Shown: piece by piece, positions 1-64,000 of the stretch
How positions within the stretch are numbered: position 1 is the stretch's first letter
Layout of the letters: each line of letters begins with the position of its first letter
NCBI GenBank assembly: GCA_963662465.1
Contig: OY759599.1
Location: 1,696,001-1,760,000 of the forward strand
DNA from: Desulfatiglandales bacterium
Lineage (GTDB): Bacteria > Desulfobacterota > DSM-4660 > Desulfatiglandales > Desulfatiglandaceae
DNA length: 64,000 bases
Reading direction: 5' to 3'
Notes under the pieces: generated by a model
Databases searched by the model: none
The model's input: only the letters and a program-made list of their open reading frames with translations
Told to the model about the DNA's origin: nothing
Made by a program: the position numbers and the translations under genes

Positions 1-158
1 AATTCAAGTTGATGCGTCAGAACTCAAATGCCGGGTTGGATCATTTCAATCCCGGGCAGGAATGTCAATCGGGTGAATCCTGTATTTTTGAAAAAAAATG
101 GGCTTGAAACAACGAATCGCCCGAATAAAACGAATCGGTCGCGGCATGGTGGAAGGGT

Positions 159-782
159 TTATATCAGGCCATGGGCCGCGGCATAGCGCACCAGATCGGC
201 GGTGGTGTGGATGTTGAGCTTTTGCATGATATGGGTGCGGTGAGTGTCTACGGTCTTGATGCTGATGTGAAGGATTTTGGCAATTTTCTTGTTACTGAGG
301 CCCAATGAAATACTTTTCAGAATTTCCAGTTCCCGCGGCGTCAATCGGGATTTGTTTGCGTTGCCTGTTACGCCACCCGCGGACAACCGGGATGCAACCG
401 CCGGGCTCACATAGGTTTCCCCTTTTCCCACGGTCTTCAGGGCTGTCATCAATTCGTCAAAGGTGTTTTCCTTGAGGAGAAAACCGTTCGCCCCCGCTTC
501 CATGGCCTGTTGCAACAGGTCCGGGCCCGTGAGCATGGTCAACAGAAGAACCTTGACGGGCAGACGCTGTTCTTGAAGGACTTGCGCGATCTCCAGACCG
601 CCGGGGCCCGGCATGGAGATGTCGAGAATGGCCACGTCCGGCCGAATCGACTCGATGAGGCGCAGGGCCTCATGGCCGTCGCCCGCTTCCCCCGCCACCT
701 CGATCCCTTCCTGGGAATGAAGAAGGGCCGACAGGCTTTGCCGGAAAAGAGCATGATCGTCGGCAAGAACAATACGCATCAT
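159..782 (-). CDS. NarL/FixJ-family response regulator (REC + LuxR HTH)
   Basis: IVLADDH..PDVAILDISMP receiver motifs; LTPRELEIL..GLSNKKIA..ISIKTVDTHR LuxR HTH; overlaps the kinase stop by 4 bp. Confidence 0.93.
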   Translation of the reverse strand: MMRIVLADDHALFRQSLSALLHSQEGIEVAGEAGDGHEALRLIESIRPDVAILDISMPGPGGLEIAQVLQEQRLPVKVLLLTMLTGPDLLQQAMEAGANGFLLKENTFDELMTALKTVGKGETYVSPAVASRLSAGGVTGNANKSRLTPRELEILKSISLGLSNKKIAKILHISIKTVDTHRTHIMQKLNIHTTADLVRYAAAHGLI

Positions 783-2686
783 GGCATGGGGACCTCCACC
801 TCGATGGCACAGCCCTTTCCCTGGCCGCCCTGGATACGAAACCTCCCGCCCATCAGCTCGGCCCGCTCTTTCATGGAAAGAAGACCAATGCCCCTGGTTT
901 CGGAAGCCGGGTTGGCAGCGAATCCGATTCCGTCATCCTGAATGTTGAGGATCACGTGCTTTCCCTTCAGTTTCATATCAATTTCAACCCGCCGGGCTTC
1001 CGCATGCTTTTCCACATTGTGAAGGGCCTCCTGAACGATCCGGTATAAGTTTTCCCGAACCCGGGGGGTCATGATCGGTTCCCGGGGAACCGCCACGCTG
1101 ACCTCAATGCCGGTGCGCTCGGTAAACTGCGATGCATGCCATTTCAGGATGTCCGCCAGGAGGCTCCGCTCAAAGAATTCCGGCCGGATATCCGACACCA
1201 TGTGGCGAAGGTCCACAATGGCCCGGGATATCTCAGAGACGAGCCCTGCAAGAAGGGAAGGATCTGTCTTATCCCCCCTCCTGACCCTGGCCTCCAGCAT
1301 CTGGAGTTGCAGCTTGAGCATGGGAAGGAACTGACCCAGGCCGTCATGGATGCTCCGCGAAAGCCGTTTTCGTTCTTCCTCATGGGCTTCCAGAATACGT
1401 CCGGACAGGGATCTCACCGCCTGTACGTTGTGGGCATAGCGGGCCATGAGGGCATAGCTCATGGCCACCATCAGAAAGGCCATGCCCAGATCGCCGGGGG
1501 AAACGGGCCAGCTATGCCAGTGACCCCCGACAGGAGTCCATTCGACCATCATGCCCGCCACAAGTCCGAGTATTCCCACGAGCACGGGTCCGGACCCCTG
1601 CCTGTGACGAAGGAAGGCACGCACGGTCAGAAACAAGGCTGTTCCGCCTGTACAGGCAGCCACCACAAAAAAGACCGTCAGCAGACAGGCGTAGGTCTTC
1701 AGCCCCGGAAGCAAAAAAAATGCAATGCTCAGTATGACTGAAGCGGCCATCAGCATGGTGATCCACAGCCCCCGGGAATGCGGATAAAGGTTGACGACAA
1801 ATAACAGCCCGGCAGCGGGCAGAAGACAGGTCATGACGAAGATCGCGCGCTGCACCGGGGGCGATTTGAGTCCCGCGTTATACAGATACAGACTTTCCAG
1901 AACAAAAAGGGCCATATAGAGCCCCAGGAAAAGGGTAAAGGAGAGATAGTCCGGACTTCTGACCTTCTGAACCATGAGAAAAACGCAAACCAGCAAAAAA
2001 AAGAAAAAAGGGGTGAAAAGGGCGATTTCGCAGCCTTGGCGAATAAACTCCCGTTCCCGGCTTGAGAGGATCATGTCCTGGTAATTGCCCAGGTATACCG
2101 GCCCCTCGAAGATCCCGGCCATGCGGTAGGTATCCAGGATACGCACGGCCAGCAGATTGTCTTTTCCAAACCGCAAAAGCCCCGCTGGAACGGGATAAAC
2201 CCTTTCTTTCCATGGGGCCTCGACAAAATCCTCGCCAATGATGCCTTCGCCCCCGATTCGGACGCTGTTGAGATAAACCTCGTCCGCATTGCCGATATTG
2301 CCCAGGGCCAGCCCGACCGCCGCCTTTCGAAGGCGATCCTCCGGCCTGAAATGAATCCGATACCAGCCTATCCCTGGTTTTTGCTTGATTCCCTGTGCCT
2401 TGAGGTCTCCGGGGACCCGGACCTTTTTCCATGGGCTGTCGTCAAAGGATGGGGAGGCCCAGGCCGGATTATCGTCCGGAGAAAAGGCGTGGAGTCCTGA
2501 CAGCGTAAGGGATTCCAAGCCATGGGCAGGGAATGCGAGAAACAGGAGATACCAAAGGAGAGCGACAAGAGGATAAAGGGTATTTTTTAGCCCAGGGCCC
2601 TTGCATTGTTGACGGGCGGGTCCTGAACAAATAAATTGAGCACATTCTTTTGCGATTGAGGCTATGTGATGTGGAAAGAGGTTCAA
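779..2686 (-). CDS. Membrane sensor histidine kinase (sugar-binding jelly-roll-like periplasmic domain, multi-TM, HisKA_3, HATPase)
   Basis: EERKRLSRSIHDGLGQ H-box, EALHNVEKHA N-box, DDGIGF and GIGLLSMKERA G-boxes; N-terminal WKKVRVPG..GWYRIHF..DEVYLN resembles GH2 sugar-binding domains; true start is probably downstream of 2686. Confidence 0.88.
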   Translation of the reverse strand: MNLFPHHIASIAKECAQFICSGPARQQCKGPGLKNTLYPLVALLWYLLFLAFPAHGLESLTLSGLHAFSPDDNPAWASPSFDDSPWKKVRVPGDLKAQGIKQKPGIGWYRIHFRPEDRLRKAAVGLALGNIGNADEVYLNSVRIGGEGIIGEDFVEAPWKERVYPVPAGLLRFGKDNLLAVRILDTYRMAGIFEGPVYLGNYQDMILSSREREFIRQGCEIALFTPFFFFLLVCVFLMVQKVRSPDYLSFTLFLGLYMALFVLESLYLYNAGLKSPPVQRAIFVMTCLLPAAGLLFVVNLYPHSRGLWITMLMAASVILSIAFFLLPGLKTYACLLTVFFVVAACTGGTALFLTVRAFLRHRQGSGPVLVGILGLVAGMMVEWTPVGGHWHSWPVSPGDLGMAFLMVAMSYALMARYAHNVQAVRSLSGRILEAHEEERKRLSRSIHDGLGQFLPMLKLQLQMLEARVRRGDKTDPSLLAGLVSEISRAIVDLRHMVSDIRPEFFERSLLADILKWHASQFTERTGIEVSVAVPREPIMTPRVRENLYRIVQEALHNVEKHAEARRVEIDMKLKGKHVILNIQDDGIGFAANPASETRGIGLLSMKERAELMGGRFRIQGGQGKGCAIEVEVPMP

Positions 2687-2934
2687 TGTTCAATATAATG
2701 CGGAGCGGTTGCATTCTCCTGCGTTCTAAAAACAGTCTGCTGAATCCCGGTTGTGCAGGAAAACGCAACGCTATTTTTTTCCCACTCAAACCGCACGATG
2801 TAGCGCTCTTTCCGGCCACGGCCATCGAAAAATGTCGCAGTTGGCTTCAAAGGCCTTCTTGGTAAACACCATGTTATCCAAGGCCGGCTTCCAAGTCAAT
2901 GCACAACTATTGCGATTCCGGCAATTGCAATATT

Positions 2935-3092
2935 GAGCTGATGGATAATCCGAAACATGTCCCTGACCTCGTCAAGGAGATTTTGTCCGTATGTCTTTAT
3001 TTCAGCATCCGGAAGACCTACCAGAAATTTGATGTTTCGTATCAGGTGGGCAATGCAAAACTGGATCGAAACATTGAAGTCCTTCATAATGA
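2935..3092 (-). pseudogene. IS66-family transposase fragment
   Basis: IQFCIAHLIRNIKFL matches the IS66 QxCxAHxxR motif; short isolated piece. Confidence 0.55.
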
Positions 3093-3406
3093 TATGAAAG
3101 GGGGGATATATTAATGGAAAAGTCATCAGAGCAGGCTTGGCGACGATCTCGATTCCTTTGTGAAGAACATCATCGGATAGCATCACTATCGTATGTGAAC
3201 GCATTTCTGATAGAAAGAAGCCGGATTGCGATCCGACGCGTCCCAAAGTTTCCCCTCGATTTTAGTTGCTCCTGGACAGAGCGTATGAATTCGGCTGATA
3301 GTCTTGACCATCTCCCCCAAATATGGCATTCTGACGCAACTCAGGAAAACATAACCCTCATTTAAAATTCATTCGGTGCTTATCGAAATTTAGGCTGATT
3401 TAAATT

Positions 3407-3658
3407 CAATACCCGTGAATGAATTTGATTCATGCATTGTTTGGTTTACCATGAAGAACATGAAGGGCATGAAGAGGCTGGGTGAAAAAGTGAACCGGAT
3501 TTTCAAAACTCATAAAGATATTGAAATTAATATCATTTAATCCGATTTTATCTTTCCCTTATTAAGTTCTCAAAGTGAACTTCTTCATGGTCTTCATGCC
3601 CTTCATGGTGAAATACAGATCGGCCAAAAGGATGAACGTCATTCATTCACGGGTATTG
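3407..3658. mobile_element. 252-bp MITE with 18-bp perfect TIRs and a 10-bp target-site duplication
   Basis: CAATACCCGTGAATGAAT ... ATTCATTCACGGGTATTG, flanked by GATTTAAATT at 3397-3406 and 3659-3668; the paralogous locus at ~58021 has the empty site with one GATTTAAATT. Confidence 0.9.
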
Positions 3659-3721
3659 GATTTAAATTCCAATCACGGAATGAGATTTTGCGTGGTGGGG
3701 TGGTACGCATTGGGGATTGGG

Positions 3722-5464
3722 ATGGATGAGAAGGAATTAAGGGTGAAGAAAAACCAGAGAGAGTCCGAACTCAGGCGGAGCGCTGAAAAAAGGCTGAAAG
3801 AAGCGATCCGCGACAGCGGAGATCTCTCCGAAGTCCCGCCCGAAAGGATGACGAGCTTCATACACGAGCTTCGGGTTCATCAGATTGAGTTGAAAATGCA
3901 AAACGATGAGCTCCGCCACATTCAAGGGGAATTAGAAAAGGCGCGGGATCAATATTCTCATTTGTATGATTTCTCGCCGGTCGGCTATGTTACGTTGACG
4001 GAAAAGGGAATCATCCATGAGGCCAATCTCACCCTTGCTTCCATGTTTGGTGTAGAGCGGAGCGTCTTGGTTGGAAAGCCGTTCGCCCTTTTCGTTTTTA
4101 GAGACGACCAGGATGCTTTCTATAAATTTCGGCATCGCCTTCTGGAAACGGAGAAATCCCAGTCCTGCAAACTGCGCCTTTTGAAAAAGGACGAACATGT
4201 GTTTTTTGCCGGTTTAGACTGTATGGTTGTAAAAAACACGGACGACGATTTCAGGTTTATCAGAGGGGCAGTGAGCGATATCACCGAACGGCACCTTATC
4301 GCCGAGGCTTTGCGGGAAGTCCACAACGGGCTGGAACAGCGAGTGGAAGAACGGACAGCCGAACTCCGGACGGCGAATGCGGAACTGGCGCGGGAAGTCG
4401 AAGAACATCGAGGGTCAGCGGAATCCCTCCGCAAAGCCCTTTCTGAAATCAAGAAAATGAAAGACCACCTTGAAGCCGAAAATATTTACTTTCGACGAGA
4501 AATGAAAATAAAGCATCAATTCAATGAGATTCTCGGACAAAGCGATAGTCTCAGGCATGTTCTTTTTCGGGTGGAGCAGGTTGCTCCTCAGAACACGATA
4601 GTCCTTATCCTCGGCGAGACCGGTACGGGAAAGGAGTTGATCGCCGCCGCCATCCACAACATGAGTCCACGTAAGGATCGGGCGCTAATCACGGTCAACT
4701 GTGCCGCCCTGCCGGCCAATTTAATAGAAAGCGAATTGTTCGGCCGGGAGAAGGGGGCCTTTACCGGGGCCGATACCCGGCAGATAGGCCGGTTCGAGGT
4801 TGCCCAGGAATCCACCCTTTGCCTGGACGAGATCGGAGAAATGCCGCTGGAATTGCAGGCCAAGCTGCTTCGGGTGATCCAGCACAACGAGTTTGAGCGC
4901 CTGGGTTCCTCCCGTACCATCAAAGTCGATGTGAGGGTCATCGCAACAACCAATCGAAATCTTGAGGAAGAGATTCAAAAGGGCCGATTCCGGCAGGACC
5001 TTTACTATCGGCTCAATGTTTTCCCTATCACGGTACCGCCATTGCGGCAGCGGAAAGAAGACATCCCTTTGTTGGTCCATGCCTTCATAGAGCGCTATGC
5101 CAGAAAAATGGGGAAAAAGATCACATCGATCCGGAAGGGAATAATGAAGACTCTGCAGGATTACCCTTGGCCCGGGAACATCCGGGAGCTGGAAAGTATC
5201 ATTGAACGGGCAGTGATCTTGAGCCCCGGGCCGGTCTTGCACCTGGCGGATAAACTGGCGATTTCATCACCTCCCCTGTCATGAGACATGAGAACCCTGG
5301 AAGAGACGGAGCGAAACCAAATTCTCAACACCCTCCTGGAAACCCGGTGGCGCATCGAGGGAAAAAGCGGAGCCGCGGAGGTCCTGGGGCTCCACCCGAG
5401 TACCTTGAGAGCAAGGATGCATAAGCTTGGGATACTCCGGCCGGGGACCAAGGTGTCGGATTAA
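3722..5464 (+). pseudogene. PAS + sigma54-interacting AAA+ activator (FhlA/NtrC-like) with an in-frame TGA before the HTH
   Basis: [33 protein letters not shown] motifs; TGA at 5282-5284 where the paralogue has TCC; frame continues through the HTH ([20 protein letters not shown]) to TAA at 5464. Confidence 0.88.
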
Positions 5465-5488
5465 ACGGCCCCGCTATCTTCAAAAACT

Positions 5489-5524
5489 CCCTCAGCATGT
5501 TGAGGTTCCACTAAATATTGAGGG
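5489..5524 (+). promoter_or_regulatory. 36-bp palindromic enhancer-like repeat (copy 1; -24/-12 box missing)
   Basis: CCCTCAGCATGTTGAGGTTCCACTAAATATTGAGGG, 25 bp after the activator stop; AT-rich box at ~5570; no sigma54 box at the expected position (~5623). Confidence 0.8.
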
Positions 5525-5610
5525 CTAACCCGCCATTTCAACCTTCTCTACGCTTCTCTCTTATTCCTCTAATCCGCTGTTATTACAGACATATTAGACA
5601 TTCCTGAGCT

Positions 5611-5650
5611 TGGGCGCTAACCAAAATGGAACCAGTTTTGCTACTCCAAA
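5611..5650. mobile_element. Possible isolated IS21-type end
   Basis: Starts with TG and carries the repeated motif AAA(T/C)GGAACCAG twice; lies where the promoter module breaks off. Confidence 0.35.
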
Positions 5651-5869
5651 CGGAACCAGATATTGCGCACTGGTCTTTTCCTTTTAGAAGGGTTTTCTTG
5701 TAAATTTGTTAGAGGTTGCATGAAAGAGTATATCAGATGGTATTTTAAAAATGCTGGTGAGACACGTAGCGTTCTGGTTGAAGAATCAGTGATGAGGATA
5801 CCATCAATATGGTGATGGCAGAGAAGAGGGGATTAGATTTTTCGGTTAAGGGCAATGCTTATTGAGGAA

Positions 5870-6079
5870 CTATTTGTCTATGTCATAGTCGTCCGGTAAA
5901 TTCAGGAGGCCTCCCTTCGCCAATTGATCCTCAATCAAATATCCAATTTCCCCGTTTTTTTTCAGCTGTAGAATCATCCATTTGGGGAGACGAATGGTGA
6001 GCAGTTCACGTCTCAAATGTTCCGGTTTCTTTCTTCGGCCGGCGCCTACCCGTTTTCCACCTCTCATTTCAAGCTCCAA
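5870..6079 (-). CDS. Small hypothetical protein with RGGKRxGAGR motif (probable DNA-binding protein)
   Basis: MRGGKRVGAGRRKKP..LLTIRLP resembles small ribbon-helix-helix-type proteins. Confidence 0.55.
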   Translation of the reverse strand: MELEMRGGKRVGAGRRKKPEHLRRELLTIRLPKWMILQLKKNGEIGYLIEDQLAKGGLLNLPDDYDIDK

Positions 6080-6165
6080 GACAAGGTAATTTCTGATATT
6101 CGTGTAACGAGATTCAAACAGACCGGTGATATTCAGACCTCAAAACCGGCCCTTTGGCGAACATC

Positions 6166-6884
6166 TCATTTTCTGAGGGAAGGACCATCAATATGAATGT
6201 TGATGCAGCGATGGTTGAGACGATCCAGCAAGGCATCGACCATGTCCTTTGGTTCAAGCAGCGAATACCATTGTTCAGGTTGAAGATTGGTCGTAATAAT
6301 TGTGGACCGACCGGCTTCATAGCGATCTTTCATGAGTTTAAAAAAGGCGTTCATCTGCTCTTTTTTGAGGGTCAGGTATCCCAGTTCATCGAGCAGAAGC
6401 AGGTCATATCTGCAAAGGGCATTGAGGAGTTTCGGGGTGGACCGATCTGCCAAAGACGCATAGAGCTGATCCAGCAAATCCTGAACATTATAAAAACGCC
6501 CCCGGTACCCGGCAATAATGGCTTGACGAAGGATCCCCACGGCCAATCCCGTTTTGCCGACGCCGGTTTTTCCATGGAACACGATGTTTTCTCTTCGGCT
6601 GATAAAGTCAAGGCCGGACAACGTCATGATCCGGCTCTTCTGTATTCCCGGCTGAAGATCAAACGGAAAGGAGTTGAGGGTCCATTCCCATGGAAGCTTT
6701 GCAATCTGGACCCGATAGATCATGCTGCGCTCCTGCCGGAAACGTAATTCCTCAGCCAGGAGATTGTAGATGACCTCGTGAATGGAAAAACCGTTCTTTT
6801 CAGCCGAAGCCAACTGTTCTTCGAGAGCCTTCAGCATGCCTTTAAACTTCAAATCAATGAGTAACTGTTCAATTTTTTTTTCAT
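6166..6884 (-). pseudogene. istB: IS21-family helper ATPase IstB, start interrupted by another IS; probable IS21 end at ~6103
   Basis: GKTGVGKT Walker A, LLLLDELGY Walker B, STIITTN, ALLDRLNH..GPSLR; foreign IS end CAGAGTTC begins at 6885; TGT plus repeated ACCGG motifs at 6103-6150. Confidence 0.88.
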
Positions 6885-7546
6885 CAGAGTTCGGGAAGAA
6901 TCCCCCTGTATTGGCGTAACTATCTGAAATTATTAGACGTGAACTTCTCAAGTGAACGTGTGCTTTTCAAAATCAGATATTTATAAACAACTGAAATATT
7001 TAATGAAAATTTCTGAAGTTTTCGCTTGCAAAATAAAACATTTTTTGCAACTATCTATCCCATGGAAATCAGCACCAAAAGCGAAAATTTCGGAAATTTT
7101 TTTACTCTCTGCTCTCCCGATGACAGAAATCGGAAGATCAAGTATGTTTTTATTGATCGCAGGCCTGTTATCCATTTCGATATCGATAGTGCCGCCGAGC
7201 GAAAAATTGCCGTAGTTCAGCTTGTTGAACGTGGCATCTGCAACATAAAGACCGCCGGCGAATTGTGCGGATTCCATCGTAACACAGCCGGTAAGATTAT
7301 CCAAACCAAGAGGATCCTTGGGCTAGAGGCCATGCTTTTAGATGACCGCGGTTTGAAGGAGCCTTACAAATACATTGGCCAAGTATGTTCCCATATTGAA
7401 AAACTTCTTTTGGAGCATCCTGAATGGAAAGATCAGGATATCGCTGAACAGGCCGGCAAGAATCTCGACATGGAAATTTCCCGCAGCGCTGTCGCCAGGA
7501 TTCGCGTTGGGGAAGAAAAGAAACCCTCGTTGCCAACCAACTTATC
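6885..7546 (+). mobile_element. Left end and 5' part (ATG 7062) of unclassified transposase, divergent copy
   Basis: End CAGAGTTCGGGAAGAAT resembles those at 13653 and 20650; AVVQLVERG..AGELCGFHRNT..ISRSAVARIR is homologous to ORFs at 12347-13477 and 20827. Confidence 0.75.
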
Positions 7547-7848
7547 GTTCGCGTTTTAAATTTGCACTTCGATTAATTTCGAAATCTGGTAGCGGGTACC
7601 TCTCTTGGCAGGGGGAAAAGCTATTTCCGGAAAGCCTACCAGGAGTCTTTTTGAGCAACATGCATCCATGGGTTAGTAAAGCCTGAAAAATAACACACGT
7701 CGAATATTGGAACAACACAATAGGGCAGAAAATGGAATGGATTGTGCGTAAAACACCATCGTTCCATATCTCCAACAATGATATGAATTGTCGTAAAATC
7801 TGTATTTCAATTGTGACAACCTATAAGGGCTATGACGATAACATTCTA

Positions 7849-8160
7849 CTATTGCATAACTTCTAAATTATCGTATATAGAAGCGCTAAGTCCAAAGTGT
7901 TTTAGAATTTCACGTTGCAATTGAGAAAGCGGGGTTAGATGTCTTATCACACTATCTCCTGTTTCAATTATCGTTAATGTAATTTTGCTGAAAGCATTTA
8001 ATAGTTTCTCACACGTTGGATTGCTCGTAGCTTTCTTGGGATTTCCCAGGTGCAATCCAACAAGCTTTTCGTCACTTCTTGCTAATGAGCGGCGAACAAC
8101 AAATTCAACCAGAGTAATTACCCTGACTCCTATCATCAGAAGATGCGTTATTCCTTTAAC
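7849..8160 (-). pseudogene. IS1634-family transposase C-terminal fragment
   Basis: LVEFVVRRSL..GLHLGNPKKATSNPT..LLNAF..LTPLSQLQREIL..GL..IY resembles the IS1634 C-terminus. Confidence 0.7.
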
Positions 8161-8226
8161 TTGAAAGCATAGGAATTTCCATTTTTGATTTGGCATATCA
8201 AATAGTTGTTGCAGTGATGGCATTAA

Positions 8227-9561
8227 ATGTGTCAAAAAAAGCACATTATGCATATGCCATCAAACCAAAAAATTGATAAGGAGACTTTCCGGACGATTTT
8301 TATTGATCATTGGGAATCATTCAAAGAGCATCATCCAGGGTATGATAATTCGCAATATGAAGATCCGGTTCAGAAAATGCTTGGTTGCGGCAAGGAAAGC
8401 GCCGGATATAGCGAGCACCGGTGTGTTTATTGCGGTGGTGATGTTCGCCGGATAGGTTTTAGTTGCAAGAGCTGTTTTTGTTTATCCTGCGCCAAGAAAT
8501 ATGTTGACGATTTTGTCAGTCAAGTGAGTAGGGTGCTTCATGGGGGCATGAATTACCGTCACATTGTTTTGACAATTCCCGAGCAACTGAGAATCGTTTT
8601 TTATAAGGCTCGAAATGATGGACGTTTGTTATCGGCTTTTATGAGATGCGGGTACGAATGTTTGGAGGATGTTGTCGGAACGGTTCTTCGGCGGAAACTG
8701 AAAATAGGAACGATCGTCGTTGTTCAAACGCATGGTCGATCCGGTCATTATAATCCGCATTTGCATATCATCATGACAAGCGGTGGGATAAATGAAGATC
8801 TGTGCGGTTGGTTTGATTTAAGGTTCTTCAAGTATGAGATTATACATAAGAAATGGCAGTATCATCTATTCAGAATGCTCAAGTCCCATTTTAACAGCAG
8901 TGCGGTCGATAAACTTATTGATGAGCTGTGGAAAAAATACCCTAAAGGTTTGGTAGCCAATGTGAGCAAGGGTAATGTTCCTGAGACATGTGGGGGTCTG
9001 GCGCGATATTTGGCGAAATATGTTGCATCTCCTCCGATAGCTCTGAGACGGATAATCAGTTATGATGGCCAATATGTTACCTATTGGTACAATGATCACA
9101 TGACAAAATCCAGGAAGGTTGAAACCGTGGAAGTGGATGTTTTTATCGGTCGAATGGTTCAACACATAATGCCCAAAGGGTTCCAGCGGGTTCGTTATTA
9201 TGGGCTACAGGCTACGAAAACTTTTAAGAAATGGTCGGAAGTAATACGGAAAGGGATGAAGGCTTTGGGGCGTGGGATTAAAGGAACGTATCAAGTCGTA
9301 AAAGCGAAAAGATATCGAGAACGTTATAAGGAGATCAGCTCTCAAGATCCTTTTTTGTGTCGTTATTGTGGCCATGAAATGGTGCTATGGAAGATATGGC
9401 ATCCAAAATATGGAGTTTTATATGACGAATATGAAAACATCAAAAACGACAGGTACGGCACGGTTACAGGACAAAATGACAGCGGGGGTGGAAGGCGAGG
9501 ACTTCCCGTTCGGCCCTCCTCCGGAGGAATATCCTTACCGTTGTTCCCATTGCCGGCATGA
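8227..9561 (+). CDS. IS91-family rolling-circle (Y2/HUH) transposase; element ~8164-9720
   Basis: N-terminal Zn motif (C..CVYC..SCKSCFCLSC), RHIVLTIP, YNPHLHII HUH, RYLAKYV, HIMPKGFQRVRYYG; hairpin GCGCGTTAGCGCGC followed by GTTC at 9721 (IS91-type target tetramer). Confidence 0.9.
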   Translation: MCQKKHIMHMPSNQKIDKETFRTIFIDHWESFKEHHPGYDNSQYEDPVQKMLGCGKESAGYSEHRCVYCGGDVRRIGFSCKSCFCLSCAKKYVDDFVSQVSRVLHGGMNYRHIVLTIPEQLRIVFYKARNDGRLLSAFMRCGYECLEDVVGTVLRRKLKIGTIVVVQTHGRSGHYNPHLHIIMTSGGINEDLCGWFDLRFFKYEIIHKKWQYHLFRMLKSHFNSSAVDKLIDELWKKYPKGLVANVSKGNVPETCGGLARYLAKYVASPPIALRRIISYDGQYVTYWYNDHMTKSRKVETVEVDVFIGRMVQHIMPKGFQRVRYYGLQATKTFKKWSEVIRKGMKALGRGIKGTYQVVKAKRYRERYKEISSQDPFLCRYCGHEMVLWKIWHPKYGVLYDEYENIKNDRYGTVTGQNDSGGGRRGLPVRPSSGGISLPLFPLPA

Positions 9562-9712
9562 AATGAAGGTAAATGAAGCGATAATAGACGTCGAGATTGC
9601 AAAAGCAGAATATGAAGGAAGGAATGTGGAAGGCTTTATGCCCATTCTCGGTTGCCCTCAGTGCAATCGAGAAACAATGAAATATGCGCAAGGTAGAAAG
9701 CCCGCGCGTTAG
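9476..9712 (+). CDS. Small zinc-ribbon-like protein (2x CxxC) inside the IS91-like element
   Basis: CSHC and CPQC pairs; AGGA upstream of ATG 9476; overlaps the transposase 3' end. Confidence 0.5.
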   Translation: MTAGVEGEDFPFGPPPEEYPYRCSHCRHEMKVNEAIIDVEIAKAEYEGRNVEGFMPILGCPQCNRETMKYAQGRKPAR

Positions 9713-9720
9713 CGCGCTAA

Positions 9721-10425
9721 GTTCACCACACCGCGACCGTGACTTCTTTTCTTCAGTTCAGCCACATACTCATCCAGGATGGCATCCTCTCCCGTCAACA
9801 GCTGTTCTTCTTTTGAAGGGATTCGGGGATCTTTTTTTCTTCGAATGGGAACATGGTGACCGGGCAGGGTTGTTCGGGTGTTGCGTTTATCCAGTATGCG
9901 GTCATGTTCCGCCACTTTTGTGTTTTTGTCGTAAACGATGACCTTGAGCCAATGTTTCTGTACTTCCAGGGAGTTCCCAATCAGCGCTTCAGGGACTGAA
10001 TAGCGGTTGGTGTCCAAGTGCACATATCCCTGAACATCGGCTACCCTGTGTTCTGCCACATAGACTGGCGGCTGGTATGCCGGTAAATCAATGAGATATG
10101 GCTTTTCAATGACATAGGCCTCATCCGGCGTCATCCCTAAAGCCCGTTTAAACTTTTTATCGCTTGTATTCCGGCACCAGTCGATTGCCTGCCGGTTCAA
10201 ATCCTGCCAGCTAACAAATGTTCTACCGGGAAGAAAATTGTTTTCCACAAAATGAAAAGGCCTTTCCACACGGGCACTTCGATTGGCGTCTCCTACAGCA
10301 TGGGCCTCAAACCGGGTTCCATACATATCGCCGAAGTATTTCATTTCAGGCGCAATCAATGCATCAGGCCCGGTGCCGCCGGCCACAATAACATTGGTGT
10401 TGTCAACCATGCACCGGGAACACAC
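9721..10425 (-). pseudogene. istA: IS21-family transposase IstA internal fragment
   Basis: CMVDN..RSARVERPFHFVENNFLPGRTF..NRYSVP; cut by ISAs1 on one side and IS91 on the other. Confidence 0.85.
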
Positions 10426-12346
10426 CAGGGTGAATTTATTCTTCCGAATTATCCAAATAAAATATAAAAGTTGCGCTACATTATGGACAGAAACCCTCGG
10501 ATGGTGTATATACTGTGACAGGCACCAAACCAATTCGGGGTTTAAATTCTTGAACGTTAAGCAAGTCCGCATTCAAATAGTCCGCCCGCTTGAAGAACAA
10601 CGCTTTCAGCATCTGATGCAGTCGCATCATTATTTGGGCGCTCTTCCCAAGATCAGCGAAACCCTCTGGTATACAGCTAGACTAAATAGTGAGTGGATTG
10701 CGCTTGTCAGTTTTTCTGCTCCCGCTTTGAAATGTACACCAAGGGACAGCTGGATCGGATGGAATTTTCGCCATCAATACGATCGACTGAAACTGGTAAC
10801 CAATAACAGTCGTTTTCTAATTTTGCCCGAATGGCATATTCCGAATCTCGCATCCCGTATCCTTTCATTATGTCGGAAGCGAATGCAGGCTGATTGGCAG
10901 GAGCGTTTCGGGCATCCGGTTGTACTCCTGGAAACCTTTGTGGACCCAAAGCAATTCCACGGAACCGTATATCGAGCGTCTAATTGGATATATGTTGGTA
11001 AAACAAAGGGTTTTCATCGAACTCGCCAAGGCTACAGCGATAAAGCGGATTCACCGAAAATGGTTTTTCTTAAACCATTGGTTTCCAATGTTCAAGCACT
11101 GTTATCCCGACCTGTTCTCAAAAAACCATATCTTACAGGAGGTTACAAAATCATGCTCAGTGCGGAACATATGAAATCTCTACCCGACTTTTTTGCTCAA
11201 ATTCCCGACCCGCGTCGATCCCAGGGACGACGTCACAGGCTCTCCACTGTTCTGGCCATTGCCACCGCCGCAACACTGTGCGGAATGCGCGGTTATCTGG
11301 CGATATCCGATTGGGTAAATGGTCTTGGACAAAAAGCCCTTGAGCGTTTCCGTTGCCGATATGAAAATAAGCGCTATGTAGCTCCCAGTCAGTCTACTAT
11401 CCGTGATGTTCTGGTTCGCGTTGACCCCACAGAACTCGACAAAGCTCTCCAGCGTTGGAATCTGCTTTACGGTGAACAGGACGAAAGCTTGGCCATCGAT
11501 GGAAAAACCATGTGTAATGCCATCGATGAACAAGGTTATCAGACTCACATCATGAGTGCTGTCGGCCATCAAACTAAGACCTGTTACACCCAAAAAAAGT
11601 CGGTTCTCTCCCTGTAGAAGGCAAAGACGAACTCAAGCGAACCAATGAAATCAAAACGGCTGCCCCTTTACTGGACGCGATCGATATCGAAGGCAAAGTC
11701 ATTTCAGCTGACGCACTGCTAACCCAAAGGACTTTTGCTAAATATTTGGTCGAGCAACGCAACGCCCATTACCATTTCATCGCCAAAAACAACCAGCCCA
11801 CATTACTTCAAGACATTTCCCTGTATTTTGAGGGCTGCAACGATCCTGATTTCATACAACACGATGCTCCCGATCATGGTCGCATCGAAGTGCGCAAAAT
11901 ATGGACGACTACCGAACTTAACCTATACCTGGATTTCCCGTATGTCGGCCAGGCTTTTATGATCCAGAGAGAAGTTACAAACAAGAAAACCGGTAAATGC
12001 ACAGTTGAGGTTGCTTACGGCATAACGAGTCAATCACCTGATCAGGCGAATCCCGAACGTGTACTTTCTATCAATCGCGGTCACTGGAGCATTGAAAACG
12101 AGTGCCATTACATCATCGACTGGAACTACGACGAAGATCGAAGCCGAATAAGAACCGGCAATGGTCCTGAAAACATGACCAGGCTGCGTAGATTCGCGGT
12201 GGGCGTCATTAAGGCGAAAGGCGTTCGCAGTGTAGCCCAGAAAATGCGCCAGCTCACGCAGAACGTAAGGGGTGTCTTCGACTATCTCAAGATGACCAAA
12301 AATTCAGTGCCCCAAGCGTGATACCTGTTAGAACAAATTTACCGTG
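10426..12346 (+). mobile_element. ISAs1-family IS, 1921 bp, copy 1 (no TSD)
   Basis: Imperfect TIRs CAGGGTGAATTTATTCT / CACGGTAAATTTGTTCT; near-identical to 55989-57909; flanks come from two different transposase genes. Confidence 0.93.
10550..12321 (+). CDS. DUF4338-like domain fused to ISAs1 transposase; -1 frameshift at A_AAA_AAG (11592-11599)
   Basis: HHYLG..NNSRFLILP..NLASRIL..LLETFVD..GTVYRASNW (DUF4338-like) in frame with IPDPRR..AIDGKT; -1 frame gives TNEI..DALLTQ..KNNQPTL..HGRIEVR..RGHWSIEN. Confidence 0.85.
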
Positions 12347-13653
12347 CCCGTCAAGGTCGCTGACAACATAAATCTCGTTTCCTTTCATGACAATTCGTCT
12401 CACGGTATGGTAGCCTTTGGATAGAACTTTCAGTCCATAATAGGGAAGGAAGTGCCCATCGATAAAAAACACCTCCGGGTTGATGAACCCCAACGATAGA
12501 AACAGGTTTGCGAAATAATCTATCAGGCTCTCTGAGGGCTTGAACTCGGCCATCTGTTTTAAACGCAACCGAATAGTGGTCTCATCGGGGGAACTGGTTC
12601 GTCCCAGCAAAAGCCCCATGTCCCTACTGTTGACCAGCTTATGGGATTCGATAGATGGCAACCCGATGTTCAACCCGAAAAGGACAGTTTCCATCACTTC
12701 ATAATTATCATACATATTATTGGAATAAGAAGGCAAATCAAAGGCATTTGGGAAGTTGATATGATCTAAAAACAGATGGTGAAGAAGCATGCCGGCAAAG
12801 ACATTGCGTTGTCCCTGTTGAAGATAATCCAGGAATACTTTATCTGTATCGGTTTGTGGCTTGGGTGTATCCTCATCAGCAAATTCATCTACCTTCTTTT
12901 TGAACTCAGAATCAGCCTCAAAGTTGAAAGAAAGCTGTCGCTCGTCGTGTTGCTTCAAATCAATACTATCCGCAATTTTAGCCAGTTGCTCCAAGTCATG
13001 CTTTGTAGGCTTTTCAGTTTCTGCATCTTGGTCCGCGGTTCTGATACGAGCTACAGCACTTCTCGAAATAGTCGTTTCAGTTTGCTTTTCCGCGGCATTT
13101 GCAATCTGCTGGTCAGTCCAGTCAGGATTCTCGCGGATAAGTTTTTTGATGGTTTTGCGAATGCTGCCAATATATTTCCAGGGAGCCTTGGGACCACGGT
13201 TGTCCTCAAATATGGCCTCAACACCTAAAAGTCTTTTGGTGCGAAGCAGTTTGCCAACCGTATTGCGGTGAAACCCACAGATTTTACCGGCAACCCGGTT
13301 TTTACAATAACCAAGCTCGACAAGTTGTACGGCAGCGAGTCTCCTATCATTTATCTTCCCAGGATCGAAACTGACGACAGGACGATACTCATGATAAACC
13401 GTAACAGTGATTTTTTCCTTCCAATCCCGCTCGGTCCATATGGATAGGTCGCTAATTTTTTCTGTTTTGACAATCATGGTCTGAAGATAATTTTTCAGTT
13501 TTCATTTGTCAATAAAAAAAAATTTTGCCCCACCTAATATTTTCAGCTAGTTACGCTGCACTAAAATCTGAAATGCACACGAAATTATGAGAAGCTCCAG
13601 TATAACGATTTCAAACAGTTAAGTTGCGTAAAGGTCATTTACCAGGAATTCTG
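12347..13653 (-). mobile_element. Left end and 5' part (ATG 13477) of unclassified transposase, truncated by ISAs1
   Basis: HTH-like N-terminus plus FFIDGHFLPYYG..KGYHTVRR motif; end CAGAATTCCTGGTAAATGACC; near-identical to 20650-21341. Confidence 0.8.
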
Positions 13654-14620
13654 AAGCCTACTAAGTCTTGATCCAAGCCTGAAACATTCTGGATGCACGG
13701 ATGGTTCGAGTGCGAGCGGTTCCGGGTACTCTGAATCGGATTTTTGTGCAGTTGGCCCTTCACCGAGTACCGCTTGCATAGATGGGGAGACCCCAAATAG
13801 CCCGGGGCTTGAATGTTATACGGGCTCTTCCCCAAAAGTAGGATGCAGCAACGGTCTGGGAAACACTGCTGAATATCCGTTCGACTGCACTTGCAGTGAT
13901 GGTGCGCTTGCCACCGGTTCGGGCGCGTGCGGTCAGGGGGCTGGTGCTTCTTAGTATCATCTTTTGTACCACAGTAAAACTTACAGTCCATACGTTTTTC
14001 ATGAAATGAGAATCTTATTCCGATTCTGCCTTGCCTATATCAATTTAGAAACACAAGCCAATGACGTACAGCGCCATCATTAGCATCTTTCTGCGCTGTA
14101 GCCTAATAGTTCGCAATAATAAAGCTAAAGAAAACGGGGCTCTATTCTGCAATGATCTTAACCCTTGGTTTGATCTTCAGTATGCCTTTGCTTGCGTGTG
14201 GTGAATAAATGTTGGTTGTCCCAGTTTGATCTGAAAATGAGGTATTCCATCCACCACTGATAGCGATGGATTTCGTTATATTCAAAGATAGAGATTCATA
14301 ATATGTACCTTTGGTGAGTTTTATTGTGCTACCGTCGCTTGCGCCATCAAGAGTGTTCTGAAAGGAGCCCCTAGAGGTACTTGAATTTCAGTAGTAGTTG
14401 GGGTCGTAGCAACAAGCTTATAGTGCCCACTGGCTCCGCTATTTCCTATACTCGCCGCTTAAAAAAGCAATGTCTTATCAACTTATCACATTATCACCTT
14501 TACATCGGATATCTGACGCCTTAGAATAAATTTGTGTCCATGTGATTTTGCGGGGGCTGGAAAGGTTCTGTTCAATAGCAAAAAACCAGCTAATTCTATC
14601 TTTCAGCGGAGGTTAACGCT

Positions 14621-17600
14621 ATGAAAATACTAAGAATAGTGGCGTTTATCGTGGCTTCCGGATGGTTGGGAACCTGCACTGCGGACGCGGCGACCCGTTT
14701 TATCTCAGGTTACCGGGATGGGATTTGGGTCTATGGGGTGATCGAACGGAACGACGTTCAGTACCGCACGGACCAGACCGGGGCGAGAACCAACCAGATC
14801 CTTTTTGATGAACTGTCGGCTGAAGACAAAATGAGGCTGGCCAAGACCTACAGCTGGATGACCCACCGTTTGGCCTCTCATTTTGGAAATGACGGCCGTG
14901 ACACCATCAACGCCTTTGTTAACGATCAAACGGGATGGTCAGCGCTGGTGGAGGCCCTTAAAAACAAACATGCCAAAAAAGAATATCCTGAATTGGCGGA
15001 AGCGTTTGGTCCCGACGTTACCCTGGACCTGCCCTCCATCAACGTGACTTGCTGGGATGTCATTAACAGCTCGACATACAGTGAATTCGTCCGTTTGAAA
15101 AATGAGATCAAGGACGATTTCGACATAGGCCGTCAAATTTATACCATGCTGGTCAATGCCAAATGGGATCAGGTCTCCATTGCCGTGAAAGGCCTGTCAG
15201 GACCCCTGATTCAGGTTATCGTGGATAATTTTATCACCGGGTTTGTTGTCCACGGCGCACACTATGTCAGTGATCTGTCTGCGGCTGTTCAAAGTTTCAA
15301 TAAAGATCTTCGAGCGTTCATCAAGGGACGTTTTTCAGAAGGCTCGGCACCGCCCAGCGCAGCAGACTTCATCGCAAAACTGGATGAGTATCTTGCAAAG
15401 ATGGAAGGTGCTTCCCTGACCGCCAAAGAACTTGTGAATAGAAAGAAAGCGCAGCTTCAGGCCTTGGCGGATCAGTTAGATCAGATGGAAGAAGACGCGC
15501 TTGAGGCCAGACGCGGTGCTGCTGAGGAAACAAGGACCACCCTGCAAGCGTTTACCGAGACATTGCCCGAACCGAATGTTCCCAACATCACCCCCGATCC
15601 AGTCCCAGAAAATGTGCCAGAGGAAGAACGGGAAGTTTGGATTTTCACGAACATGCACAATAAGGCCTACCCCATATGGCAATCAATTCTGGAGGATACC
15701 AATTCGGTTCAGGCGGATATCGAAAAGGAGCAAACCGAGCTTGTGAACCAGTACGGTTCCGTATCCGTTCCAAATTTGGGAGAGCCCTTCGAGTACTGCT
15801 ATGACGGTATGACCAGCGGGTTTGACGGCCGATACAGAAACGTGACTGTCACATTCGACACATTTGACCCATGGGACCTGGGGCCCGCGAGCACGGCCTG
15901 TAATCAGGCGCAATCCTTGTATGACGGCATTGATCGGGATTCGAGGGACCATATCGACAAGGCGATCCCGCGAATCGATCCCATTCACGCCAGGGCGCTT
16001 GGGATGGACCCCTATGCCAAGTATCTCGGCACAATCGATACGGAAGGCAACATCCAGCCCATGGATCCGCCCCCCGGTGAGCGATTCAAAAATACGGGAA
16101 TTCTGGATTTCGATACCATTATCGATATCATTGCAACGCCGGACCAGGAACTTGCAAAGACAATTGAGGACATTGATGACAGAAAGTCGATTCTGGATGC
16201 TGCGGATTCAAACATGGCTGATGGAATCGAACAGCGGATTGCCTGGGTCAAAGCACAGTATACGATCTATCTGGACTTGATATTCAATTTCGAAAACAGT
16301 CTCAGTTACGTGATCGCCGCCCTGAAACAAATCGACAGGCTTCACGAAGACCCCTATTTCAAGAAGGATAGTCCGTATGCCATTTATGATGGTGTAACCC
16401 TTTATACCTATGCCATCAACATCGACCATATTCTGGCTGAAATCGCCACCCTTGGAACCGATTCCGTTCGTCTGCAAAGCGCGAGGCAGGCGGCGCTGAA
16501 AAAACTTTTCGGACTCCATTCACAGGAACAGGCCCTGATTCAGAAACTGGCCATCGCTCAGGACAGTCATATCAATGATGCGCAGGCGCTCTTTGATTTC
16601 TATCGTGCCCTTGCGGCACAATACACAGATACCAGCAGCCTGTCCAAGGTATTTCAGGATGTGGAAGACATCACCGGTTTTGCCATGAAAACACAATATG
16701 ATGCCTGGAACGACCTGGTGCCGGACATTACCTATTATTATCTTGGGGATGATAACTGGATACGCACCCCCGAAAGCCTCGGCACAAGCGTTTTTGCCCG
16801 TGATATCTACGGTAATCCGTCCCCCTATGGTCGTATCACTGGAAAAACCGAGACCTATTTTTCAGTCTACGATCTGTATCATGATATGAAGACGGAGAAA
16901 GCATCCTTGCTGGCCTTATCCGAAACGGATTTCAACGCCTGGATGACCCAAACGACCATTGACCTGGATAAATATGAGAATCGCCTGCAAACGGAAGGGG
17001 TTTATGGACCTGGATGGCCCTGTTGGGAACTGCTCTATGCGGTGAACAATTTGCAAGAGTCCATCAACGGTGAATACCGGCATGGAACACCGCTTCCGCC
17101 CCCCTACTATCAGGTGCACGGCCAACTCAAAACCGAAGACGGGCTAGGCGTTGAAGACATCGACCTGATCATGGACGGGTATTACGGGGAAGACGGCAGT
17201 GGGGCCCATGTGACGTTTCAGGCGACAACCGGTGTAAGAGGGCATTTCCTGTTCGAATTCATTGGAACCGGAAACTATACCATCACCCCCTCCGATACGT
17301 CGGTGCGGCGCGGCATGGGATCTTCCGGCTTAAGGGAAATGCAATTTAATATCGAAACGACAGCCGTCGAGATGAGGGGGACGGATCTATCGGTCAATGT
17401 GGTTGCCACGCCCACCCCAGAATCCGGAAATTATGTCACCGGCTGGGTCAAAGACGCTCAGGGCAGCGGAACCGGCGGAAAAACAATGGTCCTGGAATCC
17501 CTGGAAACCGGGGATATCTCAAGCAAACTGACACTCGACGATGGGTTCTTCAGCTTCATGGGGTTGCCCGAAGGAACGTATAACCTTCGGCCTGTGGAGC

Positions 17601-17905
17601 AAGGCTTTCAATCCAACCCAAGCGACATGAACATCACCGTTCCCACCTCAAAGACGGGTCTGATATTTGTGATGTCCGATGGGCCGATTCAGTGTGCGGA
17701 GTGCAACGGTGAAAAGGTGACACTCACAAATGTCACCTTTTCACCGGGTGTCAATTGCGAGTGTTCCGCGGCGACATCCATCACATTTGAAACGAACGTA
17801 ACCATCGAGGATGGGGCCAATATCACATTCAAGGCACCGATTGTGAGGGTCAAAAGCAAATTCAATGCGAAGAAGGGATCCGTCGTCAATATAAAGCACC
17901 CATAG
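14621..17905 (+). CDS. Large secreted hypothetical protein (signal peptide, helical/coiled-coil core, two C-terminal carboxypeptidase-regulatory-like beta-sandwiches, Cys-containing C-terminal beta domain)
   Basis: 1094-aa ORF, GGAGG RBS, signal peptide ending ADA-A; TTGVRGHFLF..GNYTITP and DDGFFSF..LPEGTYNLRP repeats. Confidence 0.8.
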   Translation: MKILRIVAFIVASGWLGTCTADAATRFISGYRDGIWVYGVIERNDVQYRTDQTGARTNQILFDELSAEDKMRLAKTYSWMTHRLASHFGNDGRDTINAFVNDQTGWSALVEALKNKHAKKEYPELAEAFGPDVTLDLPSINVTCWDVINSSTYSEFVRLKNEIKDDFDIGRQIYTMLVNAKWDQVSIAVKGLSGPLIQVIVDNFITGFVVHGAHYVSDLSAAVQSFNKDLRAFIKGRFSEGSAPPSAADFIAKLDEYLAKMEGASLTAKELVNRKKAQLQALADQLDQMEEDALEARRGAAEETRTTLQAFTETLPEPNVPNITPDPVPENVPEEEREVWIFTNMHNKAYPIWQSILEDTNSVQADIEKEQTELVNQYGSVSVPNLGEPFEYCYDGMTSGFDGRYRNVTVTFDTFDPWDLGPASTACNQAQSLYDGIDRDSRDHIDKAIPRIDPIHARALGMDPYAKYLGTIDTEGNIQPMDPPPGERFKNTGILDFDTIIDIIATPDQELAKTIEDIDDRKSILDAADSNMADGIEQRIAWVKAQYTIYLDLIFNFENSLSYVIAALKQIDRLHEDPYFKKDSPYAIYDGVTLYTYAINIDHILAEIATLGTDSVRLQSARQAALKKLFGLHSQEQALIQKLAIAQDSHINDAQALFDFYRALAAQYTDTSSLSKVFQDVEDITGFAMKTQYDAWNDLVPDITYYYLGDDNWIRTPESLGTSVFARDIYGNPSPYGRITGKTETYFSVYDLYHDMKTEKASLLALSETDFNAWMTQTTIDLDKYENRLQTEGVYGPGWPCWELLYAVNNLQESINGEYRHGTPLPPPYYQVHGQLKTEDGLGVEDIDLIMDGYYGEDGSGAHVTFQATTGVRGHFLFEFIGTGNYTITPSDTSVRRGMGSSGLREMQFNIETTAVEMRGTDLSVNVVATPTPESGNYVTGWVKDAQGSGTGGKTMVLESLETGDISSKLTLDDGFFSFMGLPEGTYNLRPVEQGFQSNPSDMNITVPTSKTGLIFVMSDGPIQCAECNGEKVTLTNVTFSPGVNCECSAATSITFETNVTIEDGANITFKAPIVRVKSKFNAKKGSVVNIKHP

Positions 17906-18015
17906 GCTTCATGGTGTACCCTCAATATCTTGCAGGGTGTTGATGGACCATCCGCCTTCAGCCAGGTTGGCCGCAAGTAGGTGTTTCGTCCAATTCAGGG
18001 GCACCGTGAAACGCC

Positions 18016-18044
18016 TTGACGGCGGGTCCGGGTCCCCCTATACT
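18016..18044 (+). promoter_or_regulatory. Putative sigma70 promoter
   Basis: TTGACG-N17-TATACT upstream of 18098. Confidence 0.55.
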
Positions 18045-18097
18045 TTCTGAAAAAAGGCAGCCATTATGGCGCCAATCCACGATATCCCTTTTCCAGC

Positions 18098-18420
18098 ATG
18101 CCTTTGACCATGCGAGAATTCCGCCTTCGTCACCGGTCCCACATCATTGATGAGTGGGTAAACCGGCTCAAGACCAATGCTGGCCCGCTCTATGCCGCAA
18201 GACCCCGGGAGGAACTCTGGGAAAGCATTTACGAAGCATTTGAGGCAATGTCCATTTCCTGGCGGAAAACCGCATGGGCTCCATCAACCGGTTCATCGAT
18301 AAAATCTGCAAAATGCGCCTTGAGGCGGGTTTTTATCTGTCGGATGTACAGACCGCCTTTGAACTCTACCTGGAGATTGTGATTCCACTCATGGCCCTGG
18401 ATTTCAGCCGGGAGGATTTA
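18098..18420 (+). pseudogene. RsbRD N-terminal-domain-like protein, frameshifted and truncated
   Basis: IIDEWVNRLK..YAARPREEL in one frame, FIDKICKMRLEAGFYLSDVQTAF in another; joined to an IS91 fragment. Confidence 0.55.
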
Positions 18421-18663
18421 TATCGGTCCAAAGACGGCAAAGAGGAGAGAATCTTTGATGCTCTGGAGTGGCTGGCGGCCATGTGTTCTCACGTTCCAAA
18501 CAAAGGGCAATAGATGGTTCGTTACTTCGGTTTTTACATCAATGTCGCCAGGGGAAAACGGAAGATGAAGGATGAAGATGGGCTTATCCCTTCAATCCTT
18601 GAACCGAATGGATCGCCAAAAGAACATAAACGCAACTGGGCTCGCCTAATACATAAAATATAT

Positions 18664-19991
18664 CAGTAATTTCCGGTTAGGTTTTTGCATAAGAATTTGA
18701 AATTTTTTGGTTTTTAAAATTTTGCCCGTGACGTGGATCGGCCATGTGGCTATCAGCGATTCGAGTCTCATTCTGTATCTTGATGCGTAGCTCTCTGACC
18801 CGCTTTATGCTGACTCTTTCGTTGTGCTGCTCGCGACAATAGATGGCAAGCAGCAAATATGTGATCAGACCTGAAATGATTTGCACCATCAGGCCGTACT
18901 CACCCCTGGCAATCAGATGGTAGACTCTGAGATGGCGTTTCCACCAGCCAAAGAATATCTCGATATCCCATCTGAGTTTATAAATGAGAGCAATTTGCTC
19001 CGCTGGCAGATCATGGCGACTTGTGGCAACCCAGTATTTGATTTTGTTGACCGTGTATCCGACGACTCTGACTGGCTTTTGGGTCTGATTCGTTCCAGGA
19101 GTTCCCAAAATAACAACTGCGTCGCAGAAGATGTTGCTGTCGGGATCGATTTCATGGGCCTTCAGAATGGTTTTCTTTGTGCTGGCCTTGATGCGGCAAA
19201 CAAAATGCTTTTCCTCTTCTTGCCACTGATCGAACCGATCATGGGCCTGGTATCCACGATCGGTAACGCCGGTTTGCCCCGGAGAAAGGATCATGCTGAC
19301 AAAAGGACGCTCAGCGCCATTGCCATCGGAAAGGAATACCTTTCTTGGAATCCCTCGGTTTAAATCAAATCCGAAATGGACTTTGGCTTTTTTCGAACCT
19401 TTTCTGTAATCAGCCCAATGCATCGAAAGACATGCATCAATCAAGGAACCGTCGATACCAATGAGCTCCCCAAGATCAGGATATTCCATTGGTAGAACAG
19501 AAACAGCATTGGTTTGGAGGTTCTGGTAAACGTACATGAACTGCTCAAGCCCTCTGGAATTGATGGCCTCAGCAAAGCTGCTCTTTTTAATCCCTTGCTT
19601 GGGTGCGATGTTGTCACGGGCAAAGTCATTTTCTTCGAGGACCTGAAGAAGATGCTGAGCGGAAACGTGCTCTTCAAGATGGAAATAAACGAGAGCCTTG
19701 AGTTGATCATCAAAAGTCATTTTCAATGGTCTGTGGCCTTGCGCCTCCAAGGGAGGCATACCGACCTGGGCGCTTTGAACTGGCCGATATAATCGGTCAA
19801 AAGATGGAGCGTTTGTTTTAGCTTGACGGTCAATCGAGTAAGGCATTTTGTAACCTCCTGAAATCATTGAAGATTACAAAATTTTCGCCGCACACCTTAA
19901 TCGGAATGTCAAGCGAAAAATGAACTTAAGTCGCTGATTTAAAAAATTTTTTTAGACACCTCGCATGCAAAAACCTAACCGGAAATCACTG
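18664..19991 (-). mobile_element. IS4-family IS, 1328 bp, 9-bp TSD
   Basis: TIRs CAGTAATTTCCGGTTAGGTTTTTGCAT / ATGCAAAAACCTAACCGGAAATCACTG; AAAATATAT at 18655-18663 and 19992-20000. Confidence 0.95.
18677..19846 (-). CDS. IS4-family DDE transposase
   Basis: IGIDGS, DRGY, YKLRWDIEIFF (YREK-type motif); GGAGG RBS. Confidence 0.93.
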   Translation of the reverse strand: MPYSIDRQAKTNAPSFDRLYRPVQSAQVGMPPLEAQGHRPLKMTFDDQLKALVYFHLEEHVSAQHLLQVLEENDFARDNIAPKQGIKKSSFAEAINSRGLEQFMYVYQNLQTNAVSVLPMEYPDLGELIGIDGSLIDACLSMHWADYRKGSKKAKVHFGFDLNRGIPRKVFLSDGNGAERPFVSMILSPGQTGVTDRGYQAHDRFDQWQEEEKHFVCRIKASTKKTILKAHEIDPDSNIFCDAVVILGTPGTNQTQKPVRVVGYTVNKIKYWVATSRHDLPAEQIALIYKLRWDIEIFFGWWKRHLRVYHLIARGEYGLMVQIISGLITYLLLAIYCREQHNERVSIKRVRELRIKIQNETRIADSHMADPRHGQNFKNQKISNSYAKT

Positions 19992-20395
19992 AAAATATAT
20001 GAAATTAATCCCCTTTGCTGTCCCGGATGTTCAGGAAAAATGAAAGTCATCAGCATCATTGAACGTCCGGATGTCATAAAGAAGATATTGCGACACCTCG
20101 GGCTTTTGGACGGTAAGGCCAGGCCGCCGTCCAAGAACGTCGACCCGAAAACAAACATTGATACTTCAGATTCTCAGTTGCTTTCATGTGACGACTATTT
20201 TTAGCGTGATCCGGAATACCCCATCGAGGTTTATGCCTCGTAATTTTCAAAAAAAATCTGAGATTTTGATGCACCATTATGTCTGGAAAACCATGAAAAC
20301 TCCCTGTTTCTCCGCCGATTGAAGTATCCGTGATCCTCAAACAGTCCCTCTGTCGGCCATCTCCAGCCACCGCGTGCATCGCTCAAAACCAATAC

Positions 20396-20520
20396 GTAGA
20401 GTCGAGGATGGGCGCGGTAGCTTATAGCCCCGTTTCCCATCCCCGCTCATCAAACCATGCATGCGGATTCCCGCACACGGCTTTCCGATTGGATCCACCT
20501 CAAGGCACACGACGAGCGGC
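20396..20520 (-). ncRNA. Group II intron 3' remnant (domains V-VI)
   Basis: Minus strand AAGCCGTGTGCGGGAATCCGCATGCATGGTTTGATGAGCGGGG...CTCGACTCTAC matches the DV consensus and an AY 3' end. Confidence 0.85.
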
Positions 20521-20649
20521 TATATTATTAATGATCTTAGCACAAAACATCAAGTTCACCGACACCGCCCGCCTGACCGCAGGTGGGATATTCTTTACTA
20601 TCTTCAGCCATTGAAAACTTGGTATATGCTTTAATTACCTCTATATTTT

Positions 20650-21341
20650 CAGAGTTCCTGGTAAATGACCGTTGTACAACCTAACTGTTTGAAATCGTTA
20701 CACGGGAGATTCTCATAATTTCGTGTGCATTTCAGAATTTAGCTCAGCGTAACCTACTGAAAACATTGAATTGGATAAAATATATTTTTTCTTGACAAAT
20801 GAAAACTGAAAAATTATCTTCAGACCATGATTGTCAAAACAGAAAAAATCAGCGACCTATCCGTATGGACTGAGCGGGATTGGAAGGAAAAAATCACTGT
20901 TACGGTTTATCATGAGTATCGTCCTGTCGTTAGTTTCGATCCTGGGAAGATAAATGATAGGAGACTCGCTGCCGTACAACTTGTCGAGCTTGCTTATTGT
21001 AAAAACCGGCTTGCCGGCAAAATTTGTGGGTTTCACCGCAATACGGTTGGCAAACTGCTTCGCACCAAAAGGCTTTTAGGTGTTGAGGCCATATTTGAGG
21101 ACAACCGTGGTCCCAAAACTCCCTGGAAATATATTGGCAGCATCCGCAAAACCATCAAGAAACTCATCCGCGAGAATCCTGACTGGACTGACCAGCAGAT
21201 TGCAAATGCTGCGGAAAAGCAAACTGAAACGACTATTTCCAGAAGTGCTGTAGCTCGTATCAGAACCGCAGATCAAGATGCAGAAACTGAAAAGCCTACA
21301 AAGCATGACTTGGAGCAACTAGCTAAAATTGCGGATAGTAT
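20650..21341 (+). mobile_element. Left end and 5' part (ATG 20827) of unclassified transposase, truncated by IS200-like element
   Basis: Near-identical to the reverse complement of ~12965-13653; TTGACA-N17-TATCTT at 20792-20820 just before the ATG. Confidence 0.8.
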
Positions 21342-21498
21342 GTGTCCTTTCGGCAAACATGCACAGATGAAAAATAATTTTATTAAAAAGTAAACCACTA
21401 CCTCTGGTAGTGGAATAAAAAAAGGTTCTACCGGTGTATTGAATATGACGAGTATTATATGTCTTCCTGGAAGGTGCGAAACTAACAGGAGGCATATA

Positions 21499-21948
21499 AT
21501 GACTCGTCAACGTCAATTCAAGAAATTAGCACATTCTTTGTATGAGTGTAAGTACCATGTGGTGTTTTGCCCGAAATATCGCTACAAAATATTGCAGGAA
21601 GAAGTGGCAAAATATGTGATGCAACAGATATATCGGTTATGTAATCAAAAAGATGACGTAGAAGTGGTGGAAGGTAATGTGCAAATTGACCATGTTCACC
21701 TGGTCGTATCAATCCCTCCGAAATACGCCATATCGCAGTTCATGGGGTTCCTGAAGGGGAAACTGGCTCTACAACTATTTGACCGTTTTCCTCAACTGCG
21801 AAAAAAATACTGGGGACAACATGTGTGGTCGAGAGGCTATTGTGTGAGTACGGTAGGCTTAGATGAAGAGCGGATCAAAAAGTATGTAAAATGGCAGCAT
21901 AGTAAAGATAAAGATGCCGATGTGACGCAAGGTAAATTGTTCAAATAG
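21499..21948 (+). CDS. tnpA: IS200/IS605-family Y1 transposase; element ~21342-22010
   Basis: YHVVFCPKYR, DHVHL HUH, WSRGYCVSTVG, KKYV; subterminal hairpins CCACTACCTCTGGTAGTGG (~21395) and CCACCACCTTTGGTGGTGG (~21987). Confidence 0.93.
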   Translation: MTRQRQFKKLAHSLYECKYHVVFCPKYRYKILQEEVAKYVMQQIYRLCNQKDDVEVVEGNVQIDHVHLVVSIPPKYAISQFMGFLKGKLALQLFDRFPQLRKKYWGQHVWSRGYCVSTVGLDEERIKKYVKWQHSKDKDADVTQGKLFK

Positions 21949-22010
21949 AATAGGTACCATGCACCTTCCAGGTGCATTAATTCAAGCCACCACCTTTGGT
22001 GGTGGTCATT

Positions 22011-22651
22011 GACTGCTCAGTCATCCGACTATGCCATTGGGAACGGTCAAACTGTTCCATGACGCCGTGTACTACAGCATCAAATGGCATCTTCTTGTAT
22101 TTGCATCCCGTCTTATTTTGTCCGGCAATTTTGGTATCATCAACGAACTGTACAAGGCGCGTCAAAACCAAACCTCTCCGCTGGATATCCGTTATTGGAG
22201 TACTACTCCCTATCTATGCGGGGCAGATCACGTTGTGAAATACTCCATGGTCCCCACGTCGAACCTGAAAAGCGCTCTGCCTCCAATACTTACCGATCAT
22301 TATCTTACTGAGAATATGGAAAAACACCTGGCAGCGAATGAGGCAACCTTTGATTTCATGATTCAGGTTCAAAAAGACTCTGCCCGGATGCCGGTTGAGG
22401 ATGCCGGAGTGGAATGGAGCGAAAAGGAATCTCCCCCTATAAAAGTTGCCACACTTCGCATTCCTCCTCAAGCTTTCCGTACCAAAGAACGTGAGGAACT
22501 GGCTGAAGATTTATCTTTTTCCCCGGCGCATTCCCTGATTGAACATCGGCCAATCGGCGGTATCAACCGGGCAAGGGTTGAAATTTACCGGTTTTTATCC
22601 GAATTTCGCCATAAGCAGAACAACAAGCAACTGACAGAACCCGGCAGGTAG
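22011..22651 (+). pseudogene. Catalase-like heme protein, 5'-truncated
   Basis: SPLDIRYWSTTPY..FDFMIQ..MPVEDA..W..VATLRIPPQ..LSFSP.H..HRPIGGINRAR. Confidence 0.75.
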
Positions 22652-22794
22652 CCGGACAGAAGGGCCGGGCGCCATTTGGGCGGGGGCCGCCTGTACTACA
22701 AAAAAATCATATATGACCCCTAGGTAAACATGACCTTTTTTATATGGTATTCACCCTGAAAAAACAAGCAACGATAAAGCTGATTGGTACATTA

Positions 22795-22980
22795 AGCATC
22801 AGCGAGGCCGAAGGTTATGCATTGGAACGCGTAAACCGGGCTCAAGGAGAGGCCACCCGTTTTGAGGCCATTTTAGGACAATACGAACAGGCGCCGCAAG
22901 TTACGCGCCGGCGGCTGTATCTGGAGGCCATGACCGGTTTCCTGTCAGACATGAAAGGACTCTATATCGTGGATAAGGGG
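22795..22980 (+). pseudogene. hflK: HflK C-terminal fragment
   Basis: AEGYALERVNRAQGEATRF..Y.QAPQVTRRRLYLEAM. Confidence 0.7.
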
Positions 22981-23028
22981 GATTGGCCCTCACAACCGGA
23001 AATCTGTGAGGAAGTGTGTGTTGACCAT

Positions 23029-23086
23029 CTCGAACAAACCATTTGAGCGGACTTGCTGAAGCTCACCGCTCAATTCAAGGTTAAAC
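23029..23086 (+). other. Solitary integron attC-like site
   Basis: ..CGAAC-AAACC-ATTTGAGCGGAC...CCGCTCAATT-CAAG-GTTAAAC: R''/L''/L'/R' arrangement ending in GTTRRRY. Confidence 0.65.
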
Positions 23087-23136
23087 TGTGATACCAACGT
23101 ATTTGGAGAATTGAATCTCATGTGGATATTCTCAAC

Positions 23137-24741
23137 TCAAGACTTTAGACCGGCATCTTGGAGTTTGCAGTAGTCCGTGTAGGCACAAACGTGATTGGCA
23201 AAACCAACGCCTGCCTCTTCATATAGACTGTATGCGGCATCGATTCCCTCCTTTTTCAGGATGTTTATTTCATCTTCGTAGCTTACCGACGCAACGATCT
23301 GGCCCTGGTAACCTTTCTGGTTCATTTGTCGAATCGCAAATATGGCTGCATTGAGATCCGGCAGGGCCAGCATAACTAATTGGATGCGGCTTTTTGCAGG
23401 ATCGACCCGCTCCCAAAAATCGCTATCTTCGGCATCAGCGTAAATTACATTTCTTCCGAGTTTTCGATGTTCTTCCACCGTATCACTGGAGAAATCCAGA
23501 CCGATTAATACATCGCCGTATCTACGTCTCATTTCTTCATATGCGCTTGTTCCCACATCCCCCATACCGAATATGGCAATCTCAGCATCCCCGGTTTCTA
23601 CCGGTTCATCTTCATGAAGACGCTTCTTAGTTTCAAAACGTTTCAGGAAGTCCGAAAAATATGCGTAGATATTGTGAGCGGCGGAATTCAACGGCGCTGC
23701 CAAAATGAATGTTAGCGAGAGTGCAATTGCAATGGTAACCAACCAGTCGCTGCTCATCCAGCCGCTTGCCACAACGATAGACCCGACAATTAAACCGAAC
23801 TCGCTGTAATTAGCCAGACTAAATGAAGCAAGCAATGATGTCCGTGCCCGAAGCTTGAAACGCGTGAGGATGACGAAGAACAGCGCCGTCTTTACAAGCA
23901 TAGCCAGCGCCAACAGAAAGGCAATCATGATGCTTGCCAGTGTCGGTGTAGCTGAAATGCCAATATTTAGGAAGAAGCCGACAAGAAACAGGTCTTTAAA
24001 CCCAAGCAGTCTATTGGATAGTTCCGTAGCCTTTGGATGAGTGGCCAAGAGCATGCCAAACACGAGCGCTCCCAAGTCGCCTTTTAGCTCGACCATTTCG
24101 AAACTGCTGTATCCGGCAAAGGTCATCAGTATGCCGAACAGCATCAACAGCTCTCCGTGACCACATCGACCCATAAACATAGTCAAAAGAGGTCTGATGG
24201 CAATGAGACATATTGCGAGCGCTGCTGCCCACGGTGAGGGGAGCTTTCCTGCAGAAGCCGCCAGAAAGACAACCGCGATAATGTCCTGCATGATCAGTAT
24301 ACCGATCGCAGTAGCGGTATGACGGGATGCCATCTCTTTCTTTTCCTCAAGCACTTTTACCGCAAAAACCGTACTCGAAAAACTTAAGGCGAACGCGATC
24401 AGTATTGCGGTTTGCCGGCTTAGAAGATTAAAGTAGGGCATCCCTGATACACCAAGAATCCAGATCCCGGCCCCGAAGACGGCAACGGTGATGAGCATGT
24501 GGATCGTTGCACCGGCCCATACTTCGGGCCTGGCAAGACTCTTCAACTTCAGCTTTAGGCCGATGGAAAAGAGGAGCAGCGTTACACCTGCATCGGCAAT
24601 TTTTCCAAGTGTTTCGCCGCCCTCGACGCCAAAACTGTTAAGGACAAACCCGGCAATCAGGTATCCCACAAGGGGCGGCAGACCGATCCTGCTGGAGGCG
24701 GTTCCGGAGACAAATGCGGCAACGATCCACAATGGGTTCAT
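23137..24741 (-). CDS. CPA2 cation:proton antiporter with TrkA-N domain (Kef/RosB-like)
   Basis: LPPLVGYLIAG, LLFSIGL, SFSSTV, GILIMQDI, SEFGLI, IFGMGDVG. Confidence 0.92.
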   Translation of the reverse strand: MNPLWIVAAFVSGTASSRIGLPPLVGYLIAGFVLNSFGVEGGETLGKIADAGVTLLLFSIGLKLKLKSLARPEVWAGATIHMLITVAVFGAGIWILGVSGMPYFNLLSRQTAILIAFALSFSSTVFAVKVLEEKKEMASRHTATAIGILIMQDIIAVVFLAASAGKLPSPWAAALAICLIAIRPLLTMFMGRCGHGELLMLFGILMTFAGYSSFEMVELKGDLGALVFGMLLATHPKATELSNRLLGFKDLFLVGFFLNIGISATPTLASIMIAFLLALAMLVKTALFFVILTRFKLRARTSLLASFSLANYSEFGLIVGSIVVASGWMSSDWLVTIAIALSLTFILAAPLNSAAHNIYAYFSDFLKRFETKKRLHEDEPVETGDAEIAIFGMGDVGTSAYEEMRRRYGDVLIGLDFSSDTVEEHRKLGRNVIYADAEDSDFWERVDPAKSRIQLVMLALPDLNAAIFAIRQMNQKGYQGQIVASVSYEDEINILKKEGIDAAYSLYEEAGVGFANHVCAYTDYCKLQDAGLKS

Positions 24742-24920
24742 AATAGGATGACCTCCATAAACGTTTTCTTCTGCATACCAATACAAAAGCTGAGGCTCAG
24801 CAACAGCGGATCGACTTTAACATTTATAACGGGATTTTTCTACCAGAAATCCGAAAGATTTTCGGTAGATACGACATTCAATAGAAATGATAAACCTTTA
24901 ATACGGTCAACAAGATTCTC

Positions 24921-25040
24921 CTCTTTCGTTTTTAGAGACGACTGAGTGCCTGGGCTCCTCCCGTACCATTAAAGTCGATGTGAGGGTGGTCGCAACAACC
25001 AATCGAAACCTTGGGGAAAAAGATCACATCGATAAAAACT
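24921..25040 (+). pseudogene. Stitched remnant of the sigma54 activator gene
   Basis: Consecutive pieces match activator positions ~4090, ~4894-4964, ~5111-5130 and the post-stop spacer ~5482. Confidence 0.75.
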
Positions 25041-25189
25041 CCCTCAGCATATTGCGGTTCCACCAAATATTGAGGGCAAATCAGCCATTCCATGCAGTGC
25101 CGCTACTCGCTCCTGTTGTCCTAAAGAACTGTTATTAATTCAGTAATCCAAAATATTGCCGATTCGCGGTTGTTGGCAGGATAATTGCA
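25041..25189 (+). promoter_or_regulatory. Palindrome + IHF-like box + sigma54 promoter (upstream of DUF3096-csbD-lmo0937-BON cluster)
   Basis: Palindrome 25041-25076; TTGGCAGGATAATTGCA with GG at 25175 (99 bp). Confidence 0.85.
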
Positions 25190-25300
25190 ATTCCCAGTTC
25201 CATTGACGGCTGAGAAAAGAAGCTGACACATGTTGTTTTCAGTTCAGGCGGAGGGATTTTAGCCGGCGACATCAGTGTTCGCGAAAGGAGGCTTAGTAAC

Positions 25301-25438
25301 ATGCAAATCGATATCTCCCCACAACCGGTGATTGCGCTAATCGCGGGTATCGCGATTCTCGTTGCCCCGAAACTATTGAATTTTATTGTTGCCATTTATC
25401 TCATTGTATTTGGCATTTTAGGGCTGGTCCGAATGTAA
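25301..25438 (+). CDS. DUF3096-like small membrane protein (45 aa)
   Basis: MQIDISPQPVIALIAGIAILVAPKLLNFIVAIYLIVFGILGL; GGAGG RBS; not in ORF track. Confidence 0.8.
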   Translation: MQIDISPQPVIALIAGIAILVAPKLLNFIVAIYLIVFGILGLVRM

Positions 25439-25467
25439 TCAACCCGAAATCCAACAGGAGGAATATC

Positions 25468-25647
25468 ATGAAATCAAGCACAAAGGACAAAGCGGAAGGA
25501 AAGTTGCACCAGGCGAAGGGTAAGATCAAAGAGATCGCCGGGAAAGTCATCCTGAATCCTGACTTGGAAGCCGAAGGCAAAAAGGAAAACAAAACCGGCA
25601 AAGTTCAAGAAAAAATCGGTGAGATCAAGAAGGTCGGTGGTAAGTAA
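25468..25647 (+). CDS. csbD: CsbD-family general stress protein (59 aa)
   Basis: MKSSTKDKAEGKLHQAKGKIKEIAGK..DLEAEGK..GKVQEKIG; AGGAGG RBS. Confidence 0.88.
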   Translation: MKSSTKDKAEGKLHQAKGKIKEIAGKVILNPDLEAEGKKENKTGKVQEKIGEIKKVGGK

Positions 25648-25697
25648 ACAAAGGCTTCCATAAAAAGACTTTTGGAAGCGTTAGAGAGGCGGCTGAA

Positions 25698-25847
25698 ATG
25701 CTTTGGACCATATTTGTAATTCTTTTGATTCTGTGGGTGCTGGGTTTGTTGACAGGCTACACGATGGGTGGCGTCATCCATGTTCTGCTGGTCATTGCCA
25801 TCATCGTGGTGCTGATCCAGGTGATTCAAGGACGAAGACGAGGGTAA
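25698..25847 (+). CDS. lmo0937-family small membrane protein (49 aa)
   Basis: MLWTIFVILLILWVLGLLTGYTMGGVIHVLLVIAIIVVLIQVIQGRR. Confidence 0.85.
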   Translation: MLWTIFVILLILWVLGLLTGYTMGGVIHVLLVIAIIVVLIQVIQGRRRG

Positions 25848-25937
25848 CCAAGGTCAAATCCCTGTGAGGTATTCAGTATCCAGTGTGAATCGTCAAGAAG
25901 GCAAAAACAAAACGTTACAAAAAAAGGAGAACGTACC

Positions 25938-26738
25938 ATGAAAGCAATACATTCTGCAGTTCTGATGGCAGCCGCATTCGCTCTACTGGTGATAAGCGTG
26001 CCCGTGCATGGGTCCAACACGGATGACGGCATCGAATCATCGGCCAGGAAGACTTATGTTTTCAAGACCTACCTCAAGTACGACGACATTAAGATCCAGT
26101 CCAAAGACGGCGCCGTCATCTTGACGGGGACTGTCGCCGAAGAACCTAATATAATGTTGGCCCAGGTGACCGTGGTGGGCTTGCCAGGGGTCAAGAGTGT
26201 GGACAATCAGCTGAAACTGAAGGATGAAACAGGCGCTGGAAGCCCGGACGCGCTGGTCAGAGCAAGAGTGAAGCTCGATCTGTTGTCCCATCGCAACCTG
26301 CGTGGCAGTAAGACGGACGTTCAAGTGAAAGATGGGATCGTCACCTTGAGCGGCGAGGCCGCGAACCAGGCCCAAATCGATCTGACGACCGAATACATCA
26401 GGAACGTCGAGGGCGTCAAGGATGTTAAGAACGACATGACCGTGTCGGAGGCTGGAAAAACGATGGGCGAAAAGGCCGGGGACGTGGGTAACAAGATCGG
26501 CAACACGGCAGGTGATGTGGGGGAATGGATCGATGACGCGTCCATTACCGCTTTGGTCAAAGGGACGTTGCTGTATCATCGTTCGACCAGTGGCCTCAAC
26601 ACCAAAGTCGAGACGACCGAAGGCGTGGTCAAGTTGAGTGGCTCGGCCAGGAACGCATCCGAGAAGGAATTGGCTACCAAATTCGTGGAAGACGTTTATG
26701 GTGTGAAGAGTGTCAATAACCAGATGACCATCAAGTAA
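25938..26738 (+). CDS. Triple BON-domain (OsmY-like) periplasmic protein
   Basis: Signal peptide; three BON units (GVKSVDNQL, DGIVTLSG, IDDASITALVK..GVKSVNNQM). Confidence 0.92.
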   Translation: MKAIHSAVLMAAAFALLVISVPVHGSNTDDGIESSARKTYVFKTYLKYDDIKIQSKDGAVILTGTVAEEPNIMLAQVTVVGLPGVKSVDNQLKLKDETGAGSPDALVRARVKLDLLSHRNLRGSKTDVQVKDGIVTLSGEAANQAQIDLTTEYIRNVEGVKDVKNDMTVSEAGKTMGEKAGDVGNKIGNTAGDVGEWIDDASITALVKGTLLYHRSTSGLNTKVETTEGVVKLSGSARNASEKELATKFVEDVYGVKSVNNQMTIK

Positions 26739-26767
26739 TACGAGTCGTTTATATCATGGAGGTCGTT

Positions 26768-27058
26768 ATGAAAAACAAAAGAAAAGCGTACGAAGAAAAG
26801 TTAGATGCACAGGTGAATGAATGGAACGCGCAGATCACTTTGCTCAAGGCGAAGGCTGAGAATGCCAAGGCCGATGCGAAGATTGATTACTACAAAAGCA
26901 TTGAGGCATTGGAGCACAAACAAGGTGAAGCCAAGGCGAAGCTGCAAGAATTAAAAACCGCCGGCGATGAGGCATGGGAAGACGTCAAAGCAGGTTTGGA
27001 AAAAGCCTGGGCTGAAGTCAAGACCGCCTATCAGGATGCGACCTCGAAGTTCAAATAA
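26768..27058 (+). CDS. Small coiled-coil stress-type protein (96 aa)
   Basis: RKAYEEKLDAQ..EW..AWEDVKAG.EKAW; GGAGG RBS; paralogue at 37175. Confidence 0.85.
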   Translation: MKNKRKAYEEKLDAQVNEWNAQITLLKAKAENAKADAKIDYYKSIEALEHKQGEAKAKLQELKTAGDEAWEDVKAGLEKAWAEVKTAYQDATSKFK

Positions 27059-27407
27059 AGCAGGGGTTCTGTATGTATGGGCTTTTCGGTAGGCTGTTTT
27101 CTGTTTCAAGCGAAGGGACCTGAGTTGGCCACATCGGTGTTCACAAAAGGCGCCTACCTAGAGAAAAGGCTAAGCCTATAAAGCAAACGGGTTTATTTTA
27201 GGAGTGGGGTCATGCTGCGGTTACGCTTTTTTGGAGGTGAGGTGGGGGCATTGCCATCGCACAGAAACTCGATACAGCTAAGCAGCCTGATATGCCTCTT
27301 AGCGCGATTGAAAGCGGGTGTATCGATTTTGTTCTTTCACCGGAGGATATCGCTCGAGAAATTGTCCGAATTTCGCACGCTCAAAGAATGGAAATGGAAT
27401 CTGGCCC

Positions 27408-28736
27408 ATGAATAAACTCAAGCAAATTTGGAGCCATCTGCGGTCAAGCTTTTGGTTTGTGCCTTCGCTGATTGTTGCCGTCAGCATCGCCCTCGCCGTG
27501 GCTTTGATTGGAGCGGATTTCACAGAGAGCGAACAATGGCTGGCCCGCTGGCCGCGCCTGTTTGGCGTCGGCGCGGATGGCGCACGCGGGACTTTGTCCA
27601 CGATTGCCGGATCGATGATGACCGTGGTGGGGGTCACGTTTTCGATGGTTTTGATGACACTGGCGCTGGCCTCAAGCCAATACACCTCGCGCATCCTTCG
27701 GAACTTCATGCGTGACCGTGTCACGCAGGTTGTGCTCGGAATCTTCGCTGGTATTTTCACCTATTGCCTGATCGTGTTGCGGACCGTCCGCGGCGGCATT
27801 GATGGCGTATTTGTTCCGAGCATGGCAGTGTCTTTCAGCGTCGTGCTGGCGATGGGCGGCATCGGCGTCCTCATCTTTTTCATCCATCACATCGCTGCTT
27901 CGATCCAGGCCTCGAACATTATTGCCTCGGTAGCCGACGAAACCATGGCGGTTGTTGACCGGCTTTTTCCAGAGAAGCTTGGAAACGGACCGGTTGACAG
28001 CGATGAGGACCCGGCAGTACTCGCTCTGCCGGCGCAACACTGGCAGGCCGTCCCGGCCAGGAGGAATGGTTACATCCAAGGCATGGATAATGCGGCGCTC
28101 CTGCGTTTGGCTCGGGAGTACAACACCATTGTGCGGATGGAACGGAGCATCGGCGATTTTGTGGTCTATGACGCCACGCTGGCCTCGCTCGCTTTGGAGC
28201 TCCCGCCGGGACAAGAGCTCATCACCGCTCTGCGGGAGTCCTACCGCATAGACCGGTATCGCACGGTGGAACAAGATCTCGCTTTCGGCGTCAGACAGAT
28301 CGTGGACATAGCGTTACGGGCGCTATCTCCCGGCATCAACGACACCACGACGGCCGTGATGTGTGTGGATTATCTGACGGCGATTCTGGCACGGCTGGCC
28401 TCCCGGTCAATCCCTTCATTGCACCGCTATGAGAACCGGGAATTGAGGGTGATCGCCATCGGACCCACCTTTGCGAGCCTTGTGGCCGAAGCGTTCGATC
28501 AAATTCGCGGCAGTGCCGACGGCAATATCGCCATCATGTTACGGATGCTTGGCGCGATCCAAACCATCGCCGGTCTGACGGCCGGCCCGAGCCGACGGCG
28601 GGCGCTCCATGAACAAGTGCAATGGATCGCCGAATTGGCCGAACGCACCATCGAGTCCCCGCACGACCGGGCACGACTTGAGAGCCGGCTGGCGCGTGTG
28701 CGCGAAGCACTCGAAACAGAGCCGTTAGGCAGATAG
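27408..28736 (+). CDS. DUF2254-family membrane protein
   Basis: SFWFVP, LSTIAGSM, LASSQYTSRILRNF, DIALRALSPGINDTTTA. Confidence 0.88.
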   Translation: MNKLKQIWSHLRSSFWFVPSLIVAVSIALAVALIGADFTESEQWLARWPRLFGVGADGARGTLSTIAGSMMTVVGVTFSMVLMTLALASSQYTSRILRNFMRDRVTQVVLGIFAGIFTYCLIVLRTVRGGIDGVFVPSMAVSFSVVLAMGGIGVLIFFIHHIAASIQASNIIASVADETMAVVDRLFPEKLGNGPVDSDEDPAVLALPAQHWQAVPARRNGYIQGMDNAALLRLAREYNTIVRMERSIGDFVVYDATLASLALELPPGQELITALRESYRIDRYRTVEQDLAFGVRQIVDIALRALSPGINDTTTAVMCVDYLTAILARLASRSIPSLHRYENRELRVIAIGPTFASLVAEAFDQIRGSADGNIAIMLRMLGAIQTIAGLTAGPSRRRALHEQVQWIAELAERTIESPHDRARLESRLARVREALETEPLGR

Positions 28737-30009
<1,273 letters not shown>

Positions 30010-30013
<4 letters not shown>

Positions 30014-30903
30014 GCGACACGACTGCGAGTCTGCGTCGAAAGATCGACATCGCCGGAAATCTCCAATCCGTTGTCCGCACCATGAAGGCCCTGGCCGCTT
30101 CGAGTATCGGCCAATACGAGCAATCGGTACGCGCGTTGGGTGACTTCTATCGCACCGTGGAACTGGGGTTGGGCGTCTGTTTCCGGGGCGCCGGTTCAGC
30201 GGGATCGATGACCGGAAAAACAAGACGATCAAATGCGGGTGTGGTCGGCGCGGTCATTTTCGGTTCAGACCAGGGGCTGGTGGGCCAATTTAACGATGTG
30301 GTGGCTGATTATGCGGTCAAGACGCTGGCGGCTCTGACGGCCAAACCCGAGATCTGGGCCGTCGGTGAGCGCGTCCATGCGCGCCTGGCAGACGCTGGTC
30401 TGCCGCTGTTGGGACGCTTCACCGTGCCGAACTCCGTCAAGGCCATCACCCCGCTCGTCGGGCAGATTCTCATGGAGAGCGAGACGCGCCGCGGCCAGGG
30501 TGAAGTCGCTGAACTTTACCTCTTCTACAACCGCCCCACGTCCGGGCCGGTTTATGCGCCCGTCAGTCAGCGACTGCTGCCGCTGGACGAAAGCTGGCGG
30601 CGCAGGCTGGCGGAACTTCCCTGGCCGACGGGAAACTTACCCGAGGTCATGGGTGGCGGCACCGCGCCCTTGCGGGCGCTCATCCGCGAATATCTTTTCG
30701 TCTCGCTCTTTAGGGCATGCGCCGAATCTCTCGCGAGCGAGAACGCGAGCCGCCTGGCGGCGATGCAACGCGCCGACAAAAACATCGATGAATTGCTGGA
30801 AGACCTCAACCGAACATTCCATCGTTTGCGCCAGAGCGGCATCGACGAGGAACTGTTTGACGTCATCTCCGGTTTCGAAGCGTTGAGCGCAGAGGAGAAA
30901 TAG
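30010..30903 (+). CDS. atpG: ATP synthase gamma subunit (N-ATPase type)
   Basis: SVVRTMKALAA, GSDQGLVGQFN, SENASRLAAMQRA..LRQSGIDEEL. Confidence 0.92.
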
Positions 30904-30912
30904 GGAGAGTCT

Positions 30913-32394
30913 ATGAAAATTGTGCTGATCTATCCTGAGTATCCGGCTACCTTTTGGAGTTTCAAGTACGCCCTTAGGTTCATTCGCAAAAAGGCGGCCT
31001 TGCCCCCTCTGGGCCTTCTGACGATAGGGGCAATGCTGCCCGAAGAATGGCCCAAGAAGTTGATTGATCTGAATGTGACAGAGCTCACTGACAGGGACCT
31101 GGCGTGGGCTGATTATGCTTTTATCAGCGGCATGGTTGTGCAAAGAGAGTCGGCACGTGAAATTATCGCCCGGTGTAAGGCGGCAAATCTCAAGGTCATC
31201 GCCGGCGGGCCGCTGTTCACCAGTGAATATGATCAATTCCAGGATGTAACCCATTTTGTCCTGAATGAAGCCGAAAAGACCTTGCCCCCCTTTCTGACGG
31301 ATCTGGAGAAGGGCTTCGCACGGCACATCTATAAGACCCCCGAGTTTTGTGACATCCGCAGCACACCTGCTCCTCTGTGGGATTTAATCGATTTAAAAAA
31401 ATACGCCTCCATGAGCATCCAATTTTCGCGTGGCTGTCCATTTAATTGTGAGTTCTGTAACGTCACCACCTTATTCGGGCATCGGCCACGCATGAAAACA
31501 GCAGAACAGATCATTGCCGAGTTGGATGGACTTTACGATAACAAGTGGAGTGGACCCGTCTTTTTTGTGGATGACAATTTTATCGGTAACAAAGGCTATC
31601 TCAAGGACCATCTTTTGCCGGCTCTCATCCAATGGCAGAAAGGCAGGAAGGAGATTCCTTTTAGCACGGAGGCCTCGGTTAATCTGGCCGATGATCCGGC
31701 ATTAATGAACATGATGGTCCAGGCGGGTTTTGATACGGTCTTCATCGGCATCGAAACGCCCGATGAAGGAAGTCTGACTGAATGCAACAAACAACAGAAC
31801 AAGAACCGGGATCTGCTTGAGAGTGTAAAACGAATACAGCTGTCCGGACTGCAAGTGACGGGTGGCTTCATTGTCGGCTTTGACAACGACACGCCTTCCA
31901 TCTTTCAGCGGCAGATTGAGTTTATCCAGAAGAGCGGCATCGTGACGGCCATGGTGGGCTTACTGAACGCCCCTGCCGGCACAAGGCTTTACGAACGAAT
32001 GGAAGAGGAGGGACGACTGATCGACACTATCTCCGGCGATAACGTAGATGGTACAACCAATATCCTCCCCAGGATGGGGATCGATGCCTTGCGTGAAGGA
32101 TACGTAAGCTTGATGCGGCACATTTACTCGCCCGAGCACTATTATGCACGCGCGATGACCTTCCTTCGGGAATACAAGAGACCAGAGGTCAGAACCCCCC
32201 TGGATTTTCAACGGTTGCTGGCAGTCTTACGTTCAAGCATCAGACTGGGTATTTTCGGGAAGGAGCGATTCCAGTATTGGAAGATCCTGTCCTGGACCCT
32301 TTTCCGTCGTCCTCAATTTTTGGCGTTGGCTGTCACTCTTGCAATTTATGGCCATCATTTCCGCAAGATCTGCGAACAGAAAATGACTCAGTGA
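30913..32394 (+). CDS. B12-binding radical SAM protein (DUF4070-type C-terminus)
   Basis: PPLGLLT, GGP, SRGCPFNCEFC (CxxxCxxC), FFVDDNF, GFIVGFD. Confidence 0.92.
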   Translation: MKIVLIYPEYPATFWSFKYALRFIRKKAALPPLGLLTIGAMLPEEWPKKLIDLNVTELTDRDLAWADYAFISGMVVQRESAREIIARCKAANLKVIAGGPLFTSEYDQFQDVTHFVLNEAEKTLPPFLTDLEKGFARHIYKTPEFCDIRSTPAPLWDLIDLKKYASMSIQFSRGCPFNCEFCNVTTLFGHRPRMKTAEQIIAELDGLYDNKWSGPVFFVDDNFIGNKGYLKDHLLPALIQWQKGRKEIPFSTEASVNLADDPALMNMMVQAGFDTVFIGIETPDEGSLTECNKQQNKNRDLLESVKRIQLSGLQVTGGFIVGFDNDTPSIFQRQIEFIQKSGIVTAMVGLLNAPAGTRLYERMEEEGRLIDTISGDNVDGTTNILPRMGIDALREGYVSLMRHIYSPEHYYARAMTFLREYKRPEVRTPLDFQRLLAVLRSSIRLGIFGKERFQYWKILSWTLFRRPQFLALAVTLAIYGHHFRKICEQKMTQ

Positions 32395-32690
32395 GTCGGG
32401 AAATTCCGAAAGAGGGCATGGCCTCAAGGACTAAGACCGATACATCCTGCTGGGCCATGCGCAACGCAGCGCTGAGGCCGCCGGCGCCGCTGCCGACCAC
32501 TATGGCGTCAAAATCCGCCATCACGTCCTTCACTCCCCCTTGTTTTGACGAAGCTCTTTGATCTGCCCTCGTAGTTGATTTTCGTCTTTGCATCCGCCTT
32601 CGAGGTTTCTCGGTCTAATCCCTCAATATCCTTATCCCATTCGTCAAGTTGCGCTTTGAGCTTTTCCAAATAGGCCTCTCTGGTAGTCAT
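32395..32690 (-). pseudogene. Truncated coiled-coil gene joined to the 5' fragment of an FAD-dependent oxidoreductase
   Basis: MTTREAYLEKLKAQ.. (copy of 41538) breaks off; then MADFDAIVVGSGAGGLSAA..LVLE Rossmann motif, truncated at the radical SAM stop. Confidence 0.75.
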
Positions 32691-32740
32691 GATCAATTCT
32701 CCCGCTATTTGTTCTTGTATTAGACCTTTAAATAGTTACC

Positions 32741-32999
32741 GCAAATGTCCTGCCAACAAGTGGAAGAAAGTGGAAGGCTGGATTCACCCATTAATAACGA
32801 AGGATTAGATTAACAGGCTGGAGCAGCGGGAAAATTTGAAATGATCGCTTTCCCTCAATATATGGAGATTCCACCAAATATTGAGGGATATACAATGCTT
32901 TCAACCTTCTTTATGGTTCTCTCCTGTTTATATAACCAACCGTTATTAAAAAATGATGAAAACCTCTTGTTTTTCCCCGGTTGTTGGCAGGCCCTTTGC
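32741..32999. promoter_or_regulatory. Bidirectional module: one palindrome with divergent sigma54 promoters
   Basis: Palindrome 32852-32887; minus-strand TTGGCAGGACATTTGC (32741-32756, 98 bp); plus-strand TTGGCAGGCCCTTTGC (GG 32986, 99 bp). Confidence 0.85.
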
Positions 33000-33252
33000 G
33001 TAAACAGTTTGCATGATCCTGGTCACCATACAAACGAGGAATACCATAAAATCGAACAAGAAGGACCCATCAATCATGGAGGTTCGTTATGAAAGACGAA
33101 AGATCTGAACGATATGGCAAAACTATGTGAAACCCGCCTGTTGGCATGCCTGCGTGTCACAGCCCAGTCATTGGTTGGCGGGTTCAGTTTCCATTGACTT
33201 TTAAAGACGTTAAGTATAAAAAACAGTCAGAAATACGCCTGAAAAAAGTTTT

Positions 33253-33378
33253 GGCCTTGATTATCCTTTCTGCCACCAAATGTAGGGGCGAACCTGGGTG
33301 TTCGCCCTTTACCTGGGCAGAAACACATGTCTGCCCCTACAAGCAATATCGACGTTGGCCGAAACGATGATCAAGGCC
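33253..33378. repeat. MITE-like element: 23-bp imperfect TIRs enclosing a GTAG-type REP doublet
   Basis: GGCCTTGATTATCCTTTCTGCCA ... TGGCCGAAACGATGATCAAGGCC; inside, GTAGGGGCGAACC..GTTCGCCC / GGGCAGA..TCTGCCCCTAC (33282-33340). Confidence 0.75.
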
Positions 33379-33451
33379 GATAAGACAATCAAGAAGCATC
33401 TTCCGAAGGGAATTCGATATTCATCATTCATCATTCCAACAGGGGGCAAGA

Positions 33452-34582
33452 ATGGTTGATCAGCTTGAACTGAAAAGCATAGAGTTGAAAGGGTTTAAGT
33501 CCATCGATGCAGAAGTACAAACGATAGAATTGCACCCAATAACAGTTATGCTGGGCGCCAATGGCGCTGGTAAAAGCAACCTGGTGTCTTTTTTCAAGAT
33601 GTTGAACTACATGACTACCGGCGGTCTGCAGCAATATGTGGCGGACCAGGGGTTTGCAGATTCTCTGCTGTATCTGGGGGCCAAGGTAACGTCGGAGGTG
33701 TCGGTGCGACTTCGGTTTGAGAACGCAGGAGCTAAGGATGAGTATGCTTTTGTGATGAACCGCGATGCGACGGGGCGGCTGTTCCTGAAAGAAGAGACGA
33801 TCGTTTATCATGCGATGGGAAGAGATACGTCTCAAATTCGCAAGCTCGGAGGAGGTGTGCGGGAATCTCAGTTGAAGGAGTGTTCAGAAAAGGGGGACCG
33901 GACCTGTCAGGCTGTCTATTCCCTGCTCTCACAGTGCCGGGTATTTCAGTTTCATGATACCTCGACGACCGCTAAAATCCGCGGTGAAGGCTATGTTGAC
34001 GATGCAAGGTTTCTGAGAAGCGATGGTGGAAATCTGGCTGCATTCCTGCGCCGACTACACCTCCGAGACCCCGGAAAACGATATTACGATCGCATCGTGC
34101 GTCATATCCGGTTGATAGTGCCCCAGTTCTCGGACTTCGACCTGGCGCCTTTACCGGAGAATGACAAGTATGTTCGGCTTAATTGGAGGGAAAAGGGGTC
34201 GGATTACCTTTTCGGGCCGCACCAGTTGTCCGACGGTTCCTTGCGCTTCATGGCGCTGGCGACCCTCTTTATGCAGCCGCCGGACCTTCGGCCAAGGGTC
34301 ATCGTTGTGGACGAGCCGGAACTGGGGCTCCATCCGGCAGCTATATCGGCGTTGGCGGGCATGGCCAAGGCGGCTTCGCCGGCAACGCAGGTGATCCTGG
34401 CAACCCAGTCCTCTCGATTGATCGATGAGTTCATGGCGGATCAAGTGATGATTGTCGAACGTGATGAGAAGCGATCTCGGACGTTATTTCGACGGTTGAG
34501 CGAGGAGGGGTTGAGCGAATGGCTTGAAAGATACTGTCTGAGCGATCTGTGGGAAAAGAACGTGCTGGGGGGGCGCCCGTAA
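33452..34582 (+). CDS. ABC-type AAA ATPase (AAA_21-like)
   Basis: KGFKSI, GANGAGKSN, LSDGSLRF signature, VDEPELGLHP, ATQS. Confidence 0.9.
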   Translation: MVDQLELKSIELKGFKSIDAEVQTIELHPITVMLGANGAGKSNLVSFFKMLNYMTTGGLQQYVADQGFADSLLYLGAKVTSEVSVRLRFENAGAKDEYAFVMNRDATGRLFLKEETIVYHAMGRDTSQIRKLGGGVRESQLKECSEKGDRTCQAVYSLLSQCRVFQFHDTSTTAKIRGEGYVDDARFLRSDGGNLAAFLRRLHLRDPGKRYYDRIVRHIRLIVPQFSDFDLAPLPENDKYVRLNWREKGSDYLFGPHQLSDGSLRFMALATLFMQPPDLRPRVIVVDEPELGLHPAAISALAGMAKAASPATQVILATQSSRLIDEFMADQVMIVERDEKRSRTLFRRLSEEGLSEWLERYCLSDLWEKNVLGGRP

Positions 34583-35295
34583 TGCCGATACGACTTCACA
34601 TTACCGCGGAAGGACAGACCGAGGAACGTTTTGTGAAAGAAGTCCTGGCGCCGTATTTAGGCGAACGGGAAGTTTGGACCGATGCCCGAAGCATCCTGAC
34701 GAGCAAAGACAACCGGCTGGGCGTTGAATATCGGGGCGGATGGCGGCGGACCAGTGCCTACGCCACGGTGAAAAGGGATATCTGCACCTGGATGAAGGAA
34801 GACCGGAACCCGGACGTCCGGTTTACGACCATGTTCGATTTCTATGCGCTGCCGAGAGATTTTCCCGGATACACCAAGGCACAGAGAGAAACGGACCCTT
34901 ACCGCCGTGTTGCAACCCTGGAAAAAAACCTTGCCGTGGATATAAACGGTGAGTTGAACGACACGCGCTTCATTCCCTACATTCAACTTCATGAATTCGA
35001 GGCACTGATACTGGCGGACCCGAAACAACTCGGCTGGGAGTTTCTCGAACATGATGACCCCATCCAGCGGCTGATCAATATGGTCGAAATTGAAGGCGGA
35101 AATCCCGAATTAATCGATGATGGTGTGACAACCGCTCCCTCCAAACGCATTATCGCTGAGATAGCCGAATACGCGGGAAATAAAGCGACATCCGGTCCCC
35201 TGGTGGCCGGCAAGATCGGCATGCCGTTGTTATGCGAACGCTGCCGGCATTTCGGCCAATGGATTGCCGGGCTTGTGAGGCTTGGGAATTTATAA
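34582..35295 (+). CDS. DUF4276-family protein
   Basis: AEGQTEERFV, TTMFDFYALP.DFPG, FIPYIQLHEFEAL, NPELIDDG..TAPSKRI, CRHF.W; TAATG overlap with the ATPase. Confidence 0.85.
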   Translation: MPIRLHITAEGQTEERFVKEVLAPYLGEREVWTDARSILTSKDNRLGVEYRGGWRRTSAYATVKRDICTWMKEDRNPDVRFTTMFDFYALPRDFPGYTKAQRETDPYRRVATLEKNLAVDINGELNDTRFIPYIQLHEFEALILADPKQLGWEFLEHDDPIQRLINMVEIEGGNPELIDDGVTTAPSKRIIAEIAEYAGNKATSGPLVAGKIGMPLLCERCRHFGQWIAGLVRLGNL

Positions 35296-35373
35296 CTTAC
35301 AACCTTATGTCTTTCTGCGAGATGCTCACCCCTCAGACGGAACATTTTTTCACGTTAATCTGCGTTAAGCCAA

Positions 35374-35618
35374 AGATCGGAACCACGGCCAGTGATGTGG
35401 GGGAATGGATCGATGACTCGTCCATTACCGCCTTGGTCAAAGCGACGTTGCTGTATCATCGTTCGACCAGTAGCCTCAACACCAAGGTCGAGACGACCGA
35501 AGGCGTTGTCAAGTTGAGCAGCTGGCGATGAAGCATGGGAATCCGTCAAAGCAGGTGCGGAAAAAGCCTGGGCTGAAGTCAAGACCGCCTATCACGATGC
35601 GGCCTCGAAGTTCAAATA
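35374..35618 (+). pseudogene. Fused fragments: third BON domain and coiled-coil gene 3' end
   Basis: DVGEWIDDSSITALVK..GVVKLS joined to GDEAWESVKAGAEKAW..SKFK*. Confidence 0.8.
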
Positions 35619-35777
35619 AGACAGAAATTCTGAATGTATGGGCTTGGCGGTATGCTGTTTTCCGTTGAAACTCCCTGTAATACCGACCCACGCAAAATGA
35701 GAGTCGACTATCAGATGTGAACGCATTTCTGGTAGAAAGAAGTTAGATTCCGATCCGACACTCCCAAAAGCTTCCCT

Positions 35778-36587
35778 TCAATACAGATTGCCGGTTGTGA
35801 GGGTCAATCCCCCCTTTTTTCCATTGCCTACGGTGTAGCGGGTGCTGCCGGATATGCGTGTCTCTATCTCCAGCTCTGAGAGTTCAAGTGTCGTCGGACG
35901 ACAGCTTTCGTGGGTCCGGATCAACTGCGGTGGGAGGGAATATCTTTGACGGCCTTCTCGGTTTGAAAGTAGATAATGAACCGTTTGATCTGACTCATTA
36001 ACCAACTGGAAGCGAATCCCCATGGATTTGGGGCGCCCGAACATCTGCACGGCAAAATACACCCCGGACGCCGGGTCTTGAGCAACACCCACACCTATTT
36101 CCACGACATCGGGATCCACCATATTCTTGCGGTGTTCCGGGGACTTTTCCCATCCTATGACGAAAATCTTTCCCAGTTTTTCCGTACTGAATCCCTCGGA
36201 ACGAAACTGGTAGGCAATGTTCTCGGAGACGATACAAAATTGATATCCCTGGGCCTGCGCCCGCTCAGACGGTAAACGGCCATCGGCCGTGTGGCCGAAC
36301 TTCTTTGTGCGGGCCATGAAATCGGCGAACCGCTGTGATGTTTTGTTCAGCGCTTTGTTTGGCCCAACCGGTTCAAGGCCTTCCCCCTTCCGGAAACGAT
36401 TGGTTTGTTTGACAATTAATGCCTTAACAGCGGAAATTTCCGCCTCTTTCTTCTTAAAACCCTCTTTCTTAAAAACCCCGGCGAGTTGTGGCATGGGCGG
36501 CTCGTCGCGTTCCGGCTGCTCGGTCATCCCGCCGGAAGCCGTTATAAAAGACAACAGGAAAATCAACGATAACAGGATGTTTTGCAA
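35778..36587 (-). CDS. CAP/SCP-domain secreted protein
   Basis: TNRFRK.EGL, FGH.ADG, SENIA, WEKSPEHRKNM, EIGVG, AVQMFG. Confidence 0.9.
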   Translation of the reverse strand: MQNILLSLIFLLSFITASGGMTEQPERDEPPMPQLAGVFKKEGFKKKEAEISAVKALIVKQTNRFRKGEGLEPVGPNKALNKTSQRFADFMARTKKFGHTADGRLPSERAQAQGYQFCIVSENIAYQFRSEGFSTEKLGKIFVIGWEKSPEHRKNMVDPDVVEIGVGVAQDPASGVYFAVQMFGRPKSMGIRFQLVNESDQTVHYLLSNREGRQRYSLPPQLIRTHESCRPTTLELSELEIETRISGSTRYTVGNGKKGGLTLTTGNLY

Positions 36588-36771
36588 GTATTAACTCCTT
36601 TTCGCGAGTTTCATCCCCCCCAATAGGGATATGAATATGGACCCGATTTTATGAGTCAATTTAATCATATTGAGGATATATAAAATCGTCGTACATGTCA
36701 AAAACAAGAGGTGTGGCTTACAATATTGCGAAATGTGACCGAGGATGCCGAACCTGATTGATGTTTTGCCT

Positions 36772-36887
36772 CCTGGAAACCCGATGGCGCATCAAGGGAA
36801 AGGACGGGGGAAAGGACGGGGCCGCAGAGATCCCGGGTCTCAACGCAAGTACCTTGAGAGCCAGGATGCATAAGCTCGGGATCGTCC
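36772..36887 (+). pseudogene. Fragment of activator HTH-coding 3' end
   Basis: Matches 5336-5440 (GGAAACCCG..AGTACCTTGAGAG..GGATGCATAAGCT). Confidence 0.7.
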
Positions 36888-36936
36888 TTAATCAGACCAA
36901 AAAGCCGGATTAAGATTCGACTCTTCCAGAAGTCCC

Positions 36937-37085
36937 CCCTCAATATATGGAAGTTCCACCAAATATTGAGGGCTAACCAATGATTTAAACCTTCTTAATG
37001 GTTCTCTCCTGTTCATATAACCAACCGTTATTAAAGGATAATGAAAACCTCTTGCTTTTTTCCAATTGTTGGCAAGCCCTTTGCA
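36937..37085 (+). promoter_or_regulatory. Palindrome + IHF-like box + sigma54 promoter (upstream of coiled-coil gene and DUF748)
   Basis: Palindrome 36937-36972; TTGGCAAGCCCTTTGCA with GG at 37071 (99 bp). Confidence 0.85.
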
Positions 37086-37174
37086 TAAACAGTTTGCATG
37101 ATCCTGGTCGCCATAACATAAGGTGGAATACCATAAAATCGAACAAGAAGGACCCATCAATCATGGAGGTCGTT

Positions 37175-37465
37175 ATGAAAGACGAAAGAAAAGCGTACGA
37201 AGAAAAGTTGGATGCACAGTTGAAGGAATGGAATGCGCGGATCGCTCTGCTCAAGGCCAAGGATGAGAATGCCAAGGCCGATGCGAAGATGGATTACCAC
37301 AAAATCATCGAGGCATTGGAGCACAAACAGGGTGAAGCCAAGGCCAAGTTGACGGAGTTAAAAACCGCCGGCGATGAGGCATGGGAATCCGTCAAAGCAG
37401 GTGCGGAAAAAGCCTGGACTGAAGTCAAGACCGCCTATCACGATGCGGCCTCGAAGTTCAAATAA
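37175..37465 (+). CDS. Small coiled-coil stress-type protein (96 aa)
   Basis: Paralogue of 26768-27058; GGAGG RBS. Confidence 0.85.
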   Translation: MKDERKAYEEKLDAQLKEWNARIALLKAKDENAKADAKMDYHKIIEALEHKQGEAKAKLTELKTAGDEAWESVKAGAEKAWTEVKTAYHDAASKFK

Positions 37466-37502
37466 GGCAGGGATTCTGAATAGAAAGGGGGTAAATGAAC
37501 CC

Positions 37503-40500
37503 ATGGATACTCCTGAAAGCGAGCCGCTTCGCAAACATTGGCTGATGAGAGTTTTGCTGGGCAAAGCCTTCATCGTCGCTGTTGCCCTTATGATCACCTA
37601 CACCCTGGCGGGCTTTTTTCTTGCCCCTTATCTGATCAAGCGCCAGGCGATCCGGTTTGCCCAGGAATCCCTCAAGTGCCTCGTGGTCATGGAAAAGGTC
37701 CGGGTGAACCCATACACTCTCACCCTGGAAATCAGGAACTTCGACCTCAAAGAAAGAGACGGATCCCCGCTACTCGCATTCAAGTCGTTTTTCATCAACT
37801 TCGAGATCGCCAGTCTCTGGCACTGGGCCTGGACCTTTGCGGATGTTCGCATGGATGGCCCGGTCGTGAACCTGCAAATAAAACCTGAGGGCCGCATCAA
37901 CTTTGTTGATCTTGCAGACCGGATCCCAAGAAAAGAAAATGAAGGGAAAACTTCCCTGCAAGAAAAACCCGAAGAAAAGGCGCCCCCGCCGCGCGTCATC
38001 TTTGAACACATTGCCTTGAACCAGGGGCAACTCTTTTTCACGGACCGATCCGGCCCCACTCCCGGCAGTATTGTGCTTGAGACGATTGGCCTGGAACTCA
38101 AAAACCTTACCACGCTGCTGGACAAGAAGGGCGTCTATTCCATTGAAGCAACCCTTCCCTACGGCGGAAAGCTCGCAGGGGCCGGGGATGTTTCCCTCCA
38201 TCCTCTCTGGTCCGAAGGCAGGGTAAAAGTGGAGGGATTCAAGACCGTTTCGGCATGGGCGTTTTTGCAGGATGAAATCCTGGTGAACAAACCGGGGGGT
38301 GAAGTAGACCTCGAAGCCCGCTACCGATTTGAAAATGCGGCAAAATCCCCTTCTTTTGTCATTGAGGGATTGAAAGTGCTTGTCTCGGCCCTGGAACTCA
38401 AGGCCCGGGGGGACCGGGAGCCGATTCTCGCAGTTGACGCCATTCGTCTCGATGACGGCCGGTTTGATCTGGCCTCTCGATCGCTCCAGGTGGGGGCGTT
38501 GGCGCTTTGCCGGGGTCGCGCGACAGCGGACATCAACGAACAGGGGCGGTTGAACTGGCAGGCGCTTTTAAAGGCCGGCGGAGAAGTCCGGTCTTCCGCC
38601 CAAAAGGTGGCGCCCTTGGAAGGACCGCCATGGCGCGTGGCGCTCAAGACCCTCAGCCTTGATGATTTCACGGTGGCCTATAGTGATCACAGCAGGTTTT
38701 ATCCTCTTGAAATAGGCGTTTCCAGACTCGGTGTGAAGGGCAAGGCCGATCTTTCTTTTATGCCTGAGAAAGTGGGGGTCCTGGCAGAGAATTTTAATGT
38801 CCTCTTCGAGGGCGTATCCTTGAAAGAGACGGGGCAGGATGCGCCCCTGGTCACCCTGGAAAGTCTTGCCGTGAAAGAAGGCCGCATGGACCTTGAAACC
38901 CGACAGGTGACCCTGGAGAGGATCATGATGGAAGGCGGGCATGCCGCCATGGTGCTGGAAAAGACCGGCAACCTGAACCTGTTGCGCGTGCTCGGAAGGA
39001 GAAATGTCGGCAAACTTCGAGAAAAAATTGCAGGCGCCGTGGAAAAGGCGCAAGCTGAAGGACGGCCCTGGTCTGTTGCCGTCGGCGCACTGGCTGCGGC
39101 CGGGTTGAACGTCGCTTTCAGGGATCAGACGCTTTCGCCCGCGCCCGCCGTGAACCTTCAAGACATCTCGCTGAAGCTTGCCGATTTCCACAGTGAAGGC
39201 AAGACCTCTGCTCCCTTTGAGGTGTCTCTAACGGTACAGGAAGGGGGCGCCGTGAATGCCAAGGGACGCTTCACTCTCACTCAAAAAAGCGCTGAAGCGA
39301 CTGTGCATGTGTCGAACCTGGCCCTGACGCCTTTTCAGCCCTACGTGGCACAATACGCCTACCTGAGTGTGGATGCGGGGAATTTCAACGCTGCGGGAAA
39401 GGTGCGCTATGGTGAGGGGGAAAAAGGCCCGAACCTGCAATTCTCCGGCGATGCGCACATCCTTGATCTGCTCGTTTCCGAGTTGGGCGCCAAGTTGCAA
39501 ACCAAGCCGGATACCACTCAAAAATTTCTTGCCTGGCATGCCTTGAAGGCGAACAATATCAAGCTGGGCCTTTGGCCTGAACGTCTTGACATCGGAGAAC
39601 TCCGCCTCATAGAGCCGTACGGAAAGCTGATCATATATGAAGACATGAGCCTGAACCTGACCAAGGTGCTGCGGCATAAAGAGGAAACGGTTGAGGAAAA
39701 AAAACCGGTGTCCCAAGGGGAAACTCCCGGCGGGTTTCCGGTGGATGTTCGGAGAATCCGCATCGAGAAAGGCGTCCTCGATTTCGCGGACCTGAGTCTC
39801 CGCATACCATTTGCCGCAAAGATCTATGAATTGAAGGGAGCCATCGTCGGGCTCTCCACGAAAGAAGGCGCGCGGGCGCGGATTCAGCTCGAGGGCAAGG
39901 TGGATGAATATGGCATGTCCAAAATCCAGGGGCAGATTGAGTCGCTCAATGTCAAGCATTTCGCCGACATCACCATGATTTTCAAGAACGTGGAGATGAC
40001 CAACCTCACCCCTTACACGGGGAAATTCGCCGGGTACAGGATCAGCTCCGGAAAGCTCTCCCTTGATCTTCATTACCTGATCGAGCAGAGTGAACTCAAA
40101 GGGAGCAACCAGATCATCCTGGACAACCTCACGCTGGGCGAGAAGGTGGAAAGCGCCCGCTTCGCCTGACATCCCCCTTGAGCTCGCCCTTGCGCTCCTG
40201 AAGGATGCTGATGGTCGGATTGACATCGGGCTCCCGGTTTCCGGCAACCTGGATGATCCTCAGTTCAGCTACGCGCATCTCATGTGGAAAACCCTTATCA
40301 GCTTTTTCACCAAAATCGTCACTTCCCCTTTCAGAGCACTGGCCGGCATGCTCGGGGTGGAACAAGAGAATTTCGAGACCATTGGGTTTGAGCCGGGTCG
40401 GGCCGTGTTGCTTCCTCCTGAGCGAGAAAAAGTGAAGACCCTTTCAGAAGCGCTTGCCAAGCGCCCGCAACTTGCGCTGAAAATCCAGGGCCGGTTTGAT

Positions 40501-40986
40501 CCGGTTGCAGACGGTGAGGCCCTGAAGTCCATGCTGATCCGGCTCGAAATTGCCGGACGGACGGGTAGAAAGGTGGGTCCCGGCGAAGATCCGGGGCCGG
40601 TGAATGTGAGCAATCCGCTGGTCCAGCAGGCCATCGAGATAATGGTCATGGACCGAATTTCCGCCGATATGCCGGCTGCGGCCAAGGAGAGTGCGGCAAA
40701 ACGGGCGGCGGTGATGGACAAGGAAGCCGGAAAAGCTGCCGCGCTCCCGCCGGACCTGCCCCGTGAGCGTTACACCGCCCTGCTGCAAAAACTTATGGAA
40801 GCGCACCCGGTGACAGAAATCCGCTTGAATGAATTGGCCCGTGAACGGGCGGAAGCGATCAAGCGGGAATTTGTGGCAGCGGGGACGATCGATGAGGGGA
40901 GGCTGACGGTCCTTGAACCCTCAGCTACCCAAGAAAACAACGAGAAAACCGTATCTTCCGAGCTCACCCTGGATGTTCGTCGTTGA
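37503..40986 (+). pseudogene. DUF748-repeat (AsmA-like) envelope protein, frameshift near 40155
   Basis: GFFLAPYLIK..VRVNPYTL..LTPYTGKFAGY..GKLSLDL; C-terminus LALALLKD.DGRIDI.LPVSG.LDDPQFS lies in another frame. Confidence 0.82.
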
Positions 40987-41136
40987 GTCCATGATCATCG
41001 TTTCGGCCATTTGCCACCAGGGGTTGAAACCCCTGGCTATTATCAACCGTCCCTACAGGACGGTAAAAGCCCCATCGGGGCGACAGACAATAGCCCGGCA
41101 ATTTATTGCCGGGTGGCCGAAACGATGATCAAGGCC
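40987..41136. repeat. Second MITE-like element with the same TIR and a different palindromic interior
   Basis: TGATCATCGTTTCGGCCA ... TGGCCGAAACGATGATCAAGGCC; direct repeat GTCGTTGAGTCCATG at 40979 and 41137; internal hairpins CCAGGGGTTGAAACCCCTGG and CCCGGCAATTTATTGCCGGG. Confidence 0.75.
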
Positions 41137-41223
41137 GTCGTTGAGTCCATGTGAGAGCAAGGATCCATAAGCTCGGGATACTCCGGCCGGGGACCAAGGT
41201 GTCGGATTAAACTGCCTTTTTTG

Positions 41224-41538
41224 TTATTCTTCCAAGCCTTCCCGATAGCCTCGTTTAAACTCGGATTTAGCCATTTTAAAGCTGTTTTTATACATATCCC
41301 AGATGCTTTCCGCGCCTTGCTTAAGATCCTCCCAGGTATTTTCATTTGCATCACGGATCTTTGTAAGCGTTTGTTGTGCCTCTTCCACGTTTTGACGAAG
41401 CGCTTTGATCTGCTCCTCGTACTTGATTTTCGTCTTTGCATCCGCCTTCGAGGTTTCTCGGTCTAATCCCTCAATATCCTTATCCCATTCGTCAAGCTGC
41501 GCTTTGAGCCTTTCCAAATAGGCCTCTCTGGTAGTCAT
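41224..41538 (-). CDS. Small coiled-coil stress-type protein
   Basis: REAYLERLKAQLDEWD..WEDLKQGAE.IW; GGAGG RBS. Confidence 0.85.
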   Translation of the reverse strand: MTTREAYLERLKAQLDEWDKDIEGLDRETSKADAKTKIKYEEQIKALRQNVEEAQQTLTKIRDANENTWEDLKQGAESIWDMYKNSFKMAKSEFKRGYREGLEE

Positions 41539-41724
41539 GATCAATCCTCCCGCTATTTGTTATTGTATTAGTCTGTGCTTGACTTTGCTTTTGGGCTTGC
41601 GGCGATCTCGCCCATTTTTTGCCTCTCGCCTATCGTGACCGGGATCATGGAGTGGTTAGATAGTCCGTCACGATGAGAAAATCCTGAAGATCGTTTCCAC
41701 CATTATCCGAATCATCCAGGTCAT

Positions 41725-43305
41725 TCAAGGTAACGCCTCGTAATCCTCCTTTTGAAAAGAATTGCTTGTTTCCCATTCAAAGCCAACGATATTGCGCTCG
41801 CTGCGGTCAAACTCCACGCCGACGAGGTAGATTTCCAAATTTTGTCCCCGGTATTTGTCCGCATAATCTTTTTTGCGGATTTGTTCCAGGGCGGTGCCGG
41901 GGGTCTTGTCGATGTCCGTAACCTTGAATTCAAAGATGAAGACCCGGTTTTCAAGGCGCACAGTCATGTCAATGCGGCCGTGATTTGTTGTGTCTTCAGC
42001 CGTGACATCAAGTCCCAGAGCCGTAAAGTAACAGTAGAAAACAGAGGCGTAATATCCTTCGTATGCAGCCAGTTTGTTTTTGCGATACCAGTCATGGGGA
42101 ATGGCGGAAAACAGGGCGTGAAAGACCTTCCGAATATCATCGATCCGGGCAGCGGACAGGGCCTGATACAGATCAATTTTACATTTTTCATAAACATCCC
42201 GCTGAGAAACCAGATAGGCGGAAAGGCTATCCGCAAAACTCATGCGCACTTCCAGATTGGGATAATCAAGCCGGTAAGCGGTCAGGTTTCCAAACTGCTG
42301 CCGGTCTTGAATGGTCAGATAGCCGGTCTGGAACATTATGGTTTCGACTTCGATGCTGTCCAAATCAAAGCTGCCCAGCAGACGTTCCGTGGCCACGGTG
42401 TTTTGCAGGCCGGGAGCCAGATACTTGCGCGTAAGAAAAAGCTTGAGCAGAAATTCCGGGGTGCCGCTTTCAAACCAGTAGTTGCGGAATTCCCCCGATC
42501 GCAGATAATTGAGGACACTAAAGGGGTTGTAAACCTTTTCGGCAAGCCAGGAATACCCATTGTACCATTTGCGGATTTCCGCTACGGGTTTGTCTTTGAG
42601 ATGTTCGGCAAACACCTCGGTCATCTCGGCTTCGGTATAACCGCAGATGGTGGCGTAATGCACATCAAGGGTGATATCGGTCAGGTTGTTGAGCCCGGAA
42701 AACAGGCTGACTTTGGAGAACTTGGAGACCCCGGTGAGAAAAGCGAACCGGATATGGGCGTCGCTGTCTTTGATGACGGAATAAAGATTTTTCAACCCTT
42801 CCCGGATTTCAACAGCCCTGTCCGGGTCCGTGATATTGTCCAGAATCGGCTTGTCGTATTCATCCACCAGGACAACGGCTCGCAGGCCGTATTTGTCGGC
42901 GCTGTTTCGGATCAGTTCGCCGAAACAGCCGGGGATATCTCCGGGGTCCCGGCAGGTGATGCCCAGGGTTTTCTGATTTCGGTACAGAAGATCCACAATG
43001 CGCCGATCCAGTTCCTCCCGGTTGCGGACCACGCCGCCGGCAAAGGAAATATGAATCACGGGATATTTTTTTCCCCAGTCCCAGTGATCGTGAAGCCACA
43101 GCCCCCGGAACAGGTCCTGGTTGCCTTCAAAGGCTTCCTTCAGGGTGTCAATGAACAGGGATTTGCCGAACCGGCGGGGCCGGGAGAGAAAATAGTAGAC
43201 GCCGCTTTCAACAAGCTGATGGACCATGGGTGACTTATCCACATACGCATATCCGTCGTTAATGATCTTACTGAGGGTGCTGACCCCGATCGGTAGCTTT
43301 TTCAT
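41725..43305 (-). CDS. AAA-ATPase-like protein with C-terminal PD-(D/E)XK nuclease domain
   Basis: LPIG..YVDKS..RPRRFGKSL, VDEYDKP, TGVSKF, YNPFS, GRID..IFEFK..ALEQI..Y. Confidence 0.92.
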   Translation of the reverse strand: MKKLPIGVSTLSKIINDGYAYVDKSPMVHQLVESGVYYFLSRPRRFGKSLFIDTLKEAFEGNQDLFRGLWLHDHWDWGKKYPVIHISFAGGVVRNREELDRRIVDLLYRNQKTLGITCRDPGDIPGCFGELIRNSADKYGLRAVVLVDEYDKPILDNITDPDRAVEIREGLKNLYSVIKDSDAHIRFAFLTGVSKFSKVSLFSGLNNLTDITLDVHYATICGYTEAEMTEVFAEHLKDKPVAEIRKWYNGYSWLAEKVYNPFSVLNYLRSGEFRNYWFESGTPEFLLKLFLTRKYLAPGLQNTVATERLLGSFDLDSIEVETIMFQTGYLTIQDRQQFGNLTAYRLDYPNLEVRMSFADSLSAYLVSQRDVYEKCKIDLYQALSAARIDDIRKVFHALFSAIPHDWYRKNKLAAYEGYYASVFYCYFTALGLDVTAEDTTNHGRIDMTVRLENRVFIFEFKVTDIDKTPGTALEQIRKKDYADKYRGQNLEIYLVGVEFDRSERNIVGFEWETSNSFQKEDYEALP

Positions 43306-43567
43306 CGCGTAGACTCCATCGCCTTAGAAAAGTTGAATGCAGATTTTACGTTTCAATGTTATCCGAGCAGGGTTTCCAAGTCAACGCACAACCATCACGA
43401 TCAGCAGTTCTCATTAGGCTAGTAAATCCGACGGGTAGGTGTTTCATGTTTCCTCCTTATAAAACGGATGTTTTCAACGGCCGGCTCATCGCAGGAATCA
43501 GCCTGGCAATCTTGAAAACTCGAATCGCCCGAATAAAACGAATAAATCGCAGCATGGTGGAAGGGTT

Positions 43568-43862
43568 TATATCAGGCCATGGGCTGCGGCGTAGCGCACC
43601 AGATCGGCGGTGGTGTGAATGTTGAGCTTTTGCATGATATGGGTGCGGTGAGTGTCTACGGTCTTGATGCTGATGTGCAGGATTTTGGCAATTTTTTTGT
43701 TACTGAAGCCCAATGAAATACTTTTCAGAACTTCCAGTTCCCGCGGCGTCAATCGGGATTTGTTTTCGTTGCCTGTTGCGCCACCCGCGGACAACCGGGA
43801 TGTAACCGCCGGGCTCACATAGGTTTCCCCTTTTCCCACAGTCTTCAGGGCTGTCATCAATT
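43568..43862 (-). pseudogene. Duplicate of the 3' half of the response regulator at 159-782
   Basis: Near-identical DNA to 159-452; receiver domain absent. Confidence 0.88.
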
Positions 43863-43888
43863 TGCGATCCGACGCTCCCCAAAGCTTA

Positions 43889-44035
43889 CCCTCGATATAT
43901 GGAGGTTCCACCAAATATTGAGGGTAAACGATCCTTCCAAACTTTTCCGCTGTTCCATCCTTTTAACCTAATTTATTGTTATTAATGGATAAATCCATCC
44001 TTCCGCTTTCTTCCACTGTTGGCAGGAGATTTGCA
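43889..44035 (+). promoter_or_regulatory. Palindrome + IHF-like box + sigma54 promoter (upstream of c-di-GMP operon)
   Basis: Palindrome 43889-43924; TTGGCAGGAGATTTGCA with GG at 44021 (97 bp). Confidence 0.85.
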
Positions 44036-44073
44036 TTGCATATTTGCATGAGTTTGATCATCATACGAATACA

Positions 44074-44175
44074 CTGAATATCCCTACCGAAATACCGGTG
44101 CTATGAGCTGTATAAGCAGCTGCGGCCTGTCAAACATTACTATTTGGGGAATTCAGAATCTCTGATAGCGCACTG
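44074..44175 (+). pseudogene. gpmA 3'-end remnant
   Basis: CTGAATAT.CCTACCG..CAAACATTACTATTTGGGGAATTCAGAATCT matches 53593-53682. Confidence 0.8.
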
Positions 44176-44254
44176 CGACGGTGTTGCGATCCCACTGGAA
44201 AACACCCGAATCCTGTGGCAGCGATGATCCGATTGACAAGAAAGGAGATAGGTA

Positions 44255-45655
44255 ATGACCAGGGAAAAGAGCCTGAAACAATCCCGGGAATTCGCTGAGA
44301 GCATCATCAACACCGTGCGTGAACCCTTAATCGTTCTGGATCAGGACCTCAGGGTGGTCACCGTCAGCCGTTCCTTCTACGGGGTCTTCAAGGTAAAGCC
44401 CGAAGAGACCGTGGGGCAACTTATCTATGACCTCGGCAACAAACAGTGGAATATCCCCAGGCTGCGGGAATTACTGGAAACCATCCTGCCCGAAAAGACC
44501 AGCTTTGACAACTATGAGGTTGAACACGATTTTGCCATTATCGGCAGGCGCACAATGCTGTTGAATGCCCGCCAGATTGAACAAGCGTGGGGCAAAGAGC
44601 GGATCATCCTGCTGGCCATCGAGGACGTTACCGAACGTAAGAAGATAGAAGCCGGCCTGGAAAAGACCCGAAAAGAACTGGCGGTCATAAAAAAAACCGC
44701 GGATGAAGCCAGTGAATTCGCTGAGAGCGTCATCAACACCGTACGCGAACCCTTAATTTCCCTGGACCAGGACCTCAGGGTAGTCACCGTCAGCCGTTCC
44801 TTCTATGAATTCTTTAAGGTAAAACCTGAAGAGACCATAGGGCAGCTTATCTATGACCTGGGAAACAAACAGTGGGATATCCCCAGGCTGCGGGAATTAC
44901 TGGAAACCATCCTGCCCGAAAAGACCAGCTTTGATAACTATGAGGTTAAACACGATTTTGCCACCATCGGCAGGCGCGTCATGCTGTTGAATGCCCGGCA
45001 GATTCAAAGAGTATCGGGAAAGGAACGGATCATCCTTCTGGCTATTGAAGACATTACTGAACGTAAGCATTCAGAGGAAAAGATCCAGCAGATGGCCCTC
45101 CATGATTCCCTGACGGGTCTTCCCAACCGGAAGCTTTTCTCCGATCGCTTGGGCATTGACCTGGCCCAGGCCCAGCGGAATCAAAGAAAAATAGGAATCA
45201 TGATGCTTGACCTCGATAATTTCAAGGACGTTAATGACACCCTTGGCCACGATGTTGGGGATATCCTTCTCAAAGCAACAGCAGAGCGGCTAAGTGCAGC
45301 GCTGAGGAAGGGTGATACCGTTGCGCGCTTTGGCGGCGACGAGTTTGTGCTGATCGTTCATGACATGGAAGCAATAGAATCTGCGACCCAGTTTGCACAG
45401 AGGATCGTTGACAGGTTTCGTAAGCCCTTTTTTATTGACACCCATCAACTTGTTGTGACAACGAGTATCGGCATCGCTGTCTATCCCAATGATGGAATAG
45501 ATGAAGGTATCCTCCTGAAAAATGCAGATATCGCCATGTATCAAGCCAAGCAAGCAGGGCGGTCCCGATACCAGCTCTGTAAAAAGCCTGTAGATGCTAT
45601 ATCAATTGCATCTACCTATTCAAATGCGAAAGAAATCGGCCAATTTATTAAGTGA
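44255..45655 (+). CDS. PAS-PAS-GGDEF diguanylate cyclase
   Basis: HDSLTGLPNR, DLDNFKDVND.LGH.GD, ARFGGDEF intact. Confidence 0.93.
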   Translation: MTREKSLKQSREFAESIINTVREPLIVLDQDLRVVTVSRSFYGVFKVKPEETVGQLIYDLGNKQWNIPRLRELLETILPEKTSFDNYEVEHDFAIIGRRTMLLNARQIEQAWGKERIILLAIEDVTERKKIEAGLEKTRKELAVIKKTADEASEFAESVINTVREPLISLDQDLRVVTVSRSFYEFFKVKPEETIGQLIYDLGNKQWDIPRLRELLETILPEKTSFDNYEVKHDFATIGRRVMLLNARQIQRVSGKERIILLAIEDITERKHSEEKIQQMALHDSLTGLPNRKLFSDRLGIDLAQAQRNQRKIGIMMLDLDNFKDVNDTLGHDVGDILLKATAERLSAALRKGDTVARFGGDEFVLIVHDMEAIESATQFAQRIVDRFRKPFFIDTHQLVVTTSIGIAVYPNDGIDEGILLKNADIAMYQAKQAGRSRYQLCKKPVDAISIASTYSNAKEIGQFIK

Positions 45656-45699
45656 GTTTCTAATCCGTTCTGAAATCAAGTTCAATGGGGGGGTAGACG

Positions 45700-48348
45700 A
45701 TGAAAGACAAATTGGTAATCTTAGTAATCGATGATCAGCCCGAAAACACAGAACTTCTCGAAGCACATCTTGTCCCGCAGGGCTATGAAGTTGTCAAGGC
45801 GGCAAGCGGTGAAGAAGCGCTGAAAATACTTTCCGGTAATCAAATCGATCTGGTTCTGCTGGACATAATGATGCCCCGCATGTCCGGCTTCGAAGTGCTG
45901 GAGAAAATACGCGCCGATAAAAAGACACGGCTTATTCCGGTAGTGATGGTCACGGCGCTTAAAGAGACCGAAGACAGAATAAAGGCCCTTGAGGCAGGAT
46001 GTGATGATTTTATCTCCAAGCCTTTTGACAGGCATGCGCTTTTGGTCAGGGTAAAGTCGCTTCTAAGAATAAAATCTCTGCATGACGAAGTAGAAGAAGC
46101 CCGCAAATACGCTGAGAACATCATCAACACCGTGCGTGAACCCTTAATCGCTCTGGATCAGGATCTAAGGGTGGTCACCGTCAACCGCTCCTTCTATGAA
46201 TTTTTCAAGGTAACACCTGAAGAAACCGTAGGGCAGCTTATTTATGACCTGGGCAACAAACAGTGGGATATTCCCAAGCTGCGGGAATTGCTGGAAACCA
46301 TCCTTCCTGAAAAGACCAGCTTTGACAACTATGAGGTTGAACACGATTTTGCCACCATCGGCAGGCGCGTCATGCTGTTGAATGCCCGCCGGATTGAACA
46401 AGCGATGGGCAAGAAACGGATCATCCTGCTGGCCATCGAGGACATCACCGAGCGTAGTCATCTTGAAGACCTGTTGACAGAGTCTGAAGAGCGCTACAGG
46501 CGCATTTTTGAGACCGCCACCGACGGAATCGTGCTTTTAGAAAAGCGCGAAGGACATATCGTCCGTGCGAATCCGGCCGCCGAGACAATGTTGGGTTATT
46601 CCGAAGCGGAATACATCGGAAAAATGCTGGAGGATATCGGTGTCCCAATCGATATGAATGATTTTCCAATGATAATGGAATCTTTGAACAAGAACGGCAT
46701 TCTTAATTACGAGGATGTTCCGATAAAATCCAAGTCCGGACAGGATTCCCACGCGGACGTATATATGGTCGACAGAGCAAACCTGGCCCAATGTAATATT
46801 CGCGATGTCAGTGAAAGGAAACTGGCCGAGAAAATACTTGCTGAAGAGAAAAAGTTCATTGACAATGCCCTCAATACACTGCAAGACGCGTTCTTTGTTT
46901 TAGATTTAGAGGGAAGATTCCTCAGGTGGAATAAGACATTGACTGCTGTCACCGGCTACACCGACAGGGAAATTTCTTTGAAGAAGGCTACTGATTTATT
47001 CCAGGCGGATGAAAAAGAGCGAGTATCCGGAAGCATTCTGAAAGTGATTGAAGAAGGAAGCGACCATGTTGAAGCAATAATGGTTACCAAAGACGGGAGG
47101 GAAATTCCCTATGCATTCAACGCAGCGATATTGAGTGATGCTCAAAACCAACCCGTAGGCATAAGTGGTGTTGGCAGAGACATCTCCGAGCATCAAAGGC
47201 TTGAAGCCCAACTCCGTCACGCCCAGAAGATGGAGGCAGTCGGCACGCTGGCAGGGGGGATTGCCCACGATTTCAATAATATCCTCAATGTGATCATGGG
47301 CTATGGCGCCATTGTCGAGGACACGCTGGAACCCGGCAGTCCTGTTAGGGAAGATATGAAGGAGGTACTCATTGCCGCCGACAGGGCCGCGGATCTTACC
47401 CGAAGGCTGCTTGTCTTCAGCAGAAAAGATGTTGTTAATATTATGCCCATTGACATCAATGAAATTATTCTTGGCTTGAAGAAGATGCTTGAACGCATTA
47501 TCAGTGAGAGTATTGAGTTTGATATTGAGCTTAGCGACATGCCTTTGACAGTGCTGGCTGATGCGGGGCAGATAGAGCAGGTCCTGATAAATCTGGCTGT
47601 AAATTCCAAAGACGCAATGCAGGAAGGCGGTCGGTTGACGATCAGCACGGGCCTTCAAGAATTGAATGATGAATATGTTGCGGCGTATGGATATGGCAAA
47701 CCAGGGACATATGCACTGATCACGGTTGCCGATACAGGTCAGGGAATGGATGCGGAGACACAGAAGAAGATATTCGACCCTTTTTTTACCACAAAAGAGA
47801 TTGGAAAAGGAACAGGGCTTGGCCTTTCAATTTCTTACGGAATCATAAAACAGCATGGCGGATACACAAATGTTTACAGCGAACCGGGACAAGGCACGGT
47901 ATTCAAGATATACCTGCCGCTCAATGAAGACGCGGCATCCCTGGAGAAGGAAAAGGAGGCCGCCGCTTCTGTCAAGCACGGAAATGAGACTGTCCTTGTG
48001 GTCGAAGACGACGCTTCCGTAAGGAAATTGGCGACCATAGTGCTGGAGTCTTTCGGATACAGTGTTATCGCCGCTGTAGACGGCGAAGATGCCATCGCAA
48101 AATTCATGGAAAACAGGGAACGGATCAGCATCGTCCTGCTTGATATGATCATGCCGAAGAAAAGCGGGGAAGAAGTCGGTGAGGCAATCAGAAAAGTAAG
48201 CCCGGGGGTAAAAATACTCTTTGCGAGTGGATATACCATGGATATGATCAAAGGCAAAGAATTGATGGAGGCCGGTTCTGACTTTATCCAAAAGCCTTTC
48301 ACGCCGAAAGCTCTTCTGATAAAGGTGAGGGAGGTTCTGGACAGATGA
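45700..48348 (+). CDS. Hybrid sensor histidine kinase (REC-PASx3-HisKA-HATPase-REC)
   Basis: AGGIAHDFNNIL, NLAVNSKDAM, DTGQGM, FFTTK..GTGLGL; receivers at both ends. Confidence 0.93.
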   Translation: MKDKLVILVIDDQPENTELLEAHLVPQGYEVVKAASGEEALKILSGNQIDLVLLDIMMPRMSGFEVLEKIRADKKTRLIPVVMVTALKETEDRIKALEAGCDDFISKPFDRHALLVRVKSLLRIKSLHDEVEEARKYAENIINTVREPLIALDQDLRVVTVNRSFYEFFKVTPEETVGQLIYDLGNKQWDIPKLRELLETILPEKTSFDNYEVEHDFATIGRRVMLLNARRIEQAMGKKRIILLAIEDITERSHLEDLLTESEERYRRIFETATDGIVLLEKREGHIVRANPAAETMLGYSEAEYIGKMLEDIGVPIDMNDFPMIMESLNKNGILNYEDVPIKSKSGQDSHADVYMVDRANLAQCNIRDVSERKLAEKILAEEKKFIDNALNTLQDAFFVLDLEGRFLRWNKTLTAVTGYTDREISLKKATDLFQADEKERVSGSILKVIEEGSDHVEAIMVTKDGREIPYAFNAAILSDAQNQPVGISGVGRDISEHQRLEAQLRHAQKMEAVGTLAGGIAHDFNNILNVIMGYGAIVEDTLEPGSPVREDMKEVLIAADRAADLTRRLLVFSRKDVVNIMPIDINEIILGLKKMLERIISESIEFDIELSDMPLTVLADAGQIEQVLINLAVNSKDAMQEGGRLTISTGLQELNDEYVAAYGYGKPGTYALITVADTGQGMDAETQKKIFDPFFTTKEIGKGTGLGLSISYGIIKQHGGYTNVYSEPGQGTVFKIYLPLNEDAASLEKEKEAAASVKHGNETVLVVEDDASVRKLATIVLESFGYSVIAAVDGEDAIAKFMENRERISIVLLDMIMPKKSGEEVGEAIRKVSPGVKILFASGYTMDMIKGKELMEAGSDFIQKPFTPKALLIKVREVLDR

Positions 48349-49997
48349 AAGGAAATACTCTACCCAACACCAACGAGCAACTCCAGAGAGAGCTTGCCGA
48401 GAGCAAGAAGCTGGAACAGGAACTGTTGGACCTTTCCTCTCGCCAGGAAGCCATACTGGCCGCTGTGCCGGAGTTGATCATGGAGGTGGACAACCACAAT
48501 ATCTATACCTGGGCGAATCAGGCCGGCTTTGCCTTCTTCGGCGATGATGTGATCGGCAAGGAAGCCGCCTTTTACTTTATGGGCGAACAGGTTTCCGACA
48601 CAGCGGTTCAGCCTCAGTTCGATGGCCACCAAGACCTGATCTGTGTCCAGAGTTGGCAGCGGCGCAAGGATGGGGAAAAGCGCCTGCTCGCCTGGCAGTG
48701 CCGGGTGCTTAAGGATAAAAGCGGAAACGTCACTGGCGCTCTGTCTTTTGCGCGTGACATTACCGAGCAGAATCAAGCGGCGGAGGAGCGTAAAGAAATG
48801 ATCCTGTGGCAGGAGGGTATCAGCCTGCTCCAGCAGTCGCTTCTCACGCCGGCTTCGCTTGAAGACAAACTCAGGCTTATCACCGACTACATTGTCCGGT
48901 TCTTCGGGGCCGATTTCTGTCGAATTTGGCTGATTCGGGCAGGCGACTTATGTGAACGCGGCTGCGTCCACGCCGGAGTGCAGGAAGGGCCGCATGTCTG
49001 CCATTACCGCGACCGATGTCTGCACTTGCTGGCGAGTTCCGGCCGCTATACCCACATAGACGGAAAGGTCCACTGTCGGGTCCCGTATGGCGCCTACAAA
49101 ATCGGGCGCATCGCGTCGGACGAAGATCACAAGTTCTTGACCAACGATGTGACGAACGATCCTCGCGTTCATCACCACGAATGGGCACGCGAGCTGGAGC
49201 TGGTCTCCTTCGCGGGATATCAGCTCCGAATTCCCGGCGCAGAGACACTGGGGGTTCTCGCTCTCTTTAGCAAGCACCCCATACTCCCTGCTGAAGACGC
49301 CCTGCTGGATGCAGTGAGCAGCACCCTCGCTCTAACCATTCAACAAGCCCAAGGGGAGGAGGCGTTGCGGAAGAGCGAGTTTTTTATGAATAAGCTGCTG
49401 GAAACCATCCCGATCCCGGTTTTCTATAAGGACAGGGAAGGGCGATATCTGGGGTTCAACAAGACGTTCGAGACCTTTTTCGGGAAAAGCAAGGAAGAAC
49501 TGATTGGCAAAAGTGTGTTTGATTTCAACCCTACCGAACTTGCGGAAACCTATCATGCCCAGGACTGCAAGCTATTCGAGAACCCAGCTGTTCAGGTATA
49601 TGATTCACAGGTACTGGACGCGCACGGCGCCATGCACGACGTGATATTTCACAAGGCCTCGCTCACCGACACACAAGGCGCAATCACCGGTCTGGTTGGA
49701 GCGATCCTTGATGTTACCAAGCGCAAGCATGCTGAAGAGGAATTACAACGATATTCCGCTGAACTCGAAAAGAAAAACAAGGAGCTTCTCGATGCTCTTG
49801 CGAATGTGAAGCAATTAACCGGCATGTTGCCCATATGCGCGTCATGTAAAAAGATCAGGGACGACAAAGGATACTGGAGTGCCGTTGAATCTTACATAGG
49901 CAAGCATTCAGAAGCTGTGTTCAGTCATGGCCTCTGCCCGGAGTGTGAAAAAAAGGCGTATGAGGATTTGGAGAAATTACTCAAGAAAGACAATTGA
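48345..49997 (+). CDS. PAS-GAF-PAS protein with C-terminal Cys/His zinc-binding-like domain
   Basis: PAS and GAF motifs; C-terminal [26 protein letters not shown]; no kinase domain. Confidence 0.85.
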
Positions 49998-50034
49998 AAT
50001 GCATATTCAGGAGAAGGGGTCAAGGGAATCTCAA

Positions 50035-51081
50035 ATGCCGGATGAAAAAATATTGCTTGTGGACGATGAGGATAGCAACCTCAGGCTGTTTACTAAGTGG
50101 CTCATTCCATTAGGCTATGACGTTGAACTTGCCTCAAACGGGGAGGAGGCGGTGCGGAAGGTCAGGGAGAGCAAGCCCGACCTGATCATACTTGATATCA
50201 TGATGCCGGTCATGGATGGCTTCGAGGCATGCAAAATATTAAAAGAAGACCCGAAGACAAAGAATATACCGATCATTATGGTGACGGCGCTTCACGAAAG
50301 GAAATCAAAATTAAAAGGGCTCTCAGTTTCCGCAAATGATTTTCTTTCCAAACCCATCGATCAGACCGAATTAACCATCCGTGTCAAAAACCTTCTTAAG
50401 ATCAAGGCCTTCGACGACTTTATGCTCAGGCATAATGAGATACTTGAAAAGCAGGTGCGGGAAAAAACCCGGGACATTAAAAATATGAGCAACGAGATGG
50501 TGCAGAAACTGACGGCAGCCGCGGAATTTCGTGATACGGACACAGGCGCTCATATAGCGAGGATAGGGTTTTATGCCAACAAGATCGCAGCTGCGCTGAA
50601 TATGCCGATAGACTTCATTGAGACGATAACCTTTTCGAGCCAGCTGCATGACATCGGCAAGATCGGGATTCCGGACAGCATCCTCTTAAAGCCGGGTCCT
50701 CTTACCCGTGATGAATATGAGATCATGAAAACTCATGCCGCCATGGGCGGGAAGATCCTCTCGGGATCAACCCATCCCGGTATTCGGATGGCCGCCTCCA
50801 TTGCCTTACATCATCACGAACGGTGGGACGGCGGGGGGTATCCAAGAGGGCTGAAAGGAGAAGAAACGCCGATTGAGGGCAGGATAGTCATCCTTGTCGA
50901 CCAATATGACGCACTCCGGAGTCATAGGCCCTACAAACCTGCTTTTGACCATCAACAGACGTTCAAGATTATCACCGAGGGTGATGGAAGAACCATGCCG
51001 GAACATTTTGACACGGCGGTCCTCAAGACCTTCAAGGAAATCGCACCCCTATTTGAAGAGATATTTGATCAGCATCAATAG
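50035..51081 (+). CDS. REC + HD-GYP c-di-GMP phosphodiesterase
   Basis: [19 protein letters not shown]. Confidence 0.93.
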
Positions 51082-51234
51082 GGATGAGATATGGAAAAAA
51101 CGGCGTTTTATTCGGGAGAAACCCGAAATCCCGCCTCTTATGCGGATCAATCTAATCATTATTCGTCACGAATGGCCCATCGTAAGTATCGCGTGGACAT
51201 GGGGCCATTTTTGAGTTGTTCTGGAGGTTTGACG

Positions 51235-51855
51235 ATGCGACAAATATGGGTTATGGCCTGTTTATCGATAATACTTATCGCAGGTCAGACGAGTGCGGCT
51301 GACAGAGCACATAAGGCGGAAGCCGCTGAGAACAAAGCGGGGGTACTGGAGCAGAACTCCGCAGTAGAGGGGAGTAAGAGGCCCCCTTCTCGATCCGAGA
51401 TCATCACGAAGATTGAAGTGCAGGCAGTCGATCCGGTCGGTGAAGAGCCCCTGGACGATGCGATCACCTGTCTTTCACGCGCCATCTACTGGGAGGCCAA
51501 AAACGAGGGCGCTGCCGGCATGGAAGCAGTTGCCGGTGTTGTTATGAACCGGTTAGGCTATCAGGGCTTTCCAAACACGATTTGTGGCGTTGTCACACAA
51601 GGCAATGAGGTGGGTGCCTGTCAGTTCTCGTGGTGGTGCGATGGCCGTTCTGATGACGCAGAAGAGGATAAACACTACGCGATCGCCAAGGAAATAGCGA
51701 GAAAAGCTCTCAACCGGCAACTACCGGACCGGACTTGTGGAGCGATGTATTTCCACCAGCGGAAAGCTACCCCAGGTTGGTCAGCGCAATACATCAAGAC
51801 TGTGGAGATTGGCGAGCATATCTTCTACAAGCTTCACGATGACATAGCAAAATAA
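51235..51855 (+). CDS. Cell wall hydrolase (SleB/Hydrolase_2 family)
   Basis: CLSRAIYWEA..AVAGVVMNR..FPNTICGVV..CQFSW..IGEHIFY. Confidence 0.9.
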   Translation: MRQIWVMACLSIILIAGQTSAADRAHKAEAAENKAGVLEQNSAVEGSKRPPSRSEIITKIEVQAVDPVGEEPLDDAITCLSRAIYWEAKNEGAAGMEAVAGVVMNRLGYQGFPNTICGVVTQGNEVGACQFSWWCDGRSDDAEEDKHYAIAKEIARKALNRQLPDRTCGAMYFHQRKATPGWSAQYIKTVEIGEHIFYKLHDDIAK

Positions 51856-51918
51856 GCACCTACTCATTCAGGCTTCATCCGATGACTCACTGGGATTAAG
51901 AGAAGCCACGTTCGTTCA

Positions 51919-52356
51919 TTACGGCGCCGTTTTAAACAACCTTTCATAGATGCTCCGTGCCTGCCTTAGGTTGCCGCTGCGCTCGTAACCTTCGCTGATC
52001 TCGATCAGGCCTTTCCGGGCCTGGACCGCTTCCAGGGTGTCGGGGTGGCAGTCAATCAATTCAAAGTACATTTCGGCCGCCTGGTGGGGGGCGTTGGTTG
52101 CCTGGTAGGCGTCGGCCATTTTCAGAAGGCGATTCAGTAGTCCGGAACCGGCTTCAACTACGGCGGCGGCTTCAACCACTGCGGCCGTTTCAATCACCGA
52201 AGCGGCTTCAACCACGGCGGCGGCTTTAGCCACAGCGGCCGTTTGAACCACCGAAGCGGCTTCAACCACGGCGGTATCAGCGGCGTGATTGACGGCCGCA
52301 ACAAGGGTGGCTTCGTCGGTATCTCTATGAACTTTTGTTCTTCGCTCCTGTTTCAT
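51919..52356 (-). CDS. Hypothetical protein with Ala/Val-rich tandem repeats and TPR-like C-terminus
   Basis: AAVVEAASV-type repeats; GGAGG RBS; preceded by a sigma54 module. Confidence 0.7.
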   Translation of the reverse strand: MKQERRTKVHRDTDEATLVAAVNHAADTAVVEAASVVQTAAVAKAAAVVEAASVIETAAVVEAAAVVEAGSGLLNRLLKMADAYQATNAPHQAAEMYFELIDCHPDTLEAVQARKGLIEISEGYERSGNLRQARSIYERLFKTAP

Positions 52357-52425
52357 TTTTCCCTCCTGTGACAACAGATTATGGAACAGCTCATTGTTTT
52401 TATAGTAATCATGCAAATTGTATCT

Positions 52426-52575
52426 GCAAAGGGCCTGCCAACAATTGGAGAAAAAGCAAAATCCTGCAATAATCCATTAATAACGATTTGTTATATGAAT
52501 AGGAGAGGCGCGTGGAGGAGTTTAAAATGATAGCTTAGCCCTCAATATTTGGTGGAAACCTCAATATACTGAGGG
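52426..52575 (-). promoter_or_regulatory. Palindrome + IHF-like box + sigma54 promoter (minus strand)
   Basis: Palindrome 52539-52575; minus-strand TTGGCAGGCCCTTTGC 52426-52441 (100 bp); activator 3' scrap at ~52580-52700. Confidence 0.85.
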
Positions 52576-52774
52576 AGCTTTTGAGGATAGCAGGGAAGTT
52601 TAATCCGGCACTTTGGCCTCCGGACGGACGATCCCGAGCTTATGCATCCTTACTCTCAAGGTACTCGGGTGGATGCACAGGATCTCCACGGCTCCGTTCT
52701 TTTAGAGGAACAACGTGATAAGCTAATTTCGGAACTTCAAAAGACACTATCAGAGGTTAAAACATTAAAGTTTC

Positions 52775-52922
52775 CCCTCGATATATGGAGGTTCCACCAA
52801 ATATTGAGGGTAAACGATCATTTCAAACTTTTCCGTTTTTCCATCATTTCAATCTAACGCTTTGTTATTAATGGATGAATCCATCCTCCCACTTTCTTCC
52901 ACTTGTTGGCATGAGATTTGCA
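52775..52922 (+). promoter_or_regulatory. Palindrome + IHF-like box + sigma54 promoter (upstream of gpmA)
   Basis: Palindrome 52775-52810; TTGGCATGAGATTTGCA with GG at 52908 (98 bp). Confidence 0.85.
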
Positions 52923-52983
52923 GTACCTATTTGCATGAGTTTGATTATCATACGAATAGCAAGGAATAACATAGGGTGACAGG

Positions 52984-53730
52984 ATGATGAAATTGGCGCT
53001 ATTGCGGCACGGTGAAAGCTTGTGGAATAGGGAAAACCGTTTTTCGGGGTGGACGGATGTTGATCTTTCCGACCATGGGATGATCGAAGCTCGAGAAGCC
53101 GGCAAAACACTCAAATCTGAAGGCTACGACTTCGATATCGCCTATACCTCAGTGCTGAGGCGCGCCATACGCACACTTTGGATTGTGCTGGATGAACTTG
53201 ATCAAATGTGGATTCCTGTCGAACGTTCGTGGCGTCTGAATGAGCGGCACTATGGGGCTCTGCAAGGTCTGAACAAGGCGGAGACCGCAAAACGCTTTGG
53301 GAATGATCAGGTACTTCTTTGGCGCAGAAGCTATGATATCAGGCCCCCGGCTTTGGAGAAGACGGACGACCGATATCCGGTCCATGATCCGCGTTATCGG
53401 GAATTGGATGATCGCGATTTGCCGCTAACAGAGTGTTTAAGAGACGCGGTCGAGCGCTTTTTGTCCTATTGGCGCGGATCTATTGCACCAACCATCAAAG
53501 CGGGAAAAAATGCAATCATCGTAGCTCACGGTAACAGCCTGCGGGCACTGGTGAAGTATCTCGACAATGTTTCAGACGAAGACATCGTTACGCTGAATAT
53601 TCCTACCGGAATACCGTTGGTGTATGAGCTGGATAAGGAGCTGCGGCCTATCAAACATTACTATTTGGGGAATTCAGAATCTGTGGTGCAAGCAGCGAAG
53701 GCTGTGGCGAACCAAGGTAAAGCGCACTAA
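52984..53730 (+). CDS. gpmA: 2,3-bisphosphoglycerate-dependent phosphoglycerate mutase
   Basis: [49 protein letters not shown]. Confidence 0.96.
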
Positions 53731-53811
53731 AAAGATCAGCCAACAAGGCGGATTCAGGCGACGACAAATTAGTGGTCGCTATCATCTGCCAACAGGAAGG
53801 AGGTGATTAAT

Positions 53812-53952
53812 ATGCCAAATAAAGACGGAACCGGACCCAAAGGTCAGGGACCAAAAGACGGCCATGGTAAAGGTAAGGGCAAGGGCAATAGCCCTGGTCA
53901 AGGTCCGATGACTGGAGGAAAGAAAGGAATTAAGGAAGAAACCAAAAAGTAA
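53812..53952 (+). CDS. Gly/Lys-rich small protein (46 aa, DUF5320-like)
   Basis: MPNKDGTGPKGQGP..GPMTGG; AGGAGGTG RBS; not in ORF track. Confidence 0.7.
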   Translation: MPNKDGTGPKGQGPKDGHGKGKGKGNSPGQGPMTGGKKGIKEETKK

Positions 53953-53981
53953 GCCGGATTTAAAAGCGAGAATTGAAGGCT

Positions 53982-54089
53982 TGCGAACAATCGCATGAGC
54001 GCAGACCAGAAAGGCCGGGGCAAATATTATTGTGGATCTTCATGTCCTGTGCCCCGGCCTTTTTTGGCTGCTTATGCGGAGCGTTATGT
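53982..54089 (+). other. Solitary integron attC-like site
   Basis: GCGAAC-AATC-GCATGAGCGCAG..AAAGGCCGGGGCA/TGCCCCGGCCTTT..CTGCTTATGCGGAGC-GTTATGT. Confidence 0.7.
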
Positions 54090-54121
54090 ATGAAGCAACA
54101 AAACGAGAAGAGGCGTTACGA

Positions 54122-55144
54122 ATGAACAACGATACACTCAGATCTGTAGCAAAAGCAATCGTCGCGAAACAGAAGGGCGTGCTGGCGGCGGACGAAAGCA
54201 ATCCCACGATCAAGAAGCGCTTCGCTTCGATCAAGGTCGAGTCCACCGAAGAAAATCGCCGGCGGTACCGCGAAATCCTTTTTACAGGCGAAGGGATTGA
54301 ACGTTATATCGGAGGGGTCATTCTCTTCGACGAAACGCTGCGCCAAGGCACTCGGGACGGTACTCCCTTTGCGGAGCTGCTATCGAGCCGGGGGATCGTA
54401 CCGGGGATCAAGGTGGACAAAGGCGCTAAAGCGCTGGCATTGTACCCTGGCGACAAAATCACCGAGGGGCTTGACGGCCTGCGCGAGCGGCTCGTCGAGT
54501 ACAAACAGATGGGGGCTAAGTTCGCTAAGTGGCGGGCGGTTATTGAGATCAACGAGCGCGATGTTCCTTCGGCGTTCGGTATTCGTGCGAATGCCCACGT
54601 ATTAGCGCGTTATGCCGCGCTCTGCCAGGAATTGGACATTGTGCCGATCGTGGAACCGGAAGTACTCATGGATGGCGCCCACAACATGGAACGGTGTGAA
54701 GTTGTCACATCCAGGGTTCTCGAAGCAGTGTTCACCGAACTTGATGCCCACGGTGTGCTTTTCGAGGGTATGTTGCTAAAGCCGAATATGGTTATCGCCG
54801 GTATGAAATGCGCGCGTCAGGAAAACGTGCAGCGGGTTGCAGAGGCCACGGTCCGTTGCCTGAACCGCTATGTGCCGGCGGCTGTTCCTGGAATCGTATT
54901 CCTGTCCGGTGGGCAGAGCGCAGAAGATGCCACTGACCACCTGAACGCCATAAACATGATGGGCCCGCATCCGTGGCAAGTCAGTTTTTCTTATGGGCGT
55001 GCGTTGCAGGCGCCGGTGCTTGCGACCTGGAAAGGTCAGGAAGGCAATCTGGCTGCCGCTCAGAAGACGCTTTTGAAACGTTGCCGGTTAAACGGTCTCG
55101 CTCGCGACGGAAAGTATGCCCGGGCAATGGAAACGGCTGGATAA
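54122..55144 (+). CDS. Class I (eukaryote-type) fructose-bisphosphate aldolase
   Basis: GVLAADES, GIKVDKG, FAKWRAV, VPIVEPEV, LLKPNMV, FLSGGQS, FSYGRALQ. Confidence 0.95.
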   Translation: MNNDTLRSVAKAIVAKQKGVLAADESNPTIKKRFASIKVESTEENRRRYREILFTGEGIERYIGGVILFDETLRQGTRDGTPFAELLSSRGIVPGIKVDKGAKALALYPGDKITEGLDGLRERLVEYKQMGAKFAKWRAVIEINERDVPSAFGIRANAHVLARYAALCQELDIVPIVEPEVLMDGAHNMERCEVVTSRVLEAVFTELDAHGVLFEGMLLKPNMVIAGMKCARQENVQRVAEATVRCLNRYVPAAVPGIVFLSGGQSAEDATDHLNAINMMGPHPWQVSFSYGRALQAPVLATWKGQEGNLAAAQKTLLKRCRLNGLARDGKYARAMETAG

Positions 55145-55422
55145 TCAGCATGATTTAATCGTAATAAAAACCAGAACGCTACCACACTACCGTGGCCGAC
55201 GTAGCCCTTCGCAAAAGCCCTTTTTGGGAGGAAATGTTCAGTAAAGGAAGAGTTGACGGGAGACAAACATTTTAATCCTGGAGGTTATTATGAAAGAAAA
55301 AAGGGCTCAACGCGGATTAACGTGAAAAAATGTTTCGCCACCAAGAAAAACCTCGCTGCATTCGTCATAAAGAATCGTATGTATTCGGAACCCGACGATC
55401 CCATGGTTATTTTTCCCACGCG

Positions 55423-55691
55423 GTAGGTCAGGGTGCGGCGCGTTCCGTTTTTTCCTCTGACGCTGTTAAATCCCAAATGGGTTGAAATCCATCAAACGAC
55501 CGAAAAAACCCCAACGCGCCGTTCCCTGACATTCTCACCACCCCAACGTTGCCAATGGGATTATCGGTTTATGCCGAATTAATGTCAGGTAATCCCGCGT
55601 GTGGACATGTTGAATTTTGTACGTTCATGGGGGCTGGCATGAAAATCGAAATTTCGAGGTAAAAATGTGAACGCGGGACAACCTGACCTAC
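55423..55691. repeat. REP/REPIN-like double hairpin
   Basis: Outer GTAGGTCAGG...CCTGACCTAC; inner pairs GTCAGGGTGCGGCGCGTT/AACGCGCCGTTCCCTGAC and GTCAGGTAATCCCGCGT/ACGCGGGACAACCTGAC. Confidence 0.7.
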
Positions 55692-55988
55692 GGACTATAC
55701 AACTTTTCCCCTCCGGGAATGTTTTCACGCCAATCCGCGATGAGCCGAAAAAAGAAAAGCGTACGAAGAAAAGCTCGATGCACAGTTGGCTGAAAATTTC
55801 AAATAAGCAAGGACGCCGGCGCCGTTGGACCGGTTCTCTTCAAAAGTTCCCACAACATATAAACGGCGGCTTCTTTATTCAATCGGGGGTGCCCCTTCTG
55901 AACTCAAATCGACGTTTATAGTCTTCCATCAATAATTCCAACCTATCATGATTTTTGATCGTTCATGGCCAGAGTGCTGTAGTTCGAC

Positions 55989-57909
55989 CACGGTAAATTT
56001 GTTCTAACAGGTATCACGCTTGGGGCACTGAATTTTTGGTCATCTTGAGATAGTCGAAGACACCCCTTACGTTCTGCGTGAGCTGGCGCATTTTCTGGGC
56101 TACACTGCGAACGCCTTTCGCCTTAATGACGCCCACCGCGAATCTACGCAGCCTGGTCATGTTTTCAGGACCATTGCCGGTTCTTATTCGGCTTCGATCT
56201 TCGTCGTAGTTCCAGTCGATGATGTAATGGCACTCGTTTTCAATGCTCCAGTGACCGCGATTGATAGAAAGTACACGTTCGGGATTCGCCTGATCAGGTG
56301 ATTGACTCGTTATGCCGTAAGCAACCTCAACTGTGCATTTACCGGTTTTCTTGTTTGTAACTTCTCTCTGGATCATAAAAGCCTGGCCGACATACGGGAA
56401 ATCCAGGTATAGGTTAAGTTCGGTAGTCGTCCATATTTTGCGCACTTCGATGCGACCATGATCGGGAGCATCGTGTTGTATGAAATCAGGATCGTTGCAG
56501 CCCTCAAAATACAGGGAAATGTCTTGAAGTAATGTGGGCTGGTTGTTTTTGGCGATGAAATGGTAATGGGCGTTGCGTTGCTCGACCAAATATTTAGCAA
56601 AAGTCCTTTGGGTTAGCAGTGCGTCAGCTGAAATGACTTTGCCTTCGATATCGATCGCGTCCAGTAAAGGGGCAGCCGTTTTGATTTCATTGGTTCGCTT
56701 GAGTTCGTCTTTGCCTTCTACAGGGAGAGAACCGACTTTTTTTGGGTGTAACAGGTCTTAGTTTGATGGCCGACAGCACTCATGATGTGAGTCTGATAAC
56801 CTTGTTCATCGATGGCATTACACATGGTTTTTCCATCGATGGCCAAGCTTTCGTCCTGTTCACCGTAAAGCAGATTCCAACGCTGGAGAGCTTTGTCGAG
56901 TTCTGTGGGGTCAACGCGAACCAGAACATCACGGATAGTAGACTGACTGGGAGCTACATAGCGCTTATTTTCATATCGGCAACGGAAACGCTCAAGGGCT
57001 TTTTGTCCAAGACCATTTACCCAATCGGATATCGCCAGATAACCGCGCATTCCGCACAGTGTTGCGGCGGTGGCAATGGCCAGAACAGTGGAGAGCCTGT
57101 GACGTCGTCCCTGGGATCGACGCGGGTCGGGAATTTGAGCAAAAAAGTCGGGTAGAGATTTCATATGTTCCGCACTGAGCATGATTTTGTAACCTCCTGT
57201 AAGATATGGTTTTTTGAGAACAGGTCGGGATAACAGTGCTTGAACATTGGAAACCAATGGTTTAAGAAAAACCATTTTCGGTGAATCCGCTTTATCGCTG
57301 TAGCCTTGGCGAGTTCGATGAAAACCCTTTGTTTTACCAACATATATCCAATTGGACGCTCGATATACGGTTCCGTGGAATTGCTTTGGGTCCACAAAGG
57401 TTTCCAGGAGTACAACCGGATGCCCGAAACGCTCCTGCCAATCAGCCTGCATTCGCTTCCGACATAATGAAAGGATACGGGATGCGAGATTCGGAATATG
57501 CCATTCGGGCAAAATTAGAAAACGACTGTTATTGGTTACCAGTTTCAGTCGATCGTATTGATGGCGAAAATTCCATCCGATCCAGCTGTCCCTTGGTGTA
57601 CATTTCAAAGCGGGAGCAGAAAAACTGACAAGCGCAATCCACTCACTATTTAGTCTAGCTGTATACCAGAGGGTTTCGCTGATCTTGGGAAGAGCGCCCA
57701 AATAATGATGCGACTGCATCAGATGCTGAAAGCGTTGTTCTTCAAGCGGGCGGACTATTTGAATGCGGACTTGCTTAACGTTCAAGAATTTAAACCCCGA
57801 ATTGGTTTGGTGCCTGTCACAGTATATACACCATCCGAGGGTTTCTGTCCATAATGTAGCGCAACTTTTATATTTTATTTGGATAATTCGGAAGAATAAA
57901 TTCACCCTG
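55989..57909 (-). mobile_element. ISAs1-family IS, 1921 bp, copy 2, 10-bp TSD
   Basis: GTAGTTCGAC at 55979-55988 and 57910-57919; same TIRs as copy 1. Confidence 0.95.
56014..57785 (-). CDS. DUF4338-like/ISAs1 transposase with -1 frameshift
   Basis: Same protein sequence and slippery site as 10550-12321. Confidence 0.85.
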
Positions 57910-58082
57910 GTAGTTCGACTGAAAGTCTTGACCATTCCCCCCGAATATGGCAATCTGATCCAATTCAGGAAAACATAACCCTCATTTAAAATTCATTCGG
58001 TGCTTATTGAAATTTAAGTTGATTTAAATTCCAATCGCGAAATGGGATTTTGTCTGGTGGGTGGTAGGCATTGGGGATTGGG

Positions 58083-59825
58083 ATGGATGTGAAGGAATTA
58101 AAGTTGAAAGAAAATCAGAGAGAGTCCGAACTCAGGCGAAGCGCTGAGGAAAAACTGAAAGAAGTGACCTCAGGCATGGGAGATCTCTCCGAAGTCCCGC
58201 CCGAAAGCATGGCGAACCTCATACACGAGCTTCAGGTTCACCAGATTGAGTTGAAAATACAAAACGAAGAGCTCCGTCGCATTCAGGGGGAATTGGAAAA
58301 GGGGCGGGATCAATATTCTCATTTGTATGATTTCTCACCGGTCGGCTATGTTACGTTGACTGAAAAGGGAATCATCCATGAGGCCAATCTCACCCTTGCT
58401 TCCATGTTTGGTGTAGAGCGGAGCGTCTTGGTTGGAAAGCCGTTCGCCCTTTTCGTTTTTAGAGACGACCAGGATGCTTTCTATAAATTTCGGCATCGTC
58501 TACTGGAAACGGAGAAATCCCAGTCCTGCGAACTGCGTTTTTTGAAAAAGGACGAACATGCGTTTTTTGCCGGTTTAGACTGTATGGTTGTAAAAAACAC
58601 GGACGACGATTTCAGGTTTATCAGAGGGGCAGTGAGCGATATCAACGAACGGCACCTTATCGCCGAAGCTTTGCAGGAAGCCCACAACGGACTGGAACAG
58701 CGAGTGGAAGAACGGACAGCCGAACTCCGGACGGCGAATGCGGAATTGGCGCGGGAAGTCGAAGAACATCGACAGTCAGCGGAATCCCTCTGCAAAGCCC
58801 TTTCTGAAATCAAGAAAATGAAAGACCACCTTGAAGCCGAAAACATTTACTTTCGACGAGAAATGAAAATAAAACATCGATTCAATGAGATTCTCGGGCA
58901 AAGCGATAGCCTCAGGCATGTTCTTTTTCGGGCGGAGCAGGTTGCTCCTCAGAACACGACGGTTCTTATCCTCGGCGAGACCGGTACGGGAAAGGAGTTG
59001 ATCGCCGCCGCCATCCACAACATGAGTCCACGCAAGGATCGGGCGCTCATCACGGTCAACTGTGCCGCCCTGCCGGCCAATTTAATAGAAAGTGAATTGT
59101 TCGGCCGGGAGAAGGGGGCCTTTACCGGGGCCGATACCCGGCAGATAGGCCGGTTCGAGGTTGCCCAGGAGTCCACCCTTTGCCTGGACGAGATCGGAGA
59201 ACTGCCGCTGGAGTTGCAGGCCAAACTGCTGCGGGTGATCCAGCATAACGAGTTTGAGCGCCTGGGCTCCTCCCGTACCATCAAAGTCGATGTGAGGGTC
59301 ATCGCAACAACCAATCGAAACCTTGAGGAAGAGATTCAAAAGGGCCGATTCCGGCAGGACCTTTACTATCGGCTCAATGTTTTCCCGATCACGGTACCGC
59401 CATTACGGCAACGGAAAGAAGACATCCCTTTATTGGTCCATGCCTTCATAGAGCGCTATGCCAGAAAAATGGGGAAAAAGATCACATCGATGCAAAAGGG
59501 GACGATGAAGGTTCTGCAGGATTACCCGTGGCCCGGGAACATCCGGGAGCTGGAAAGTATCATTGAACGAGCCGTGATTTTGTGCCCCGGGCCGGTTTTG
59601 CATTTGGCGGACAAACTGACGATTTCATCCCTTCCCCTGTCATCCGGCATGAAAACGCTGGAAGAGACCGAGCGAAACCAAATCCTCAACACCCTCTTGG
59701 AAACCCGGTATCGCATTGAGGGAAAGAACGGGGCCGCGGAGGTCCTGGGCCTCCACCCGAGTACCTTGAGAGCACGGATGCATAAGCTCGGAATACTCCG
59801 GCCGGGGACCAAGGTCTCGGATTAA
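58083..59825 (+). CDS. PAS + sigma54-interacting AAA+ activator with Fis-type HTH (intact)
   Basis: [48 protein letters not shown]. Confidence 0.95.
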
Positions 59826-59849
59826 ACGTTCCCGCTATCCTCAAAAACT

Positions 59850-59999
59850 CCCTCAGTATATTGCGGTTCCACCAAATATTGAGGGCTAAGCAATCATTTC
59901 AAACTCCTCTACGCTCCTATCCTATTAATATAAATAATTGTTATTAATGGATTATTGCAGCGTTTTGCCTTTTCTCCAGTTGTTGGCAGGCCCTTTGCA
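59850..59999 (+). promoter_or_regulatory. Palindrome + IHF-like box + sigma54 promoter directly behind the intact activator
   Basis: Palindrome 59850-59885; TTGGCAGGCCCTTTGCA with GG at 59985 (100 bp). Confidence 0.85.
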
Positions 60000-60124
60000 G
60001 ATACAATTTGCATGATCCTGGTCGACATATGAATGAAACGGTTGTTTATTCCTCTATCCTTGCTGGGACCATCGTGGCGATTCCGGCTTTGCCGAAGCTG
60101 GGAAAAAAATCTCTTCATGAAAGG

Positions 60125-60275
60125 CGTATGGACAAAGAGATCCACAAATTAAAGGAAAGACCTGAGTTCTTCCAGTGGAAATGCCTGGGAGCAATTAAAA
60201 ACAGGTATCGATGCGGCTCTGGAGGATTTGGGTAACGCCAACAAAAAGGCAGCGGCCGAGTTCAGTAAATCCTGA
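60125..60275 (+). pseudogene. Coiled-coil family gene remnant
   Basis: SSGNAWEQLKTGIDAALEDLGNA..AAAEFSKS* resembles the C-terminus of the coiled-coil family. Confidence 0.5.
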
Positions 60276-60406
60276 GAACAGTGATTTTACCTTATTCGGT
60301 CAGGTCAAAGAGGTATTGGGGAAGTAGTGAAAGCTGGGTATCATGTACCAGCGGATGAATCCGAAGCCGCACAGATGTTCAAAAAAAAGAAAGGGAGGGA
60401 ATTACC

Positions 60407-60496
60407 ATGAGTACTACAACACTTATTCTTGTCATTGTCGTTTTGTTACTATTATTCGGCGGGGGTGGCGGTTACTATTGGCGTAGACGGCGGTAG
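60407..60496 (+). CDS. 29-aa membrane peptide MSTTTLILVIVVLLLLFGGGGGYYWRRRR
   Basis: GGGAGG RBS; hydrophobic helix, Gly run, aromatic and Arg tail. Confidence 0.7.
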   Translation: MSTTTLILVIVVLLLLFGGGGGYYWRRRR

Positions 60497-60606
60497 GTAT
60501 GTCGGGTGCCGCTGATTGGAGATTGATATCTGATCTGGATGTCTTTTTTGTTCGAGTGGGAAAACCTCCTTTCGAGTGGCATCCTCTGCATAATTCTTAC
60601 AAAAGG

Positions 60607-60735
60607 ATATGGAGGTTCCACCAAATATTGAGGGAAGACCAGACATTCCATACCCTGCCGCTACACGCTCCTGTTAACCTAACGAACTGTTATTAATTCA
60701 GTAATCCAAAATTCTGTGGGGGATTGCGCTTGTTG
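60607..60735 (+). promoter_or_regulatory. Degenerate module (left arm lost; broken at the -24 box)
   Basis: ATATGGAGGTTCCACCAAATATTGAGGG; spacer similar to 25077-25172; TTGTTG then diverges. Confidence 0.7.
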
Positions 60736-60765
60736 AGCTGTTTAAAAAAATCAAAGGCGGTTGTC

Positions 60766-61302
60766 ATGAAAAGATATCTATTTTCCAGAATGGTTGTAAC
60801 AGGGGTTGTAGTCGTGTTGATAAGCTTTGGCGTCAACGCATTTGCAGAAACGGGCGGAGGCTCCGGAAAAATTGTCGTCATTCGGGATTCCGATGGCGAC
60901 GGGGTGTCTGACAACCTGGACAAACGTCCGGGAACCCCGAATGGTGCAAACGTAAACCAGTTTGGTTACTGGGTCCTCGAAAATGTGCTTTTTGATTTTA
61001 AGAAATATGACATCAAACCACAATTCTACGGATACTTAGACCAAGTCGCAGTAGTTTTTGAGAAGAATCCTTCCATCAAAGTGCAAATCCAAGGAAATAC
61101 GGATAACATCGGGACTGCGGCCAACAACATAAAAATCTCTTTAAAAAGAGCGGAAGCTGTTATGAACTATCTCATCAAAAAGGGCGTTGCCAAAAACAGG
61201 CTTTCGGCCAAGGGGTATGGTTTCACAAGACCGATAGCCACCAACGCAACAGCAGAAGGCAGGGCGCTCAACCGGAGGGTCGAACTGAGACCCATTCCCT
61301 GA
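60766..61302 (+). CDS. OmpA-family protein
   Basis: DSDGDGV.D.LD..PGTP; VLFDF, IQGNTDNIG, LSLKRA-like, GRALNRRVE. Confidence 0.9.
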   Translation: MKRYLFSRMVVTGVVVVLISFGVNAFAETGGGSGKIVVIRDSDGDGVSDNLDKRPGTPNGANVNQFGYWVLENVLFDFKKYDIKPQFYGYLDQVAVVFEKNPSIKVQIQGNTDNIGTAANNIKISLKRAEAVMNYLIKKGVAKNRLSAKGYGFTRPIATNATAEGRALNRRVELRPIP

Positions 61303-61360
61303 AGATTCATCAAACTCCGTGCAGGTACGGAGGATACCATGCCGCCCTATGCAGGCAAAA

Positions 61361-61497
61361 TTTGAGCGCCTGGGCTCCTCCCGAGTACCTTGAGAGCAAG
61401 GATGCATAAGCTCGGGATCGTCCGGCCGGAGGCCAAGGCGCCGGATTAACCTGTCCCGCTATCCTCAAAAACGCCCTCAACATATGGAAGGGTTTCA
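61361..61497 (+). pseudogene. Activator scraps plus left half of the palindrome
   Basis: TTTGAGCGCCTGGGCTCCTCCCG joined to AGTACCTTGAGAGCAAGGATGCATAAGCT..GATTAA..CCCTCAACATATGGAAG. Confidence 0.7.
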
Positions 61498-61599
61498 CAA
61501 AGAAAAGGGAAAGAGACGTAAACGCGTACGACGTGAGGTATTCAGTGTAAATCGTCAAGAAGACAAAAACAAAACATTACAAAAAAAGGAGAACGTACC

Positions 61600-62466
61600 A
61601 TGAAAGCAATACATTCTGCAGTTCTGATGGCAGCCGCATTCGCTCTGCTGGTGATCAGCGTGCCCGTTTATGGGTCCAAAACGGATAACGGCATCGAATC
61701 ATCGGCCAGGAAGACTTATGTTTTCAGGACCTACCTCAAGGACGATGACATTAAGATCCAGTCCAAAGACGGCGCCGTCACCTTGACGGGGACTGTCGCC
61801 GAAGAACCTAATATAATGTTGGCCCAGGCGACCGTGGAGGGCTTACCAGGGGTCAAGAGTGTGGACAATCAGCTGAAACTGAAGGATGAACCAGGCGCCG
61901 GAAGCCCGGACGCGCTGGTCAGTGCAAGAGTGAAGCTTGATCTGTTGTCCCATCGCAACCTGCGTGGCAGTAAGACGGACGTTCAAGTGAAAGATGGGAT
62001 CGTCACCTTGAGCGGCGAAGCCGAGAACCAGGCCCAAATCGATCTGACGACCGAATACATCAGGGACGTCGAGGGCGTCAAGGATGTGAAGAACGATATG
62101 ACCCTGTCGGTGGCCGAAAAAACGATGGGCGAAAAGGCCGGGGACGTGGGCAAGAAGATCGGCGATACGGCCAGTAGCGTGAGCAAGAAGATTGGTGATA
62201 CGGCCGGGGACGTGGGTAAAAAGATCGGCAACACGGCCGGTGATGTGGGGGAATGGATCGATGACGCATCCATTACCGCTTTGGTCAAAGGGACGTTGCT
62301 GTATCATCGTTCGACCAGTGGCCTCAACACCAAGGTCGAGACGACCAAAGGCGTGGTCAAGTTGACTGGCTCGGCCAAGAACCCATCCGAGAAGGAATTG
62401 GCTACCAAATTCGTGGAAGACGTTTATGGCGTGAAGAGTGTCAATAACCAGATGACCATCAAGTAA
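61600..62466 (+). CDS. Triple BON-domain (OsmY-like) protein, paralogue with expanded linker
   Basis: Near-identical to 25938-26738 with two extra 11-aa repeats. Confidence 0.92.
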   Translation: MKAIHSAVLMAAAFALLVISVPVYGSKTDNGIESSARKTYVFRTYLKDDDIKIQSKDGAVTLTGTVAEEPNIMLAQATVEGLPGVKSVDNQLKLKDEPGAGSPDALVSARVKLDLLSHRNLRGSKTDVQVKDGIVTLSGEAENQAQIDLTTEYIRDVEGVKDVKNDMTLSVAEKTMGEKAGDVGKKIGDTASSVSKKIGDTAGDVGKKIGNTAGDVGEWIDDASITALVKGTLLYHRSTSGLNTKVETTKGVVKLTGSAKNPSEKELATKFVEDVYGVKSVNNQMTIK

Positions 62467-62791
62467 TACGAGTCGTTTATCAAAGAAATCCCGGCTATGT
62501 TGCCCTTGGGCGCTGAAAAACGAACGTGGGTAACAGGCCGGCGAAACTCAAAAAGATCATGAAATATTGTAGCGCATCGCTGTGGTACTGTTCATATTAT
62601 GGTTTCCGGGGAAGACGTCAAAGCAGGTTTGGAAAAAGCCTGGGCTGAAGTCAAGACCGCCTATCAGGATGTGGCCTCAAAGTTCAAATAAAGCAGGGAT
62701 TCTGTATGTATGGGCTTTTCGGTAGGCTGTTTTCTGTTCAAGCGAAGGGGTATGCGTTGGCCACATCAGTGTTCACAAAAGGAGGAATATC

Positions 62792-62971
62792 ATGAAATCA
62801 AGCACAAAGGACGAGGCAGAAGGCAAGTTGCACCAAGTGAAGGGTAAGATCAAGGAGATCGCCGGGAAAGTCATCCTGAATCCTGACTTGGAGGCCGAAG
62901 GCAAAAAGGAAAATAAAACCGGCAAAGTTCAAGAAAAAATCGGTGAGATCAAGAAGGTCGGTGGTAAGTAA
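62792..62971 (+). CDS. csbD: CsbD-family protein (copy 2)
   Basis: Near-identical to 25468-25647. Confidence 0.88.
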   Translation: MKSSTKDEAEGKLHQVKGKIKEIAGKVILNPDLEAEGKKENKTGKVQEKIGEIKKVGGK

Positions 62972-63021
62972 ACAAAGGCTTCCATAAAAAGGCTTTTGCA
63001 GGCGTTAGAGAGGAGACTGAA

Positions 63022-63171
63022 ATGCTTTGGACCATATTTGTAATTCTTTTGATTCTGTGGGTGCTGGGTTTGTTGACAAGCTACACGATGGGTGGCGCCA
63101 TCCATATCCTGCTGGTCATTGCCATCATCGTGGTGCTGATCCAGGTGATTCAAGGACGAAGACGAGGGTAA
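63022..63171 (+). CDS. lmo0937-family membrane protein (copy 2)
   Basis: Near-identical to 25698-25847. Confidence 0.85.
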   Translation: MLWTIFVILLILWVLGLLTSYTMGGAIHILLVIAIIVVLIQVIQGRRRG

Positions 63172-63249
63172 CCATCTAAAGCGGCAAAGCCGCAGTTTTA
63201 AGGGGCGACCTGCAGCCCCAGTTTTCTAAGTGACAGTGATAGTCTGTCT

Positions 63250-64000
63250 ATGCTGTACCGCAAAATGGCATAAGGTCAACATTAGGATTATCTCTCCGGA
63301 GGCAAAGTTTCCGTCGTGCCCATCGAACGGGAACGCCGGAGGTAAGTGACTCACTACGCCGTAAGGCGGGTGGGAGAAGGGCTTGAGACCGATGCTCAGA
63401 TCCGATTTCAGATGCCTAAGCGACGGCCGGCATTTGATTAGACCGAGGTGGCGTGGCCGTGGGACGAGGGTACCTTAAAGCCTGTAGTCCGGCCCGTTGG
63501 GGGAAAAGACGGGATCAAAGTCGAGGCATATTGCGGATAGCCTTGCTGGAAACGGTTATAAGTGATTAGGTTTGGAGAGGAGCAGAATAGAGAACTGGGG
63601 TGACCGGGTGAGATCTTGTGGAAGTCTCGCAGAATGCGAGTAGGGAACTGGGAACCTGATGCGACCATGAGAAGTCAGCGCCGTCATATTAGGCACATGG
63701 GGTCAACCTGTGCCGAAGGACGACACCGTGAAAGGTAGGTAAAGGGATATTGCGCGGGCAGGGGTACGTTCCAAGCGAAAACGGCCCGGAACTGGCAGAC
63801 AGTACCGCCGTGGTATACAGACCTATCTGGTGTAGGATGGTATCAATTGGCTAAGATTTTACACAGTGTCATAGACAAAGTTTACAACTGGGTCAACCTG
63901 GAAAAGGCATCGGCCAAGGTAATTGCCAACCGAGGCAGTGCCGGTGTTGACGGCATGGATGTGAAGGCATGGAGAGGCAAACTTAAGGAACACCTGAGCA
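63250..64000 (+). mobile_element. 5' part of a group II intron (5' boundary uncertain)
   Basis: ~600-bp G-rich leader with no convincing plus-strand ORF, containing DIII-like GAGAAGTCAG..GAAGG, upstream of an RT start. Confidence 0.7.
63847..64000 (+). CDS. ltrA: Group II intron reverse transcriptase/maturase N-terminus (runs off the window)
   Basis: TTG start; IDKVYNWVNLEKASAKVIANRGSAGVDGM (RT0 motif). Confidence 0.85.
   Translation, partial: MAKILHSVIDKVYNWVNLEKASAKVIANRGSAGVDGMDVKAWRGKLKEHLS

Follow-up and report, generated by a model that had tools for sequence, protein, structure and literature searches.

The repeated block and its surroundings

The 64-kb window (the whole stretch of DNA analysed here) contains an intact gene for a sigma54 activator, followed by a 36-bp palindrome that consists of two tandem 16-bp dyads and recurs along the window. 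The features are listed below; enhancers, boxes and targets are predictions.

3722–5284, +: activator paralogue, 92 % identical, with a TGA before the HTH, the codons of which persist at 5285–5464
5489–5524, +: tandem-dyad enhancer, its promoter cut off
5608–5760, strand not given: end of a multicopy IS21-type element with istB nearby, replacing the sigma54 box of the 5489 copy
25041–25076, +: enhancer, preceded by an internal activator fragment (24943–25018)
25174–25188, +: sigma54 box, with an IHF-like box at 25121–25136
25301–28736, +: predicted targets DUF3096, CsbD, lmo0937/DUF5670, a triple-BON protein, a sll1863-family protein and DUF2254
32741–32755, −: sigma54 box facing a truncated sll1863-family gene (32508–32690)
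32852–32887, both directions: enhancer with a full spacer and a sigma54 box on either side
32985–32999, +: sigma54 box facing only remnants of ABM and sll1863 starts
36937–36972, +: enhancer with the eroded tail of an activator gene before it (about 36808–36912)
37070–37084, +: sigma54 box before a sll1863-like gene (37175–37465, judged by eye) and a DUF748 gene split over two frames (to 40986)
41152–41212, +: activator tail without an enhancer behind it
43889–43924, +: enhancer
44020–44034, +: sigma54 box before PAS-GGDEF, hybrid kinase, PAS-GAF and REC-HD genes (44255–51081)
52426–52440, −: sigma54 box before a 145-aa repetitive ORF (51919–52356)
52539–52575, −: enhancer of 37 bp, preceded by an activator tail (52575–52702, minus)
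52775–52810, +: enhancer
52907–52921, +: sigma54 box before gpmA and a class I aldolase gene (52984–55144)
58083–59825, +: intact sigma54 activator with coiled coil and PAS, AAA+ with GAFTGA, and a Fis-type HTH
59850–59885, +: predicted tandem-dyad enhancer, 25 bases past the activator stop codon (its first dyad 28 bases beyond the last sense codon)
59930–59945, +: IHF-like A/T box
59984–59998, +: sigma54 −24/−12 box, predicted start near 60010, then a 6-codon remnant of an ABM gene start
60599–60634, +: decayed copy with the right dyad and IHF-like box kept and the sigma54 box lost; an OmpA-domain gene is next
61369–61490, +: activator tail with just the left dyad, joined to the leader of a gene for a triple-BON protein (61600–62466), with CsbD (62792–62971)

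An earlier note on this DNA had placed the palindrome at ten positions, and it was found at all of them: seven full copies with one to five mismatches to the consensus given there (5489, 25041, 32852, 36937, 43889, 52775 and 59850), an eighth full copy on the minus strand (52539, 37 bp), and two partial copies, one with an intact right dyad (60599/60607) and one with the left dyad only (61474). The eight TGGCA-N6-TTGC boxes agreed exactly with the distances claimed from the palindrome to the first G of the box, namely 99 bases for 25041+, 99 for 32852+, 98 for 32852−, 99 for 36937+, 97 for 43889+, 100 for 52539−, 98 for 52775+ and 100 for 59850+. The palindrome at 32852 serves both directions, the dyads of the window copies end 95–98 bases before the sigma54 box, and all eight boxes have the GG-N10-GC spacing of a −24/−12 element. 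A TAA-N4/5-YGTTATT box lies between palindrome and sigma54 box in every one of the eight. The repetition of palindrome and sigma54 promoter as one block is confirmed.

A matrix trained on seven window copies gave 46–58 bits to five untrained copies outside the window, against a chance background of at most 18.2 bits, and 19 bits to the gapped 52539 copy. The strict sigma54 pattern occurred 432 times in 16.3 Mb (both strands), or about 1.6e-4 per 6-base start window, and a reversed control pattern matched none of 401 genomes. A loose pattern allowing one mismatch gave 121 matches in 401 genomes, with its reversed control as frequent, and was abandoned as too noisy for a stricter one. The whole genome holds 14 copies, of which 13 share a single 90-kb island; intact promoters also number 14. 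The 14 spacers are homologous (51–90 % identical, mean 64 %) and three palindromes are flanked by spacer on both sides, forming head-to-head double promoters.

The activator gene and a model of the block

Components of a sigma54 system are present: a −24/−12 box, a dyad enhancer in range, an AAA+ protein with GAFTGA and an HTH, and rpoN, besides eight HU/IHF-family genes. The closest named family to the 58083 activator is FhlA (NF011958), at 394 bits against a cut-off of 830. FhlA carries GAF domains at its N-terminus, whereas the 58083 activator has a PAS domain and a coiled coil there. A PDB search returned weak NtrC-family HTH matches only (E 0.3–0.4).

According to the earlier note, two activator genes each stood directly before a copy of the palindrome. 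The paralogue at 3722 does lie upstream of the 5489 copy, but it stops before its HTH, short-read contigs showing no difference across the TGA, and its promoter is destroyed: from about 5608 it gives way to one end of a repeat with more than 25 near-identical copies genome-wide, next to istB. The TGGAAC box downstream of 5489 resembles a promoter but belongs to this IS end and was discarded.

The sequences themselves show the block with its fixed spacing, its position immediately after the activator gene, the joint occurrence of the two, and which genes follow. In the explanation that we consider probable, the repeat is a copied promoter block in which a sigma54 box follows two tandem 16-bp dyads at some 97 bases. 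The PAS-AAA+-HTH activator of 58083–59825 likely binds this block and would switch on a set of small stress and envelope genes together. One activator dimer would occupy each dyad, IHF or an intrinsic A/T bend would loop the DNA between the dyads and the sigma54 box, and the AAA+ domains would open the sigma54 complex, with a start predicted 26 bases after the TGG.

Predicted targets

OsmY/BON, YtxH and lmo0937 genes belong to RpoS or SigB regulons. Across genomes, 59 of 133 promoters lead to BON, CsbD, DUF3096, lmo0937, sll1863, YtxH, LTXXQ or similar genes, 39 are followed by ABM genes, and behind 52 there is neither a stress marker nor ABM; several promoters of the window face gene wrecks. 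The island contains every CsbD and BON gene of the genome (8.2 Mb), and a search of the genome limited to TIGR02394 and TIGR02980 gave no match over the cut-off for RpoS or SigB. Because of this stress-marker gene content and the failure to find RpoS or SigB, we infer a general-stress response under sigma54 and the activator. Metatranscriptome contig sets of relatives (n = 4) cover DUF3096, CsbD, lmo0937, BON and sll1863 genes, and two of the four cover the palindrome; such contigs show no starts and may include DNA, and we do not count them as evidence.

It is conceivable, if somewhat short of an even chance, that enhancer and activator are real and that the regulon answers a single cue (redox, oxygen, osmotic change or entry into a resting state), the stress genes being mostly island cargo. 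The commonest first target across genomes, missed in the earlier note, is an ABM-domain gene, sometimes followed by FtsH, and would be the ancestral target; fewer than half of the promoters lead to stress markers, and the palindrome occurs in only 29 of 400 genomes of the phylum. The sensory N-termini also vary among orthologues (457–1014 aa, one to several PAS or GAF domains). Nevertheless, genomes of distant families share these marker genes behind the block, and the gathering of all CsbD and BON genes in the island, with the negative RpoS/SigB search, speaks for a general response.

The best lead on the signal is the N-terminal coiled-coil and PAS module of the activator, which is common to kinases encoded behind CheB-CheR genes; a partner protein may switch it. 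Only one of 154 cassette loci contains a CheB-CheR gene, and therefore any such partner would act in trans. Tentatively, and with the odds rather against it, the system may represent a fourth design of the general stress response, in which a one-component sigma54 activator would replace RpoS, SigB or EcfG in various uncultured Desulfobacterota, the regulon growing by copying of modules and shedding of spare genes, and the input being a swappable coiled-coil and PAS module wired to CheB-CheR fusion proteins.

Conservation of the block and origin of the copies

The earlier note had reasoned that spacers as strongly conserved as the boxes would point to plain duplication. We measured pairwise identity in 20 activator-anchored loci, chosen for having a sigma54 box: the dyad arms reached 0.94 and the sigma54 core 0.98 (the latter favoured by that choice), whereas the spacers, at 0.63–0.65 against 0.70 for four-fold sites, changed at about the synonymous rate. 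The IHF box proposed in the note, although present in all eight window spacers, is weakly supported overall, its identity of 0.69 equalling the neutral rate. Seven or eight of nine positions of the IHF consensus were matched in the 14 spacers of this genome, and 58 of 108 outside spacers scored at least 8, against about 16 in shuffles.

The copies are confined to the island and seem to have arisen by duplication of a module (activator, enhancer, promoter and ABM gene), the flanks of which then eroded, rather than as independently evolved sites. The ancestral unit would have been activator, enhancer, promoter and leaderless ABM gene; whole units would have been duplicated or gathered into the island, and spare activator and ABM copies then deleted, leaving the enhancer and promoter before new genes with the surviving activator serving in trans. 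That the extra copies are instead neutral duplication debris, with only the copy behind the intact activator at work, is unlikely. In its favour, homology extends over the whole spacer, remnants of activator tails and ABM heads adjoin many copies, several copies are incomplete, and IS elements and broken genes abound in the island. Against it, copies at a distance from any intact activator preserve the dyads, the spacer length (95–98) and the two sigma54 elements even where as much as half of the spacer sequence has changed, and the block stays where the activator and ABM flanks are lost. Judged by ends and dispersal, the block does not fit a miniature mobile element or REP-like repeat, as its ends vary and its copies are concentrated in the island instead of being spread genome-wide.

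The activator as the predicted binder

The sigma54 box starts 94–99 bases from the palindrome in 125 of 141 distinct sites (124 pattern-selected loci). All 124 named records are MAGs. An activator HTH precedes 31 of 98 sites, as a long activator match in 16 and a remnant in 15. The palindrome was present with at most seven mismatches in 23 of 28 activator-anchored loci, and the block usually lies 26–35 bases after the activator stop. Among 60 relatives, the five genomes with an HTH of at least 70 % identity are the same five with full blocks. The co-occurrence that the earlier note proposed to test extends to 400 genomes of the phylum: 29 have the palindrome, 26 an HTH of at least 65 %, 23 both and 368 neither, and in the three genomes with the HTH alone a diverged pair of dyads follows the activator gene. 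Joint inheritance of a physically linked activator gene and block would by itself yield co-occurrence.

Behind a sister activator, the recognition helix of which reads (N/D)RSTLRAR, all 19 loci with a visible HTH have another tandem dyad (TGGTCA type, period 17), and in 18 of the 19 a sigma54 box lies 96–102 bases on; this change of dyad along with the helix points to the adjacent activator as the protein that binds. The 19 loci together amount to a single evolutionary contrast. Because of the co-occurrence, the 26–35-base placement, the selective conservation of the boxes and the joint change of helix and dyad, the reading as enhancer and sigma54 promoter and the earlier choice of the 58083 activator are both supported.

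Binding of the dyads by a repressor, or by another of the dozens of sigma54 activators encoded in this genome, is very unlikely: a few genomes have sites and no orthologue found, but the motif is nearly always confined to genomes with this HTH, and the dyad changes together with the helix of the adjacent activator. No intact activator orthologue was found in G419 (nine sites), G375, G327 and G406; G406 retains just a 19-residue activator tail and the other three are fragmented. G367 was searched with the 70-residue HTH only, and G052 has a diverged site and no HTH match.

We give hardly any credence to the palindrome as a recombination or integration site (two arms around a central dinucleotide) or a hairpin aiding capture of cargo genes. 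For it speak a folding stronger than that of shuffled sequences (z −3.2 to −4.5), the head-to-head double promoters and the variety of the cargo. Against it, the points at which homology ends differ on either side, the centre varies, the 68 window ORFs include no resolvase or integrase, the hairpin has fixed mismatches across 79 sites with compensatory change at essentially one pair, and the fixed sigma54-box distance and helix-linked sister motif are left unexplained.

Among 79 metagenome loci found by protein alone, the palindrome occurs only in two close orthologues; the distant activator of L164 (49 % identical) has the same helix core and no such palindrome. A blind scan for tandem dyads behind distant activators remained mostly at the level of shuffled controls, with L299, L141, L184 and L178 standing out, and dyads were seen by eye at L143, L144 and L301. 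A plasmid search gave no match, and 30 loci on viral contigs (best identity 52 %) included no close orthologue. The hosts of the block are uncultured anaerobic sediment and peat bacteria.

Relation to known regulons

The FhlA regulon of enterobacteria also combines a one-component sigma54 activator with a 16-bp inverted-repeat enhancer, and dyad enhancers lie about 80–150 bp upstream of the sigma54 promoter (PMC4987338); its enhancer sequence differs, and the targets here are not hyc, hyp or fdhF. OrpR (DVU2106) of Desulfovibrio vulgaris, from the same phylum, is a PAS-type one-component activator with palindromic sites, divergent promoters and IHF sites between enhancer and sigma54 box (PMC3897727). 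However, its motif is GAFTDA and it controls two operons (PMC4641369, Table 1), whereas the 58083 activator has GAFTGA and would serve as many as 14 promoters in a genome, with stress genes as predicted targets; orp genes are absent among the listed targets of this block. In the D. vulgaris sigma54 regulome, activators likewise run stress genes, and DVU3305 is labelled general stress response, but this protein belongs to a two-component system, carries GAFSGA and controls two operons nearby; the running text of that paper (PMC4641369) does not contain the arms of our motif. The EcfG regulon shares a marker gene, csbD being a direct EcfG target (PMC7083833). Unlike in the RpoS, SigB and EcfG regulons, control here is predicted to be by sigma54 and an enhancer-binding protein, and the promoters have spread as copied 150-base blocks.

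Literature searches with the motif strings and the lmo0937/CsbD/DUF3096 combination found no paper. The author of the earlier note did not recognise the motif, and we likewise found no account of this regulon in a search that covered titles and the opening lines of abstracts, but not RegPrecise, subscription journals or supplements.

The organisation of the general stress response in strict anaerobes (syntrophs, sediment sulfate reducers) is poorly described. The block offers a precise candidate circuit, with one activator, a 34-base site and a promoter at fixed spacing, that could be rebuilt in Escherichia coli with no need to culture the hosts. Together, the two sister pairs of activator and dyad would constitute a natural specificity switch and are candidate orthogonal sigma54 parts. 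Stages in the building of a regulon stand side by side: some modules are intact, others are reduced to an eroded activator tail or an ABM head, and some promoters are orphans.

Architecture and copies of the promoter block

The palindrome is present at all ten window places named in the earlier note, and the eight sigma54 boxes claimed there lie at the distances it gave (8/8). The 36-mer is best read as two 16-bp dyads with a period of 18 bases, each with 5-base arms flanking an ATATAT-like core. Among 79 sites, collected by looser patterns or via the activator, arm positions were near-invariant and changes fell on inner bases, the centre and the outermost base. Palindrome and sigma54 box, with a possible IHF site in the spacer, form a block of ca. 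150 bases, which is predicted to operate in the manner of the standard enhancer-IHF-sigma54 system, as presented in excerpts of PMC4987338 and PMC3897727.

In the whole genome (8.16 Mb), 13 copies are full and a further one is near-full; a half copy is found at window position 61474. Thirteen copies lie between 1.681 and 1.768 Mb, in an island of about 90 kb, and one at 3.09 Mb. Genome-wide, 14 intact sigma54 boxes are served by 12 copies, two of them double-sided; the copy at 5489 lost its promoter to the end of a multicopy IS, and that at 60599 lost its sigma54 box. One double-sided copy is far from the island (L003:9069, at 3.09 Mb), upstream of an acetyltransferase-like gene, with the same layout in a related genome (G004). 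An IS21-type element, found from window position 5608 onward, has recently expanded to more than 25 places genome-wide with near-identical ends; the copy at 5608 is broken up by IS91-like and other transposase genes.

Conservation within the block

In 20 loci found via the activator, pairwise identity was 0.94 for the dyad arms and 0.98 for the sigma54 core, the latter in a set kept for having a sigma54 box, whereas spacers reached 0.63–0.65 and four-fold synonymous positions in the HTH region 0.70. Since the spacers are homologous, the block was copied whole. The earlier note had singled out spacers as conserved as the boxes as the pattern contrary to its proposal; this pattern was not found, because arms and core are far above the spacers in identity. 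The IHF-like block showed a mean identity of 0.69, with conspicuous TAA and TTA positions in the alignment and consensus matches enriched over shuffles, and is possibly a functional site.

The activator gene and its relics

The genome contains one rpoN and eight HU/IHF-family genes. The activator features of the window are:

58083–59825, ORF with PAS, sigma54-interaction (with GAFTGA), lid and Fis-type HTH domains
3722 onward, paralogue of this activator
57920–57960 and 3298–3335, sigma70-like -35/-10 pairs upstream of the two activator genes

The best named family for the 58083 protein is FhlA, with a score below half of the cut-off. The paralogue reported at 3722 is indeed 92% identical to it, but a TGA stops its ORF before the HTH. 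This stop is no long-read error, as the assembly is matched there by short-read contigs that may stem from the sample it was made from. Eroded activator pieces occur upstream of the copies at 25041, 36937, 52539 and 61474 and of two copies outside the window, and a similar island in the same-genus genome G010 holds three full-length activators and several remnants. The spacer of the sigma70-like pair resembles one dyad half-site, an arrangement that occurs in same-genus copies and is absent from the distant activator orthologues examined; negative autoregulation is possible.

The 58083 activator lacks both receiver and GAF domains. Over the first 200 residues, a coiled-coil plus PAS module, it shares 32–52% identity with the N-terminal parts of four hybrid kinases elsewhere in the genome, whose genes each follow immediately on a CheB-CheR or CheR gene (L388–L391), and the module motif is kept in 110 of the 120 top homologues. 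A CheB-CheR gene is near only one of 154 cassette loci; the genome has 18 CheR domains. The shared module offers a lead towards input from a protein partner.

Pairing of activators and dyads

A sister module is situated 26 kb upstream of the window (L327:9665–13692, 1.67 Mb) and is widespread in the class. Its activator is 56% identical, with recognition helix NRSTLRAR, and is followed by a tandem dyad with TGGTCA-type arms, the same ATAT core and a period of 17. At a distance of 100 bases comes a sigma54-like box, and then an ABM gene with ftsH. Of 30 loci fetched with the sister ABM, 19 show the HTH; all 19 combine the helix (N or D first) with a TGGTCA-type dyad pair, and 18 have a sigma54 box 96–102 bases from it. 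This parallel change of helix and dyad is the strongest, albeit indirect, pointer to the 58083 activator as the palindrome binder. Single further activator-dyad pairs occur at three loci (L299, L301 and L184). A second sister dyad pair, which has a sigma54-like box to itself, lies within the island (L002:8984–9016), directly after the intact ABM gene; some targets may therefore be common to both activators.

In favour of the 58083 protein as binder, a protein-only search gave 79 metagenome loci, of which just two carry the palindrome; these belong to orthologues at 82–83%, and it lies 27–28 bases past the gene. Against it, the sister clade amounts to one contrast, locus L164 has no palindrome although it shares the helix core, and for most of the distant activators no dyad rose above shuffles. 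We regard it as probable that the 58083 activator drives the block promoters.

Distribution

Across 400 genomes of the phylum, the palindrome (≤3 mismatches) occurs in 29 and the HTH (≥65%) in 26; both are present in 23 and neither in 368. Because the genomes are kin and activator and palindrome are linked, these counts do not amount to independent statistical evidence. In each of the three HTH-only genomes, the activator gene is followed by a diverged dyad pair. Six genomes have the palindrome only: in G125 the orthologue is truncated at the edge of its contig, and G406 retains a short activator tail; the activator query matched no orthologue in G419, G375 and G327, and G367 was searched with the HTH query alone.

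An exact pattern found at least 124 loci in the genome collection. Among the matches listed, all records are MAGs, titled Desulfatiglandales, Syntrophales, Smithellaceae, Syntrophaceae, Desulfobacterales, Geobacteraceae, Desulfuromonadaceae or unclassified deltaproteobacteria, besides three whose titles are different or vague and a short contig labelled as an archaeon; the closest named activator (90%) is from a record titled Desulfatiglandales, and the sigma54 box is 94–99 bases off in 125 of 141 distinct sites, nearly always on the same side. The archaeon-titled contig (L017, 2.6 kb) has the full block and is likely mis-binned.

Comparison with known systems

The system differs from those of FhlA and OrpR, and the available part of the D. 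vulgaris sigma54 regulome table (PMC4641369) has no matching entry. A literature search, with RegPrecise and subscription journals outside its scope, found no description of the motif strings or the regulon. The component parts are familiar; the motif, the sister motif, the predicted stress-gene regulon under sigma54 and its visible spread by module copying appear to be new.

Proposed growth of the regulon by module copying

The commonest first gene, behind 39 of 133 distinct promoters, encodes an ABM domain. Its start is usually 27–29 bases past the TGG and coincides with the predicted start site, so that the ABM message would be leaderless. An ABM-like start is retained in 86 of the 133 promoters, among them promoters that have lost the ABM gene, and homology limits vary on both flanks of the block. 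The ancestral unit would have been activator, enhancer, promoter and ABM, duplicated or imported repeatedly, with spare genes of the copied units later deleted and the promoter block retained. IS elements abound in the island; a plasmid search gave no match, and a viral contig search no close match.

Predicted targets

Promoters in the window face DUF3096, CsbD, lmo0937, triple-BON, sll1863-family and DUF748 genes, a PAS-GGDEF/kinase/HD operon, and gpmA plus aldolase. Transcription in the window would begin near positions 25200, 37096, 44046, 52933 and 60010. OsmY, YtxH and lmo0937 are general-stress targets. The same holds for csbD, according to an excerpt of PMC7083833. Across genomes, stress-marker genes lie within three ORFs of 59 of the 133 promoters (BON 20, CsbD 15, LTXXQ 9, DUF3096 9, lmo0937 7, sll1863 7, YtxH 5, DUF3309 4, plus similar genes), and 52 have neither markers nor ABM behind them. 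The island holds both CsbD genes and every BON gene of the genome, in which neither RpoS nor SigB had a match over the cut-off. Whether the response is truly general, as first proposed, is about an even bet. Several window promoters face broken genes, indicating that part of the island is decaying. Other features of the island are:

28812–30903 (window), broken ATP synthase remnants (beta/alpha pieces, gamma), similar to a decayed N-ATPase operon
33452–35295 (window), insertion of an AAA_21 ATPase and DUF4276 pair downstream of the 32852 promoter, resembling a defence or toxin-antitoxin module
60407–60496 (window), membrane peptide of 29 residues downstream of the 59850 promoter, containing a glycine run and ending in a basic tail
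10283–12321 and 56014–57953 (window), two copies of a transposase-associated ORF with a DruA/Mom-like domain fused to DDE_Tnp_1_assoc
L002:3564–4728 and 9931–15735 (right part of the island), split ribosome-hibernation-factor-like gene, cardiolipin synthase and a glycosyltransferase/phosphorylase cluster
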